From: Mytilus californianus
Taxonomy: Eukaryota
Length of the DNA: 64,000 nt
Reading direction: 5' to 3'
NCBI RefSeq assembly: GCF_021869535.1
Contig: NW_026262734.1
Coordinates: 47,306,001 to 47,370,000 of the forward strand
The notes under the pieces: model-generated
Databases searched by the model: none
The model's input: the letters and a program-made list of their open reading frames with translations, nothing else
Told to the model about the DNA's origin: nothing
Made by a program: the position numbers and the translations under genes
Part shown: one piece after another, positions 1-64,000 of the stretch
Position numbering within the stretch: position 1 is the first letter of the stretch
Layout of the letters: every line of letters starts with the position of its first letter

Positions 1-514
1 GATCGCACACTGCTTCAAACAAGTATTGTGATAACGAATTGTTTGCGCAAACAATACAAATATAATCGACCAAAAGGGATATATTTGGAATTTAAGATCG
101 AAACAAATGTTTGAGTCCATGAAAATGTATTTTGTCGATTTTTTTCTACTTTTATTGATTGGTTATATACCCTCATTTTAAGTCATTGACAAAAAAAATA
201 ATGCTTTTAAACCTTTCAAATGTAAATAAACATATTGTAAATTACAAGTGTAATTACTCTGTGGAACGTTTCTAAAGATTTTTTGGTAAATATTTTTGTA
301 TAAGTATTAACATAATTTTCTTACCACAGACTGTCATAAACAGACAGCTAAATATTACTACAGCCTTCATTATCACTAGTTTTCTGAAATAGAAAAAAAA
401 ATTCAGTATTGGATTGCCATTAAGTTAGTTGTACTCTAGACAAACATGATGCATGTGTTATGCTTGTTAATATGTAGTTTAGTTTATACGGCTCTTATCA
501 AAACGTGTTATTAA

Positions 515-557
515 AGAGTATATGTTCAAGCTCGTATACAAGTAAAAGAGTATATGT
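515..557. repeat. ~32-bp minisatellite, left part (interrupted by the Penelope-like insertion)
   Basis: Unit agagtatatgttcaagctcgtatacaagtaaa; the same unit resumes at 1646-1787. Confidence 0.75.
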
Positions 558-559
558 GC

Positions 560-1646
560 TTTGCTTCATAAAAAATAATGGCCAACGTAGATACAAGTAT
601 CTTCTCTTAGGGAAGGATAAATCGTACTTTGTAAAAAAATCACTCTGATTCAAACAAAAAATTCTGTGAAACTGACATTATCAAGATGCTTGATTTCTTG
701 ATTGACAACATTTGTTACGTTTGGAGGACGTGTTTTTCAACAAACAATCGGAATTCCTATGGGAACAAACTGTGCCCCTCTTCTTGCCGACTTGTTCCTT
801 TATTCATACGAGACTGACTTCATACAGGAACTTCTTAGGAAAAAAGAAAAGAAGTTAGCAGTATCATTTAACTTTACCTTCCGATGTATAGATGATGTTC
901 TCTTACTAAATAATTCAAAATTTGGTGACTATGTTGAACGCATCTATCCCATCGAACTTGAGATAAAGGATACAACAAGTACAGTTAAGTTTGCCTCATA
1001 TCATGACTTACATATAGAAATTGACAATGAGAGTCGTTGAAAACAAAACTTTACGACAAAAGAGATGTGTTTAGCTTCCCAATTGTGAACCTCCATTTCT
1101 ATGTAGCAACATTCCACCAGCGCCTGCATACGGAGTATATATCACCCAGTTGATACGAAATTCCAGGGCTTGTATTTCCTATCATGATTTCCTTGATAGA
1201 GGTTTGCTGCTCACAAGGAAGCTATTAAACAAAGAATTCCAAGTGGTGAAGTTGAAGTCATCACTTCGTAAGTTTTACGGACGCCATCACGAGTTGGTTG
1301 ACCGTTATGGAATATCCGTTTCACAGATGATAGCGAATATGTTCTTAATGTCGTAACTATAATCCCGTCCCCTTTTCCAGAATGTGACCTACCGAATTAG
1401 ACTTATTACCGGGTTTGTACTAATATGAGCAACACGACGGATGCTGCATGTGGAGCAGGATCTGCTTACCCTTCCGGAGCACCTGAAATCACCCCCAGTT
1501 TTTGGTGGGGTTCGTGTTGCTCAGTCTTTAAGTTTCTATGTTGTGTTTTGTGTACTATTGTTTGTCTGTTGGTCTTTTTTTTTTTAGCCATGGCGTTGTC
1601 AGTTTGTTTTTGACTTGTGAGTTTGGATGTCCCTCTGGTATCTTTC
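560..1646 (+). mobile_element. 5'-truncated, frameshifted Penelope-like retroelement (RT C-terminal half, thumb, 3' end)
   Basis: ORF 702-1040 has GIPMGTNCAPLLADLFLYSYE and FRCIDDVL (YxDD-equivalent). ORF 1150-1356 continues the thumb (LLTRKLLN..KLKSSLRKFYGRHHELV). Frameshifts near 710 and 1037. No GIY-YIG follows the RT, which fits a permuted (Naiad-like) or endonuclease-less PLE (inference). Confidence 0.85.
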
Positions 1647-1787
1647 GTATACATGTAAAAGAGTATTTGTTCAAGCTCTAATACAAGTAAAAAAAGAGTA
1701 TATATTTAAGCTCGTATACAAATAAAATAGTACATGTTCAAGTTCGTATACAGGTAAATGAGTATATGATCAAGCTCGTATTTAAGT
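1646..1787. repeat. ~32-bp minisatellite, right part (about 4 units)
   Basis: Repeated gtatatgttcaagctcgtatacaagtaaaa units. Confidence 0.8.
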
Positions 1788-4029
1788 AGCAATCTCTGCA
1801 CCATTACATCACTTCGGAATTATATACAAAACAGTACGGTTACAAAAACAAAAAAAGACAACTTGATGGGGTCTCAATACATTTATAGTAGGCCGAAGAT
1901 ATATACATGTTACATCATCAAAAGTTGTCTCTTTGAATAAATAGATATTTGGGATAAATCTCAATTCGACATTAATCCAACTACACAAAACCAAAGAACA
2001 ATTATAAGTAAACAAATGATCATTAAACCTTTAACATGCGTCTTAATGCTATGATCAGATGGTAGTCCACTAAAGTTGTAAATGAATTTAACAAAGACTT
2101 TTAAAGTCTTCCATCAATACATACTTTACTGGATATGATAACTAGTAGTACTATAATACCAAGCACTATTTAATATACAAAATTATCGTCTTAAAAATCA
2201 TTTAGATTTCTACGTTTGTCCTTAAGCACACCAAATTGTATTTATAGTAGTACAGTATGCTTTTATATCCCATGTTGCTTCTTTTGAAGAACCCACCTAA
2301 TATGTACTAAATAATCATCCTTATACAACATAATCAAATGACTTATTCTCTCGGTTTTTGCTTGTTATCTTGATTTGTAAGCCTTTACTAATAAACTCAA
2401 CATATTAACTTACAAAAATACAGGAAACGAATTGCCTATATTAAATTTTGGCTATTTACACGATGAAAACATTCTCTCAAATAAATTGTATCGTAATACA
2501 CTTACCTTTATTTCCAGTTGCAGTATACAGCTTACCAAATTGATGCCTTTTTATATCGTAAATGAAATATTGTGAGAACCAATGAGAAAAGCGCCTCCCA
2601 CGATTTAACCTGCTTTTGTATATTTTTGGTATATTCAGCAATATTATGAAGTACAATATGTAAACACTTGAAAGAAGAAAGTGTATTCAAAATACATCTA
2701 ATATCTTCTGGTTACACTGTCATGCAAAATTCTTTTCAAAAGATTTGTTTTTAAATTTAAAATTACCGGTTAGTATAGTAACATATCTGAAGTTTTTGAT
2801 GTGTTCAGAAATCTGCATTCATGTATGCATGTAGTGACATGTTACATCATCACTCCACATTATGGAACATAATAAAAACAACCATTGAGTGTTTGTCAAA
2901 CACGTTTTCTTAAAAGTATTTATTTATTTCTGAAAGAGTACGCTTAACTTTCTTCTATTATATGTGGTTTGTAGTTGGGAAATTTTTAACAGCTAGTGCT
3001 TTCTATTTGTTTTATTGCACATAAATGCAGGATTAATTTCATTACGACACCAACCGAGCAACACAGAATCAAAAGAAATCTTATTATGTAATAATTTAAC
3101 TGTAATTAATAAAGTAAAGCCTCTTTTATGTAATGCTGTACATAAATTTTCTTACTTTGTTCTTTATTAAAATGTCGGTAATAAACTGATAAAAATGATA
3201 GAAAAATATGACAATTTAAAGGAGTTTTATCGCGCTTTTATATTGATCTCAATAATAATGATGCAAGTTTGTATAATTAAAAAATACAATAAAGAGGAAC
3301 CACAAATATGACAGTTCCCAATTCTAGAATGTTTGCATTTACTAACGTGTTTAACCTGATTAAAGTCTTTGTATTAATGGTACACAATTTGTCAAGTAAA
3401 ATTGTTTCTTTCGCACGATTTCGACCCTTCAAGAATATATTTAATGATGGTATACTTACGTAGAAATAGTATTAAGATACAAAATAGGGTGTCAAAATTG
3501 ATTGCTTGATTGATTGATTAATATAATTATGCTTTAGGTCGCCTTATCAAAATTCACGAATCGATAAAAAAAAAACACAGAAGGACAATTAACAGCCGCT
3601 AAAAACACCATCTAAGTGAAGATGAATAACATCAACCTCATTAAAAGCACAGTATGGTCTGGAAAGGTAAGTAGTTCAGCATAATTTAAACATACATGTA
3701 CGTCATTATACGTGAAAAGTAACAGCTCGTTCATACGTCGCGTTTGGTGTTGATAAGATATAAGTCATAACAAACGTGATAGTGACGTAACAAAAATCGA
3801 ACATTTAATAACTGCCAACCTAGTAGTGATGTAATTTTTTCTTAAATTCAGTAGCCTTATTGCACGCAAGTACCCTATATAAATGAAATAAAACTTTATA
3901 AATTCCGTGCGTGCAAAGCGCTTTTATGAATTTATCTTTGTCGGGGAGGCTCAAACCCAAACAGTTGAAAAATATGTAAATAAGATATATCTTGACTGGA
4001 AACAAATCCTTTTAAAAACGTTTCAACTG

Positions 4030-4200
4030 GGGTTGATTGATTGCTGGTGATTAACGCCATTTTAAGCCCACATGCCTTTAACATGGTAATCAGTTTTTAT
4101 TTGTGAAGGAAATCCGATTACCAGAAGAGAACTACCGCCCTTTCGGCGGGAAACGGGCAATCCTCGAAATTTCAGAATTGGCAGACTAGTGACCTATGAA
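4030..4200 (-). mobile_element. SINE remnant (3' part, reverse orientation)
   Basis: ttgattgattgctggtgattaacgcca..tcagtttttatttgtgaaggaaatccga..gagaactaccgccctttcggcgggaaac; related to 56420-56620 and 63030-63120. Confidence 0.45.
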
Positions 4201-4674
4201 GCTGAAATACTTCAAACGCTTGGCCATTCGTTACATTACATTTCGAATACATCTTATATCTGCTGGTTACACTGTCATATGCAAAATTATTCAAAAGATT
4301 TGTTTTGAAATCTATAATTATCTGTTAGTATAGTAACATATCTAAAGTTGTTGATGTGTGCAGAAATTTGCATTAATGTATGCATGCATATAACGTGCTA
4401 TATAATCACTCCACCTTATTAAATATTATAAAATACACATTTAATGTTTGTCAAAAATAAGTTGAAGTATTTATTAATTTCTGAAAGAATACGCTAATTA
4501 CCTTCTAATATACAATGCATGCGTTTGTACTTGGGAATATTAAAAGCTACTGATTGAGTAGTGATTGCACTTGTTATTAATAAAATAAAACATGATTTAT
4601 TTAATGGTGTTAACAAATGTGCTGAGTTAGGTCTTTATTGAAGTGTCGGTAAAGATGCATGATACTTAGTTAAA

Positions 4675-5620
4675 AGGTAAAATAACAAAAATACCAAACT
4701 CAAAGGAAAATAATTTAAAACGGTAAGTCCCTTATCAAATGGAAAAATCAAAAGCACACACACATCAATGAATGGAAAACAATTGTCTTATTCCTGACTT
4801 GGTACATGCATTTCCTAATGTAGAAAATTGTGGAATAAACTTAGTGTTATAGCTAGCTAAACCTCTCACTTAGTCGCCTAAAATTCCATGTTATTGACAG
4901 CAATATGTGAGCAAAACATACAGACATAATAAGCAAAAATGTCAAAAATAGGGGTACAGCAGTCAACATTGTGTTATAATCTTAATCACTATAAAAACAA
5001 ACAAATATGTCAACAAAAAAACATGGCACATAGACAAAGCACATTAGCAAAAACAGATAGGAATACAAAAACATGACCATAGCACAATAACACAATAACA
5101 CAATGGCGGAATGTATAATACCGATCCACGCCAAAAGAAAAGTACCCAAAATGGACTAAACGGTAAAGGTTAATAATTTACAAAGACAAATAAAAGAACA
5201 CTATGACGCGTAATTAAGATGGTAAACAATCCCAGTACACATAATTCGATTAAGCAAAAACAAATCCGGGTAACAAACTAAAACCGAGGGAAGCACATCA
5301 ACTATAAGAGGAAAACAACGGAACAACAGAAACACTCAACTACAACAAAACCAAACGCCAACATACATAGAAACGGACTGTCTTATAACAACTACCATAT
5401 TCAAGACTTGGTAGGGTTGGTGGGTTGAACCTTGTTTTATTGCAAGCCAAACCTCACGCTTATATGGCAATATTAAAATACCCCTAAAATGACAACACTA
5501 TGTGCCAGGAATACAGTAGAAAAAAAACGCAAGAACACTCAGCACAAAGATATATATAAATGAATAATATAATAGTACATTACAACATGTTAACCGCAGA
5601 TTAACAAGGGACAACAGGAC
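4675..5620. repeat. Composite high-copy interspersed repeat (families B and C)
   Basis: aataacaaaaataccaaactc..cctgacttggtac (B), then caaatccgggtaacaaactaaaaccgaggg..aacatacatagaaac (C). C recurs at 7480-7910, 8570-8715 and 15770-16300. B recurs at 12055-12232, 18560-18782, 19815-19995, 29062-29170, 33420-33530 and 59213-59330. Confidence 0.7.
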
Positions 5621-7479
5621 ACCACAAACGAAATATAAACTGCGCGTCACATGAATGGATCAAACGTCACAAAAAGTGGCATATTTTTTGTGACGTTTAT
5701 ATTATCACAGGTTAATTTCTAAAAATGTCAAGTAACACCATTTCTTTCACACAATTTGGATCCTTTTACCTTTTAGAATATATTCAATGATGGTACACTT
5801 ACCTAAAAATAGTATGGAGATACAAAAGAGGAGGTCAAAATTGATTGATTGCTTGATTAATTGATTGATTTATATATGCTTTATGTCGCCTTATCAAAAT
5901 TCATGAATCGAAAAAAATACGAACAAAGACAACTGTCCCCAAAACACCATTTACGTGATGTTGAAATACATCAACCTCATTAAAAGCAAAGTATGGTCTT
6001 GAAGGCTAAACAGTTCTGCATACTTGGAACATATATGCACGTCGTTATGCATGATAAGTAACAGTCCGTTCATACGTCGCCTTCGGTGATATATATATGT
6101 ATATAAGTCATAACAAATATGATAGTGACGCAACGAAAAATCCAACATTTAAATACAGCAAATCTACTGGTGATGTCAGATGTTCTTGAATTAGTAGCCT
6201 TATTGCACGCAAGTATATGAAATAAGTGTTGTTTGAATGTTCCTAAAAAAACGACAATCATATATGTTGGCTAAAAGTTTCGTTCTTTTTTATACTCTCA
6301 CGGTAAGTGAAAGCCAAGAAAACAGACCAAGGTGTATCTGTCATATAAAATTCAATATGACATATGCGATCATCATACAAACCAAACTTCGTTTTCGTCT
6401 GTGATACGGACATAATATATATAGTGAACAGCGGGAAATATGAGTTTAAATACTTTCCAGACTAATCACTAAATGTTAGTTTTTTTGTTGTTGCATATTA
6501 AGTATTGTTTTACTTTAAAAAAAAAAAGAAGAAAAAGAAGAAGAAGCTCTAACTGCATACTGCTGATGAAACAAAATGTTTTATGTTAACACGAAAAGAA
6601 AAATGACTCCCTCAAATAATATGATGGTGTTATAGATAATTATCTTGATTATATAAACAGGTGCCTTTTCAAAAAAATATGAGAACTTAAACCAGATTAT
6701 TCTTAAGTACGTTTGCTGGTTAAATAAACCTTTCGATACAATATTTTGATTTTATAATTTCAATATTGTTCATGTATGTACATTTATACAAATAGATACA
6801 GATTTAAATTTGAAAACTCTAATTGTTTTGGTTACACTGAATGCTTTTAAACGATAAATATTAATCTATAACGCAATTTGCTTTGTTAATATTAATAAAT
6901 TATTTAAATCGTGTTGTGAATTACAAATGCTTAGTCTTTTTGTATATCTATACGACTGGCTTTTGAATTACATAATTTTGTCTAGGTCTTGTCACCCAAC
7001 CTTGCTAAAATGATGTAGTTTGCTGTGGCGGTGTACTTTTGACGAAATTAGCATATCTTTAATTTAGATAAATACTTCCTGCTCATCGATTTATCTCTAA
7101 CTACCAATCCTATGTACTTAGCCGAACCACTCTTGGCGTTAAGAAAAAGCAGACACGCCGATGACTGTCATTTCTTTATAAATACAAAAGGAAAGACGAA
7201 ATAAATGCTATAATTTCCCTTAAAAAAAATTTCATCATAGGTTGTTTGTGAACATGTAAATCAAATTTAAATGTATTATTAAGTACATTTTATGTCTGAA
7301 ATCATTACAAATAACTCCAAATCAAATTTCATACTTGCGTTGTTTATTTCGGCACGTTCGGATGTATTTTTCGTACTCTGACAATTAATTTCTGAAGTTA
7401 AAAAAATTCAAAATCAGCTATAATAAATACAAGTGTATGTAAATTTAGTCTATGCAAAGGCGTTCACTTTGAATTTAGT

Positions 7480-7910
7480 TTGAGGGGTTTGCCCCAAATG
7501 AAGACAACAGTAGTATATCGCTGTTCAATAGTCATGAATCGTTTTAACTGAAACAACTCCGCGTCACAAACCAAAACCGAGGGAAACACATCAACTATAA
7601 GAGAAAAACAACGGAACAACATAAATACTGAACTACTACAAAAACAACCGCCAACATACATAGAAACTGACTATTTGATAACAACTGTCATATTCCTGAC
7701 TTGGTACAGGACATTTTAAGAAAAAATGGTAGGTTGAACCTGATGTTATGGCTAACCAGACCCCACGCTTATATTGCAATGTTAAAAATACCCCTAAAAT
7801 GACAACATTACGTGACAGGAATACATTGAAACTAAACGCAAGAACACTCAGGACAGAGACATGCATAAATGAATAATATAATAGTACATTACAACATGTA
7901 AACCACAGAT
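7480..7910. repeat. Interspersed repeat family C copy
   Basis: Similar to 5230-5620; reverse complement of 8570-8715 and 16020-16300. Confidence 0.7.
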
Positions 7911-9353
7911 TTAGTTTTTTAACAAAAGTATTTAAATTGACCAACAATTATAGCACGTATTCACAATACAAGGATTTTAACAATTGTATTATAGATATTC
8001 AATCAATATTCGTTGAATTTCTGACCAACATATGATTGTAAGAAGAAGTAAATACAAAAGATAAATGTTATTATATGTAACATATGTAAGTAGCCAATAA
8101 AAAAAGAAAAAATTGTGATTATATGTAAAAAGTCAATAAAAAAGATGAATTTGGTTATATGTCGGTATCTTGACCTAGTTGTTTGGGTTGAACAGATTAT
8201 GATTTTATAAATCAGGCAGATTAAAGTTAAAAGGAATAACAATTTGTTTGCTTTTTAATGTGAACAGATATAGTTTTTAAAAGCCCTGGATTCAAACAAC
8301 GTAGTGGTAGTGGGTGTTGATACACGGAATATAAAGTGAGAAAAATATATATCGTCTAGTTCTACACATGTTAAGAGGACAAAACAATGGACCAAAGTCA
8401 AACATAGATCTAGGATCAGAGTGAAGTGGGTGTTGGCGTTCTATTTTTGGAAAATTCAGCAATAGTACGATGCAATACGAAAAAAGCTTGAGTAGTTAAT
8501 ATGTAATCTTATTCTGTTGGAATCATTAGTGTATGCAAAATTTTGTTCACAAGTTTATCTTTTAAATTTTGTTGTAGTTCAGTGTTTCTGTTGTTCCGTT
8601 GTTTTCCTCTTTTAGTTGATGTGTTTCCCTCGGTTTTAGTTTGTTACCCGGATTTGTTTTTGCTTAATCGAATTATGTTTATTGAACAGCGGTATACTAC
8701 TGTTGCCTTTATCTAGTATTTATTTCACTTGTACTTGAAAAGAAAGTAAAGCGTGTGTTTTATTTTATGTTGTACATTATTGGTTAAATACTCGTCTAAA
8801 TGAATATTTGAAATATAGGGGAAACAAGTTACATTTGATATGCAACAGCTTTACAATAATTACTTGGTGAAAACTCAGAACACTGTTATGATAGTATTAT
8901 GTTCTAGTATAGTCATTTGCAGAGACTAATTTCTGGAATAATGAATTTTACTCTAACGTTATAATTTGAAGCAGAAAATCTCCATTGTCGGGCAGTAGAA
9001 TTCCATCGCGGCATTGAAGAGTCAACGATAAGCGGTTTTTATCCCTGTTGATTAATGTTTGTGTTTATATAAAATTAGAAATTATGAAATGGTCTTATGC
9101 TTTCGAATAAAATTGTAATCAAACTCGATAATAAATTAAAGTAATACATAGTCTTCTTTTTACTTCTCACCACTGCTATGCACTGCACTGTTGCGAACCA
9201 GTATTTATACCACTTTACTTCCTAACGATGGAAATATCTCGTATTCAATTTTAAGTTGAAAATCAGATTTAGGCTTGCGGGAGTGCGTTTGAAGAAAAGA
9301 ATATAAATGAATATACATCATAAAAAAGACTGCAAGTAGTGATGTCTAGAGGT

Positions 9354-11252
9354 GTGTTGAGCAGCAACCCTCTGTCAAGAAAACCATGATCTTTAATATC
9401 TTACCAACTGGAAGATATATTCTATATATGCCCGGGACTTCTTTAATGTTAAATTAGTTCTTATGTGTAAGTTTAGAATGAGGAATTCTTGTGTGTATGA
9501 AGGATAACGACGTCAAATGTTTTATACTATTGCATGAGGAGAGGGATTGCGAGTTCTCCAACAGAACATTAAAAATGTTTAGCGTCCACATCTGATTCAT
9601 ATCTCCACTTGAGTAGATAGTTTCCAACAATGTCTAAAGCCTGATTTTTAAATGCTGTCGAGTTGGAAACAGGTTTCTGAGAGGTAGCTGGTCAGTTGTT
9701 TTTTTTCACATTTCTATACAAAATAAACTGATTATCACTTTAAATTCATCATTGTAAAGAATTGAACATTTGTATTTCAATGACATTCGTTAGTATCAAT
9801 TAAGTGGTTGTTGTTACCATAAAATATACCTTCCCTCCGAATTAAAAAAAAAATCTGAAATATTTCTTAACGATAGAGGCCTAATATGTAACTTCTTTGA
9901 TGAATTACAAAATAATTCAACCAAACATTGCATTCGTATCACAACAAGAAACAGATTGCATATGTATTTAGCTTCTACACTTGAATTTTGACTTTCAACA
10001 ATTTCTTTTTTTTTAACCGGAAGTTAACGATCCCTTGTTTAATACCTATATTATTATAGTTCATTTCAACTCTAATTATCAACAAATGTGAAACCAAATG
10101 GTGAACGTCCTTTTATAAATAAGTTGCTTTTTTCTTGTGCTATATTCATTTTTTCAAGATGTCGATAACGTTTTGAAGGCCGTTACTATTTACCAAGTTT
10201 TCTTATCATAAAAACAAAATCGAAGTTACATAGATAACTAATGATTCTTTGGCCAAAATGTGTGGAATGTATTGCCAGAGTTTGTATATATGTAGGTCTC
10301 GGAAGTGTTGAGCAGCAACCCTCTGTCAAGAAAACCATGATCTCTAATATCTTACCAACTGGAAGATATATTCTATATATGCCCGGGACTTCTTTAATGT
10401 TAAATTAATTCTTATGTGTAAGTTAAGAATGAAGAATCCTTGTGTGTATGAAGGATAACGACGTCAAATATTTCATACTATTGCATGAGGAGAGAGATTG
10501 CGTGTTCTCCAACAGAACATTAAAAATGTTTAGCGTCCACATCTGATTCATATCTACACTTGAGTAGATAGTTTCCAACAATGTCTAAAGCCTGATTTTT
10601 AAATGCTGTCGAGTTGGAAACAGGTTTCTGAGAGGTAGCTGGTCAGTTGTTTTTTTTCCACATTTCTATACAAAATAAACTGATTATCACTTTAAATTCA
10701 TCATTGTAAAGAATTGAACATTTGTATTTCAATGACATTCGTTAGTATCAATTAAGTGGTTGTTGTACCCATAAAGTATACCTTCCCTCCGAATTAAAAA
10801 AAAAATCCGAAATATTTCTTAACGATAAAGGCCTAATATGTAACTTCTTTAATGAATTACAAAATAATTCAACCAAACATTGCATTCGTATCACAACAAG
10901 AAACAGATTGCATATGTATTTAGCTTCTACACTTGAATTTCGACTTTCAACAATTTCGTTTTTTTTAACCGGAAGTTAACGATCCCTTGTTTAATACCTA
11001 TATTATTATAGTTCATTTCAACTCTAATTATCAACAAATGTGAAACCAAATGTTGAACGTCCTTTTATAAAATAAGTGGCTTTTTTCTTGTGCTATATTC
11101 ATTTTTTCAAGATGTCGATAACGTTTTGAAGGCCGTTACAATTAACCAAGTTTTCTTATCATAAAAAAAAATCGAAGTTACATAGATAACTAATGATTCT
11201 TTGGCCAAAATGTGTGAAATTATTGCCAGAGTTTGTATATATGTAGGTCTCG
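9354..11252. repeat. Near-identical tandem duplication, ~950-bp unit x2
   Basis: Unit starts gtgttgagcagcaaccctctgtcaag at 9354 and 10305 and ends tatatatgtaggtctcg at 10301 and 11252. Only scattered substitutions and homopolymer differences. Confidence 0.95.
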
Positions 11253-11259
11253 AATTACG

Positions 11260-11903
11260 ATGGGGACTCTGAAGTGCGATGGCCACGTTGAAGTTCGATG
11301 GCCACGCTGAGGTGTGATGGTCCGTATGTTCATGTACGATGGTCTTTATAACGCATGATGGCTAGTTTAAAATCTACAGATGTTCAATTATTAAGCCTAT
11401 GAGAAGTAGATTTTTTCAATAGTTAGTTGATAAATTTGCATTCGTTATTGTCGACGTATGTCCTTAGATTCAGTTGCATACTACATGAGAGATCGTTCTC
11501 TTTGATTTTCTACATGTGAACATAATTCTGCGTTAACATGTGATCTTTATTTGGTTTCTCTCGTGAGTTCCTCGTTTACCGTAATATTATAATACGGAGA
11601 GTCTGTCTTCAGAACCGTACGTATTTAGAAAATCGTACGTAAAAAAGAACCTTTTGTTGATTAAAAAAAAAATCGATATAAAAGGTTTACTTTCCCTCTC
11701 CACCAATCACTCTCCGTTTCCCGTAGTATTAAAAGTTCATAAGCCCCTTATTAACTTAAAAACCAGAAAAAAACTGCGTCAATCAAACAAATTGAATTTT
11801 CTACATCGACATGAAAAGCATTGATAATATAGTTTATGTAGTCCGTCGCACTTCAGCGTGACCATCGCGGTTCTGAGTACCATCGCAGTTCAGAGTCCTC
11901 CAT
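11260..11903. mobile_element. Non-autonomous TIR element (MITE-like, ~640 bp) with subterminal repeats
   Basis: Left end atggggactctgaagtgcgatgg; right end ccatcgcagttcagagtcctccat (inverted). Subterminal cgatggccacg repeats on the left and ccatcgc repeats on the right. Confidence 0.7.
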
Positions 11904-12623
11904 ATATGAAATATTAAGATACATAAAAATGTTGATTTAAAAACATGAATGTTTTATAATTTTCCTTCAAATTCATAGAGGTCAAACGTACTTAAATTTT
12001 CCTATAACCATTGGATATATATTGTAGACTGATATACCGTATAAATATTTATATTAGTGGACAATTAATCTCTCACCATTTTCTACATAAGGAAATGCCT
12101 GTACCAAGTCAGGAATATGACAATTCTTTTCCATTCGTTTGATGTGTTTGAGCTTTTGATTTTCCATTTGATAAAGGACTTTCCGTTTTGAATTTTACAT
12201 GGAGTTCGGTATTTTTATTTTTTTACTTTTTACCTAGGAATAGCCGTCACAATCGCAAGAAATGGAAATCATCGATCTATAATCAGATCCCTGTAGAAGC
12301 TACAGGTATTTCACCTGTGGATAACATCTTCAAATACGCTGAGTTAAATTACCACTTGCAAGTATAGCAACAACAAGAAGACTGTGATTGCTAACCTTTC
12401 GGAGTAGATATTAGTTCTCAACTAAGTCTCACTATCGCTGTATAATGTAAGTCAAGGCACAAAGTAGTCTTTGTTGCATCTGTAGTATCCGTTACGCTAA
12501 AAGAGATAGATGCGATCAACATTGTCACCTAAGTTTAGTAATTTAAAGTGAATGACATCATGTTTATTGCATACAACTTGAATATGACTCGATTTATTTT
12601 GTTTCAAAGTATCCATATAAAAC

Positions 12624-12808
12624 TAAGGAGATGAGGTATGATTGCCAATGAGACAACTATCCACCAAAGTTCAAATAAAGTGGATGTAAGCAATTATAGG
12701 CAACCGTACGGCTTTCAACAATGAAAAACCCATTCCGTTTAGTCGGCTATAAAAGGCCCCGACATGAAAAATATGATACAATTCAATTGAGAAAAACAAA
12801 CGGCCTCT
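12624..12808. repeat. High-copy repeat family A copy
   Basis: gatgaggtatgattgccaatgagacaac..ccgtacggctttcaacaatga..gctataaaaggcccc. Confidence 0.8.
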
Positions 12809-14314
12809 AGCGAAATGAGTGTTGCATGCTTTTTAGTCCTATAAAATCCGACTTCGAAAAATAATGTGATAATATGTATTATATAAACAACTTTACTTTT
12901 TATGGAGTCATTAGAAATGATGATAGAGGACTCTAAAGTTTTTGTTTTGGCTCAAGCAGAACAAAAGTCAAAATAAAAAAAAAATAAGATGGTTTTATAT
13001 AACGGACCAGTACACTTCGTAACAAATGAACCTAAACATATTATTGTACACGAAGGTCATTGTAGGTGCTTAAATTGCATATAGCATACAGACAGCATCG
13101 TGAACGTGTTGACAAATCACTCAAATGAAAAAATAATAAATTTCAACTGATTTATTTTTATAAGAAAAACAGCAAGGTTTGTCACGCTAGTAATATAATT
13201 TAAAAGTTAAAACTTCACTTGATTTCTTAAAATAAACCAAAAAAGCACATTTGCGTAGGTTTAAATTATTACGTGTTTAAATATTATGTAACATCACTAT
13301 TTTAAATTGATAAAATGATATCGTCAATTTAAAAAATGAATAAAAGAAAATATTCTTTTCTATTTATGATGTTGATATGGTGTTGTTCTGAAGGTTGTAT
13401 ATCACCCGATTGGCAACTGATTTCATAATGTTTGCTTAAAAAAACTTTGGTTAAATACTAACGAGTAAGCAACAAGTCTCGGTACATCTTTTCGAGGGCA
13501 TGAAATTACCGCGACAGCACCTAGTCAGGAGGATTTTTCTCAATGCTATCTAATATAATTCAAATATCGCGATATTTCATTTTTGGTCTTATGTTTATTA
13601 TCTATTTTGCAATGAATTGTACTGCTAGTGATGCTAGTGAAATATTAGAAAGATGCTATAAAATATACCTCCCTTTGTATAGGATGGACTGTGAAATAAA
13701 TATATAGTCTATATATTTATTATTGGCAAGTTTTATTTAAAATCATTTATCAAATTTTCTTGGAAAAAAGCGCGGATAACAGTTAGAACCCGTTTAGATA
13801 TGAAACAAGCTGTCTCATTGAAAATTTGCATCTTTAATATTTTTTTATATTTTGAAGAGCTCCGGTGTACCGAGACCGATTCATTGCAATTCTTCCTGGA
13901 ATAGGTTACATCATGGTACACTAAAAAAAACAATGCTTTAGAAGTCATTACATAAAACATTATATAATTTCAACATACGAAAGGTTGCATTTGGTCTGAA
14001 AAAACAATAAAACACATAACTGTTGACACTTTGTTTCACTTTTCAAACCAATAATCTACGGTTTTATTTTGTGTGTGCGTAAAGGGGGGGGGGTGGGTTA
14101 TTGCTGTGTGTGAATTTGGTGGTGTTTGTGGATAGTTGTGGCCTTTAAGTCATTAGATAAACGTCTGCTTCATATAAATTTTCGAAAAATATACTTAATT
14201 CTTACCACAAATTTTTCATGTATGAAAACATTTTAAGCCATTCTTTAACACTTTTGACTAAAACATTTTGTCTAAGACTCCATTGAATTTCAGAAATAGG
14301 GTCTATATAAAGAT

Positions 14315-14552
14315 AACAAGATGTGGTATGATCGTCATTGAGACAACTCTCCACCAGAGATCAAATGATATAGAAGTTAACAACTATAGGTCACCGTACG
14401 GCCTTCAACAATGACCAGACCGTATAGTCAGCTATAAAAGGCCCCGAAATGACAATGGTAAAGCAGATAAAATGAGAAAACTAACGGCCTCATTTATGTA
14501 CAAAATAATGAACGAAAAACAAATATGATGCACAGCAACAAATGACAACTAT
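14315..14552. repeat. High-copy repeat family A copy
   Basis: gatgtggtatgatcgtcattgagacaactctcc..ggtcaccgtacggccttcaacaatga. Confidence 0.8.
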
Positions 14553-15769
14553 GTTTTTTGTTCATCCTCATACCTCCTGATGTTATTTCCTAGGGAAGAA
14601 TATCTGGTAAATATTTTCACCAACAGAAAGGTATATCTAAGATTTTGTTTTACAATTTAAAATTAAAAAAGACTGGTGTATAATTTCACAATTTTTTCGG
14701 TTGCATTTCTTCGATGAATTTCGATCACCGTTGTTAAAAACAAAAATCATTTGTTTCGTGTCATTCTTACAAAACTAAATTGAAAATGGTCCGTCTAATG
14801 TACAAATGTTAGGTACATCAACATATTTCAATAATTAAAATAAAAAAAAAAAATTAATTTCATGAAAAGTTTAGACACCGATCCCTTACGGATGCCACAT
14901 CGACTTTTTTATACTTAAACTAATTTAATACGATTACAGCAAACTTGTTTCTTGAATATAAATGATTCAACGATATCATTAACTACATATACTTGTTGAA
15001 AATATATATCAAAGGAACAACGCATTGTGCTTTTGTTTCTCCAGTTAGTAACTTGCTGGAAGTCTGAAATTTGATAAATAATATGATAATATCGTATATC
15101 ATCACACAACTGACCATTAAAACAATTGGCAGGCTTAAAAATGCACTAACTTTGAGTTCCGTTGAATATCGTAAAGTAAACATTTATGGTAATATTTTTT
15201 TTGCTAAAATTTAACTTCATATGGTAAGTTATAAATGTTTCGGTTGATTTTGTTGTCAAAGGACTTTGGACATGATTTACATTTCAATTTTACTAAATAG
15301 GTAAACTGTTATGACCGATATGACAAATTCGGTTTGATTTTAGTTATCGGATTCTTATGAATATAGAAAGAAGTAAGTATTTTCCACTGTTAGTTTTCTT
15401 TTTATTCATTTTTTTTTTTTTTTTGAGGGGGAGTTTAAACAAGACTAAGGTAATATATTGCGCGGGGTTAATATTATTTTGTTGACCGAAATACGCTGAA
15501 AACTGGCTTTATTGACTATTGGCGGTTAAAAGTCTATTGACAAATATCATAAGCTATATAATGTATGTATGTAAAAAATTAAGGTGGGACGTGTTATACT
15601 GAAATTTCAAAGCAAACTGTATTCATTTAACAGACGACAATACAGAATTAAGAAATATTTGTTATCATGTGGGCTTTTTATTACAAAATGCTGGAACCCA
15701 ATTATTGTCAAAGTAACCTATAATATCCATTTGGGTTGTTCACCCAAATTTATCAATATAACGGAACTA

Positions 15770-16300
15770 TAAACAATTGTCATACAAGTGGGGGATTAGC
15801 AAGCTATAAATCAGGTTTATCCTTGCATTTTCATCCGATAATACCTGTAAAATATAAGGAATATGACACTTGTTTTTCTCTCGTTCCGTTGGTTGATAGC
15901 GTTTGGGTTATAGTACCTTTAGCTAGCTATTATTCGTGTGTTTCTTTGTCCTATATGTTCTCCCATTTATTTGTATTGTGGTCCTGTCATGTGATGTTGT
16001 CGTTTTGGTGTTGTGTTTGACGTTGCCATAAAAGCGGGAGGTTTGGCATGCCACAAAACCAGGTTCAACCCACCATTTTTTTCTTAAAATGTCCTGTACC
16101 AAGTCAGGAAAATGGCCATTGTTATATTTTAGTTCGTTTCTGTGTGTGTTACATTTTAATGTTGTGTTTTTGTTGTGTCGTTGTTCTCCTCTTATATTTG
16201 ATGCGTTTCCCTCAGTTTTAGTTTGTAACCCGGATTTGTTTTTATCTCTATCGATTTATGAGTTTCGAACAGCGGTATACTACTGTTGCCTTTATTTATA
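15770..16300. repeat. Interspersed repeat family C copy
   Basis: ccaggttcaacccacc..tgtcctgtaccaagtcagga..aacagcggtatactactgttgcctttat. Confidence 0.7.
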
Positions 16301-17171
16301 TACTTGGTATTTTTGTTTTACTTTTTTTTATAAATCCAAATTTTCTGGCATTTGATATCAATGATAAATGCATTTCGTTTGCTGCGAAGATCAGTAAAGA
16401 CCTGTATGTAACAAATATACTTGGCCTTATATGAGTACCAGAAATTTATCATAAAGCATTATAGGTCTTTGTTATACTAAAATGAAAAGTTTCTCTATAA
16501 CATGCAATTGTATCGTGATTTCGACTTTTGAGTTATTGTTCAATATTTGTAACCCTAATACATGGAGATAAATATTAAGAACTTCTGTACTTTTCCTTGT
16601 AGTTTTATCCTACGCTTAACAGTGGTTTAATGGGCCATATCATTAAATACTCCTGAATATGATTTCTTTAGTATTTTGATATTAAAATTAATCTATTTCC
16701 ATTTAAAAGATCTTAATCTACGGTAGATATTTTGACTATCTGAGATACACCTGTAACACAAAATATGATTTTGCTTTAAAATCATTATTTCAATGGTAAA
16801 ATCATTATTTCAAAGAGAAAAACAACTATAATTGCATGTTTTGAAGATTAAAAGTAATTCTCATGTCAAAGTATTTCATATCATTTTTACTTCAAGGCGA
16901 AACACGCTCACATACAATTTAAAAATATAGCACTTAGGCTTCATATATGCAATAATATGTTAGAAAATAAAATTCTAATTAATCTTGGCATTTGAAAAGT
17001 TTTCTTAATCAATGTTGATGAAAACATTTATGTTAAAAGCAATATATTGTTTCTCTTAAACAGTATGACCCTTTAGTTTGCAGGAAAACCCAATTAAAAA
17101 GCTAATGAAACATAATTACCTGATCAAATAATCACAATGAACAATTTGTTCTCAAAGTAAGATTAATATAA

Positions 17172-17430
17172 AAATAAGAAGACGTGGTATGATTGCCATT
17201 GAGACAACTCTCCACAAGAGACTAAATGACACGGCCTTCAACAATCAGCAAAGCCCATACCGCATAGTCAGCTATAAAAGTCCCGAAATGACAAATGTCA
17301 AACTATTCAAACGAGAAAACTAACGGTCTGATTTATTTACAAAATAATGAACGAAAAACAAATATGATATACAGCAACAAACGACAACCACTGAATTACA
17401 GGCTACTGACTTGGGACAGGCACATACAGA
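17172..17430. repeat. High-copy repeat family A copy
   Basis: Same consensus, through caaccactgaattacaggctactgacttgggacaggc. Other family A copies: 21352-21632, 29801-30075, 34951-35048, 37158-37472, 47013-47090, 48481-48622, 52170-52580, 52950-53050, 53255-53670, 54860-54930, 58177-58352, 61595-61860, 62078-62335. Confidence 0.8.
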
Positions 17431-17494
17431 CAAAACACATTTTGTTATAGTTTGTTATTGGTTAACTGATATATGATGTGAAATTAAGATGGAT

Positions 17495-17800
17495 TATTTT
17501 GCTTTATGTCCAATGACAATGTTTCATGCATCTTTAGGACGAGAACAAATAAATAACAATAAATACAATAGCATGAATACATGTAGGTAGGTACTGAAAT
17601 AGAGTGTCGATCGGAATAATGGGCAGAACATTTGGGGTGTTCCTTGCAAATACGTGTATATTGGATAGGGACAGATTTTTTGCCGGTCGGAAGAAGAACA
17701 AGAGATGACCATATTTCTACAGGCTCTAAGCTGAGGACAAGAAACATTAGAATGAAGCAGGCTAAACATGTCTGTGATCACCCTATTTTTAACATTGGAC
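17495..17800 (-). mobile_element. SINE remnant
   Basis: Minus-strand tail tgttctcgtcctaaagatgcatgaaacattgtcattggacataaagc matches the 3' tail of the SINE at 56010-56345 (tgttctcgtcctgaatatgca..ctggacgttaag). Confidence 0.5.
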
Positions 17801-18191
17801 AGCACAATAAAGTGTAAATGTTAAATGAAAAGTGCTTGGCTCGTTAGATCGTCACTATTCACGAAATCAACCAACAAAAAAACTGAAGACACATAATACC
17901 AATCAAATAGTACGTTTGAACAAATAGTAAAAAAACTACTTTGTCTGAACAGTTTTGAGATAATAAAATGTTGATGTTTTTTGTTCATTTGGTATTTGAA
18001 TTTTCATATCATGAATGACAAGATACCACATCAGCTGAAAAGGAAGTTTAATGGTGAGACATTTTTATATATTCTTCATTTCAAATCTTAACATAAACAA
18101 AACCTTCTGATTTTGTACTTCAGAACCTCCTGAAACAAATGAGAACTTAAAAGCAATTATATAAACTCATCATAGATACCAGGATTAAAAT

Positions 18192-18222
18192 TTTGTCTAC
18201 AAACGACTCATCAGTGACGCTC
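18192..18222 (-). ncRNA. Partially deleted minimal type I hammerhead ribozyme remnant
   Basis: Minus strand gagcgtca-CTGATGA-GTC gtttgta GAC-aaaa, then stem III and the cleavage site are missing. Homologous to 31564-31609. Confidence 0.6.
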
Positions 18223-21200
18223 GAATAAGTACGAAGTTGAAGAGCATTGAGGACCCAAAATTCCGAAAGATATGCTATGTTAAATCACCATCGAAGATAT
18301 GGTGAAGTATTGCTATGAATAGCATATTGCTATTGCCATTTGTTTTTAGACTGAAGCGCTATGCATGTTTGACCTGTAGGCTTTAAATAGTAGACAATAT
18401 GTAAACACCATGTTAAATCAAGAAAAGATGTGAATAAATTAAACAAATACTATACTAAACAAGATTCCTTAAACGAAACAAACATTAAGATATAACAAAA
18501 CACAAGGTCTTGACTTCTGATAGGTGATTTAACATGTGGAAGTATTAACAAGTGTGTGAAAAAACAAAAATATAACAAAAATACCAAACACCAATTAACT
18601 TCAAAGAGGGGGAAGTCCATAAAAAATATATAATCAAACGTAAACGTGAGACTCTATCAAGCAACAGAACTCTAAGGCGAATTCAAAAAGGTAAAGTCCA
18701 TAAAAACTGACAAATCAAACGTTATCAACCAACGGAACGAGAAAAGAACAACCGTCTTATTCCTATTTTGGTACAGGCATTTTCCGAAATTTGGGTGAAA
18801 TATATGCATCATAAATACAACAACAAATGGTTGTTTTCACATACCGATAGTTTTGTATCATAAATATTTTTTTATTATTTTCTTTAACAACATTTGTTGA
18901 CCAATAATTGTTCACAGAGCTAAAGAGATAAAGATGAAGAAATTTCAGTACTGAACACTTAACTGTTTAATGCAAATGATGAATTTAAAATAGATACTTA
19001 AGTAAGATGGCAATTTCCAACACTTCTTCTTAGACGTTAATATGTAACCAGAAATTACTTGATATTCATTCTTAATTCCTACTGTTGTGAACACACCTAT
19101 AAAAAAAGGAATATGTATAGTATTTTTTATGATGCACATTTCTTTATAAAAGAACATACACAGTTACAAAATTGTGTGTAAAAAGAAATAAAACCAAACG
19201 ATAGAATTTAGAATTATCGTATCAATAGTAAGCTTTTATTAAACATTGCTGGGATATAAAAATAAAAGTGGGGTTGTCGATTGAAGTACCCTGCAATAGC
19301 AAAAGTAGACAAATTAACAGTATATTCGAAAACAAGAAATCACTGAATTACCTCCCCTTTTGATAAAAATTCTTAACATTGGATAATAAAAAGTCGTGTT
19401 TTCTCTACATATAAAAATTTTGAACACATGATAAAAACTATCAATGTACTTATATAAATGTTAGTTGATAAAACAAAATTGCATCTTGTATTAAAGTTTG
19501 CAGCATTCAGTAAAAAAGTAATGACTGTTTGAACCACCATTTTCAAAGAAACGTCAAGCATTATAAGTGGGAATAATTAATATTGCATGCATTTTCATGT
19601 TTTATTTAATTTCATTTAGCTGCAATAAAGAACGTCAAATCTACCAATTGAAACCAATAAAACAATTTGCCGCGGTCCCGGCAACGGTCCATGTCCGAAT
19701 AGGATTTCTCCCGAACCTCTTTTAAAACATCAACATTCTTGAGCATGTTGAAGGTCACTTTTGATATATTCCATGAGTGACAGCCTAATACAGGTTCGAC
19801 TGTACATCAAACAAGTGAGAGGTTTAGCTAGCTATAAAATCAGGTTTAAGCCACCATTTTCTACATAAGGAAACGCCTGTACGACAGTTGTTTTCCATTC
19901 GTTTGATTTGTTTGAGCTTTTGATTACGCATTTTATAAGGGACTTTCCGATTTGAATTTTCCTCGGAGTTCGGTATTTTTGTTATTTTACTTTTCACATG
20001 AGAAATTGCAATTAATTATAAGCAACTACAACTACTTTTTTCAATTACCCCATGCCTGAAGCACATTAATACATAAAAGTCACAGGTGTCATTTTGAAGT
20101 ATCAACAATAGCCTCCTGACCTGTTTTATGTGAAAAGTACACATCAAGAAAATAATAAATAATAAATAAGCCTTTCCGTTTTGAATTTTCCTTAGTTCGG
20201 TTTTTTTGTTATTTTACGTTTTGGTAAAAAGGTGGATATGCCTTCTGATTTTGTTTGGGTATTTTTGATTTCGCAGTCCATTTTTTTGCCAAGAAACGAA
20301 TTGTATATACCAGACTTTGCAATATAAATGTTCAATTTAAAAGTAAGAAAACGGATATACATAACCAATTTTGTATATTGTTCCCAATAGTATTCTTTAA
20401 CTCATAAATAAGGGGGCTTCAAGATATGGTGACGATTGATAAGCATATGAGTTATCTTTCTTTTCACACAACAATTGTCAATATTGTGCTTATTGTGCTA
20501 TAACTCATAAATAAGAGGGCATCAAGATTTGACGACGAATGATTAAGAATAGGAGTTATCTTTCTTTTTACAGAACTACTCTGGCGGATAGCGAATGACA
20601 ACCACTGGACTTTAGGCTCTTAGTTCACTCAACTCACATATATATGTCATTTAAGATAGCATTCCTTCTGTAAATACTTCCTTATATCAACATTATAAAT
20701 ACTTAACTGTTTTTAACATATATGTATTGCATTCGGTCACTCCAATCTGCATGATTTACATTGATAGAAGATAAAAGTGATATGTGATACTTACATGTAA
20801 CTGGAGTATAACACATATTTGCATTATATTTTATTAATCATTATTTTTATTTTTAAGCATACATCATCATTTAAATTTAACAACAAACTTTTCATATGTA
20901 GTAGAAAATAAAAATACAAACGAGTAGCAAACCACAGATTCCAATAAGTAATTGAAAATGTATCTTAACCTTTTATTCAGTGAATGAATTTATAAGCTTT
21001 ACAAAACATTTACGAAACAGTGATTTGCATTCTAGCTGATGTCGATTTGTTTGTGTAATCTTTACCCGTTGACATTACCTACATACAAATTGAATAATAG
21101 ATAACTTCGAAAACACCATTATCAGACTGTTTGTGTATCGCAATTGCAAAAGTAAAATGGCGTCAATTTCAGCATGATCAGGTACAACTAAAAGAGTAAA

Positions 21201-23128
21201 GTTTCATAATAGAGAACATAGTATACTTATCTAAATGTATCAACTGACAAAATAAAACTGAAATGTACACCAATCAAGTTATATAATCCACGTGTGATAA
21301 ACAAATGAGGAGTCAAATATCAAAATAATAAAAATGATACTTCAAACGTTTGCACCTGTCCTAAGTCAGGAATCTGATGTTCAGTAGTTGTCGTTTGTTG
21401 ATGTGGTTCATAAGTGTTTCTCGTTTCTCGTTTTTTATATAGATTAGACCGTTGGTTTTCCCGTTTGAATGGTTTTACACTAGTAATTTTTTTGGGGCCC
21501 TTTATAGCTTACTGTTCGGTGTGAGCCAAGGCTCCGTGTTGAAGACCGTACTGTGACCTATAATGGTTTACTTTTATAAATTTTGACTTGGATGGAGAGT
21601 TGTCTCATTGGCACTCATACCACATCTTCTTATATCTATATATGGTAAGATATGGCTGTCCGTAGTATACATCTGACAATTTACGAAAAATACAATGTAT
21701 ACATTTTTGAAATCTTCCAAAGAGGAACTTTTACATGTTTTAACATTGAAAAGATAAGTCAATTATACAATTGAAATAAACATATCTGACAAGAAAAGTG
21801 AAAAAGAATTAAATTTGATAATCGCGACAAAATCAAAAGGAAAAACTTAAATGTGAAACTTCACATACAACTTTTATCAATTCGAAACCTTCAGGTAAAG
21901 ACTGATTTTATAATGATAAAATCAAAATATTTTTATCATGTGTTTGCGGTATTTTAATCAATATCTATATATGTGGTAAGATTACAAATATCTTTGATAT
22001 TAGAGTCAAATCTGCAAATTATGCAATAACATTATTGTTAGATATTGGTGGCATATTATCAACATTGAATTTACTTTTCAACATTTAACTTCAAAATGAC
22101 AACATATTCTTTAAATGATACATTTCAACACAATTATAGAAAGAAACCGATCAAGTTAGCCTTAACAGATGTGTCCTAATGAACCTCTGACATATGAATT
22201 TTGGTTGGCCCTTTGGTACGTTCCGCCTATTTTTGAACTGGAAAAGCTCATGAGATTGATGCTCTTATGCGATGTTGTCGTTAAGGAAGTATTCAATAAA
22301 TAGAAATCAAGCTAGGGTTTAACTCTTGCAGAATCTCATTACTTTCATCGATCCATTGAAGACAAACACGATATTTACAATATTGTCTGAAAAATGAATT
22401 TCGATAAAATTGTAGTATGATTTGTTTTCGCTGGGTTTTTTGTTGTTGTCATCTTTAGATAGCAGAATATTCCTTTAATGAAATCCCAATGGTGTCCTAT
22501 ATCCGATTGTGTCCTTTTGCATGGTGGGTGATTCGTGCATAACATGAGATACTCGTTGACCAGCCCCTTCTCGCTCCTGTTTAAGTTCATGCGATTCCCA
22601 CATTGTTTTACCATGATTTGTATTTTTTGTCTTTGTAGATTTGAACATCTGTTAACAACTGTTGCCTCGAATTTACTGTAAAAATCTTATTCAACAGTAA
22701 TCTGACATAAATGAATACAAGAAAATGAGAATGTTAATGCATTAAATCAGTTTGTCCATTCCTGATATCCTTATATAAAGATACGGTAACAGCAAAGTGT
22801 TAGGTAGAGAATACACAGATTTATATGTATATAATTGCTAATAACCATCTGCACATACTTACATTCTATTCAAAGAAAATATTTTCGTATTGAAGTAATA
22901 TTTGCCTATCTAAATGTAAACTTAATGTAAATTGTGATTTAAATTTGCGAAAACTTTAACAACCAAAGTGAGATGGCGGATATAGTTATATTATTTTGTT
23001 TAGCATATGTCTTTGGTAGCATTCGCATCATGATTCTGAAATTGACAACAATGATTAACATCGCATTAGTTAATAGTATAATGGGGTAAAATAATCATAA
23101 TGATGAATTATGACCTAAGTCCATGCCA

Positions 23129-24070
23129 TTATAATATTACGCCTTTTGGTAAGATGCCACTGCCATCACGGTACACCCTGTTTCTTGATCGGGTAGTGTC
23201 ACAATATCGATTTGAGGCAGCTTTCCAGACGCTATGGCCCATTTGGGTACGAAGTGCATCATACAGTTTAAAAAGACCAAGAATATCAACACTTGCATAT
23301 TTCAACATGTTTTCGTCCAATGGCCTTTTCTCCCAAATGTTACTCGACATATTCATACTTGACCGTCCTTGTAACTTGACATTCAATAATGTGTCGTCAT
23401 TTACGTATAACTCTAGGCAGTGTTTAAGGCTTCTGATCTTAGTATATCCATTTCTGTATATTCGATTGTTTACTTCTAGTATTTGAACGTCTAGTACTCC
23501 ATCGAGTTTAACTTTGTGAAGGTGTAATAAAGCATCGGCATCTTCTCGGCAGTCGAACATCAGTTTTTCTAATCCACTATCCTCGAGTATAGAACGGAGA
23601 CCATCATCAAATACACTGTTCCCTATTTTCAAAATATCGATTAGATAGACCAAATCTTGAGTGCCAATGTTAATCATTGTTACTGATCCAAATCTTGACA
23701 AGTCTACCCCTTCGCAATCAACGGCTATCATTTGTTTATTTTTTATCTTTTCCTGGAGCTCTTTAATGACTTCAATGAACTTATCCTTCGTGTCAACATA
23801 TTTGTAAGTGCTGGTTTCGTTATTACCAATTTTGATGGTATTGGCAGTCATAATATGGTCATCCTTTCTGTCATCTTTTTCTTCTTTCTCATTAATGGGT
23901 TTTTCTATCTGGTCTGCTACTTTCTTGGAAGATTGATTGCTTTTGTCGAAGTTTTCTTTTGTCAATGACCCTTTTGAACTCACTAAAGTGATTTTTGCTT
24001 TTTTGGTCTTGGTTTCACTGGTGGTTTGTTCTTCTGTGTTATCTGTGTCTAATGTGCGTTTAGTTGCCAT
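23129..24070 (-). CDS. Stand-alone DEDDy 3'-5' exonuclease, EXD1/Egalitarian-like (paralog 1), 313 aa
   Basis: ExoI AVDCEG (D118,E120), ExoII KLMFDCREDADAL (D177), ExoIII YASVD (Y258,D262), WEKRPL motif. Basic, low-complexity N-terminus with NLS-like clusters (KR..KTKKAK). Splice acceptor tttttcag| 20 nt upstream of the ATG. Confidence 0.9.
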   Translation of the reverse strand: MATKRTLDTDNTEEQTTSETKTKKAKITLVSSKGSLTKENFDKSNQSSKKVADQIEKPINEKEEKDDRKDDHIMTANTIKIGNNETSTYKYVDTKDKFIEVIKELQEKIKNKQMIAVDCEGVDLSRFGSVTMINIGTQDLVYLIDILKIGNSVFDDGLRSILEDSGLEKLMFDCREDADALLHLHKVKLDGVLDVQILEVNNRIYRNGYTKIRSLKHCLELYVNDDTLLNVKLQGRSSMNMSSNIWEKRPLDENMLKYASVDILGLFKLYDALRTQMGHSVWKAASNRYCDTTRSRNRVYRDGSGILPKGVIL

Positions 24071-24349
24071 TGTATGTTATATTTGTTATCCTGAAAAATA
24101 AAGGACAGTCATTTCTTAAAAACACCTTGTTATCATTTCAATGCTGAATAATTTTTAATATTCATGTCATTTCATGGTATATAGAAAAAAAACATATTAT
24201 ATGAAAATCACCAAAAATATATAAAAAAGAAATGACAAATCTTGTTCGGCAAGTAAACTTCGCACCTATATCAGAGTTTAACATATATTTATATTGAGAA
24301 AAAATCCTCGTTCCAACAAATATTTAAACAGTAATGGTAAATGAGATAG

Positions 24350-25690
24350 AGGAATTTGATTTTAACGAAAGAAACCTCTTTATTACTGAAAAATTATTAC
24401 ACCAGGGTTTTTGATATCACAAACCAAATGGGCATTTGAAAAGTCAGAATGCGAGTATATATGGTTTATGTCATTTTTAGTAACAACAGACAAAAGAACT
24501 ATGTCAATTGGACCTGCTTTGATACGATTACTGCCCTTGAATTTTTACTAGATAACAGTTTTGTTCGCTATGGAGATTCCGTATATCGTCAAGTTATCGG
24601 AATTCCAATGGGGACTAACTGTGCACCACTTATTGCTGATCTGTTTCTGTATTGTTATGAGTTACAATTTATGACTAAAATCAGGAAAGACCCATCGAAA
24701 CAACATCTGATAAAAACATTTAATAACACTTTTAGATATTTGGATAATATTTGCTCTCAATAATGACGATTTCAGTATGTACACTAAAGAGATTTATCCT
24801 GCTGAACTGACTTTAAATAAATCTTATACTAACAATGAACACTGCCCTTTCCTGGATATCTATATCTTTAACGGGAAGCTTAATACTAAATTTTTTTTAT
24901 AAAAGAGATGATTTTTCATTTCCTATTGTTAATTGTCCATTTTTAGATGGTGACGTTACCTTGTCACCATCTCATGGTGTTTATATATCTCAACTTGTTC
25001 GATTCGCTCGTGTATGTAACAACGTATTTGATTTTAACGAAAGAAACCTCTGTATTACTGAAAAATTATTACACCAGGGTTTTCGATATCACAAACTAGT
25101 CAAAACATTTACTAAATTTTATCATCGGTACAAGGACATCATTCGTACATGTAAATATAAATCAACATGCAGACATCTTATACGTTCAGGTATTTCACAT
25201 TCAATCTTTTATGATAATATTCTATACAAAGCACAAAAATGTTGACATTCACCTCAAAAGCTAACCAAATCTTTAAACAGACTTATTCAGAAGGGATATA
25301 GTTACGATACTGTTGTCAGGTCATTAAAGATGGCATATTTTGGTATAAGTATTGATTCACTCATAAGATTCTACATTGACTAGAGGTATAGGGGGAAGGT
25401 TGAGATCTCACTAAACATGTTTAATCCCGCCGCATTTTTGCGCATGTTCCAAGTCAGGAGCCTCTGGCCTTTGTTAGTCTTGTATGTTTTTTTGATTTTA
25501 GTTCATTTATATGTTTTGGAGTTTAGTGTGACGTCCTTTTTCAATGAACTAGTACACATTTTTGTTTAGGGGCCAGCTGAAGCATGCCTCCGGGTGCGGG
25601 ATTTTCTAGCTGTGTTGAAGACCCATAGGTGTCCTTCGGCTGTTTTCTGCTCTATGGTTGGGTTGTTGTCTCTTTGACACATTCCCCATT
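24350..25690 (+). mobile_element. 5'-truncated Penelope-like retroelement, second family (RT, thumb, 3' terminal region)
   Basis: ORF 24449-24763 has GIPMGTNCAPLIADLFLYCYE and FRYLDNI. ORF 24835-25245 has GVYISQLVRFAR..KLLHQGF..KFYHRY. Contains stops and frameshifts. The 3' tail (25380-25690) resembles repeat family A. Confidence 0.85.
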
Positions 25691-28174
25691 TCCATTCTCC
25701 ATTTAATCAATAGGTAGAAATGGGTGTAGTATTTGTAAAAAATTGTTAAAAAAGTAATTAAATACTTGATCCATATAGTATTTGATGCAGATCTCAGGAT
25801 AAATATCAGGATGATTAAAAAGAAGATGTTTACACAATAAACAACTCTTCTTTTGGTCAAAATGATACTATTAAACGCAAGTGAAAACATTTGCACAACC
25901 AAATCCATGTCTACGCTTCAATTTCTACTTGATAAGTTTTAACAAGCATGATTTCAGCCTTTTCCATTTCCCTACACATGAGTCAGATTTCGAGTTGTAT
26001 CAAGATATTAAAAAAGAATTAATATAAAAGCTTCTTTTGACACAAATGTATATGTACAAATGAACACGATTCACTAAAACAAATATAATAAAAATTTTGG
26101 CACAAGTTGTTTTTTTTTTATAAAATGGTAAACATATCTGCGATGTTTAGTTGTATATTCGAAATGAATAGAATTGGAGCTTTGTACAATTACAAAACAA
26201 AACCTATTATACATTTACAAAACAAAGCCTATTATACATAAAAATCAGTTTTAAAAAAGAAGAAAGGGACAAGAAACCTTGAGTGTGAATTCAACTATTT
26301 CAACCATACGATTTTCCTGTTCCAGTTTCATTTATTTGCAATAGTGACACGCAAGGTGATGATGCTTAGTTCTGTGATAAATACGTTCCAGATGGCAATA
26401 TGCATCGGAGAGATTAAAGTCTGGTTGATAGATAATATCACTAGCTTTATTGTTGTTACATAATCTAGTACTGCATATGCGTTTGTTTAAAGGTCGATAC
26501 ACACGATAAAATTTCATAAAAATATCTAGTATTGTACGTTTTTGTAATACAAGATCCTGTTGTACACATGAACAGATAAATTCTATCAGATCAATTTGTA
26601 TAATGTTTTCCCGCAACAACGGTATCAGTCAATGTGACTATTTTTTTACTATGTATTTCAACTAAATTCTATGAAAAGTCAAGTTCTGATTCTAATAAAT
26701 ATGTTGGACTAGACTTTTAATCAAACGGAGAAATATATTCGGTGCACAAGTTGCATCAATTATTGGATGATTTGAGAATGGAAAATCAAATTACCAAAAG
26801 CCTTTTTATATTAAATCTCGCCATCTTTTTTGCGCATCTATTTTTGTTCACATTTTAGAAATATGTATTAGTATTGTACACGTTCTTCCAAACGACACTA
26901 GAATGGAACATTTCAAGTGAATAAAAATAAAAAGTCTCCAAAAAAATCTAACAAGGAGAGAAAATTTATCCATCCTCAATACAATCTTTTAGGATTTGCA
27001 ATAGCTTATAAAACATTGTATTTAGAATGTACACACGGCAAGAATTCATATTTTTAGTAAAATTATTATAATACAAATCGTATCGTGTGTACTGGCATTA
27101 ACGTATCTAATACAAACTCTTGTTCAAACCACCCAGTACAGAAGTTTCAAGGCCATCATTATTCTATAATTATAACCTAACTTTAACGATCACGATGAAA
27201 ATTGTTCTTCAGAACTACAACTGCGTACAATAAACAAATATATGACTTACTGTATGTTATATTTCTCTTTCTCTTATGACTCTAAATTTGAATATGACAT
27301 AATAGATTATACGATTTTCAGAAAATTAACACTTCTTCCTGAAATTTAAGACACATGAGATAAGCATAACCCTACTAACTGGTATGCATATCATCTTATG
27401 TTATCTTTCCGATAAAATATTTAAAAACAACAATGAATCGATTATATGGGAAATACAAGTTTAACACGTGATCGAATATCCCTTATCGCTTTAATCATAA
27501 ACTTCTATATTTAGTGATCTAAAAATCAATGTTTGTGACTTAATGCAGTATTGAGGTGGTTTTCTATTACTGGAGATGAATAATTTTATTGACAAAAAAT
27601 ATAGACAGTGAAAGGGAGTAATTGAAAAAAAAAGCGAAATATACTAAAGGGACAATCAAAATTCAGCAATCTTAGAACAACCGAAAACACCATGACAATT
27701 ACGACGGTAGGACAACAAGCCGTCTATAAAACACGTTAAACATGTGTTGCCCTGGAAGGGAAAGCTTATTTCCTTTGAACAACTGCCACTCATTGTGTGT
27801 TTTCCTACAATGTAATGTCATATCTGATATTTTTGTTGTTGGATAATTTGGTGATGACAGCAGATCTTTGATAGTTCCTATCTACTTTATTCAATTTTTT
27901 TAAATATGGAAGATTAAGCGCCGGGCATATTGTATAATAGACACTTGAATTGTATAAAAGACTATGTGCCCCATTCCCCTTTATCATCTTGTGTCGTTTG
28001 TTTCGTTGTGTGTATGCTTCATTGACGTATACCGCATGTCTCTTTTATTTAAATGTTGTCGATTAAAGTCATTTGTCCTTTATTTTCATGCGCTTTCAAA
28101 AAGACTGTTACTCTCAAAATTATTTTGTGAGTTCATCATGAAAATATAAACCTTTTGGTTTATTGTTTAATATA

Positions 28175-28770
28175 CTGTGAAAGTACTTTCATTCGTGGGT
28201 ATCAATTTTCGTGGTTTGAAGAAAAGTTTGTAGATTCCTAAATTCGTAGATTTAAGATTTTTGAGGGGAAAAAATAGTAGTATAAGTGAAAATTGTATAG
28301 GACAGCCATCGTAAACGAAGTATTTAGCATACGGAAATTGTGTTTCATAATGACTGCGTGATAATTTATTACCTTAACATTGTACATGTTGTAGCACAAT
28401 AAAGTATTTATTTTGATTTATATGTTTGTTAATTATTCTGTAACAGTCATCACCGGAAATACGAATGTTATCAAACTTAACACACTCTTCATTAGAAATA
28501 GAAAAAAAAGTAAAACAATTGCTTATTGAGGGTTTACAGCTTTCAAGGATATATTCTCTCTGCATTAATATAGAAAAATACAAGCGCTTTCATTCAAATA
28601 ATTTTATTGGTTATTTGCTCGTTTCCAAGTTTGGTCCTTCAAAGGTTACATTTCCATGTTTTCACTTTGCTCAAGTCATTGTATTTCGTTGGACACTAAA
28701 ATTCGTGGATAGAGAAAACCAAAAACAAAACACCAAAATTGGTACCCCACGAAAAAAAGTACTTTCACAG
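28175..28770. mobile_element. Tc1/mariner-type MITE with TA target-site duplication
   Basis: TA|ctgtgaaagtactttcattcgtggg ... cccacgaaaaaaagtactttcacag|TA. Confidence 0.75.
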
Positions 28771-31563
28771 TATAACTTTTTGGTATGTATTTACCCATAT
28801 TTTGCTGTTTTAAATCGTGTTTGCCCCTTAAGATTTTAGGTTTAATGTCAACCTAGTATACACTTGACCAAAGTTGTTTATGATCATACTACATATTTCA
28901 ATTTCATGCAATGGTTATAATTACACACGTTTAGAGTGCCTACTGTATAAAGTGAACTTACAAATACAATCTTTGTAAAATGTTTCACTTGCTACCAAAA
29001 AGTATTAGAGGTGTATATATTTATTTTTGATACCTCATATTTGAATGAAAAATTTACTAAAAAGTATAACAAAAATACCGAACTCATAGTTATATTCAAA
29101 AGGGGAAGTCCATAAAAACCGACAAAATTAAGTTTTAACAATCAACGAATCGAGTGAAAAACAACTGTCAAATTATACTCATATAAACAGAAAAATCAAA
29201 ATGACATGTAAAGTCGTTTCAAACAGATTTAAGTCACATATTAAACATATTCGTTATCATGAGTGACAGGTTATCCAAATCAATAAATCCTGTCAGAATA
29301 ACACCTAATCGAAGACATTCGTAACAAAATCAACCTAAGTTGATCTTAGATAGCCATGCAGTTTAATTATTTCAACGGTGTATTTGACTCTAATCTCAAT
29401 TAATTAGGATTGTCAAATTTCTACCAGAGGCCGGAGATTCTTTCCAGAGACTATGGCTTCAATCAACAAAATAAGTGGCAGTCATACTCAAACAACAATC
29501 AAATGACACGAAGAAAACAACTATAGACAATCGTGGGAGATCAACAATAGCCGCATATCCATACGATATGTGATCTACTGTTGAGGAGTCTATCGAAGTT
29601 GTGAATAATATAACAAAGATCAACTCAATACCAAATTCACATCAAACATTATGGACAATCACTTATGATGTTTCTTACTTGGAAAAGAAAATGCTCATGT
29701 ATTGGGGATGAACTAGCTTCCCAATCTCAAATTACTCCCTTTTAATCTCAGTAATTTGAATAACAAAATATTATTGGAAGAACGTACAATAGAATTGGTA
29801 ATAAGACGATGTGGTATGAGACAACAATCGAACTAAGTCAAATAACGTAGATTTAAGCAATTAAAGGTCATAGTACGGCCTTCAACTATGAGAAGAACCA
29901 ATACCGTCAGCCATTACAGGCTCCGACATGACAACAGTTGTAACAATTCAATCAAAAAAAACCTACCGTTCTGATAAATATAATAAATGAGAAACAGATC
30001 GATAAAACAGACAGCAAACAACAGTAACCACTGAACCACAGGCATAGGATTTTGACGTGGGACACATGTTGTTTTGTCGGAAATTTTAGTTTAGATTGTC
30101 CATGTGAAACTGAAATATCTAAATATAGAAAAGGACGATAATTGATCATGTTGATATTAATGTATGATTTATTTGAAGTAAGTTTCCTTTGATTACTAAC
30201 CGCAGTATAAATTGATTATTTCAAGCTGAAACAAAATTCACCAAGGTAACGGCTAGTGTTATCAAATCGGTCATTTTAACGAAATTTAGACAAATGTTCA
30301 CTACGTTTGGTCATGAGCTGTAAGTCGTAACAGTACAGGAACACATTTTGCTATTACAGGAGCGTTTATTTGTGCCCGGTTTAATGTAGAAACAAAAACA
30401 AATGTACAGGCAAAACCGAAATGAATAATGCATTATCAAAGCATGCTCCATGTTACCAAGAGTAACTTCAGCGGCTTCACCTGCTGATATGATATCATGT
30501 TGTCATCAACACAAGTATCAGCGCATGTACTTCAAAATAGGAAATACAACAACGACATAAACATCGTAAAGGGGAAAAAGATCGTGTTTAAGGCACTAGC
30601 TTTTCTGATCTTACTTCAGCTGTGATCCATTTAATGTTAGTTTGAGTTGCAAAAAGAAACTTTTTCCGTATGTTATATTTCACCTTCAATCAAAAACAGT
30701 CGTTTGAAATTTAATACATTATGTAATTGATACCATGTAACAGAATTATTGATTATTTTGTAAAGGTAATGACAAGATAAAAGTGTGACAATGATCTGGT
30801 TATTCGTGTATTGTTCACCTTGGATCTCAGGCAATTATTATGTCATGTTGATCTCTTTTTCAGATGACTGCACGCTAATTTGAATGTAACAATATTGTTT
30901 TTATACTGCAATAAAAAACGACTACAATTATACTTATGAAGATGTTAACACAAAAATAAAACGTATGTTCCATCCCTAACGAGCACCAATCTGTGAAGAA
31001 AGTTGACGTGACATGACATCGACATTGCACGAAATATTACTTTGTGACTATTCAAGTACATGTAGGTAAAGACAACAGGAAGTGTTGCAGTATAAATAAT
31101 AAATCAATGATAAGAAATACTTTAGTACAAGAATATATGTAGGAAAGAAAATCATGAAACATCATATTCCTCGAGGTGACAAATACACATTATGTGACGT
31201 CATGATAAAATGAATACTGCAACTCTTTTGAGTTATGTTGCTATCGAATCTGTTATTTGTGCTCGCTAAAGCCAAAATGTGTAAGTAAACGAAGAAAATT
31301 ATAAATATTCTGGTACACATGTAAATGAAGATTCATAAATATAACTGTATTATTAGAGTCTCTGGTTGTGGTTTTAATTTCTCTGATCTATAAACTTTTG
31401 CGACATTTGCCATAATTCTTTAAGTTTTAAGGATTAATTTTCTCTGTTCTTTAAGTCTTGTCAAGATCCTTTTTTAAAGATACTCGCTCTGAGTCTACTT
31501 GTAGCTCCTGTCCACAAAAACATCATGAGCGTGTAGAGTGATTAAACCATGCTAAAGGAAATT

Positions 31564-31609
31564 ACGCCAGACGCACGTTTTGTCTACAAAACACTCATCA
31601 GTGACGCTC
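31564..31609 (-). ncRNA. Minimal type I hammerhead ribozyme (PLE-associated), probably inactivated
   Basis: Minus strand: gagcgtca CTGATGA gtg-ttttgta-gac AAAA c-gtgc-GTC tggcgt. Stem I pairs gcgtca with tggcgt. Core GAAA reads AAAA (G12>A at 31581), and stem II has a mismatch. Confidence 0.8.
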
Positions 31610-32525
31610 GAATAAAACAGATAAAAGGTCAAAAGAAAAGAATGCCATATACATCATACACATCAGTATACGATCATATAAGCTTCAACAAGGTTAGGCA
31701 ATATTTTGTTTAAATAATACTAAAAATGGTCGTGTATTCGTTGACATATAACTTAATCGTGTTAATACTAAGCACTGTCTGAACTCAATTTATTTTAGTA
31801 ATATATTACTTTTATACAGTAACTGTACAGTGATTAAATGAAAAATCTCAAACAATCATATCGCACGTTTAACAACTTTTTGAAAATCAACGTATATTAC
31901 ATTTTCGGAAAGCTACTTTCACTTTTGATATATTGAAGTTTTACTTTTAAATATACCCGATTTTTAACAATGTTTCAATGTTTCTAAAAATAGGAATTAA
32001 TTCATGTCAGAGATAATAGCTAATATGAAAGCTGTTGGTTGTTGATGTGGTCTACTGTACTGTCCGTTGTAGTGTCCATTATTTTAGATGCTATTTATAA
32101 ATTATTAATCTTTTTAAATACAAGTTTTTAACAAATCATTGCGTGAGAAAAAAAACTTGATGTTAGATCGGGTGAATCAATATTCAATCTCAAAATAAAG
32201 TTCACATGATATTTTATCCTACGTAACCTTTACCAGTTGTCACTATCTTTATCATAGTACAGTATTTGAATGATATGCAATTTACATTATTGGTTTTTAT
32301 TTTTCTGTAAAAATTGTTGGGTTGTTTTTAGCGTGAGAATTATACTGCTGCTCCCATTCATTGGACCAAAACTTTACTATACTAATACCAGTATATGATA
32401 TTAGTTAATTACTGCACTTATAATATATATGTGCTATTTCCGTTACCTTGCATTTAAAGGAATAATTTACACTATTCTTCCTGTAATTATGTAGTAATAT
32501 TTGATAGTATGTATAACTGAAATGT

Positions 32526-33389
32526 CTATTCAATTAGAAGTCCGTTTATGAAATTAAATTTCGCATCATATAACTGTTGTCTGCTGAATGATTTTTGTAT
32601 TTTTGATTTTTGCTTGTATGATTTAAATCTTTTATCTTGCTTCTTGCGAATTAGAATTCTGCGAAACACAGGTTCATCTGCACCGTCCCATGGCAGCAAA
32701 AAGGATTCAACAAATTCTTCTGATTTCGTAGGTGGGCAATAATATTTAGGAGCGAGACAGAAGATATTTGGATTTTGTTTCATTGTTGTCCATGCTTCAT
32801 TTGATTCTGTCTCCCAATAACGGTGTTCAGATGAAACAATAACAAAGTCTTTTGTTTTTCTCACATATTCATCGATTAGTTTAGCGCATGCATGTACTCT
32901 CACCATGCATGGAATATAGTGAGAAAATATACAAATCAGATATGTTGTGTTTTTCCGATATTTTTGAAAGAACTGAGACCTCATTCTATCTAGAAATTTG
33001 ATATCATTTAAACATCTTGATGTCTCTCCGTTCAGATTACACATCACTCTACGAATGCGACCATCTGGGTCCAATAATCGTTCTTCGCCATGCATACTAG
33101 GATCTGGGAGGTTCAATAAGACAGCGATTCTTTCAAAACACAGACTGTAATTTTCAAAACAACCGACTTCGTCATTATCCCTTAGAATTCTTTCTAATTT
33201 ATTCCTAGGTTCAACAATAAATCGAAAATCTTCATTTTCAATTTCTCCAAGAGATACGATGGAGGCTACAACATACTGTTTCCGTTTCGATCCAATTTTT
33301 CGAAACAACAGAGGCAAGGATTTCTTACCAAATTCTCTGAGTAGTTTAAATAATTTTGCCACTGAATCAGTTCTCAATTGATTATTCAT
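32526..33389 (-). CDS. Putative Zn-dependent cytidine-deaminase-fold protein, AID/APOBEC-like, 287 aa
   Basis: H100-G-E102 (SMHGEERLL); hydrophobic strand YLICIFSHYIP leading to P160-C161-x6-C168 (PCMVRVHAC); then helix AKLIDEYV, strand FVIVSSEHRY and helix NEAWTTMK. This is the order expected in AID/APOBEC-like folds. An 864-bp open frame is unlikely by chance in such AT-rich DNA. Candidate acceptor ttcag| 5 nt upstream of the ATG; AATAAA about 225 nt after the stop. The family was assigned by motif only. Confidence 0.7.
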   Translation of the reverse strand: MNNQLRTDSVAKLFKLLREFGKKSLPLLFRKIGSKRKQYVVASIVSLGEIENEDFRFIVEPRNKLERILRDNDEVGCFENYSLCFERIAVLLNLPDPSMHGEERLLDPDGRIRRVMCNLNGETSRCLNDIKFLDRMRSQFFQKYRKNTTYLICIFSHYIPCMVRVHACAKLIDEYVRKTKDFVIVSSEHRYWETESNEAWTTMKQNPNIFCLAPKYYCPPTKSEEFVESFLLPWDGADEPVFRRILIRKKQDKRFKSYKQKSKIQKSFSRQQLYDAKFNFINGLLIE

Positions 33390-36294
33390 TAGGCCTGAAC
33401 CATGTATGCTTTAATATCCTTGTTTTTTAGTTGATTTTCACTTGTTCCGTTGATCGATTGATTTTGTCAGTGTTTATGGACTTCCCCTTTTTGAATTTGC
33501 CTTGGAGTTCGGTATTTTTGTTATACTTTTTTATCCAATATTTGTGAAAGTGAAAGTTGACGGACTAAACTTGTACCTAGAATTTTATAGATTCAAATGT
33601 TGATTTGTTCAAGTATTTGATAAACAAATTTACCATATCGAGTTATCTGTAACCAATCATGACAACCTGTATCTCATTCGGAAAATAGTAACTATACAGC
33701 ATACTGTAAGTAAACGTTTTTAAACAGGTTTTAAAGAGGAATCTTTCTCAGTGTTGATTAATTCGTCCAATTTTAGTAAAACAAATTCTGAATGCTATAT
33801 CTTCCATGTTAATATTTCATTCCATATCCCATGACGATGACAAATGATGACAATTTTGTATTTTATATCAGTTTGAAAATACTATTAAACTTTTACAAAA
33901 GGAAGTAGTTTAAAACATAGTAAACAAATATAAAAATATTTCATGGACTATTTAAGTAGCGTTAGAATATACTATTTAAATACTTATGTACATGTTTCGA
34001 GTTTATATTGGCGTAAACAAATCTGCAAACATGTGTACAAAATTGTATACAGGACACGGTATGTTTTCGATCTCCTTATTTTGGTGCTCTGTCTTTTTGG
34101 CAGCACGTCTAGTCCCATTCTTATACTATATATATTTGCATACTTTTTAATGTATAATTTCTTGATGAACTTCAACAAAATTATTCAATTGTTGTTGTAT
34201 GCAGATCTACATTTCAAGTTGAACTATGTTTTCACAGTTCCATTTCTTTTGATCGGTTTACACAATTTGTTACGAGCGCCTTGTTTTATTTTGTAGAAAG
34301 CCTTAAGCTTTTGATTCTTTAGTAAGTTATCAAATATCCCATTATATACGTACATTAATACTAAATAAATGAGTTAATGTGTATTAACAGTTAATAAGAC
34401 TGTGTGTAACAGTAACCCTACGGCACACACATACGAAAGGACATCTACATGTTAACTTACGATTTTTAGCAACAGACAAGTGTGAGACTATAACAGATAT
34501 GTCAGTACAAAATTTCCTTCATAAGAAATACTTCATAAGATATTACAAAATAAAAAAACAAACAAACAAAGAAGACCCTCTAGAGTAAGGACACGCAAAT
34601 AACAAATAATAACAGTGAACGGTCCCAATGTTTCCTGTTCCAGATAAGCATTTCTACAAATAAAGTCTTTTCAGTGATGCTAGATGGCAAAAGATTTGAT
34701 TTGAAACCCCAAAACCTTAAACATACGTTTGGCGAGCGATTTAGCATAACAAGGCCAAAAGTAAAGCTTATCCCGGACAAAGAAGTCAGTGCTATGCTTG
34801 ATGGCAAGTGGCTGGTGGTGTAAGTTAGCATCAATCCCCTTTATTATCTAGATCAAAGGAATACAAATGTAAATAACAGAACATACCATCAAAATCAGAT
34901 CAGGTAAGGCACTTTCCTCTATTATACCGGTAAAATAAATATCAATATAAATAAGTAGATGTGGTATGAGTGCCAATTAGACAACTCTCCATCCTAGTCA
35001 CAATGTATAAAAAGTTAACAATAATCATTATAGATCAAAGTACGGCATATAATTGTTAAACTCAAACCCATATTCAACAACAAAATCAGTACACTCCAGT
35101 ATAATATAATTGTGAATCGGGCTTCACAAGGGATGTTTTCTCATAGTCCCTGTGAAGTTCAGAATAACATATAATATTCTTACTGTAAAATGAATTGTAA
35201 AGAAAATATTACAGACATCTGAGAGATGTGCACTCCAAAGAAGGAGCTTACAAAATATCACCATCACAAATATGATAAAATAGGAAAGGCAAGTTCGTTC
35301 TGTTTGTCATCAAGTATCAAGACTACCATAACGGTCTTATAAAATTTACCAGATACATTTTAACATCCTATTTTCCACATAACCGAAAACATTTAGAATG
35401 GCATATTCTGCAATGAGGTGTTTTTTTTTCATTAAAAGTTCAGTTTACAAAAATTATCACGCGAACACTTTAACATAATACCATAGTCACGTTATACCGT
35501 GATAACCGGACTGTAGTTCACGAACAATTGGGTGTGTCAAATAGAATATTGATGGCTGCCTTCTGTATACAAATAAACAATGCAGTATAGCTGATTATAT
35601 CTGATTTTAATTTTTATATTTCTCCTTGAGACTTTGTATTTCTTTTACAGTTTACGTACAAAAATATTTCTCAACAATCTAGTAAAAAATTCATATGGAT
35701 TTTGAATATCATTCTGATGTCATTGCAGGTTATAGGTATAATATGTAAATAGAAATGCCTGAACTACTCACGTGATCTTATGCTAAATTAGCACACAAAA
35801 GTCGCCGTTTGAACAATATAAAATTACACTACCAAGTCCTGTCGGAATAGGAACATTAAAATCAATGCTCCTAGTAGAGTGAGCACCACACTCTCTGCAC
35901 GTTTGAGGGATTCTTGCAACGACTATCTGAAGGGTCCGTTGCAAGCATCGAAAAATAGTTCTGAATTTCTAATTTTGTATAAATATTTTGATTTGGCTAC
36001 TACAATATAGAATTATAACTATGCAGTGCGTGTATGTATACCTATCACTTCCGTTATTTTACAGTTATTTCCCTTATTATATCATCAGAATTTATTTTAA
36101 AATCATTTTGATCTTGTTCTTGTGTATACGTATTTTTTCATATATTTAAGTGTTTTAAACTTTATTCCTTCAATATGTCCTTTATTATCTGCTTTTTCTT
36201 TAAAAAAAAAAATATATATAAAAACGATTCGATGCCGCAAAAAGTTTCGCGCGTACAGGTCTGCTATGAACGTTTAATTGAACGATTTTTACTA

Positions 36295-36790
36295 TTATAG
36301 TGCCTAATAAGATTTTGAGAGTTAGACGAAATTGACATTTAAACGATCGTATTGAATTTTGGTGTCCAAGAAAAGGCAAATCGGACATATTTTGACTTTA
36401 TTTACTGACTACTTTTGTTTGGGATTAATTGTTATTATAACATGAGACTGAAAAATGTTTTTATTTGTTAAGATAAACAATAATTTTATCTGGCGTAGCC
36501 GTGCGTAAAATGTATTGCGGCATTTCTCTTCGAAAAATGACTTGTGTAATGGAATAAAACGTCTGATTTGTAAACTTTCTCTTTTTTTCTCTCCGGAATA
36601 TGCTATTTAAAAATAATTTATCTACTCTATATATGGAATATTTTGTGAAAATATAAGAAGTGGCAATACTTTCCTTTCATAACTTTAGTTTTATTGATAA
36701 AAAATAATATGGACTCGTCCAGTGTCCTGTTTGAAAGTTGTTTAAGTTACTGTTCACAGTCATGCATGTTCTGATTTTATCAAAACACGT
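36295..36790. repeat. ~500-bp sequence with an inverted copy at 57665-58176
   Basis: ggcaaatcggacatattttgactttatttactgactac..ggcgtagccgtgcgtaaaatgtatt..tctccggaatatgctatt; reverse complement found at 57665-58176. Confidence 0.8.
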
Positions 36791-38848
36791 GTATGAAAAA
36801 AATTAACAGTTTGAAGGTAAACTAATGAGAACTTGATCCAATCAAATTGCGTAAGATTCAAAAACAATGACTGGTCCACATTATAATAGTGATTTACGGA
36901 AAGTCTCGGTACCGACTGTTTACACCAATTTTGACAGATAGAATGAATGGGATCGTCTTAAAATTAAAAAAAGTACGAAGTAATTAGCATTTCAAGTTTT
37001 ATATAAGTTGCCAATAACTTTTAAACAAAATTTTACACAATGACTTATTAAATTCAATAAAGATTGTTGTCTGTTCACAAGTCCTGCAGAGGTCTCCGCA
37101 ATATGTCTGAGCTTTTGTCTTGCGTGCATCCATAAAGGTTTTCTATTGAAATTAACATGAGGAGATGTGGTATGATTGTCAATGAGACAACTATCAACCA
37201 GAGTTAAAATGAAATGGTATTAAGCAATTATAGGCCACCGTATGGCCTTCAATAATGAGAAACTCATTGCTGTATAGTCGGATATAAAAATCCCCGATAG
37301 GAAAAATTTGAAACAGTTCAAACGAAAAAACTAACGGCCTAATTTATAAAAAAAAAAAGAATCAATGAATCAACGACAACCATTGTACTACAAGCTCTTG
37401 ACTTTGAACAGTAACATCAATAATGTGGCGGGGTTGAGCATGTTTGTGAGCGCCCAACCCTCTTCTAACCTGGGAAATATTTGAATACATGCATTATTTC
37501 TGCTTTAATTGGGGCAACACGAACGTCGAAAATCAACGAGAGAACATGGTATGATGAATACGATTGAAGCCGAATTATATACAAAATATCCTGATTTTTT
37601 TGGAGATAATTTGTAGGGACTCCTAGTATCTTGTCATTTTCTCAATTTATACAAGAAAATAGTGGAATTCTAGATTCGTAAAGCTTTTTGATGAACAGAT
37701 TGAGATTGAGGAATGCATTTAATATCAAAAATGATATGTAACGTAAATTTTCTGGCTTAAAAAGTATTTGAACCCAATTTTTTGTCAGCACGGATTATAT
37801 GTTCCCGCTTCTGCCCCTCCCCCTAGTATACCCTTTCCACTATATTTCTAACGGAAACTGGACGTTTTAATATGTGTACACTATGGCTGTGTAGGTGTAG
37901 AAAATAAAAATAAAAAACATCATTCAACAGTACTTATCTGGCTTGATACACATGTGTATGAGCTTGACGACATATCCGATTTAAATGTTCTGTTTCGGAA
38001 TATCTGGACTCAAATTTTGCTGCTCATTGTCGATTGAGTATTAATATGCTTCGTTCATGGGACTGATTTTATTTATACAAAAATACCTTATGATTCAAGT
38101 GCGCCGTAAAAATTACATTTGAGACGACCCCTTTCATTTTATCTGTCAAAGTCGGTGTCAACAGTCGGTACAAAGACTTTCCCTAAATCTCTAATAGTAG
38201 ATAAGTATATACATATAGTATATAAAAGTAATATGGGTAAACTTGGTAGGGAGAAAATGACAGATAATTTAAGTTCATTTTTTGCAAAAACGAATAAGAA
38301 TTTGTCAACCAGTACTACACAATTCAATTGCCTCTATTTATGTATATATCTATATTTATACTGCACTCGTTCTATTTGAACAGTCAAAACGCGTTGACCG
38401 TATATTTCTATGTCATATACAGTCACTGACCTGATATCACTTTTCCTCATGAATATTTAAATAGAAATTGCCGAAATTATAATTAATTATTCATACGACC
38501 TAATCAACCTGTTCTTGTTTCCAATGTATACAACGACTCAAACTTATTTCTTTTGCAATTTTTAGAAAAAAAACATATTTCACTTGTTAATTTTTTTGGT
38601 TTGCAAACTATAAATTATTATGTTTTATGCTTATTGTTGATAATTTTAGTTCATTCTCAAACAAGTTCGTTCACCATCGATTGCGGGTTTCAACAGGTAA
38701 TGTACATTTCATTGTGTTGTATATTTCTCCGCCTGCATGATATGAGGCCTTTTTATAAAAGGGGGAAGTTTCCCAATATTTAAATCAAATAATAACATTA
38801 ACACATTAAACAACAATTGAAAATGTTTTTTTTTAGATTGCAGTATAA

Positions 38849-38997
38849 AGACAATAATAGTGCATTGACTTGACATATCAACGATATAAGGATTCGGCCC
38901 GAAACGGAGAAAAAGCTCGGCAGAGCCTCGCATTTCCCCGTTTCTAAGCCTCATCCTTATATCGTTGATATGTCAAGTCAATGCACTATTATTGTCT
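38849..38997. mobile_element. Palindromic MITE (~150 bp, 45-bp perfect arms)
   Basis: agacaataatagtgcattgacttgacatatcaacgatataaggat (38849-38893) is the exact reverse complement of 38953-38997. There is also an inner gaaacgg/ccgtttc pair. No clear TSD. Confidence 0.8.
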
Positions 38998-39955
38998 ATG
39001 TATATCTAATTAATTAAAAAACTTTTCTGTTTGAATAATGCTTTTATGTAAAGGGGAAACTGTTACTCGTGTGTGCGATTCTTTTTGTCTCTTTTACTAA
39101 GGATAGTTAATCAATAACTAAATTGCAGTACTCGTCGATATTTCATTCCTGTATCTCACGAATTTTGGTCTTTTACTTACAAAACTTATTTTCTTGTAAC
39201 GTATTTTATTGTTGAAGAATGAGTGTTGCCCGTTTTTTGTTTTTTGTTTTTTGTTGTTTTTTTTTTTGTTGTTTTTTTTGTCGTTTGTTTGTGTCTCATT
39301 GACATACAACCGGATCCCCTTTTCTTTATATTTAAAAACAAACGAGATGACATCAATACCAATTCATGACACAAAATAACTGAGTTAAACTAACAGCAGA
39401 AGAAAGAAAAGGAAAAGCGCTTTCATGGTTGTACTCAATCTCGAAGTCACAATGTGGTCTTTGAAAAAAATTTTGTAAATAAAAAAAAAGAAATACAAAT
39501 GTTTTGAATGTTTATATAGGAAAAAGTAATGTTGTGTAAATTATAACAATTATTTCAATTTCAATCCTTATTAAGCTGTTGCTTTATTCCGCTTCGAGCA
39601 AATTTTGACCACATTTTAAAAATTAAATTGCTGCACGATCTAAAAAAGGACGAGGTTGACATATAAACTGCCGTCAATTATTGTGTGTGTGTAAGCAAGG
39701 ATTCGTATAGTGAGATCTCACTATACAAATCCTTGGTGTAAGTTTTAAAAGAAATGAATTGATTCTAAAAAAAATTGGAAAGGAATAAAAATACTTTTTT
39801 TCAGAAAAAAGAGGAAAAAAAACTAATAGATTTACATTCAAAGTTAGGGACGAAAAAAAGTACGACACTAAGATTACAAAAGTAATGTTCATGTATGTGC
39901 ATGAAAAAAAAACCAATCCCCCTTCAAAAAAAAAAAAAAAACACACATACACTTA

Positions 39956-42939
39956 AACAAGAGGCTCTCAAGAGCCTGAATCGCTCACCTGTATTTCAGA
40001 GGAGAAGATTTTTAAATGTTAGCAAACTTGATGAACAAATTGTGTAAAATTGTCTTTAAAGATCAATAACTCCTTAAGGGGTCAATTGACAATTTTGGTC
40101 ATATTAACTTTTTTGTAGATCTTACTTTGCTGAACATTATTGCTGCTTGCAGTTTATATATATCTATAATAATATTCAAAATAATAACAAAAAATTGCAA
40201 AATTTTGTTAAAACTACCAATTCGGTGGCAGCAACCCAACAATGGGTTGTTCGATTCGTCTGATAATTTCAGGGCTGATAGATCTGGACCAATTAAACAA
40301 TTTTACCCCATGTCACATTTGCTCTAAAAGATTTAGTTTTTGAGATATAAGCCAAAAACTGTATTTGACCCTTATGTTCTATTTTTAGCCATGGCGGCCA
40401 GGTTTGTCGATGGATACAAACTTCGGATACAATTTATAAACAAGATACCCTAAGGAACATTAAGTTAAAGTTTGAAGGTAATTGGCCCAGAAGTTTCAGA
40501 GGAGAAGATTTTTAAATGTTAGCAAACTTGATGAACAAATTGTGTAAAATTGTCTTTAAAGGGCAATAACTCCTTAAGGGGTCAATAGACAATTATGGTC
40601 ATTTTAACTTTTTTGTAGATCTTACTTTGCTGAACATTATTGCTGCTTACAGTTTATATTTATCTATAATAATATTCAAAATAATAACAAACTAGAGGCT
40701 CTAAAGAGCCTGTGTCGCTCACCTTGGTCTATGTGCATATTAAACAAAGGACACAGATGGATTCATGACAAAATTGTGTTTTGGTGATGGTGATGTGTTT
40801 GTAGATCTTACTTTACTGAACATTCTTGCTGCTTACAATTATCTCCATCTATAATGAACTTGGCCCAGTAGTTACAGTGGAAAATATTTTGTAAAAATTT
40901 ACAAAAATTTACAAAATTTATGAAAATTGTAAAAAATTTACTATAAAGGGCAATAACTTCTTAAGGGGTCAATTGACAATTTTGGTCATGTTGACTTATT
41001 TGTAGATCTTACTTTGCTATATATTATTGCTGTTTACAGTTTATCTCTATCTATAATAATATTCAAGATAATAACCAAAAGCTGCAAAATTTTCTTAAAA
41101 TTACCAATTCAGGGGCAGCAACCCAACAAAGTCTTGCCTGATTGGTCTGAAAATTTCAGGGCAGATAGATCGTGACCTAATGAACAATTTTATCCTCGTC
41201 AGATTTGCTCTAAATGTTTTGGTTTCAGAGATATGAGCCAAAAACTGCATTTTACCCTATGTACTATTTTTTAGCCATGTCGGCCATCTTGGTTCACGGG
41301 CGGGGTCATCGGACACATTTTTTAAACTAGATACCCTAATGATGATTGTGGACAAGTTTGGTTAAATTTGTTTTAGTAGTTTCAGAGGAGAAGATTTTTG
41401 TAAAAGATTACAAAAATTTACGAAAAATGGTTAAAAATTGACTATAAAGGGCAATAACTCCTTTAGGGGTCAACTGACCATTTTGGTCAAGTTGACTTAT
41501 TTGTAGATCTTACTTTGCTGAACATTATTGTTGTTTACAGTTTATCTCTATCTATAATAATATTCAAGATAATAACCAAAAACGGCAAAATTTCCTTAAA
41601 ATTACCAATTCAGGGGCAGCAACCCAACAACGGGTTGTCTGATTCATCTGAAAATTTCAGGGCAGATAGATCTTGACCTGGTAAACAATTTTATTCATGC
41701 CAGATTTGCTCTAAATGATATGGTTTCAGAGATATAAGCCAAAATCTACATTTTACCCCTATGTTCTATTTTTAGCCATGGCGGCCACCTTGGTTGGTTG
41801 GCCGGGTCACCGGACACATTTTTAAAACTAAATACCCCAATAATGATTGTGGCCAAGTTTGGTCAAATTTTACCAAGTAGTTTCAGAGGAGAAGATTTTT
41901 GTAAAAGTTAACGACGACGGACGACGACGGACGCCAAGTGATGAGAAAAGCTCACTTGGCCCTTTGGGCCAGGTGAGCTAAAAACTGCAAAATTTTGTTA
42001 AAACTACCAATTCGGTGGCAGCAACCCAACAATGGGTTATTCGATTCGTCTGAAAATTTCAGGGCCAACAGATCTTGACAAATTAAACAATTTTACCTCG
42101 TCACATTTGCTCTAAAAGATTTAGTTTTTGAGATATAAGCCAAAAACTGCATTTGACCCTTATGTTCTATTTTTAGCCATGGCGGCCATGTTTGTCGATG
42201 GATACAAACTTTGGATACAATTTATAAACAAAAAACCCTAAGGAACATTTAGTTAAAGTTTGAAGGTAATTAGCCCAGTAGTTTCAGAGGAGAAGATTTT
42301 TAAATGTTAGCAAACTTGATGAACAAATTATATAAAGTTGTCTTTAAAGGGCAATAACTCCTTAAGGGGTCAATTGACAATTTTGGTCATATTAACTTTT
42401 TTGTAGATCTTACTTTGGTGAACATTATTGCTAATTACAGTTTATATATATATATCTATAATAATATTCAAAATAATAACAAAAAACTACAAAATCTTGT
42501 TAAAACTACCAATTCGGTGGCAGCAACCCAACAATGGGTTGTTCGATTCGTCTGAAAATTTAAGAGCTGATAGATCTTGACCAACTAAACAATTTAACCC
42601 CATATCAGATTTGCTCTAAAAGCTTTAGTTTTTGAGATATAAGTCAAAAACTGCATTTGACCCCTATGTTCTATTTTTAGCCATAGCGGCCATGTTTGTC
42701 GATGGATCAAAACTTCGGATACAATTTATAATCTAGATACCCTAAGAAACATTAAGTTAAAGTTTGAAGGTATTTGGCCCAGTATTTTTAGAGGAAAAGA
42801 TTCTTGAAATATTTAACGACGACAGACGACGACAGACGACAACAGACGACGACGGACGACGACAGACAACGGACGACGACGGACGCCAAGTGATGACATA
42901 AGCTCACATGGGGCCCTTCGGGCTCCGGTGAGCTAAAAA
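39956..42939 (+). mobile_element. Non-autonomous Helentron/HINE-type element with a central ~500-bp tandem array (outer element)
   Basis: 5' aacaagaggctctcaagagcctgaatcgctcacctg; (GAC/GACG)n microsatellite at ~42817-42885; 3' hairpin gctcacatggggcccttcgggctccggtgagc followed by taaaaa. Units marked by ttcagaggagaagatttt at 39995, 40495, 42283 and ~42787. Confidence 0.8.
40690..41984 (+). mobile_element. Related HINE nested inside the outer element
   Basis: 5' aactagaggctctaaagagcctgtgtcgctcacc; acgacgacggacgacgacggacgccaagtg; 3' gctcacttggccctttgggccaggtgagctaaaaa. It interrupts the A-run of the host unit (ataataacaa|..|aaaaactgcaaaattttg). Confidence 0.85.
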
Positions 42940-43462
42940 GGAAGAATAGTCGGTGCATAATCTTCTGCTACCAAGGGTTTTTCACAAGTATAGTAGTGAG
43001 AAGAAAAGTTCCACTTTCCAAAATACACCAAACTATACATTTTACCTACTAGTATTTCGTGAAGTAAAATGCAAATTTCATAAGGCTTGGTCCAAATAGA
43101 TTTTGACTGTCCAATATCTTGCAAGTACGAAAAAGACCGTTCGAAAGTATATTTTGTCTATGTTTTGTATTTGCACAACTATTGAAAGTTGACCATGCAT
43201 TCGTTCTAAAATAAAATTTCACACAAGATAAAAGTTAACAGATACTAAGTGAAAAAAAATATAGACAACCGCAATGGGTTAATCGCTGTGACGTCCAAAA
43301 AAGAAAATAGCCAACACATATTGTAACTTTTAAAGCTAGTTAAATCAATTTATATGTTTAACGAACGTGCAATATCATACAAATTGTTTATCAAAACATA
43401 ACAAAAACGGAACGTTTAAGTATTCAATATTAATCAAAGCACAAAGGTTATTCCTGTACTTC

Positions 43463-43756
43463 TTTTATGCCCCACCTACGATAGTAGAAGGGGCATTATG
43501 TTTTCTGGTCTCTGCGTCCGTTCGTTCGTCCGTCCGTTCGTCCGTCCGTCCGTCCGTCTGTCCCGCTTCAGGTTAAAGTTTTTGGTCAAGGTAGTTTTTG
43601 ATGAAGTTGAAGTCTAATCAACTTGAAACTTAGTACACATGTTCCCTATGAATTATAATGACAAATTAGAGTGTTGACCCCAATTTCACGGTCCACTGAA
43701 CATAGAAAATGATAGTGTGAGTGGGGCATCCGCGTACTATGGACACATTCTTGTTT
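43463..43756 (-). mobile_element. Short HINE/Helentron-type MITE (~290 bp)
   Basis: ttttatgccccacctacgatagtagaaggggcat hairpin end; (GTCC/GTTC)n microsatellite; subterminal gtggggcat; ends cttgttt. Confidence 0.75.
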
Positions 43757-45359
43757 TCGAATGTTTTTTTAGCCATTTAGAACCTTTGGTAACCTCATAG
43801 TTTAAATGTCCATAATTAATACGACGTGATAAATGGGCGTTACAGACGACCGTTCACCTAATTTAACCCAGTCAATGGGAGACTTGAGCGCGCAAAAAAA
43901 TGGTCTCGTCCACACTGTTATGAAAACGATACTATGTTAAGATCCCTTTTGGTCATGAAGTTCTGCGTGTTTTTAATATATCCTTGCTTTCATATTTGTG
44001 TTCTTAGTGTTTTTGAGGGACCAAATTAATGCCTTCTAAAACGGCAACTGTATACCATGTCCTCTTCTCAAAATGAATTTGCAGTAATTGAATAACATTT
44101 AGGGACCCCGATTGGTCAATTTGTATCGCAAAAAAATAAATGTTGGAAAACCTAAAAAAATACCTTTAGAAGCAATAAATCACTAATTAAATTCCTCATC
44201 AGAAAATCTTTTATATATTTACGGTTTTGGTGATAAGTCCTGTTCTGGCATAAAAAAAAAACAACAGATCTATAGGAAAAACTGTTTTATAATCATTCTT
44301 GCAGTCGGGGTGGAGGTAATAATGCCAATCCATTGTGAGAAGTGGAGCATGTCAAGACTTAATTCAGACAGCAAAGGTGTGGGGAAACTTGTAGATAAAT
44401 GGATGTAGATTTACGTCATATTGAGTTTTATTTGTCATTTCATAAAAAAGCAAGTTGAATACCTTTTGCTATATAAAGAATTCAAGGTAAAACAAAAATC
44501 AGAGATAAGTGTCTGTATTCACACTTCCCACATTTGTAAATCAAAGTTGACCGTAGAAAATTTTCCTATTGTCAAGTTGATTTATTTCCATACTCCACAA
44601 ATATCTTTGCCTCATTGACTTATACATGATGTAGTTTTCAGCGTTCCTATTAAAGGTTATTCCAGAAAAACCATTCGAAAGCACCTAATTTACAAATTCG
44701 AATAAACTAACAGCAAACTGCGTTTTAAAAATTGAACACTCTTTCATGGTGAAATAGAGAACATATAAAACATCGTTTTCTGCAGTTGTTTCAAATCCAA
44801 TACAATATTTAGCCTATGATGAAGAGATGACCAGGCTTCATAAAATCATTTTGCATTCTATTCATCTGAAAGATGTTATAATTGAAAACTATCACTTCGA
44901 TTTAACAAGCAATGAATTATTGTATTTATTTTAAAATGATTAATAGGAAAATTACAGCAATAAATAGAAATGAATGATGCCCCCTCTCCTCTCCTCTGCC
45001 AAACGAATGAGTATAGTTCCACATACAAACAGTGATGTTGAAGTACAAATTGAAATTGTTGCGCTGTCTGTAAGACACAAATTGTACATCGCCTGACCAT
45101 AGGAAATTATAAATTTAATGTGTAATGATCTATCTTTTATTTTAATTTTGAATTTCTACACTTGCAGGACTTAATGTCCAGCCAAAAGGTGTTAACTTTC
45201 CAGAGTACTGTCAGCTAAAAGTTTTCACCCGGTATTGATTAAATATTTGACAATACTAAAAATGTCTTATTTATATCATTTGGGACATTAAAATCTTACA
45301 GAAGTAGTACAAACCATGTTTTCCTTTATATTGCAAGTGAGAAGGAGATGAAGTCCACC

Positions 45360-45656
45360 TACCGGTTTTTGTGAATATCTAACATCCCCTTTTCTGACTT
45401 TAATACAAAATAATTCGACTGGCATTTTAAGAAAATTGAAAAAAATCCAAATCCTGTGGACATGCACACTTCAATTATGTGTACAAACAACCTTCACAAT
45501 ATTAAAGCTGTAACTCAAAAACTGTAGTAGGGGATAGCCGGACTATCATGTATCTATATCCGGAAGTACGAACGAACGAACGAACGGATGTACGGTCGGA
45601 CGGACAGACAGGGGTAAATTGATATACCCATCGACACTTTGTCGCGGGGGCATAAA
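45360..45656 (+). mobile_element. 3' part of a HINE-type element
   Basis: (GAAC)n/(GGAC)n microsatellite, then ataccc-atcgacactttgtcgcgggggcataaa terminal hairpin. Left boundary uncertain. Confidence 0.6.
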
Positions 45657-45697
45657 GCATGACAGGTAAAATAAACTGTCCTTGGTTTTATTAAATA

Positions 45698-46780
45698 TTA
45701 CAGGATTATATCACGCACGCGTGTCGGCAAAAGAGCATCTCCATCACGATGCGTTCTTGCTCGAGATCTTTTGTTGTCACAATACAGGCTTGATGCAGCT
45801 TTCCAGGTGTTGTGTGGCATTATGTTTCTAAATTTATCATATACGTGAAAAAGTCCTAGAACATCTACAGCTGCATATTTCAGCATACTTTCACTCAGGG
45901 GTCTTTTTTCCCATATTTTGGTTGTCCATAGCATAATTTGTCGTCCTTGTTTTTTCAACCTAAGGAGAGTACTGTTAGACGGAAAACTTTCCAGGCATGT
46001 CTCAAGACTTGCCAATAACGTGTTATGTCTTTTTCTTTTCATCCTGTTCCTCGCTTCTAACAATTGAACATCTAGTACTCCGTCCAACTTTACTTTATAC
46101 AGATGAAATAAAGCATCCGCGTCTTCTCGACAGTCAAACATCAATTTTTCAATACTATTATTTTCAAGTATACAGCGAAGACCGTCATCAAATACGCTAT
46201 TCCCTATCCTCAAAACATCAATTAAATAGACCATATCTCTAGTACCTATATTAACCATCGTTACGCATCCAAATCTGGATAAGTCTACCCCTTCACAGTC
46301 CAATGATATGGTTTTGCCGTCTTTAATCATGTTGTTAAGCTCATTGATTGCAGAGATGTATTTTTCTTTCGTGTCAATATACTTGTAAGAACTTGTTTCG
46401 TTTATTCCTACTTGTATTGTCCTGCTTTGGGTTATTTCTCCTGCTGATTCTCTCCTATATAAAACATCTTCTGCGTTGGAATCGCTAGTGTTATTTTCGT
46501 TGCTGGTTGAACCGTCGGATTGCTGTTGTTGATTTTCGTTGTCTGGTTCGGAATTACGTAGGTGTATTGGCCCGCTTTGGGTTATTTCCCCTGCTGATTC
46601 TCTCCTATATATACATATAAGATTTTCTGTGTTGGAATCGTTAGTATCATTTGCATTGCTTTCATTTACAGAGGTATCGCTACTAGCTGAATGATGTTTT
46701 AGCTTCTTATTGCTGGTTGGACCATCGGATTGCTGCTGTTGGTCTTCATCATCTGGTTCTGATTTACGCTTGGTTGCCAT
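45698..46780 (-). CDS. Stand-alone DEDDy 3'-5' exonuclease, EXD1/Egalitarian-like (paralog 2), 360 aa
   Basis: ExoI SLDCEG (D161,E163), ExoII KLMFDCREDADAL (D220), ExoIII YAAVD (Y302,D306). By hand count, 86 of 116 core residues are identical to paralog 1. NLS-like KRK..KKLK; internally duplicated N-terminus; AATAAA just after the stop (45687-45692). Confidence 0.9.
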   Translation of the reverse strand: MATKRKSEPDDEDQQQQSDGPTSNKKLKHHSASSDTSVNESNANDTNDSNTENLICIYRRESAGEITQSGPIHLRNSEPDNENQQQQSDGSTSNENNTSDSNAEDVLYRRESAGEITQSRTIQVGINETSSYKYIDTKEKYISAINELNNMIKDGKTISLDCEGVDLSRFGCVTMVNIGTRDMVYLIDVLRIGNSVFDDGLRCILENNSIEKLMFDCREDADALFHLYKVKLDGVLDVQLLEARNRMKRKRHNTLLASLETCLESFPSNSTLLRLKKQGRQIMLWTTKIWEKRPLSESMLKYAAVDVLGLFHVYDKFRNIMPHNTWKAASSLYCDNKRSRARTHRDGDALLPTRVRDIIL

Positions 46781-47505
46781 TGTTATCTATGTTATAAATA
46801 AAAACAGTAATTAAAACAATAAGCAACTTTTAAAATAAAACCAGTCAATTTTGAATAAGAAAAAAAAACGTATAGCTAGTAAATTATGTCTCGTCGATGA
46901 AATATAACTTTTTAAAGCATTCAATAGTTTTTCTAACCTGCAGTGATATATAGCAAGATGCTTTATAGAACGCGTAAAACATTTCCACATGGAATTGGAA
47001 AAAGTGTGGAAACAGACTTTATAGCTGATTATGCGGTTTGGGTTTTTCTCATTGTTGAAGGCCATACGATGACCTATATTTGTTAACTTCTATTTATATT
47101 GTCACAACAACCTTAGATCATCTTTTCATGAAGCGAAGGGTGATTTATTATTGTTTAACGTCCAATGGGAAATAGTTCGTGCATATTCAAGTTGAGAACA
47201 CATTAACAATAAATGTAATAGATACTAGTAAGTTGTGCAGGATAGGTTGACCGGCAAAAAGGCGAGAACACCGGCTATCACTAGAAATGGGATAGAATCA
47301 GGCCATCTACGAAGTTGCGGCATTTTTGTTAAATATTGTGTACCCTTTTGTGGTTTGAATGCTAAATATATGGAAATTTTATAGAAAATCCACAACCTTT
47401 CTCCGTGTACTCTTATATTTGACAACTATGTACTAAATAGAAGGTGAACTAAAAAATGCAGTGTTAGCAATTATCTCCCTAAAACAAGTTTTGAATTGAA
47501 GATAT

Positions 47506-47737
47506 TAGGGAGCTACCATTTTATTTTGATGGGGGGGGGGCTAGGATGAAATGTGAAAAAAGGCAGGACAGGAGTTTTGAGTAAAAAAAAAAAAGAGGCA
47601 GAATGAGCAACTTTGCAAAAAAAAAAAGGCAGGATAAACTAATAAAAAAAGGCAGGACCGAATAGAGTGAAAAATAAAAAGGCAGTACAGAGATTACAAC
47701 CAAAAAAAAATGCAGGACACAATTTTTCATCCTAGCC
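47506..47737. mobile_element. MITE remnant with internal aaaaaggcagga repeats
   Basis: ggctaggatgaaa near the left end and its inverted copy tttcatcctagcc near the right end. The outer right TIR appears lost. Confidence 0.55.
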
Positions 47738-49829
47738 ATTCAATATTTTTGCTGTTTTGATATTATCACACATTCAAGGCTCTACAGAAGGGGTCATAAA
47801 CCTTATAATTAACGTGTAAAGAGTTGGGCATGCACTTTCTATAAGGCTTCGGATTTAAGGAACGTTACTTTTTATTCAAACATGGGACCTTAATGCTATT
47901 TGATACAACCATGCTCAGCCGAACGGACTCACCATTTTCGCACGGGATGACCATATCACGATACTTCAGTCAACCAGAAGGTAACTTTTTTTACTAAGTT
48001 TTAAAAAAAAATAGAAAAAATCAAAACTCGCAGTATCGAACAAAAAAAAGCAGTTGTTTGACGATATATTTATGTACGATAGGCGCATGAATTTTCGATT
48101 TGAAAAAACTGGCAGTCAGAGGACATGAATGATTTTCGACGGAACAGAGTAAATTCAGAAAATAATAACACTTGAATGATCCAGACTGTGGCAGATGAGA
48201 TCGTTTTACCGATACATGTACAAGGCTCCTTCTTTTGCATTGTAATAAAAAATGTAGCAGTGGCGCAATCAGACTCATCAGGTCGGAGAATGACATAAAA
48301 CATTACCAGACACAAACAAATTTTTCAAAAAATACATGCATAAAAAGCAATATGTGTATGGTACATGTATAAGTCAATAGACAATAACCCAATGACTCGA
48401 ATAACATATATATTTACTCTAGCTTTAATCTTGCTCCTAGTAAAAGGCATTTAGTTTACATGACAAATGAAGCTTATGGGGGTCTTATATAGTCGACTAT
48501 ACGGTATGCTTTTATTTAATCGATGTTGAAGGTCGTACAGTGACCTATATATACTTAAATCGCCTTATTTGAACTCTGGTGGAAAAATTCTCATTAGCAA
48601 TCATACCACATCTCCTTTTTTTATATTGGCTTCTATATCATTTTAAGCACAGTACAGTAGAGAAAATAAATGTGTTGCAAATTAATTTCCTTAATGAGCA
48701 CTCTTCAATAGATACGAATGAATAGTTTAATAGTTTTTAGCAATACAATGCTTTGTTGGTTTGGTTTTTTAAAGCCTTTTATCGTTATCAAAAATAAGTT
48801 TTTTTTTTAAATTATTCATTTGATGGATCATGTGGATTGCTTCGAATTAATCAATTTGATATATGCATTCGCATTTTGTTCCTACCTTTCAGTTTATAGA
48901 TTTCCTCAGACTTTCTTTGAATAACACAAACAAAATATTATACAGTTTTTTCTGAAAATTGTAGATATGCTAAATGCAAGTAAGCCTAGCCATTTGATCT
49001 TTAAATTCGGTTCAATTTAAAAACGTTATATGATATCGTGCATTTATGGATACATGATTAATTAAAGAACTAGTATGTTTGTTGAAATATATCAGTAGAA
49101 TCAATATAATATATATTAATTTGATACCAGTTCCTACTTTACAATTTTGAAAAGGCATAGTTGAACTTTGAAAGCGTGTCAACTGGTATACGGGATTTGA
49201 ACTACAACGACCAAACAGACATGAAAGCGATACATAATTGATTTTGAACTAAATTAATTGAGGGTAATGAAATATATAAATGCTTGATTAAGTTAACAAT
49301 GCAAATGCGCGCGACGCTTATTACGGAATAACCTTATTCAGGTACGCTCTAGATCATACAATATGGAAGCCAGAAACACAAATAATGCAATACGTGTGTA
49401 AGTGTTATATTAAAATTTTGATCAAACTAAATAGGTATATCAAAACCACAGAGACGCTGTTAGCTGATAATAAAAATGGTAATTTGAATTTTCAATTGTA
49501 TTTTCTCTATTTCCTGTCCAAAAGTATTAAATTAAATTATCTCAATACTACTAAATGTTTAACAAGAATAAAAATTAAAAATCCATATTGGCTAAAAGTC
49601 CGGTACATTAATTTTCGTTTTATGGTCTATTTTAGAATTGTGTCTGGTGACATATCCCCGGCCATCCAGAATGTCTGGAATTACTATAGATAACTGAAAC
49701 AATAAAACACATATATTATATGCAGATGTGAAATATTATCAGTTGTTTTTCCTCTTTTCTGTTGATCTATATACTTGACATGATTGAAGTCCCTCAGACT
49801 TGTAAATTATTATTTGATGAATTTTTTTT

Positions 49830-50260
49830 TTTTTACGTCCAGTGGTAGGTATTCCGTGCATTTCTAGCCTAGGACAAGTTAACAATTACTTCCTTAGGTA
49901 GGTTCCCCGAAAAGCTCGACCAAGTTGAAGATCGAGCGAGAATTTCGGCTGTCACTGGAAAACTAGGATATGTTGGATAGGGCGCATCAATTTTACCTTG
50001 CAACAGGCCACCTACAGATAACTCAAGGCCTTGTTGCAAGGGTTTATTAACGTGCAAATAGTTTGGCACTCTCTTTATCTCTCTCTATACGCGAGACGTA
50101 TACATGTATTTCAATGTCCCCCATTCCGACTGGACGTGGCTACGTATTTATACCTCCCGCATAGTCAAATGGACGATCCACTTTCGCCAGAGTTGTACCG
50201 AAGGATGGGAGAAGTCCAAGGAGGACCGTATGTCTATACCCCAGTCAACCTTTAGGGTTT
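49830..50260 (-). mobile_element. SINE (conserved-core type) in reverse orientation
   Basis: GC-richer island. Minus strand contains tccagtcggaatgggggacatt..gcacgttaataaaccc and ends accactggacgt plus poly(A), the same tail motif as the other SINEs here. Confidence 0.55.
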
Positions 50261-50542
50261 TCGAATATTTCACTTAAATTAGTTTTATAATTGAGTGTAT
50301 TTAAAAATCTAAATGAAAAAAATTATAATGTTGTGTTCATGATCGGTTTAAAGATATACTTGTTTTCTCCTTTGTTGTAGGTTCAGGATATTACATTATT
50401 GTTTTCCTCCAAACATTTCCAATGATCTGGTCCATTACATATGACCATCACATATGTACTTGTGTTCTTACTAGAAGCGGATTGAAGTGGTTGTTTCAAA
50501 CAAAACGCACACATGAGAAAGTCTATTTAAACTTTACATTAT

Positions 50543-53500
50543 CACTGTATCTAAACTACCCCGGCGAAAAATGTTTGGACTCAATAGTATCTAATGTCCG
50601 GTACGGTGACGGACAATAAACAGACAGAGAAATGTAGAAATTCTGTTTATTTATTTGTTGTTTTAATGATATTGAAGAATATACATACACATATAACTAT
50701 TTTCGATAGTGTGATGTAATATTTTCTACCACCGTTCTAGATTTATGGAGAAATAAGTAAAAATGCACATCAAAATGGTGAATTGAGTGAACCCTGCCTC
50801 GAATTTGTTTAATTTCTCTTTAAATTTAGCACATTGTACGGAAAGAAAGGTACGGAAAGAAAGATATTAACACGGAGATTTCAAGACTTTTCACTATGAT
50901 CGCCTCAATATTTGCATGTCTGTGCATGGAATGAAAGAAGTGGGTCATGTTAAAATTGAAGCACCCGGTTTTGTCAATGTGTACGACCCGGTTTTGTCCT
51001 TGAATTTCACAAAGCAGACCCGGTTTTGTCATAGAAAATAATGCATAATCGCATGACGAAAATTAAAATATGGCGTTTAACAGCAGTTTGAGGGATCGTT
51101 GAAAAACATTTTCTTTCAGAGGATAACTTATAACCTTTTTGAATCCGCAAACACTTGAATTCCTGCTATATTAGAACAAAGCAAATTTCAATTTTGTTTT
51201 GTATAAAAAAAAAAGGAAAAATTAAAAAGAAATGAAGGTTTTGAAACGGAATTAGTTTTTTTTATATCTATGTAAATTTAAGTGTTCAAACTTAATTAGT
51301 GTACGGCCTTGAAAATTTAAGGACGCACATTTGATATGTGATTTTTTTGGGACAACAAGATGGTTATCTTAGTGTTCCGCTCTACTTAAAGAGAAGACAG
51401 TATAATCGTTTGAAAATAAATATTCTGAAACTAAACGTTCATTATAAAGCAAGAGAATAAGACAAATGTACGTGCATGCAGAATCGACCAAGAAAAGGAA
51501 TTTCCATGCGGCGCAAAGGATCACAATAATAGTGCGTTAAAAATCTGTTTACCCCTCCTTGTTATAATAATACTAAGTATAAATTAGTATAAAAGTCTTG
51601 GGCCATCCGGAAATTGCAATAATGATTATTTGATTAGTAATTTATATAAATAAACGATGTTTTATCTCTCTTTTTTTTTCTTTTCTTTTTTTTCTTTAAC
51701 ATTAACAAATTCTTTAATGCACTAGTATCAAGTTGTTAACAACTGCCCTATATAGTACAACTATTATATATAGGTTTATCTCTTCATTGTATATTGATTA
51801 TCGTACATTGACAAATGTTCTACAATTTAAGCAATTAGGTCAAGTTTAAAATTGTCAATATGCAAGGGCGGACCGAGGCCATGATTTTTGAAAGGGACGT
51901 ATTCATAAACGGATTTTTTACCGCCGAGCATAGCAAGGGGAACCTTTTTTAACGATTTTTTGCTAAATAAAAAATCATATATAAATCGTAAAAAACATGA
52001 TAAATAATTATTTCTAGCCACCAAAAAGGGGGGGTCGGCGTACTCCCTCTACTCCCCTGGATCCGCCACTGATATAATGTAACTATATCGTATACCATCA
52101 TAAAATTTAATAAAAGACGAAAAAACAGAGACAGCCGCCAATCCCATATTTACTATAGGGGCTCTGTAATCAAATGAGTTTAGCCTTTTTCAACTCACTG
52201 AATTTTATAGTTAAACTTTGTTCATATGTTGTGCTGTTATACCACTTTTTTTTTTTTGGAGGGGGAGCGTGGGGGGGGGGCTTGCACGTTCAACCTCGCC
52301 ATTCTGTATGTACCAGTACCGAATTCAGGAGCCTGTAAATCGGTTGTTGTCTTTTGTTGCTATATATCATACAATCATGTATTTGTTTTTCGTTTTTTAT
52401 TTTGTACATAAATCTAGGTCGTTAGTTTCCACATTAGTTTTTTTTTACAGTTTTCATTTCGGGGCCTTTTTTTAGCTTGCTATGCCGTATGGACGTTTCT
52501 CATTGTTGGATGCCATACGGTGTTCTATATTTGTTAACTTATACGTCATTTGGTCTCTGATGGAAAGTTGTCTCATTGTCATTTTTCACGGGCTAAATTA
52601 CCTATTAGGTTGCTCTACGAAGACGAAGACGAAGATATTGGACGTTATAATGTTTCAAACCAACTTTTATTTATAAAAAGAAATAATTCTTTCATGCCAT
52701 GCTCAATGCTCATTTTAACACAGGAAGGCATTATATTTGTTAAAATTTTTAAACCAAGCGTTAGCCAGGTATAAAATATTGACAAATATAATGCCTACCT
52801 ATGTTAAAATGAGCGTAGAGCATGGCATGATAGAATTATTTTGTTTCTAATGGGGAAGTTTAGAACTTGTGTATTTCGAAGCGGACATAAAATACACGTT
52901 CGAAAGGCAACCATTTTGATTGAGATATCCAAAACGTTCTAATAAATACAAGAAGATGTGGTATGAGTGTCAATGAGACAACTCTCCATCCAAGTCACAA
53001 TTTGTAAAAGTAAACCATTATAGGTCAAAGTACGGCCTTCAAAACGGAGCTTTTTCTCTCACTGTCCGTCAATGGATGAACGAATGAGTAAATATATTGT
53101 AAACATAGCGTATAGTGTAGTAAAGCATACTATCCTTACTCTTTTGATAAATTGATATGGTAACCCAATCATTCCACATCTTCTTATTTTTACATCATTA
53201 CAGAAGAATATAAGACAAACAAACATTTTTGAGATGTATTTCTAGTTGTATCCATCAGATGACTTAAGCCTTTTTCAACTGATTTTTATAGTTCGTTCTT
53301 ATGTTGTACTGTTACACCAATTTCCTAGGTTAGGGGGAGGATTGGGATCCCGCTAAGATGTTTAACCACGCCCCATTCTGTATATATTTACCTGTCCCAA
53401 GCCAGGAGCCTGTATTTCAGTGGTTGTCGTTTGTTGCTGTGTTACATATTTGTTTTTCGTTCATTTTTTTGTACATAAATTAGGCCGTTAGTTTCCTCGT

Positions 53501-54536
53501 TTGAATTGTTTTACACTTGTCATTTGGGGGCCTTTATTGCTGACTATGTTGTATGAGCTTTGTTCATTGTTGAAGGCCGTACGGCGACCTATAGTTGTTA
53601 ATTTCTGTGTCATTAGATCTCTTGTGACGAGCTGTCTCATTGGCAATCACACCACATCTTCTTTTTTCTATCATAAGGAATTAATGTAAGTACATGATAT
53701 AAAGTATCAATCTAATTAAAATATAGAACTCGGATTTCGTTATACTGCATATATATGCGTATGCAGTATAACGAAATCCGAGTTCTATATTTTAATTAGA
53801 TTGATAAAGTATTTATTTCCATTTAAACTTAGTTCGAAGATAAGATCAATAAGGTATACGTATAGCATTCAAAAATGTCTACTCCCTATTTCGAAAAGTT
53901 CCCGTTTGAAATATATTTTAACACATGTTTGTATTGCAATAACATCTTTATAACATCTTTTTGACTCAAATATTTAATTTCTTCCGATGGGCAATGTCCA
54001 GATCCGTGCTAACGTAGCTTTTCATAAATTTGTGGTTTCAAAACAAAACAAAACCGGGTCCTATACTGAGACAAAACAGGGTCCTTGTGTAATAAACAAC
54101 ATTGACGAAACAGGGTCCTTCCATTTTGACATGACCCATTTATTTTGTTCCATGCACAGACATGCAAATATCGAGGTGCTCATAGTGACTAGCCATGCAA
54201 TCTCTGTGTTAACATCTTTCTTTCCGTACTTTTCTTTCCGTACAATGTGCACAATTTAAAGAGAAATTACACAAATTCGTAGCAAGGTTCACTCAATTCA
54301 CCATTTTCGTGTGCCTTTTTACTTATTTCTCCATTAATCTAGAACGGTTGTAGAAAATATTACATCACACAATCGAAAATAGTTATATGTGTATGTTTAT
54401 TCTTCAATGTCATTAAAAAACAAATAAATAAACAGAAATTCTACCTTTTCTCTGTCTGTTGATTGTCCGTCACCGTACCGGACATTAGATACTATCGAGT
54501 CCAAACATTTTTTGCCGGGGTAGTTTAGACACAGTG
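50543..54536. mobile_element. ~4-kb non-autonomous DNA transposon with ~440-bp TIRs, CACTG/CAGTG termini (CMC/EnSpm-like)
   Basis: 50543-50980 is the reverse complement of 54098-54536 with modest divergence. Termini at|CACTGtatctaaactacccc...ggggtagtttagacaCAGTG|at. Subterminal gacccggttttgtc repeats. No transposase ORF inside. Confidence 0.7.
53708..53803. mobile_element. 96-bp foldback MITE with a 9-bp TSD (Mutator-like)
   Basis: Perfect arms caatctaattaaaatatagaactcggatttcgttatactgcata and its reverse complement around an 8-nt spacer. Flanked by ATAAAGTAT at 53699-53707 and 53804-53812. Confidence 0.8.
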
Positions 54537-55254
54537 ATTATATACCAACGAAGATAATCCAAAATATACGCACGCAAGTAAACAAAAAATACAGTGTTAT
54601 CTACCTTTGTATATATGTATTTTAAATATTAAAAATTCTTAATGAATTTTATTAAAATACGAATTTATTGTTTGTTTGTTTGTTTTTTTTGTTTTTTTTT
54701 TTGTAGACTGGTCCCTGTCTTTTTATCTGTTTAATTCTAATAGATACAAGGACCTCTTGGCAACTAGTATGACTTAGATACCAGTATGTTATGAGCGAGA
54801 GGGAATTGCTTTTTAAAACATCTCTGTCAACCAAGTTTGTCTTACTATTTGTTTATAAAAAAGAAGATGGGCTATAATTGCCAATGAGACAACACTCCGC
54901 CAGAGACCAAATGACACTGAAATTTACAAAAGAAAAAACAAGTTTAATATATTAATGCAAGTAGATACATTGATAATATGAATACAAGTTAAACCCATTT
55001 AACACACAATATCATACGGAGGTCAATATATACCGTCATCGCATGGCGGTGGTGCTTTCATAGCAGGAGATGTTTTCCCTGTCTATGCAATCGGTCTCGC
55101 TACTTTTGGTGTATTTGTGATTCCCTCAATTTTTGTTCTTACCTTAATTTGTCTCTTCCTAATCGATTTACGAGCTTCAAACATCGGTAAACTACAGTAA
55201 GTGTCGCATTAATTCCATATTTTCAGCTTTTCCAAACAACATCCGTCCTGAATA

Positions 55255-55471
55255 CTGTAAACCAACTAATTTTCGCGAGCGATTTATTTTCGCGACTTTC
55301 GCGAGTAGAAAAATAACGCGAATATAAATAGTCGCGAATATGCAAAACTTGGATCTTTCCTTATGTAACTAAATCAAGTATTTTGAAAATCGGAAAATTA
55401 AGTCGTAGCGAAATGGACTAGAAAAGGCTAAAAGCGAAATAAAGTATCCGCGAAAATAAGTTGGTTTACAG
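55255..55471. mobile_element. Tc1/mariner-pogo-type MITE with TA TSD
   Basis: TA|ctgtaaaccaactaattttcgcg ... cgcgaaaataagttggtttacag|TA; CpG-rich ttcgcg repeats. Confidence 0.85.
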
Positions 55472-56009
55472 TATACCAAAGTTGTGAATTAATCAAGCAG
55501 AGACTATGAAAGATATGTCGTCATCGTCGAATTCTCTGAATGACATATCCTGAGATAATACCAGTACAAATAAATGTATTAAAGTAAAAGAATTAAAACA
55601 ACAGGCAAAACAATAATGAACAATACAGAGTAACCGTATCACAGAATGATCTCCATTCACAATCTGGTATGTATTTACTCTATTCTAGTGGGGTACGTTT
55701 AATAAGCATACATGTACTAGTACTATCCTTTTGTCAGAAACTGTTTTGAAGGTGTCATGGACAATGGTCTAGAGTCAACAGACTGTTCTATAAAAGTTCT
55801 TCTGGCAGAGTTTAGAACTGATCCTAACTATATTTATGTCTATATGATAATGATTTGCCGGAGTTGTTCCAGAACTGCTACTGAAGTTGTGTATATAATT
55901 ATTATTCTTCGTTTAATCATACAATGTAGGAGTTAAAAGTGTTCGAAGGGATGACATCAACTTCTCCACTTGGAACTTTTGGTTTAATAGCTTCCTTTTG
56001 ATTAAGCTG

Positions 56010-56345
56010 GCCGCCTCGGTGGTCTCGTGGTAGCGTCGGCCGGGTCAAACCAAAGACTTTAAAATTTGTATTTTCTGCTTCTCCGCCGCTAAGCACGCGG
56101 CATTTAGGGATAAGAGCAAAGACTGGTAGCCTCGGAGTCGGAATAATGTGTCCGGGTAAGGTGACATGTCTTCCTGCGGACTCAGTTTACCTTGTGAACT
56201 AGCACGTTAAAAATCCGGCTCAGCGTGTCGGTCTAGTACAAAGCAGGGTTAATATTCATATTACATTAACATGTTCTCGTCCTGAATATGCATATTAATT
56301 TGCCGCTGGACGTTAAGTAGTCATTCATCATCATTCATCACCATC
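56010..56345 (+). mobile_element. tRNA-derived SINE (MetaSINE-like) with a 10-bp TSD
   Basis: A-box-like ggtggtctcgtggtagcg, core gggtcaaaccaaagact..gctaagcacgcggcatt, (TCA)n tail. TSD gattaagctg at 56000-56009 and 56346-56355. The B-box region appears deleted. Confidence 0.75.
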
Positions 56346-56419
56346 GATTAAGCTGTGATATATGCATGTGACCATGTCCGATATACATTATAGAATCCCA
56401 AGATTTATTTCATTTTGAT

Positions 56420-56489
56420 TGGTTGGCTGATTTTTGGTGTTAACGTAACGCCACTGTCAGTACTATTGTATATTTCGTGGCGGCCATTT

Positions 56490-56524
<35 letters not shown>

Positions 56525-56620
56525 GAGAAAGCCGGAGTTTCTGGAGAGAACGACCGACCGTCGGCTGGAAAACTAGCTATATTAGTCAATAAAGATTGGA
56601 ATCGAACACACGTACCACTT
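56420..56620 (-). mobile_element. SINE remnant (reverse orientation)
   Basis: ttaacgtaacgccactgtcag..tatttcgtggcggcc..ggagaaagccggagtttctggagagaacgaccgacc; related to 4030-4200. Confidence 0.5.
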
Positions 56621-57664
56621 AAACTTTAAACCTAAAATTTGACATAAGTTAAAGGTCCGATTCGGATCAATTATAGTAAATGTTTATAAACAGATACACG
56701 TGAAAGTACACGTGGATAAGGTAACATGTATTAGATAACAGAAATAAAAACATAATAATTATGTTTTGGTCGGGAATTATAAGGATTTAACACATTTTTC
56801 TAGAGGTTACTCATACTATTATTATACTTTGTTCAGTTTGTGAGTTAATCGGGCTTGTTTACACGTCAATAATCCCTAGAAAACATACTTTTATTTTTAA
56901 TTCTATAAATCTTTTTTTTGCTAATTAATAAATATTTCTTTTATACTGTGTTTGATGCTGACTTTTGTTAGATACTAACAGAAATTTTCTGACAGTCTTT
57001 TGTTCTCTGTATAGATTGTATAGTTGCCATCTGTATAGGACCAACATAAAATGGTTGATGCTATAAAACTTGCGCTATCATGCATGTGCGAGTGTTACTG
57101 TGGTTCAGTAGTTGCCGTTGGTGTATGTCTGTTATATTTTGTTTGCCGTAAAAAAAAATTGTTATAGACTATAGCTAGTGATAACATTTTGTGAGGGAAT
57201 TCGATGTTTGCTATACCACGGTTCATTTCAACGCACTTTATGACAATAGCAGTCACTATAATACCAATCAGAATTATTTTTTTGCAGTGTTTTATGGAAT
57301 GATTTTACTTTGTATCCATGTATTATTTGTGAAACATTAAATGTTTTAAAAGGGCGAATTTTTGGTATAAAGTCAATAATTATGCAGACTTTTGAAGCCC
57401 AAACTTTCTATTGCTTTAAAAACGAAAATGAAAGATCCGAAAACTATACAAATACAGAACGACATGTTTATGAAATTATAGCAAAACTTTTGGTTGACAA
57501 ATTTTTTATTCGTAATTGCAAAAACTGAACTTAAAATATCTGTCATTTCCTCCCTACCCAGTTTACCCCTATTACTTATTATCATGCTGTGGACCGGTCA
57601 TTGTTATTGAATCTTACGCAATTTGATTGGATTAAGTTATTTTTAGTTTATCTCCAACTGATTA

Positions 57665-58176
57665 CTTTTTTTTCATACACGTATATTGATTAAATAAGAA
57701 CATGCATGAATGTGTACAGTAACTTAAATGACCTTCAGACTGGACTCTGGTCGACTCCATATTATTTTTTATCAATGAAACTAAAGGTATGAAAGGTAAA
57801 AATTGCCACTTCTTATATTTTTACCAAATTTTCCACATATAGAGTAGATAAATTATTTTTAATAGCATATTCCGGAGAAAAAAAGAGAAAATTTACAAAT
57901 CAGACGTTTTATTCCATTAAACAAGTCATTTTTCGAAGAGAAATACCGAAATACATTTTACGCACGGCTACGCCAGGTAAAATTATTGTTTACCTTAACA
58001 AAAGAAAAACATTTTTCATTCTCATTATAATGTTAAAATTACAATTTATCCTAAATAAAGTAGTCAGTAAATAAAGTCAAAATATGTCCGATCTGCCTAT
58101 TTTTGGACATCAAAATTCGATACAATCGTTTTAAGGTCAACTTCGTCTACCTCACAAAATCTTGTTAAGCACTATA
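57665..58176. repeat. Inverted copy of 36295-36790
   Basis: See 36295-36790. The adjacent 57490-57575 is the inverted copy of 38230-38312. Confidence 0.8.
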
Positions 58177-58821
58177 GGTCGTTATTTTTCTCGTTTGAAT
58201 TGTTTCACATTTTAATGTCGGGGCCTGCTGAGTATTCCGCAGGGGTTATTTTCATTGTTGAAGGCCGTACGGTGGCCTATACATGCTTATATTCACTTCA
58301 TTTAAACTCTGGTGAATAGTCGCCTCATTGACAATCATACCACATCTCCTTGAATTTATATTTATAAGTTGAAAATGCTTTATAATAATAATAATAATAC
58401 ATCAGTTCTTTTATTTAAAAGATATGGTACATACATGTAATAAAATGTAGTCCTATTATTGGCATATCAGGCAAGAAGGTGATACATGTATACAGATTTG
58501 TAAGTCTTTGGTTCATCGATTGATGAGACTGAAGCAACATATCTATCGTCTTTTGTTATTGAAAAAATTAAAATTTTCCAATCTGTGTCTCTCAAAATCG
58601 TATTCAATTAAATATTTTTATTGAATCCCCCCCCCCCCTTTTCCCCTGTGATTCCTATACATTATTTTTTTAATTGTTTAGTACGGTCTAACATACATAG
58701 AATTTAAAAGAAACACTATGGAAATTTGAATAAAAGTTTACAATGATATTGATGTCACTGTGGTTTTTGTTCATTGTATTGTGACAGTGTTGCAAATCTG
58801 TCAAAAGGAATAATGTCATGC

Positions 58822-59029
58822 TCACGCCGGTTATCCCATTCCAAAATCCGCGGAGTGATCCGAATTCCGAGGAGCAATTACACGAGACAGCAATACGGTG
58901 AGTAAGTAAATCAGGATCCTCCTTGGGAATCAGATCCAGATTTTACTTACGAATTGCACTAAACAAAGCGTAATTGCTCATCGGGATTCGGATCCTTCAC
59001 CGGATTTCGTATCGGCATACCCGGTGTGA
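58822..59029. mobile_element. GC-rich degenerate foldback element (~208 bp), possible 3-bp TSD tgc
   Basis: Left tcacgccggttatccc..gatccgaattccgaggagcaattac pairs with right gtaattgctcatcgggattcggatc..cccggtgtga. Inner gtaagtaaatc/gattttacttac pair. Confidence 0.6.
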
Positions 59030-59749
59030 TGCTTTTCAGTTTTTTTAAGTTTTTAAAAATCATGTTTCAAATTTTGACAATACATGCTGTAGCGAAATAT
59101 ATTTTGTAATTGAATCTGCTTCAGATATGAAGTATAATTTTATCAAAACATATTGGAACATCTAAACCCTTTTTCTTAGTTATAATGTCCTAATCATATA
59201 TTAAGAAGTAATAGGACAGTTGTTTTCCATTCGTTTGATGTGAATGAGATTTTGATTTTGTCCATTTATAAAGGACTTTCCGTTTTAAATTTCCCTTGGA
59301 GTTCGGTATTTTTATTGTTTTACTCATTTTTTATATTAAGAAGTAATTAAGTCATTATTGAAAATTGTCAAATATTTTTTTGCTTGTATGACGATCTAGG
59401 AATATTACATTGTTTGCACTATTCACCCGGACTATTATATTTCACCTTATATTGCATCAATAACTTTTCATTGCAGAATTTAAATCGTATTAATGGTTAC
59501 GTTAAAAATTAAAAGTCAAAGAGAAAATTTCGACATAACAATAAATAGGTACTTAATTTCTTTCCACCTCCCTACAATAGAAATCGACCAACCAATGCAG
59601 TACAATTAACACTAATTACATAATTATATACAAACATATGCCTATTTAAATGTACATAAAGGTATTTTTACTTAATTGTTTCGCTATAGATTTCGCCTTT
59701 GTGTTTTGTCTAGTTTGTTTATCTTTTCGATTGGATCCGCATGGGTATG

Positions 59750-59976
59750 CTTTTGTTTTCCGCCATTTTTCAAAACAATGTAAAAGTTAAATGGCAACGG
59801 AAAAGATTCGTCCTTAAATCGTGTTGAATGGGTTATAACCCATCACACCTTCGTAAAAAGAATCCAGGAGGTACTTTTTATGAAATGTAAATAACAGTTT
59901 CTATTGAAGCTTTAATCGAATTAGTTCGCATTATTTCATCAAAGAAAATGTTAACTTAAAGTCATATAAGGTAAGT
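59750..59976 (+). promoter_or_regulatory. Possible first exon / promoter region of a plus-strand gene
   Basis: YY1-like ccgccatttt at ~59760; consensus donor AAG|GTAAGT at 59970/59971; polypyrimidine acceptor ..tcttcctgcag at ~60064. No coding evidence. Confidence 0.25.
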
Positions 59977-62489
59977 AAATTTTTCTTCTTATTTCCTTAA
60001 TTTTCAGAATTTTAAAATAAATACCTTTGTTTAATCGTAGTCTTGTTTTCCTGTCTTCCTGCAGAAGATCTAAGCACCCTATCGGTATCTGCTGACTTCT
60101 TCGTTCCTAAGGATTCTATAGTGGGTGTATTTCTTTATCATTAATATTTTTCTCTCAACAGAACTGGTTAAAAAAATTAAATGAAATGCGTTCAATTAGA
60201 TTTCCGACACTTTTTTAAGAGAATTTAAAGTGTAAAGTTTTGAGAGCATCAGATCCACCTTGATACTGAATTGAATTGATCTTAATGTGTAACAAACCAA
60301 AAACTGTAATTGCTAATCACAAAAAAAGTTCTAAATCTCGTTAAGCATGCCTGAGGAGCAGACCATCATATCCTGCCTAAAATTGAATATGCAGGTTTTG
60401 AGATAAGTGATATACGTGGTTTATAATTTCTCGATTTGTTAACGTTTTCTAAGTACAAAAACTTTCATTCGTAATGATACCCCTGCTAGAAAGTACATTG
60501 TAGGGATACCCTGGTGTACATCTGCCCGTCCGTCTGGCCGTAACAAATACCTGTCGCCTCTTTCAAAAACGAAATTTCTGCACTAGTCCCTTGCGCTTTT
60601 GACTGATAACCGAACGTATTTCGTATAAATACGCGGATATTAATTATCGAGTGCAAAATAACATTCCATATCGCTTGTGATAAATTCATTTCTTCAATGA
60701 ATACTCATGAAAATATTTTTTAAGAACATAGATAAATGTTATGAAAATGTTTTGCCGTGAGAAATATATATATATCAGTAACAAATCATGAATACCGAAC
60801 ATTTGTGTGAACGCATGCGGAAGAATATCTCGAGAGATGATCTGCAATACATATAACTGTTATACAAATATTAATATAATACATAATGTTCAACAAACCA
60901 GATTATACTGATAACAAATGATTATATCACTACAATATAATAATTATTACGGTGAAGTTGAATTCCCTGTCATTTTTTCATCATCCACCCAGGAACTTGT
61001 CTCAGAAAAAAAATATATATATGTACCTTAACCTAACTTTCAGGTATAGAGATATGATTTTTTTCTGAGACTATCCACCAGAACTTGCGGTCATCCGATT
61101 TTCAGTTCTTTAGTACTTTGATCTTATATTATTTCATGTACTTCTCTCAATGTTTTTTTTTCATTTGTTTTATCCAAATCAGATTAAAATGTATTATGTT
61201 GAATCGTTAAAAAATATCCTAATGATTGTTTACAAGAAGACATAGTAATCAATATAAATGAATTTTAAAAACTTTTAAAATGTTTGCTCTTTCAACCTGG
61301 TTTTAATTTGTAGCTATAATAAACAAGATGCATGTAGTTGTGTGAATTGTTGTTTTAACAAATCTGTTATATATTCTGACAGATTATGATTTGTTTCGTT
61401 CAGACAGTTTAAAATTGTTATTCTTTGATCATTGAATATTATATAAATAACACATAGCTGAGAGGGTGATAGAGCAGATTGTTACCATAATGTATTGTTT
61501 GTCATACGACGCCTTATCTGTTCGAACAGTTATCCTTGGACTGTTGATACATGGATAAACACTCAACTCCGAATGAAAGCACTATTCTGTATGTGTCTGT
61601 CCCTAGTCAAGTAGCCTGTTATTTAATGGTTTTCGTTTAATGCTGTATATCATATATGTTTCTTCGTTTATTGTTTTGTACGTAAATCAGACCGCTAGTT
61701 TTCTCATCTGAATTGTCATACATTTGTCATTTTATAGCTTGCTATGCGGTATGGATTTTGCTTATTATTGAAGGCGACCTATAGTTGCTAACTTCGACGT
61801 AAGTTGGTCTCTGGTGGAGAGATGTCTCCCTGGCAATCATACCACATCTTCTTTTTTTTTTGAACCATTACATTTTGAATCGACAACCTACTTTTTTATA
61901 AACATTTCAACTGAAAACGATAAGTCATAGCAAATGTGTTCCATACATATCTATTGAAAGTTTACTACCTTTTTTGCATAAATATCTTGTCGAACTAAAG
62001 TATTAGGATCTTCTATTTTGATACACAAATTTCGTGAATGTCTAACTAACAACAGTGTGTCTGCGACTAGACTGGCGCGCTCACAAACATGTTTAACCCC
62101 GCCACATTCTTTATGTGCCTGTCCCAAGTCAGGAGCCTGTAGTTCAGTGGTTGTCGTTGGTTCACGCCTGTCATATATTTGTTTTTCGTAAATTGTTTTG
62201 TTATAAGTTAGGCCGTTAGGTTTCTCAGTTCAATTGTTTCATATTTTTCATGTCGGGGCCTTTTATAGCCGACTATACGGTATGGGTTTTTCTCATTGTT
62301 GAAGGCCGTACGGTTGTCTAGAATTGCTTACATCTGTCAGCGTTTGTACGATCAAAAATTCTCTCCTATTGCAATATGGCTTTTTTACCCTTATACAAGT
62401 ATTCTTGTTTTAACTGAAAGTATTTGTCAAAGTTTGATTCATACAATATTAAGTTTATAATGTGTGGTCGGCGTATTTTTTAACCGATA

Positions 62490-63250
62490 TAGGTAATTAT
62501 AAGGGAACAACTCGTGCTCCTCTTCTTACCGACTTTTAATTTGATCGTAAACAGGGGTTTTTCAAGAAGAATTAAAGCAAGCTAGCATTATCCTGTAACA
62601 GTTATCTCAATCACTGAATACTTCTTTTTGGTTTATGGTGACTGTGTTGATATCGTTATCCAGTGGCGGATTCAGGCCCTGTACGCCCCCTTTTTTGATC
62701 GTCCAAAAAATAAAAAAGGCTCATGTTTTTCGCGATATATATACATTTATGCATAAAATCGCCCAAATTTTCGCCCGTATATCTTCCATTATCGGAAATT
62801 ACGTCCCCCTTTCAAAAATCCTGTATCCACCCTGATATTCTTTGAATTTGAAATAAAGAATAACACTTCAACCGTAAGTCTGCTTTATACCTCAAATTTC
62901 ACGTAGTATATAATTAATAATGATAGTCCTTTGAGAAAAATGATACACTAAAAGAAAAGGTAACTTCCATATTCTCATTGTGAACATTATACCTTTTTTT
63001 TATATAGCAAAGTTTCAGCAGTCTGTGGTTATTGGTGTCTAGCGTAACTTGGCTATTTCGTGGCGACTATAATATTATATTGGTAGAGCAACCTGGAGTT
63101 GCCGGGGAGAGCCATTGACATGCTTTGATCTATGTAGATGAACTTCTTAATCCACTTGATCACCGAGGGTGGTTGTATACAAGAAAGCTACTAACAGAGG
63201 GTTCTAAATCCAGTTTGAAAAAACTAGTACACAATTTTACGGTCCCCATC
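62490..63250 (+). pseudogene. Highly degraded Penelope-like RT remnants, interrupted by a MITE
   Basis: gggaacaactcgtgctcctcttcttaccgac (GTNCAPLLAD-like) at ~62505; ORF 63125-63307 has DHRG..YTRKLLTEG (thumb-like). Confidence 0.45.
62661..62834. mobile_element. hAT-like MITE
   Basis: TIRs cagtggcggattcag / ctgtatccaccctg. A related right TIR, ctggatccgccactg, lies at ~52057-52071. TSD not recognisable. Confidence 0.5.
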
Positions 63251-64000
63251 AGGACTAAGTCCTGGTCACAGTTACAATTCAATCTCCTTTACATATCAAA
63301 TAAATGACACAAATCCAAGCTTGTTCGTTTGTGCGAGCACAGTTTACCAGTTTACGTATAGCTAAATAATTTGTCAATCATTTAAAAGATGTTTTAATAA
63401 ATAGAACTACCTTATTGTTTTGTATTGTGTTCATGCGTGAAACACTAGGTTTTTACTAGGTAACATTTGACTGTTAGGTTCCGGTCAAAATGATAAGAGT
63501 CAGGTGAGAGTTATTCACGATAGGCGAATCTCATTTCAAGTGAAATCACAAAGATGTGATCTAGGCCATATAGGCTTTAATAGAGAACTCAACAGAGACG
63601 TAAATGTCAAATTGAAGGCTCGACTAATATCTTACCGAAACGTCATTCATCCCACAATGCAAAACTCTTTCTATTTCTAATTTCAATACTGCATGACATG
63701 TATTTTCGTACTATAAATTTTCATAATATGGTTTGTCAATTTAGATCATATGTTTTCTCGGGTATAAGGTATCAAATTATCTTACAATATCTGTCTTTTG
63801 AATCTGTCAATACGTAGGTTGATTAAAATTTCAAATTCGATATTCATTTCGCACGTTTGATTCAGTTAATATATATTCGAAAGTCAATAAAACTCAGAAA
63901 ATTACCTCATTAAAACAATAATTGTATAATATCGGATGATTTAAATCACTACAAAGACACATAGTTTGTAATAAATCATTTTTGTCGTTTAATTTATAAT

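What the first reader, a model, noticed from the sequence alone, without database searches (positions are those of the whole stretch)
23129..46780. Co-oriented exonuclease - deaminase - exonuclease trio: candidate nucleic-acid editing/degradation defence locus
Seen: the only three real ORFs in 64 kb are all on the minus strand, all have an uninterrupted CDS, and all appear to act on nucleic acids (two DEDDy 3'-5' exonucleases flanking a HxE/PC..C protein). Established: in vertebrates APOBEC3 deaminases and 3'-5' exonucleases (TREX1, ISG20) restrict viruses and retroelements; EXD1 and Mut-7-type nucleases act in piRNA/small-RNA pathways; mussel genomes carry many short dispensable genes in hemizygous blocks. 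Inference: this may be a linked, lineage-specific antiviral or anti-transposon module. I know of no description of such a cluster. Linkage could also be coincidental co-residence in a fast-evolving, repeat-rich region.
Basis: partly seen in the sequence, partly recalled or inferred. Interest (0 to 1): 0.88.

Follow-up and report, generated by a model that had tools for sequence, protein, structure and literature searches.

The report
Mussel deaminase gene flanked by exonucleases
Three real, co-oriented mussel genes (an unannotated AID/APOBEC-like deaminase between two active-site-complete 3'-5' exonucleases) have stayed neighbours across the genus Mytilus, but nothing yet shows that they work together as a defence module.

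Summary

All three catalytic cores are under purifying selection (dN/dS 0.15-0.39). The deaminase is transcribed as an unspliced unit of about 2 kb. In one transcript contig, exonuclease A starts at a 5' exon upstream of the deaminase, so the deaminase lies inside its 11.1 kb intron.

The order exoB then deaminase is kept in M. coruscus, M. edulis and M. galloprovincialis. M. trossulus shows exoB, deaminase and exoA in that order.

Coupling is unproven:
- Only 1 of about 16 paralogous deaminase loci has an exonuclease beside it, and that copy is a pseudogene.
- Exonuclease paralogues on other chromosomes have no such deaminase within 10 kb.
- More distant homologues are unlinked.
- A complex prediction gave no answer.

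Both components are new members of known kinds; tandem AID/APOBEC-like expansions in bivalves were described in 2018.

The parts
23129..24070 (-). exoA coding sequence (313 aa). It is a DEDDy 3'-5' exonuclease of the EXD1/Egalitarian branch with a low-complexity, basic N-terminus.
   Evidence: PF01612 E 5.8e-21. PDB: Egalitarian 4.8e-16, EXD1 2.8e-13. D118, E120, D177, Y258 and D262 are conserved in a 46-sequence family alignment. They align to Egl D561/E563/D621/Y704/D708 (bioRxiv 10.1101/2025.08.03.668247). Domain dN/dS is 0.15.
22944..24090 (-). exoA main exon: the last 20 nt of the 5' UTR, the whole CDS and the 3' UTR. The lower bound is approximate.
   Evidence: A transcript contig of a related species (L037) is collinear with window 24091-22944 from its base 131 on; its first 130 nt are not. 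The acceptor TTTTTCAG|G lies at 24091/24090 on the minus strand.
24091..35183 (-). 11.1 kb GT-AG intron of one exoA transcript isoform. It contains the whole deaminase gene on the same strand.
   Evidence: A contig of run X2 joins window 24060-24089 directly to 35183 (table 7). The donor GTAAGA lies at 35183 on the minus strand. One contig in one run.
35184..35400 (-). Distal non-coding first exon of exoA. The upper bound is uncertain.
   Evidence: X2 depth is 3.8 in bin 35200-35399, with the splice junction at 35183/35184. The block is present in M. coruscus (93% identity) and M. galloprovincialis (73%) between exoB and the deaminase.
32526..33389 (-). Deaminase coding sequence (287 aa). It is an AID/APOBEC-like zinc deaminase with a PCx6C motif and a disordered, basic C-terminal tail (residues 222-287).
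31863..33890 (-). Deaminase transcription unit, unspliced, about 2 kb.
   Evidence: Contigs of three runs from two studies cover only this span and nothing in 34000-34600 or 35400-36000. Reads of a recorded RNA-seq run lie at 32200-33800, all with the first mate on +.
45698..46780 (-). exoB coding sequence (360 aa). It is a paralogue of exoA (61% aa identity in the domain) with a repeated acidic/Q-rich N-terminus.
   Evidence: PF01612 E 2e-21. Identity. dS to exoA is saturated at 3.5. Orthologues exist in M. coruscus, M. edulis, M. galloprovincialis and M. trossulus. Domain dN/dS is 0.26-0.39.
27284..27349 (-). Possible proximal alternative first exon of exoA (weak).
   Evidence: Bases 1-63 of transcript contig L037 match here at 78%. 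The block is collinear with M. trossulus L022:5970-6313. It may be a repeat.
36298..43930 (.). 7.6 kb present here but absent from M. coruscus between exoB and the deaminase. It includes a satellite array of roughly 0.5 kb units at 39994-42842.
   Evidence: Self-comparison and collinearity break.

Best explanation
The trio is three separate, functional host genes that have stayed neighbours since before the Mytilus species split.

Middle gene. It is a divergent, mollusc-specific member of the AID/APOBEC-like zinc deaminases. By inference from the family, it converts C to U in single-stranded DNA or RNA, most plausibly of viruses or retroelements. Its basic, disordered tail may serve nucleic-acid binding or nuclear import. 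It is the outermost member of a tandem, pseudogene-rich expansion on the same chromosome.

Flanking genes. They are old paralogues of an expansion-prone exonuclease family related to EXD1 and Egalitarian. Unlike EXD1 they keep the full DEDDy centre, so by inference they trim or degrade RNA or ssDNA from the 3' end.

Architecture. In at least one isoform exoA is transcribed from a promoter upstream of the deaminase, which then sits in its first intron with its own transcript end. The two could therefore share chromatin context or regulation.

Shown: gene identity, fold, motifs, selection, transcription of the deaminase and exoA, and synteny within the genus.

Inferred: substrates, an immune or anti-transposon role, and any cooperation. 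I put true functional coupling of deaminase and exonuclease at about 0.2-0.25.
For: Identity:
- Exonucleases.
- Deaminase. Sub-threshold Pfam hits fall in SNAD4, APOBEC_N, NAD1, APOBEC2/4 and XOO_2897-deam.

Family and array:
- 73 cluster representatives match, with Mytilus coruscus the only named source; the Atlas puts the two nearest clusters mostly in molluscs.
- About 17 loci lie on C154 46.60-47.34 Mb, 7 of them intact. Further copies lie at 60.85 Mb and on C2.

Function:
- Core dN/dS is 0.15-0.39.
- Transcription is shown.
- Splicing of exoA is shown.

Synteny (exoB orthologue to deaminase orthologue, same strand):
- M. coruscus: 5.5 kb apart; deaminase 94% identical.
- M. edulis: 7.3 kb apart; 79% identical.
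- M. galloprovincialis: 6 kb apart; 84% identical.
- M. trossulus: exoB copies, then the deaminase 3' end, then exoA copies, all collinear with the window.

Background: tandem, copy-variable AID/APOBEC-like arrays with pseudogenes are a published feature of invertebrates, including the oyster (PMC5889660).
Against: - No curated AID/APOBEC Pfam model reaches threshold.
- A family profile finds no APOBEC in PDB by sequence.
- PF18774 has no hit in this genome.
- The nested-gene isoform rests on one contig in one run.
- A related species' transcript uses a different first exon.
- The M. galloprovincialis exoA orthologue has no deaminase within 10 kb upstream and lies on another contig.
- No activity data exist for either protein.
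Confidence: 0.68

Rival explanations
1. True two-enzyme module, 'mark and degrade'. The deaminase converts C to U in foreign or retroelement ssDNA/RNA. The neighbouring DEDDy exonucleases then resect or destroy the edited strand, or generate the single-stranded substrate. Linkage and the nested architecture would be kept by selection for co-regulation.
For: - Gene order and orientation are conserved in five Mytilus species.
- The deaminase lies inside an exoA intron in one isoform.
- Runs X2 and X5 hold both the deaminase and exoA transcripts.
- A second adjacency exists: an exoA-derived copy lies 3.8 kb upstream of deaminase paralogue L012, on the same strand.
- Both families are intronless in their CDS, prone to expansion and have fast-evolving termini.
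Against: - The second adjacency is a pseudogene.
- That pseudogene is 80% identical in DNA to exoA, while L012 is only 24% identical in protein to the window deaminase. The pair was therefore not duplicated as a unit.
- Landing within about 5 kb of one of about 17 loci in 740 kb has a chance of about 0.2 (my estimate).
- The other roughly 15 deaminase loci have no exonuclease match reported nearby.
- Exonuclease paralogues on C13 and C99 have no family deaminase within 10 kb.
- The M. coruscus paralogue L019, the distant homologue L020 and the four-copy exonuclease array L028 are all unlinked.
- Runs X22 and X24 hold exoA but next to none of the deaminase.
- The complex prediction scored 0.00, which is no answer.
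Confidence: 0.22
2. The middle protein is not a polynucleotide mutator. It is a housekeeping or small-molecule/tRNA deaminase-fold protein, or a catalytically silent binder, so the trio has no editing theme.
For: - No AID/APOBEC Pfam model passes threshold.
- Pairwise dN/dS is below 1 with no sign of an arms race.
Against: - All 50 best Foldseek hits are AID/APOBEC.
- Structure and language-model neighbours are APOBEC4/3/1/AID clusters.
- The sub-threshold Pfam hits are almost all AID/APOBEC-like or toxin deaminases.
- A tandem, pseudogene-rich, lineage-specific expansion is typical of conflict-driven AID/APOBEC-like genes, not of housekeeping deaminases (PMC5889660).
- The catalytic H, E, C and C residues are conserved.
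Confidence: 0.08
3. The genes are cargo or remnants of a mobile element or endogenous virus rather than host genes.
For: - DEDDy exonuclease ORFs are carried by some retroelements (PMC5408684).
- Other exonuclease-bearing transposons were noted elsewhere in this genome (unchecked notes).
- The exonuclease family has a patchy distribution: Mytilus, sea anemones and many marine metagenome contigs.
Against: - No transposase, RT or integrase ORF or Pfam hit lies in the window.
- Flanks are collinear single-copy DNA across species.
- Only the coding regions of exoA and exoB match each other.
- Purifying selection acts on orthologues at a fixed locus.
Confidence: 0.03

Closest known systems
Invertebrate 'classical' AID/APOBEC-like deaminases (Krishnan et al. 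2018, PMC5889660), including the 22-paralogue expansion in the oyster
   Same: HxE...PCxnC zinc centre. Cytidine-deaminase fold closest to APOBEC3/AID. Lineage-specific tandem array with pseudogenes. No signal peptide evident from the sequence (not tested with a predictor).
   Different: No curated Pfam AID/APOBEC model reaches threshold. There are about 57 residues between HxE and PC because of two helical inserts (my reading). The PCx6C spacing is invariant across the family. There is a long basic, disordered tail. The gene is nested in, and flanked by, exonuclease genes, which that survey does not mention.
APOBEC4 (vertebrates) and the cnidaria-algae-APOBEC4 clade
   Same: APOBEC4 clusters are the nearest named neighbours by language-model features (0.90) and by Atlas structure.
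   Different: APOBEC4 is a slowly evolving single-copy gene with a defining metal-binding insert in loops 1 and 3 (PMC5889660). This family is multi-copy and fast-diverging (paralogues 24-50% identical). That insert was not demonstrated here.
EXD1 (piRNA biogenesis factor; PDB 5fiq)
   Same: Best-matching exonuclease branch (E about 2e-13). NCBI names the Mytilus orthologues 'piRNA biogenesis protein EXD1-like'.
   Different: EXD1 has lost the DEDD residues and is an inactive RNA adaptor with an N-terminal Lsm domain (PMC4712191). The mussel proteins keep all five DEDDy residues, and only a low-complexity N-terminus precedes the domain.
Egalitarian exonuclease domain (Drosophila; PDB 9uju, 9rvy)
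   Same: Top PDB match (E 4.8e-16). The DEDDy pentad is retained at identical aligned positions.
   Different: Egalitarian is about 1000 aa, with BicD/Dlc-binding and helical RNA-binding extensions. The mussel proteins are 313-360 aa stand-alone domains.
APOBEC3 restriction followed by repair-nuclease or TREX1/ISG20-type degradation; AID working with the RNA exosome (recalled from the literature, not tested)
   Same: The concept of deamination combined with 3'-5' exonuclease action on the same nucleic acid.
   Different: In vertebrates these partners are unlinked genes. Here the enzymes are neighbours, but cooperation is unproven.

Membership tests
AID/APOBEC-like deaminases (cytidine deaminase superfamily) | Zinc-binding/catalytic motif H-x-E ... 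P-C-x(n)-C | tested here: met
   H100-G-E102 and P160-C161-x6-C168 are invariant in 9 sequences. In 54 family members the two cysteines are invariant and H, E, S156 and P160 are conserved at 90% or more.
AID/APOBEC-like deaminases (cytidine deaminase superfamily) | Deaminase alpha/beta fold with the closest structural neighbours among AID/APOBEC | tested here: met
AID/APOBEC-like deaminases (cytidine deaminase superfamily) | Match to a curated AID/APOBEC sequence model above its threshold | tested here: not met
   No Pfam hit for the window protein. Relatives give only sub-threshold hits: SNAD4 7e-4, APOBEC_N 0.006, NAD1 0.008, APOBEC2, APOBEC4, XOO_2897-deam 2e-5. A family profile finds no APOBEC in PDB by sequence. 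PF18774 is absent from the genome search.
AID/APOBEC-like deaminases (cytidine deaminase superfamily) | C-to-U deamination of polynucleotides | not testable with these tools
   Needs a biochemical or mutator assay.
APOBEC4 clade | Metal-chelating insert: two Cys and one His in loop 1, one Cys in loop 3 (PMC5889660); slow, single-copy evolution | tested here: inconclusive
   The insert residues were not mapped. The multi-copy, fast-diverging behaviour is unlike APOBEC4.
DEDDy 3'-5' exonucleases (PF01612, RNase D/Rrp6/WRN type) | Pfam model above threshold and all five catalytic residues D-E-D-Y-D | tested here: met
   75.5 and 77 bits against a 23.6 cut-off. D118, E120, D177, Y258 and D262 are conserved in the family and align to the Egl pentad (bioRxiv 10.1101/2025.08.03.668247).
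EXD1 | Degenerate (inactive) DEDD centre | tested here: not met
   Bombyx EXD1 has S-G-D where the mussel protein has D-C-E, and K-L-S where it has R-E-D. EXD1 is described as inactive in PMC4712191.
EXD1 | N-terminal Lsm domain that binds TDRD12 | tested here: inconclusive
   No Pfam domain precedes residue 102 (exoA) or 136 (exoB), and the N-termini are low-complexity. A non-canonical Lsm domain could escape Pfam.
Linked defence module (operon-like gene pair) | Partners stay neighbours at orthologous loci | tested here: met
   M. coruscus, M. edulis, M. galloprovincialis and M. trossulus. This covers one genus only, so descent suffices to explain it.
Linked defence module (operon-like gene pair) | Partners recur together at paralogous loci and in distant homologues | tested here: not met
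   Only 1 of about 16 other deaminase loci has an exonuclease beside it, and it is a pseudogene. C13 and C99 exonucleases, L019, L020 and L028 are unlinked.
Linked defence module (operon-like gene pair) | Co-expression, induction by infection, physical interaction | tested here: inconclusive
   Two runs hold both transcripts, and two hold exoA without the deaminase. No metadata on tissue or challenge were available. The complex prediction gave no answer.

The most novel reading that the evidence does not exclude
A eukaryotic, chromosomally linked 'deaminate-and-degrade' pair. An AID/APOBEC-like mutator sits inside the first intron of an active DEDDy exonuclease gene. The two are co-regulated from one promoter region and act together on viral or retroelement nucleic acids. 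This would be an animal counterpart of multi-enzyme bacterial defence loci.
Probability: 0.15. Interest if true: 0.85.

Novelty: new member of a known kind. Interest (0 to 1): 0.45.

Why it matters
Mussels resist many viruses, carry transmissible cancers, and have very large variable gene complements, but their nucleic-acid-editing immunity is almost unstudied. This locus offers:
- a transcribed, selectively constrained deaminase family that neither Pfam nor this assembly's gene set captures;
- exonucleases that public annotation names after an inactive piRNA adaptor, although they keep a complete active site;
- a concrete pairing, testable at the bench.

If the pairing proves functional, it would be a rare example in animals of physically linked cooperating defence enzymes. 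If not, the locus still corrects two annotations and documents another AID/APOBEC-like expansion in bivalves.

Tried and rejected
- Complex prediction of the deaminase core (1-222) with the exoA domain (85-313): score 0.00, verdict 'no answer'. It is no evidence either way.
- Profile search of the family alignment against PDB sequences: only a spurious 0.05 hit.
- PF18774 search of the own genome, meant to fetch canonical mussel AID/APOBEC genes for a profile-profile comparison: no hit. That comparison was therefore not done.
- Segmental duplication inside the window: rejected. exoA and exoB match each other only over 636 nt of coding sequence at 70%.
- Retrocopy origin of the exonuclease pseudogene beside L012: not supported. 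I saw no poly(A) tract, and the match runs a few bases into the intron acceptor.
- A spliced 5' exon for the deaminase: a loose end at 33888 in run X2 maps to another chromosome (C110), so it was treated as a chimeric contig.
- Exaiptasia exonuclease locus: not on record.
- Large tandem-repeat scan: returned nothing at score 200 or more because the unit exceeds the 500-base period limit. The satellite was seen by self-BLAST instead.
- Mobile-element reading: rejected.
Full report
**1. Observation**

- The window (G000:C154:47306001-47370000; no N) has only three ORFs of 200 aa or more, all on the minus strand:
  - exoA, 23129-24070 (313 aa)
  - the middle ORF, 32526-33389 (287 aa)
  - exoB, 45698-46780 (360 aa)
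- GC is about 0.32 throughout. By my arithmetic, frames this long are expected about 2e-5 times by chance.
- Ten other ORFs of 94-136 aa gave no Pfam hit.

**2. The exonucleases**

- Both pass the curated PF01612 threshold (E 6e-21 and 2e-21).
- The nearest solved relatives are:
  - Egalitarian (4.8e-16)
  - a CCHC-type protein, 7c42/7c45
  - Bombyx EXD1 (about 2e-13)
  - more distantly mut-7, Rrp6/EXOSC10 and EXD2
- In the printed alignments, exoA D-C-E, R-E-D and Y-A-S-V-D lie opposite Egl D561/E563, D621 and Y704/D708. A preprint names those as the DEDDy pentad (10.1101/2025.08.03.668247).
- EXD1 has S-G-D and K-L-S at the first two sites. It is documented as an inactive RNA adaptor with an Lsm domain (PMC4712191).
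- In a 46-sequence family alignment down to 26% identity, E120, D177, Y258 and D262 are invariant and D118 is conserved at 90% or more.
- Public annotation calls the Mytilus orthologues 'piRNA biogenesis protein EXD1-like' or 'EXD1'. The name reflects similarity only, because two EXD1 features are not reproduced.
- Outside Mytilus the closest named relatives are sea-anemone proteins (37-45% identity). An unidentified eukaryotic contig carries four tandem copies (L028).

**3. The middle ORF**

- It has no Pfam hit.
- A word-index search found one relative, P0001 at 79% identity. The window protein itself is not in that collection, unlike exoA and exoB, so it appears unannotated in this assembly.
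- An exhaustive HMMER search found 73 cluster representatives.
- Nine paralogues and orthologues of 24-80% identity share an invariant H100-G-E102 and F155-S156...P160-C161-x4-H166-x-C168. In 54 sequences both cysteines are invariant and H100, E102, S156 and P160 are conserved at 90% or more.
- AlphaFold2 gives a confident core (residues 7-220, pLDDT about 90) with a helix/strand order that I read as the deaminase topology. It has two helical inserts and a disordered basic tail at 222-287.
- All 50 best Foldseek PDB hits are APOBEC3, AID or APOBEC1 (best E 8e-4).
- Atlas searches put it in mollusc-only clusters with no common Pfam family. APOBEC4, APOBEC3A, APOBEC1 and AID clusters come next.
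- Individual relatives give sub-threshold hits to SNAD4, APOBEC_N, NAD1, APOBEC2/4 and XOO_2897-like deaminase.
- Verdict: a zinc deaminase of the AID/APOBEC-like assemblage, too divergent for current models.

**4. The family in this genome**

- Six-frame searches find about 17 loci on the same chromosome between 46.60 and 47.34 Mb. Seven have intact ORFs of 180-340 aa; the rest are fragments with stops.
- There is another copy at 60.85 Mb and more distant copies on C2.
- The window gene is the outermost member, 209 kb from the next.
- Tandem, pseudogene-containing, individually variable arrays are the published pattern for invertebrate AID/APOBEC-like genes, including 22 paralogues in the oyster (PMC5889660).

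**5. Are the genes alive?**

*Selection.* Pairwise Nei-Gojobori dN/dS values:

| Region | dN/dS |
|---|---|
| Deaminase core | 0.18-0.22 |
| exoA domain | 0.15 |
| exoB domain | 0.26-0.39 |
| Deaminase tail and exonuclease N-termini | 0.29-1.1 (relaxed) |

*Transcription of the deaminase.*
- Contigs of three small runs from two studies cover only 31863-33890 and not the flanks. This argues that those runs are RNA.
- A recorded RNA-seq run gives sparse reads at 32200-33800, all with the first mate on +. In the usual stranded libraries that points to a minus-strand transcript.

*Splicing of exoA.*
- One contig of run X2 joins window 24060-24089 (the exoA start region) to 35183.
- The boundaries are canonical: GTAAGA donor and TTTTTCAG acceptor on the minus strand.
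- This isoform therefore has an 11.1 kb first intron that contains the whole deaminase gene.
- A transcript contig from a related species (L037) is spliced at the same acceptor but carries a different 130-nt leader. Part of that leader matches window 27284-27349.
- First exons therefore vary, and the nested arrangement depends on the isoform.

**6. Linkage**

*Orthologous loci.* The exoB orthologue is followed on the same strand by the deaminase orthologue:

| Species | Locus | Distance | Deaminase identity |
|---|---|---|---|
| M. coruscus | L025 | 5.5 kb | 94% |
| M. edulis | L026 | 7.3 kb | 79% |
| M. galloprovincialis | L027 | 6 kb | 84% (annotated as a 314-aa gene) |

- In M. trossulus, two exoB copies (L024), the deaminase 3' end (L022:1-252) and several exoA copies (L022, L023) are collinear with the window. 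A unit running from the deaminase 3' half to exoA has been tandemly duplicated.
- The M. galloprovincialis exoA orthologue lies on another contig, with no deaminase within 10 kb upstream.

*Paralogous loci.*
- One exonuclease copy lies 3.8 kb upstream of paralogue L012 on the same strand.
- It is broken into at least three frames.
- It is an 80% DNA copy of the exoA main exon, whereas L012 is only 24% identical to the window deaminase.
- The pair was therefore not duplicated as a unit. I estimate chance placement at about 0.2.
- Exonuclease paralogues on C13 and C99 have no family deaminase within 10 kb.
- The M. coruscus paralogue L019, the distant homologue L020 and the exonuclease array L028 are also unlinked.

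*Co-occurrence in runs.* Runs X2 and X5 hold both transcripts. Runs X22 and X24 hold exoA but almost none of the deaminase.

*Complex prediction.* It gave no answer.

**7. Reading**

- The components are real and probably active enzymes acting on nucleic acids.
- Their neighbourhood is old within the genus and has an interesting nested architecture.
- The evidence so far is what common descent predicts. It does not show a functional module.
- I give about 0.2-0.25 to real cooperation ('mark and degrade').
- I give about 0.55 to an immune or anti-retroelement role of the deaminase, by analogy with its family.
- Neither component is new in kind. The pairing is undescribed in the literature I could search.

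**8. Limits**

exoB transcription and its 5' structure were therefore not examined.
- Run metadata are coded, so tissue or challenge could not be read.
- Non-Mytilus bivalve genomes could not be searched for synteny with these tools.
It agrees with the 94% identity of the deaminase to its M. coruscus orthologue, but I did not verify it.

Noticed in passing
window 39994-42842: Satellite-like array of roughly 0.5 kb units (77-93% identity between copies). It sits inside a 7.6 kb segment (36298-43930) that M. coruscus lacks at this position. Related repeats lie at other positions near the orthologous loci of M. edulis, M. trossulus and M. galloprovincialis.
   Followed up: partly
window 9354-11252: Two head-to-tail copies of a 950-bp unit at 97% identity.
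   Followed up: no
window 30883-33997 versus 44257-46969, compared with L025: Divergence from M. coruscus is uneven along the locus. It is about 8.6% in DNA and dS 0.065 around the deaminase, but 18-20% and dS 0.235 around exoB, 12 kb away. This could reflect deep haplotypes, gene conversion among exonuclease copies, or a non-orthologous exoB copy.
   Followed up: no
L026:10001-11083 (M. edulis): The exoB orthologue has an in-frame stop at codon 69 in this assembly. The public 340-aa product does not equal the straight translation, so the annotation presumably skips the stop with an intron.
   Followed up: partly
L022:12527-14210 and L023:438-1478 (M. trossulus): Partial copies of the deaminase 3' half plus its downstream DNA recur between tandem exoA copies. 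A unit of roughly 12 kb running from inside the deaminase to past exoA appears to have been amplified (my estimate from the repeat spacing).
   Followed up: partly
window 32526-33389: The deaminase protein is absent from the protein collection that holds exoA and exoB of this same contig. It seems unannotated in this assembly, while M. galloprovincialis has a 314-aa model for its orthologue.
   Followed up: partly
alignment A3 (exonuclease family): Many non-Mytilus family members end in a CxxC...CxxC zinc-finger-like tail that the Mytilus proteins lack. One of the closest solved relatives is named a CCHC-type domain protein (7c42).
   Followed up: no
window 33481-33533, 34950-35200, 37160-37199, 31400-31800: Short, very highly expressed or high-copy repeat segments give depth spikes on both strands in all four runs and break the transcript contigs.
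   Followed up: no
window 23100-23486 (+): A 128-aa ORF lies antisense to exoA. It is most likely a by-product of the coding strand's composition.
   Followed up: no
G000:C2:46152027-46171452 and C2:47108271-47108870: A second, more divergent group of the same deaminase family lies on another chromosome, including open frames of 467 and 428 aa.
   Followed up: no

What the first reader, a model, noticed from the sequence alone, without database searches (positions are those of the whole stretch)
32526..33389. Unannotated ORF with AID/APOBEC-like deaminase motifs and APOBEC4-type PCx6C spacing
Seen: SMHGEERLL (H100/E102) and IFSHYIPCMVRVHAC (C161/C168), followed by a helix-strand-helix pattern ending in a xxxRY strand. 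Established: Zn-dependent deaminases use HxE...PCxnC. Most AID/APOBECs have PCx2C, whereas APOBEC4 has PCx6C (SPCNEANHCC, with His at the same fifth position as here). HxExxLL also recalls SNAD-type invertebrate/fish deaminases. Inference: a divergent invertebrate AID/APOBEC-like enzyme with an intact catalytic Glu and a Lys/Arg-rich C-terminal tail that may bind nucleic acid or direct nuclear import. Its substrate is unknown.
Basis: partly seen in the sequence, partly recalled or inferred. Interest (0 to 1): 0.85.

Follow-up and report, generated by a model that had tools for sequence, protein, structure and literature searches.

The report
Bivalve-only APOBEC-like deaminase gene
This is a real, transcribed, intron-free mollusc gene for a zinc-dependent deaminase whose predicted structure looks most like the vertebrate AID/APOBEC DNA/RNA mutators; it belongs to an unnamed, bivalve-restricted family that current protein-family databases do not recognise.

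Summary
The 287-aa ORF at 32526-33389 (minus strand) is real. An ORF this long is not expected by chance in 31% GC DNA. It is under purifying selection (dN/dS 0.22 against a 79%-identical orthologue) and is covered by intron-free RNA contigs.

An exhaustive search found about 72 related cluster representatives. Every named one is from a bivalve and is annotated "uncharacterized". Across 40 full-length members (18% mean column identity) the only invariant residues are H100, E102, P160, C161 and C168, and 53 of 55 motif-bearing members have exactly PCx6C.

AlphaFold models of this protein and of a 20%-identical member (pLDDT 85-86) show a helix-4-type deaminase fold. Both match APOBEC3/AID best (Z 10.3 and 9.6).

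No Pfam deaminase model reaches its threshold. The family also lacks the features that define the APOBEC4, SNAD and XOO_2897 clades.

My reading: an intracellular, probably active polynucleotide cytosine deaminase from a new bivalve clade, plausibly used against viruses or retroelements. Substrate and activity are untested. The scan's earlier notes cover only this same stretch, not other DNA.

The parts
32526..33389 (-). Complete single-exon coding sequence (287 codons plus stop) of the deaminase-like protein
   Evidence: ORF list. In-frame stop 8 codons upstream of the ATG. dN/dS 0.22 at dS 0.46 against orthologue P0001/L001. Chance expectation about 2e-5 per window.
31863..33890 (-). Approximate extent of the intron-free transcript, about 2 kb. 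The 5' UTR is about 500 nt and the 3' UTR about 660 nt. The exact ends were not determined.
   Evidence: RNA-run contigs are colinear with the genome: 31956-33440, 31863-32928, 32930-33502, 33503-33890 and 32263-32880. Flanking bins are silent apart from short repeats. In the stranded raw reads every pair over the gene has its first mate on +, which fits an RNA from the minus strand. Raw-read depth is low, about 0.5-1x with 6% of the run read.
32745..33284 (-). Deaminase-fold core, residues 36-215: beta1 39-46, beta2 82-92, alpha2 101-106, beta3 150-158, alpha3 168-179, beta4 183-189, alpha4 196-204, beta5 209-212
   Evidence: AlphaFold2 model, pLDDT above 90 over most of this range. VIA-align Z 10.3 against APOBEC3A with 142-148 residues aligned over model 20-234. 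The same topology appears in a 20%-identical family member.
33084..33092 (-). Codons for H100-G101-E102, the HxE motif: first Zn ligand and catalytic Glu, at the N-terminus of helix 2
   Evidence: H and E are invariant in 40/40 full-length members. Helix 2 is the most conserved element, at 0.62 bits mean entropy.
32886..32912 (-). Codons for P160-C161-x6-C168, the PCx6C motif. C161 follows strand 3 and C168 is the first residue of helix 3. Y158 is the aromatic residue two positions before the Pro.
   Evidence: P, C and C are invariant. 53 of 55 motif-bearing representatives have exactly six residues between the cysteines. His two residues before the second Cys occurs in 44/55. Tyr/Phe at P-2 occurs in 46/55.
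33147..33251 (-). Family-specific helical insert between strands 1 and 2, residues 47-81
   Evidence: Helices 47-51 and 56-71 in the model. The equivalent helices 56-60 and 65-75 appear in the Mercenaria member. The insert is present in all 40 members at 25-51 residues.
32943..33068 (-). Family-specific insert between helix 2 and strand 3, residues 108-149. It lengthens the HxE-to-PC spacer to 57 residues.
   Evidence: Helices 111-116 and 132-143. Present in all members at 36-59 residues. The spacer is 51-74 residues in 52 of the 55 motif-bearing representatives, against 30 in APOBEC4 (PMC4889046).
32529..32669 (-). Lys/Arg-rich C-terminal tail, residues 241-287, modelled as one long helix
   Evidence: pI 10.9 and 14 K/R in 47 residues. 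In about half of the 23 family members checked, K+R makes up at least 20% of the C-terminal region. Modelled as helix 242-286 at moderate confidence, pLDDT 60-81. It evolves faster than the core: dN/dS 0.32 against 0.18.
33455..33540 (.). Short high-copy interspersed repeat inside the 5' UTR. It is not part of the gene's function.
   Evidence: Very high depth on both strands in all RNA runs. An inverted copy lies at 29059-29131.

Best explanation
The ORF encodes an intracellular zinc-dependent deaminase of the helix-4 division of the deaminase fold. Its closest relatives by structure are the AID/APOBEC polynucleotide cytosine deaminases. It belongs to a deep, bivalve-restricted, so far unnamed clade.

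Proposed mechanism (inferred from the fold and motifs): H100, C161 and C168 hold a Zn2+ that activates water. E102 shuttles the proton. A flipped-out cytosine in single-stranded DNA or RNA is converted to uracil.

The variable loops 1, 3 and 7 and the two family-specific helical inserts would set target preference. The basic C-terminal helix would add non-specific nucleic-acid binding or nuclear targeting.

The likely biological role is mutational restriction of viruses or retroelements, as in other invertebrate AID/APOBEC-like expansions.

Shown here: the gene is real, expressed and under selection; the fold; the invariance of the active-site residues.

Inferred only: Zn binding, cytosine as the base, a polynucleotide as substrate, and the immune role.
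For: Gene reality:
- ORF statistics.
- dN/dS 0.22 overall and 0.19 over residues 90-200.
- Intron-free RNA contigs with silent flanks and minus-strand read orientation.

Family:
- 73 representatives at E<1e-3 among 1.84 billion proteins, one of them (P0063) spurious.
- Named members come only from the bivalves Mytilus, Dreissena, Mya, Mactra and Mercenaria.

Active site:
- H100, E102, P160, C161 and C168 are the only invariant columns in 40 members at 18% mean identity.
- PCx6C occurs in 53/55 motif-bearing representatives.
- N93 just before loop 3 is conserved in 39/40. From my own knowledge, not tested here, the equivalent Asn contacts the substrate sugar in APOBECs and TadA.

Fold:
- Model pLDDT 85.9, pTM 0.75.
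- All 50 top Foldseek hits are APOBEC3/AID, with probability about 1.
- VIA-align Z 10.3 (rmsd 3.6-3.9 A, 142-148 residues aligned) against APOBEC3A/B/G.
- In the Foldseek-independent wide search, ranks 1-33 are all deaminase-fold proteins.
- A 20%-identical member gives the same topology, and its top 29 rows are APOBEC3 at Z 9.6-7.9.
- Helix 4 precedes strand 5, which marks the helix-4 division.

AAD-type features (criteria from PMC3239186):
- Aromatic residue two positions before the Pro, 36/40.
- Aromatic or His in loop 7, 37/40.
- Hydrophobic residue ending strand 5, 39/40.
- Two helices after strand 5.

Other support:
- Protein-language-model neighbours are APOBEC4, APOBEC3, APOBEC1 and SNAD3 clusters; all ten best family-bearing hits fall in one clan.
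- Sub-threshold Pfam hits in members fall only on deaminase-clan families.
- The substrate loops are more variable (2.4-2.9 bits) than the catalytic helix (0.62 bits).
- Local clustering: extra family fragments beside the Mytilus gene, and Dreissena locus tags 044286 and 044290.
- Invertebrate AADs occur as lineage-specific expansions (PMC5889660). Sea-urchin and Lingula members have vertebrate-like cytidine deaminase activity and are induced by pathogen challenge (PMC5956068).
Against: - No Pfam deaminase model reaches its threshold for this protein, even at E<=10. Among the 20 members scanned in detail, only seven gave any deaminase-family hit, all at 12-20 bits against cut-offs of about 27.
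- A family profile finds no solved deaminase by HMMER.
- In the wide structural search Rib2 deaminase (Z 8.9), ADAT2/3 (8.3) and TadA (7.8) score close to the APOBEC representatives (8.6-8.8). The fold alone therefore does not prove AAD membership or cytosine specificity.
- The 'D-aromatic' motif at the start of helix 5, listed as an AAD synapomorphy, is not seen.
- This protein and its orthologue have Ser187 where 35/40 members have Tyr at the end of strand 4.
- APOBEC4, the only well-known PCx6C enzyme, has no detectable deaminase activity (PMC4889046).
- Whole-gene dN/dS of 0.22 does not by itself indicate an arms race.
- Expression in the one raw RNA run is low.
- Zn-site geometry could not be measured.
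Confidence: 0.68

Rival explanations
1. It is a deaminase-fold enzyme, but from a different helix-4 lineage than AID/APOBEC. It could be a descendant of TadA/ADAT2-like adenosine deaminases, or of a bacterial XOO_2897/OTT_1508-type toxin deaminase acquired by an early bivalve. Its base or substrate (adenine, tRNA, dsDNA) could then differ from that of APOBECs.
For: - The wide structural search scores Rib2 8.9, ADAT2/3 8.3 and TadA 7.8 against APOBEC representatives at 8.6-8.8.
- The most frequent weak Pfam hit among members is XOO_2897-deam: 8 of 48 members, best E 1.9e-5.
- All family genes examined are intron-free, which is compatible with a transfer origin.
Against: - With close homologues included, APOBEC3A/B/G reach Z 10.3 and 9.6 in two independent models.
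- Foldseek and the language-model search both put AADs first.
- XOO_2897 deaminases lack strand 5 and everything after helix 4. Both models here have strand 5 plus two further helices.
- TadA-type enzymes have PCxxC and no aromatic residue before the Pro (my own knowledge).
- The exhaustive phmmer search returned only this family and no recognisably bacterial relatives.
Confidence: 0.15
2. It is a catalytically silent nucleic-acid-binding protein that keeps the deaminase scaffold, as is suspected for APOBEC4 and APOBEC2. It would act through binding, using the basic N-terminal helix and C-terminal tail, rather than through editing.
For: - The PCx6C spacing and a basic C-terminal tract are shared with human APOBEC4. 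APOBEC4 shows no deaminase activity in vitro or in cells, and its effect on HIV does not need E95 (PMC4889046).
- Tyr187 at the end of strand 4, conserved in the family, is Ser in this gene and its orthologue.
- The N-terminal 35 residues (pI 11.2) and the tail (pI 10.9) are strongly basic.
Against: The five Zn/catalytic residues are the only invariant positions across a family this divergent, and helix 2 is by far the most constrained element. That is the pattern expected if catalysis is what is being selected. APOBEC2 and APOBEC4 also keep these residues, so this argument is not decisive.
Confidence: 0.12
3. It is a metabolic deaminase acting on free bases, nucleotides or a cofactor precursor, like dCMP deaminase, cytosine deaminase or Rib2/RibD.
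For: Rib2 deaminase is nominally the top row of the wide structural search at Z 8.9. dCMP deaminases and RibD score 7.8.
Against: - Metabolic deaminases are widespread and slowly evolving, and Pfam finds them easily. This family is confined to bivalves, has 18% mean column identity, occurs in several copies per genome with decaying fragments, and has no Pfam match.
- It carries basic terminal extensions typical of nucleic-acid binders.
- It has the loop-5 and loop-7 aromatic residues of polynucleotide deaminases.
Confidence: 0.05

Closest known systems
Vertebrate APOBEC3A/B/G/H and AID (solved structures such as 8fij, 8fik, 5cqh, 8cx2)
   Same: - Best structural matches for two family members: Z 10.3 and 9.6, 130-148 residues aligned, rmsd 3.3-4.1 A.
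- Same strand and helix order.
- HxE at helix 2, and PC...C spanning loop 5 and helix 3.
- An aromatic residue before the Pro and an aromatic residue in loop 7.
- Two helices after strand 5.
   Different: - Only 12-17% identity in the structural alignments, and no HMMER or Pfam link.
- PCx6C instead of PCx2C.
- HxE-to-PC spacer of 57 residues, against about 23-30.
- Extra helical inserts between beta1/beta2 and between alpha2/beta3.
- A long basic C-terminal helix.
- Single-exon gene.
APOBEC4 and the cnidaria-algae-APOBEC4 clade (Krishnan et al. 2018, PMC5889660)
   Same: - PCx6C spacing (PMC4889046).
- Basic C-terminal tract.
- APOBEC4 clusters are the best named neighbours in the ESM Atlas: features 0.90, structure TM 0.42.
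- 4 of 48 members give weak Pfam APOBEC4 hits.
   Different: - The clade-defining metal-chelating insert (two Cys plus a His in loop 1, and a Cys in loop 3) is absent. Loop 1 is GSKRKQ and loop 3 is NLPDPSM, and no Cys or His is conserved there.
- The spacer is 57 residues, not 30.
- The Pfam APOBEC4 and APOBEC4_like models are not passed.
Invertebrate 'classical' AID/APOBEC-like deaminases (Krishnan et al. 2018; sea-urchin and Lingula AIDLs, Liu et al. 2018, PMC5956068)
   Same: - Lineage-specific, multi-copy, fast-diverging intracellular deaminases of lophotrochozoans.
- Variable loops 1, 3 and 7.
- Presumably the same biology, since pathogen-inducible cytidine deaminases have been demonstrated in sea urchin and Lingula.
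   Different: - ESM Atlas clusters of mollusc AADs do carry the Pfam APOBEC1/3/4_like families (rows 9 and 16). This family carries none.
- It lacks the loop-1/loop-7 metal-chelating insert of the lophotrochozoan-echinoderm clade.
- Whether it appears in the 2018 supplementary catalogue could not be checked.
Xanthomonas XOO_2897-like bacterial toxin deaminases (Pfam PF14440; Iyer et al. 2011, PMC3239186)
   Same: - Helix-4 division.
[quoted passage not shown]
- A loop-7 aromatic residue.
- The commonest weak Pfam hit among members: 8 of 48, best E 1.9e-5.
   Different: - XOO_2897 deaminases are truncated after helix 4 and lack strand 5. This family has strand 5 plus two further helices.
- The hits inspected in detail reach 14-20 bits against a cut-off of 27.
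- The genes are eukaryotic and have no toxin-delivery domains.
SNAD1/2 secreted AID/APOBEC-like deaminases
   Same: [quoted passage not shown] One is also present here.
- Weak SNAD4 and SNAD3 signals.
   Different: - No signal peptide: the highest 12-residue hydropathy near the N-terminus is 0.57, and the segment is modelled as an amphipathic helix packed on the core.
- The Pfam SNAD models are not passed.

Membership tests
Deaminase superfamily (CDA fold), helix-4 division | Alpha/beta fold with a five-stranded sheet interleaved with helices | tested here: met
   Two AlphaFold models with the same element order. Ranks 1-33 of the Foldseek-independent search are all deaminase-fold proteins. 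The 2-1-3-4-5 strand order itself could not be read, because coordinates are not exposed.
Deaminase superfamily (CDA fold), helix-4 division | HxE (or CxE) at helix 2, and CxnC spanning loop 5 and the start of helix 3 (PMC5889660) | tested here: met
   H100 and E102 sit at the N-terminus of helix 101-106. C161 follows strand 150-158. C168 is the first residue of helix 168-179. All are invariant in 40/40 members.
Deaminase superfamily (CDA fold), helix-4 division | Helix 4 lies between strands 4 and 5, rather than a C-terminal beta-hairpin | tested here: met
   beta4 183-189, helix 196-204, beta5 209-212. The Mercenaria member has beta4 200-207, helix 214-221, beta5 226-229.
Deaminase superfamily (CDA fold), helix-4 division | The three ligands converge on one Zn site | not testable with these tools
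   Model coordinates are not returned. Only the canonical secondary-structure positions support this.
AID/APOBEC-like deaminases (AADs) | Passes a curated AAD sequence model (Pfam APOBEC1/2/3/3H/4, APOBEC4_like, APOBEC_N, NAD1/2, SNAD1-4) | tested here: not met
   No hit for the window protein at E<=10. The hits inspected in detail reach 12-20 bits against cut-offs of about 27.
AID/APOBEC-like deaminases (AADs) | AADs are the nearest structural neighbours, ahead of other deaminase clades | tested here: met
   Foldseek top 50 are all APOBEC3/AID. Z 10.3 and 9.6 against about 7.8-8.9 for Rib2, ADAT2 and TadA. The margin is modest, at 1-2 Z units.
AID/APOBEC-like deaminases (AADs) | [quoted passage not shown] | tested here: inconclusive
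   The loop is 6-12 residues and has an aromatic or His at position 191 in 37/40 members. Whether 6 residues counts as 'extended' cannot be judged without a reference alignment.
AID/APOBEC-like deaminases (AADs) | Large hydrophobic residue at the end of strand 5 | tested here: met
   Position 212 is L, V, I, F, Y or M in 39/40 members.
AID/APOBEC-like deaminases (AADs) | 'D-aromatic' motif at the start of helix 5 | tested here: not met
   No conserved Asp-aromatic pair in columns 213-225. The alignment is poor in this region.
AID/APOBEC-like deaminases (AADs) | Two additional helices after strand 5 | tested here: met
   Helices 220-230 and 242-286. In the second model, 231-250 (pLDDT 80-98) and 282-302.
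AID/APOBEC-like deaminases (AADs) | Aromatic residue before the PC motif (Trp in vertebrate AADs) | tested here: met
   Tyr or Phe at P-2 in 46/55 representatives and 36/40 aligned members.
AID/APOBEC-like deaminases (AADs) | Cytosine-to-uracil deamination in single-stranded nucleic acid | not testable with these tools
   Needs biochemistry.
APOBEC4 / cnidaria-algae-APOBEC4 clade | PCx6C zinc motif | tested here: met
   Exactly x6 in 53/55 representatives. APOBEC4 is HxEx30PCx6C (PMC4889046).
APOBEC4 / cnidaria-algae-APOBEC4 clade | Second metal-chelating insert: two Cys plus a His from loop 1, and a Cys from loop 3 (PMC5889660) | tested here: not met
   Loop 1 (33-38) and loop 3 (93-99) contain no Cys or His here. 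No conserved Cys or His exists outside the catalytic site.
SNAD (secreted AADs) | N-terminal signal peptide | tested here: not met
   No hydrophobic N-terminal segment. Residues 7-32 form a confident amphipathic helix.
XOO_2897-like toxin deaminases | Truncation after helix 4, with strand 5 absent | tested here: not met
   Strand 5 and two further helices are present in both models. The criterion comes from PMC3239186.
Lophotrochozoan-echinoderm AAD clade with metal insert | Metal-chelating His in loop 1 plus three Cys/His in loop 7 | tested here: not met
   No conserved Cys or His in loop 1 or loop 7 columns. The criterion comes from PMC5889660.

The most novel reading that the evidence does not exclude
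The family is the protostome counterpart of APOBEC4. The shared features would be PCx6C with His at the fifth spacer position, a basic C-terminal tract and, as I recall but did not check, a single coding exon.

If so, an APOBEC4-like lineage predates the bilaterian split. The expanded, diverse bivalve genes would give an experimentally tractable route to the still unknown substrate of APOBEC4, and a source of structurally new deaminase scaffolds.

A second, less likely novel reading: together with the two flanking co-oriented DEDD 3'-5' exonuclease genes, it forms an 'edit and degrade' defence locus.
Probability: 0.15. Interest if true: 0.75.

Novelty: new variant of a known kind. Interest (0 to 1): 0.55.

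Why it matters
AID/APOBEC-type mutators underlie antibody diversification and antiviral restriction in vertebrates. Since 2018 they have been known to exist in invertebrates as scattered, fast-evolving expansions.

This gene marks a whole bivalve clade (about 72 cluster representatives at 50% identity) that is annotated only as hypothetical. It passes no curated deaminase model, so domain-based surveys of deaminases would miss it, whether for immunity or for base-editor discovery.

Its architecture is distinctive:
- an invariant HxE...PCx6C site with a spacer about twice the usual length;
- two helical inserts next to the substrate loops;
- a basic terminal helix.

If the enzymes are active, they add an unexplored set of nucleic-acid editors in animals that suffer large herpesvirus and retroelement burdens. 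They would also be the first accessible PCx6C deaminases to set beside the enigmatic APOBEC4.

Tried and rejected
- **Pfam on the ORF at E<=10:** nothing.
- **phmmer and two family-profile hmmsearches against PDB sequences:** only chance hits, namely mL106, chitinase-like protein and YopH.
- **Word-indexed homologue search.** The single-sequence search found only the orthologue. The profile search returned only the orthologue and P0063, a PKD-domain metaclust protein that I treat as spurious and removed from later alignments.
- **The search for related loci in viral and prokaryotic collections:** I judged a degenerate DNA-pattern scan too unspecific, at about 23-32 bits against 1e12 bases, and did not run it.
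- **Conserved neighbourhood.** The two flanking exonuclease genes have no counterpart within +/-10 kb of the Mytilus or ENA homologues. This tests the adjacency only partly, because the window distances are 8.5 and 12.3 kb.
- **Transposon cargo.** The only flanking repeat is a pair of inverted copies of a short high-copy element, one of them in the 5' UTR. I do not take this as evidence that the gene is mobile.
- **Viral origin of the metagenome-derived members.** Their contigs are gene-sparse and look eukaryotic.
- **Supplementary tables of Krishnan et al. 2018:** not held, so I could not check whether any member was already catalogued.
- **Zn-site distances:** model coordinates are not exposed.
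- **Profile-profile comparison with reference AAD clades:** not possible, because no reference AAD sequences could be obtained through the tools, and I did not type any from memory.
Full report
**1. The observation**

The window is AT-rich (about 31% GC) and contains no N. The ORF at 32526-33389 on the minus strand is listed exactly as reported: 287 codons and an ATG start. An in-frame stop lies eight codons upstream.

At this base composition a stop-free run of 287 codons has probability 1.5e-10, so about 2e-5 such ORFs are expected per window. It is one of only three ORFs above 280 aa in 64 kb.

The C-terminal 47 residues hold 14 Lys/Arg and have pI 10.9.

**2. It is a real, expressed gene**

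One close orthologue exists: P0001, 79-80% identical, on a 901-nt Logan contig.

A codon alignment gives dS 0.46, dN 0.10 and dN/dS 0.22. The ratio is 0.18 for residues 1-235 and 0.32 for the tail. That is clear purifying selection.

Sequencing runs identify the source as a mollusc. When 5.9 kb around the gene was laid against one raw RNA-seq run and three contig sets (one from an RNA-Seq library, two only guessed to be RNA), coverage was confined to about 31,860-33,890, with silent flanks apart from three short high-copy repeats.

The contigs are colinear with the genome, for example a 1,484-nt piece at 31956-33440. In the stranded raw reads every pair over the gene has its first mate on +, so the RNA comes from the minus strand.

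The gene is therefore a single-exon transcription unit of about 2 kb. Raw-read depth is low, about 0.5-1x with 6% of the run read.

**3. The family**

An exhaustive phmmer search of 1.84 billion cluster representatives found 73 proteins at E<1e-3, and 42 at E<1e-10. One of them, P0063, is a PKD-domain protein that I treat as spurious.

Every member that carries a source name is from a bivalve: Mytilus coruscus, Dreissena polymorpha, Mya arenaria, Mactra antiquata and Mercenaria mercenaria. All are called 'uncharacterized' or 'hypothetical'.

Members recovered from metagenomes sit on gene-sparse contigs that look eukaryotic.

The coding regions of the two homologues I fetched with flanks are also uninterrupted. 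The Mytilus locus carries two further family fragments about 6 kb to either side. Two Dreissena members are four locus tags apart.

A quick maximum-likelihood tree shows several deep subgroups. Mya has members in two distant subgroups. The window gene pairs with P0001 (SH-aLRT 99), and its nearest named relative is a Mytilus protein.

The picture is an old family in bivalves that keeps duplicating and decaying.

**4. The active-site signature**

In an alignment of 40 full-length members with 18% mean column identity, the only invariant columns are H100, E102, P160, C161 and C168. Q38, E49, R87, N93, R104, D107 and S156 are at least 90% conserved.

Among the 55 representatives long enough to carry both motifs:
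- 53 have exactly six residues between the cysteines;
- the first motif is always H-[G/T/R]-E;
- the spacer from HxE to PC is 51-74 residues in 52 of them;
- Tyr or Phe lies two residues before the Pro in 46;
- His lies two residues before the second Cys in 44, and is replaced by Tyr or Phe in 7. This suggests a packing or stacking role rather than metal binding (inference).

Helix 2 (HGEARLLD) is by far the most constrained element, at 0.62 bits. Loops 1 and 3 and the two inserts are the most variable, at 2.7-2.9 bits.

**5. The fold**

The AlphaFold2 model built on the family alignment is confident: pLDDT 85.9, pTM 0.75, and above 90 for most of residues 10-210.

Its element order is: alpha1 7-32, beta1 39-46, two insert helices 47-71, beta2 82-92, alpha2 101-106, insert helices 111-116 and 132-143, beta3 150-158, alpha3 168-179, beta4 183-189, alpha4 196-204, beta5 209-212, alpha5 220-230, and a long basic helix 242-286.

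H100/E102 open helix 2, C161 follows strand 3, and C168 opens helix 3. These are the positions that define the deaminase Zn site. Helix 4 precedes strand 5, which is the 'helix-4 division' (definitions in PMC5889660).

Structural search results:
- Foldseek against the PDB returns only APOBEC3 and AID chains in its top 50, with probability about 1 and E from 3.7e-4. TM-scores are modest because of the extra terminal helices.
- VIA-align gives Z 10.3-8.7 for those chains, with 134-152 residues aligned at rmsd 3.3-4.4 A over model residues 20-234.
- The ESM-Atlas structure search finds the family's own mollusc cluster (TM 0.77), then APOBEC4, APOBEC1 and APOBEC3 clusters at TM 0.39-0.42.
- The language-model search likewise lists APOBEC4, APOBEC3 and SNAD3 clusters after the family's own.

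A second model, of the 20%-identical Mercenaria member, has pLDDT 85.3 and pTM 0.79. It has the same topology and the same two inserts. Its top 29 rows are again APOBEC3 at Z 9.6-7.9, ahead of ADAT2 and Rib2 at 7.8.

**6. Limits of the AID/APOBEC assignment**

The Foldseek-independent search over 48,161 PDB cluster representatives confirms the fold: ranks 1-33 are all deaminase-fold proteins.

It separates clades only weakly, however: Rib2 8.9, APOBEC3G 8.8, APOBEC3H 8.7, AID 8.6, ADAT2/3 8.3, APOBEC1 7.9, and TadA, RibD and dCMP deaminase 7.8.

By sequence the link is sub-threshold everywhere:
- There is no Pfam hit for this protein at E<=10.
- Among 48 members the recurring weak hits are XOO_2897-deam (8 members), SNAD4 (5), APOBEC4 (4), APOBEC_N (3), NAD1 (3) and APOBEC2 (2). 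All belong to the deaminase clan.
- Of the 20 members scanned in detail, only seven gave any deaminase-family hit, all at 12-20 bits against cut-offs of about 27.
- Family profiles find no solved deaminase.

Of the AAD synapomorphies listed by Iyer et al. 2011 (PMC3239186), four are present:
- the loop-7 aromatic residue (37/40);
- the hydrophobic end of strand 5 (39/40);
- the aromatic residue before PC (36/40);
- two helices after strand 5.

The 'D-aromatic' start of helix 5 is not seen.

I therefore put 'deaminase-fold enzyme with an intact site' at about 0.9, and 'member of the AID/APOBEC radiation' at about 0.7.

**7. Which clade?**

- **APOBEC4.** The PCx6C spacing really is APOBEC4-like: HxEx30PCx6C in PMC4889046. 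But the APOBEC4/cnidaria-algae clade is defined by a second metal-binding insert, built from two Cys and a His in loop 1 and a Cys in loop 3 (PMC5889660). Loops 1 (GSKRKQ) and 3 (NLPDPSM) here have none, and no such residue is conserved in the family.
- **Lophotrochozoan-echinoderm clade.** Its loop-1/loop-7 metal insert is also absent.
- **SNADs.** They are secreted, whereas this protein has no signal peptide. [quoted passage not shown]
- **XOO_2897 toxins.** They share the loop-5 insert but lack strand 5.
- **Other mollusc AADs.** Atlas clusters of them do carry Pfam APOBEC families. This family is separate from those.

I conclude that it is a distinct bivalve clade. Its defining features are HxE-x(51-74)-PCx6C, the two inserts and, in about half of the members, a basic tail. 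I could not check the 2018 supplementary catalogue.

**8. Mechanism and role**

Shown: the gene is real, it is expressed, the fold, and the invariant site.

Inferred:
- H100, C161 and C168 bind Zn, and E102 acts as proton shuttle.
- A flipped-out cytosine in ssDNA or RNA is the substrate. This rests on the AAD-like loop-5 and loop-7 aromatics and on the near-invariant Asn93 before loop 3, whose sugar-contacting role in APOBEC/TadA is my own knowledge and was not tested.
- The variable loops and inserts tune target choice.
- The basic tail helps nucleic-acid binding or localisation.

An antiviral or anti-retroelement role is suggested by the lineage-specific, multi-copy, decaying pattern, and by precedent. 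Invertebrate AADs occur as lineage-specific expansions (PMC5889660). Sea-urchin and Lingula members have vertebrate-like cytidine deaminase activity and are induced by pathogen challenge (PMC5956068).

Cautions:
- APOBEC4 itself has no detectable activity.
- This gene and its orthologue have Ser187 where 35/40 relatives have Tyr.
- Whole-gene dN/dS is 0.22.
- Expression in the one raw RNA run is low.

**9. Context**

Two co-oriented, intron-free DEDD 3'-5' exonuclease genes flank the deaminase gene at 8.5 and 12.3 kb. They lie at 23129-24070 and 45698-46780, hit Pfam DNA_pol_A_exo1 at E about 1e-21, and are 54% identical to each other.

No exonuclease lies within +/-10 kb of the two homologues I fetched, so the link is unsupported but not excluded.

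Another note (s1-330645) reports an LTR element with strand-biased C depletion elsewhere in this genome. It is an untested lead that would fit an active cytosine deaminase.

**10. Verdict and compliance**

The thing is a new clade-level variant of a known kind of enzyme. It is interesting mainly because it is invisible to current family models and shares the rare PCx6C site with APOBEC4.

Operators' notes were followed. The read-laying run used 5,901 letters. No N was present, and nothing needed to be read through a stop.

Noticed in passing
window 23129-24070 (-) and 45698-46780 (-): Two intron-free paralogous ORFs (313 and 360 aa, 54% identical). Each has a Pfam DNA_pol_A_exo1 3'-5' exonuclease domain (E about 1e-21) and a low-complexity charged N-terminus. 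They are co-oriented with the deaminase gene and flank it. No counterpart lies within +/-10 kb of two deaminase homologues in other bivalves.
   Followed up: partly
window 702-1040 (+), 24449-24763 (+), 24835-25245 (+): ORF fragments sharing the motif GIPMGTNCAPL(L/I)ADLFLY. They look like decayed reverse-transcriptase pieces of a retroelement, but give no Pfam hit at E<=0.01.
   Followed up: partly
window 31563-31608, 33455-33540 (inverted copy at 29059-29131), 34940-35005 (diverged copy at 37150-37211): Short interspersed repeats with very high depth on both strands in all RNA runs. One lies in the 5' UTR of the deaminase transcript. Their identity was not determined.
   Followed up: no
L002 (Mytilus coruscus contig) 3289-3543 (-) and 15673-16107 (+): Two partial copies of the same deaminase family lie about 6 kb either side of the intact Mytilus gene. 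This suggests a local cluster with decaying duplicates.
   Followed up: partly
window 32829-32831 (codon of residue 187): This gene and its 79% orthologue have Ser at the end of strand 4, where 35 of 40 family members have Tyr (consensus IVxYE). This could change the substrate pocket in this sub-lineage.
   Followed up: no
L003 6172-7146 (+): A 324-aa ORF about 3 kb upstream of the P0013 homologue. By eye it looks like the C-terminal part of a non-LTR retrotransposon ORF2. It was not scanned against Pfam here, and the locus table shows no precomputed Pfam hit for it.
   Followed up: no
protein P0063 (metaclust, 274 aa): A PKD/Y_Y_Y-domain protein scored E 4.5e-6 in three stretches against the query, and even better against the first family profile, which included it. 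It lacks the deaminase motifs and was treated as a spurious, repeat-driven match.
   Followed up: partly
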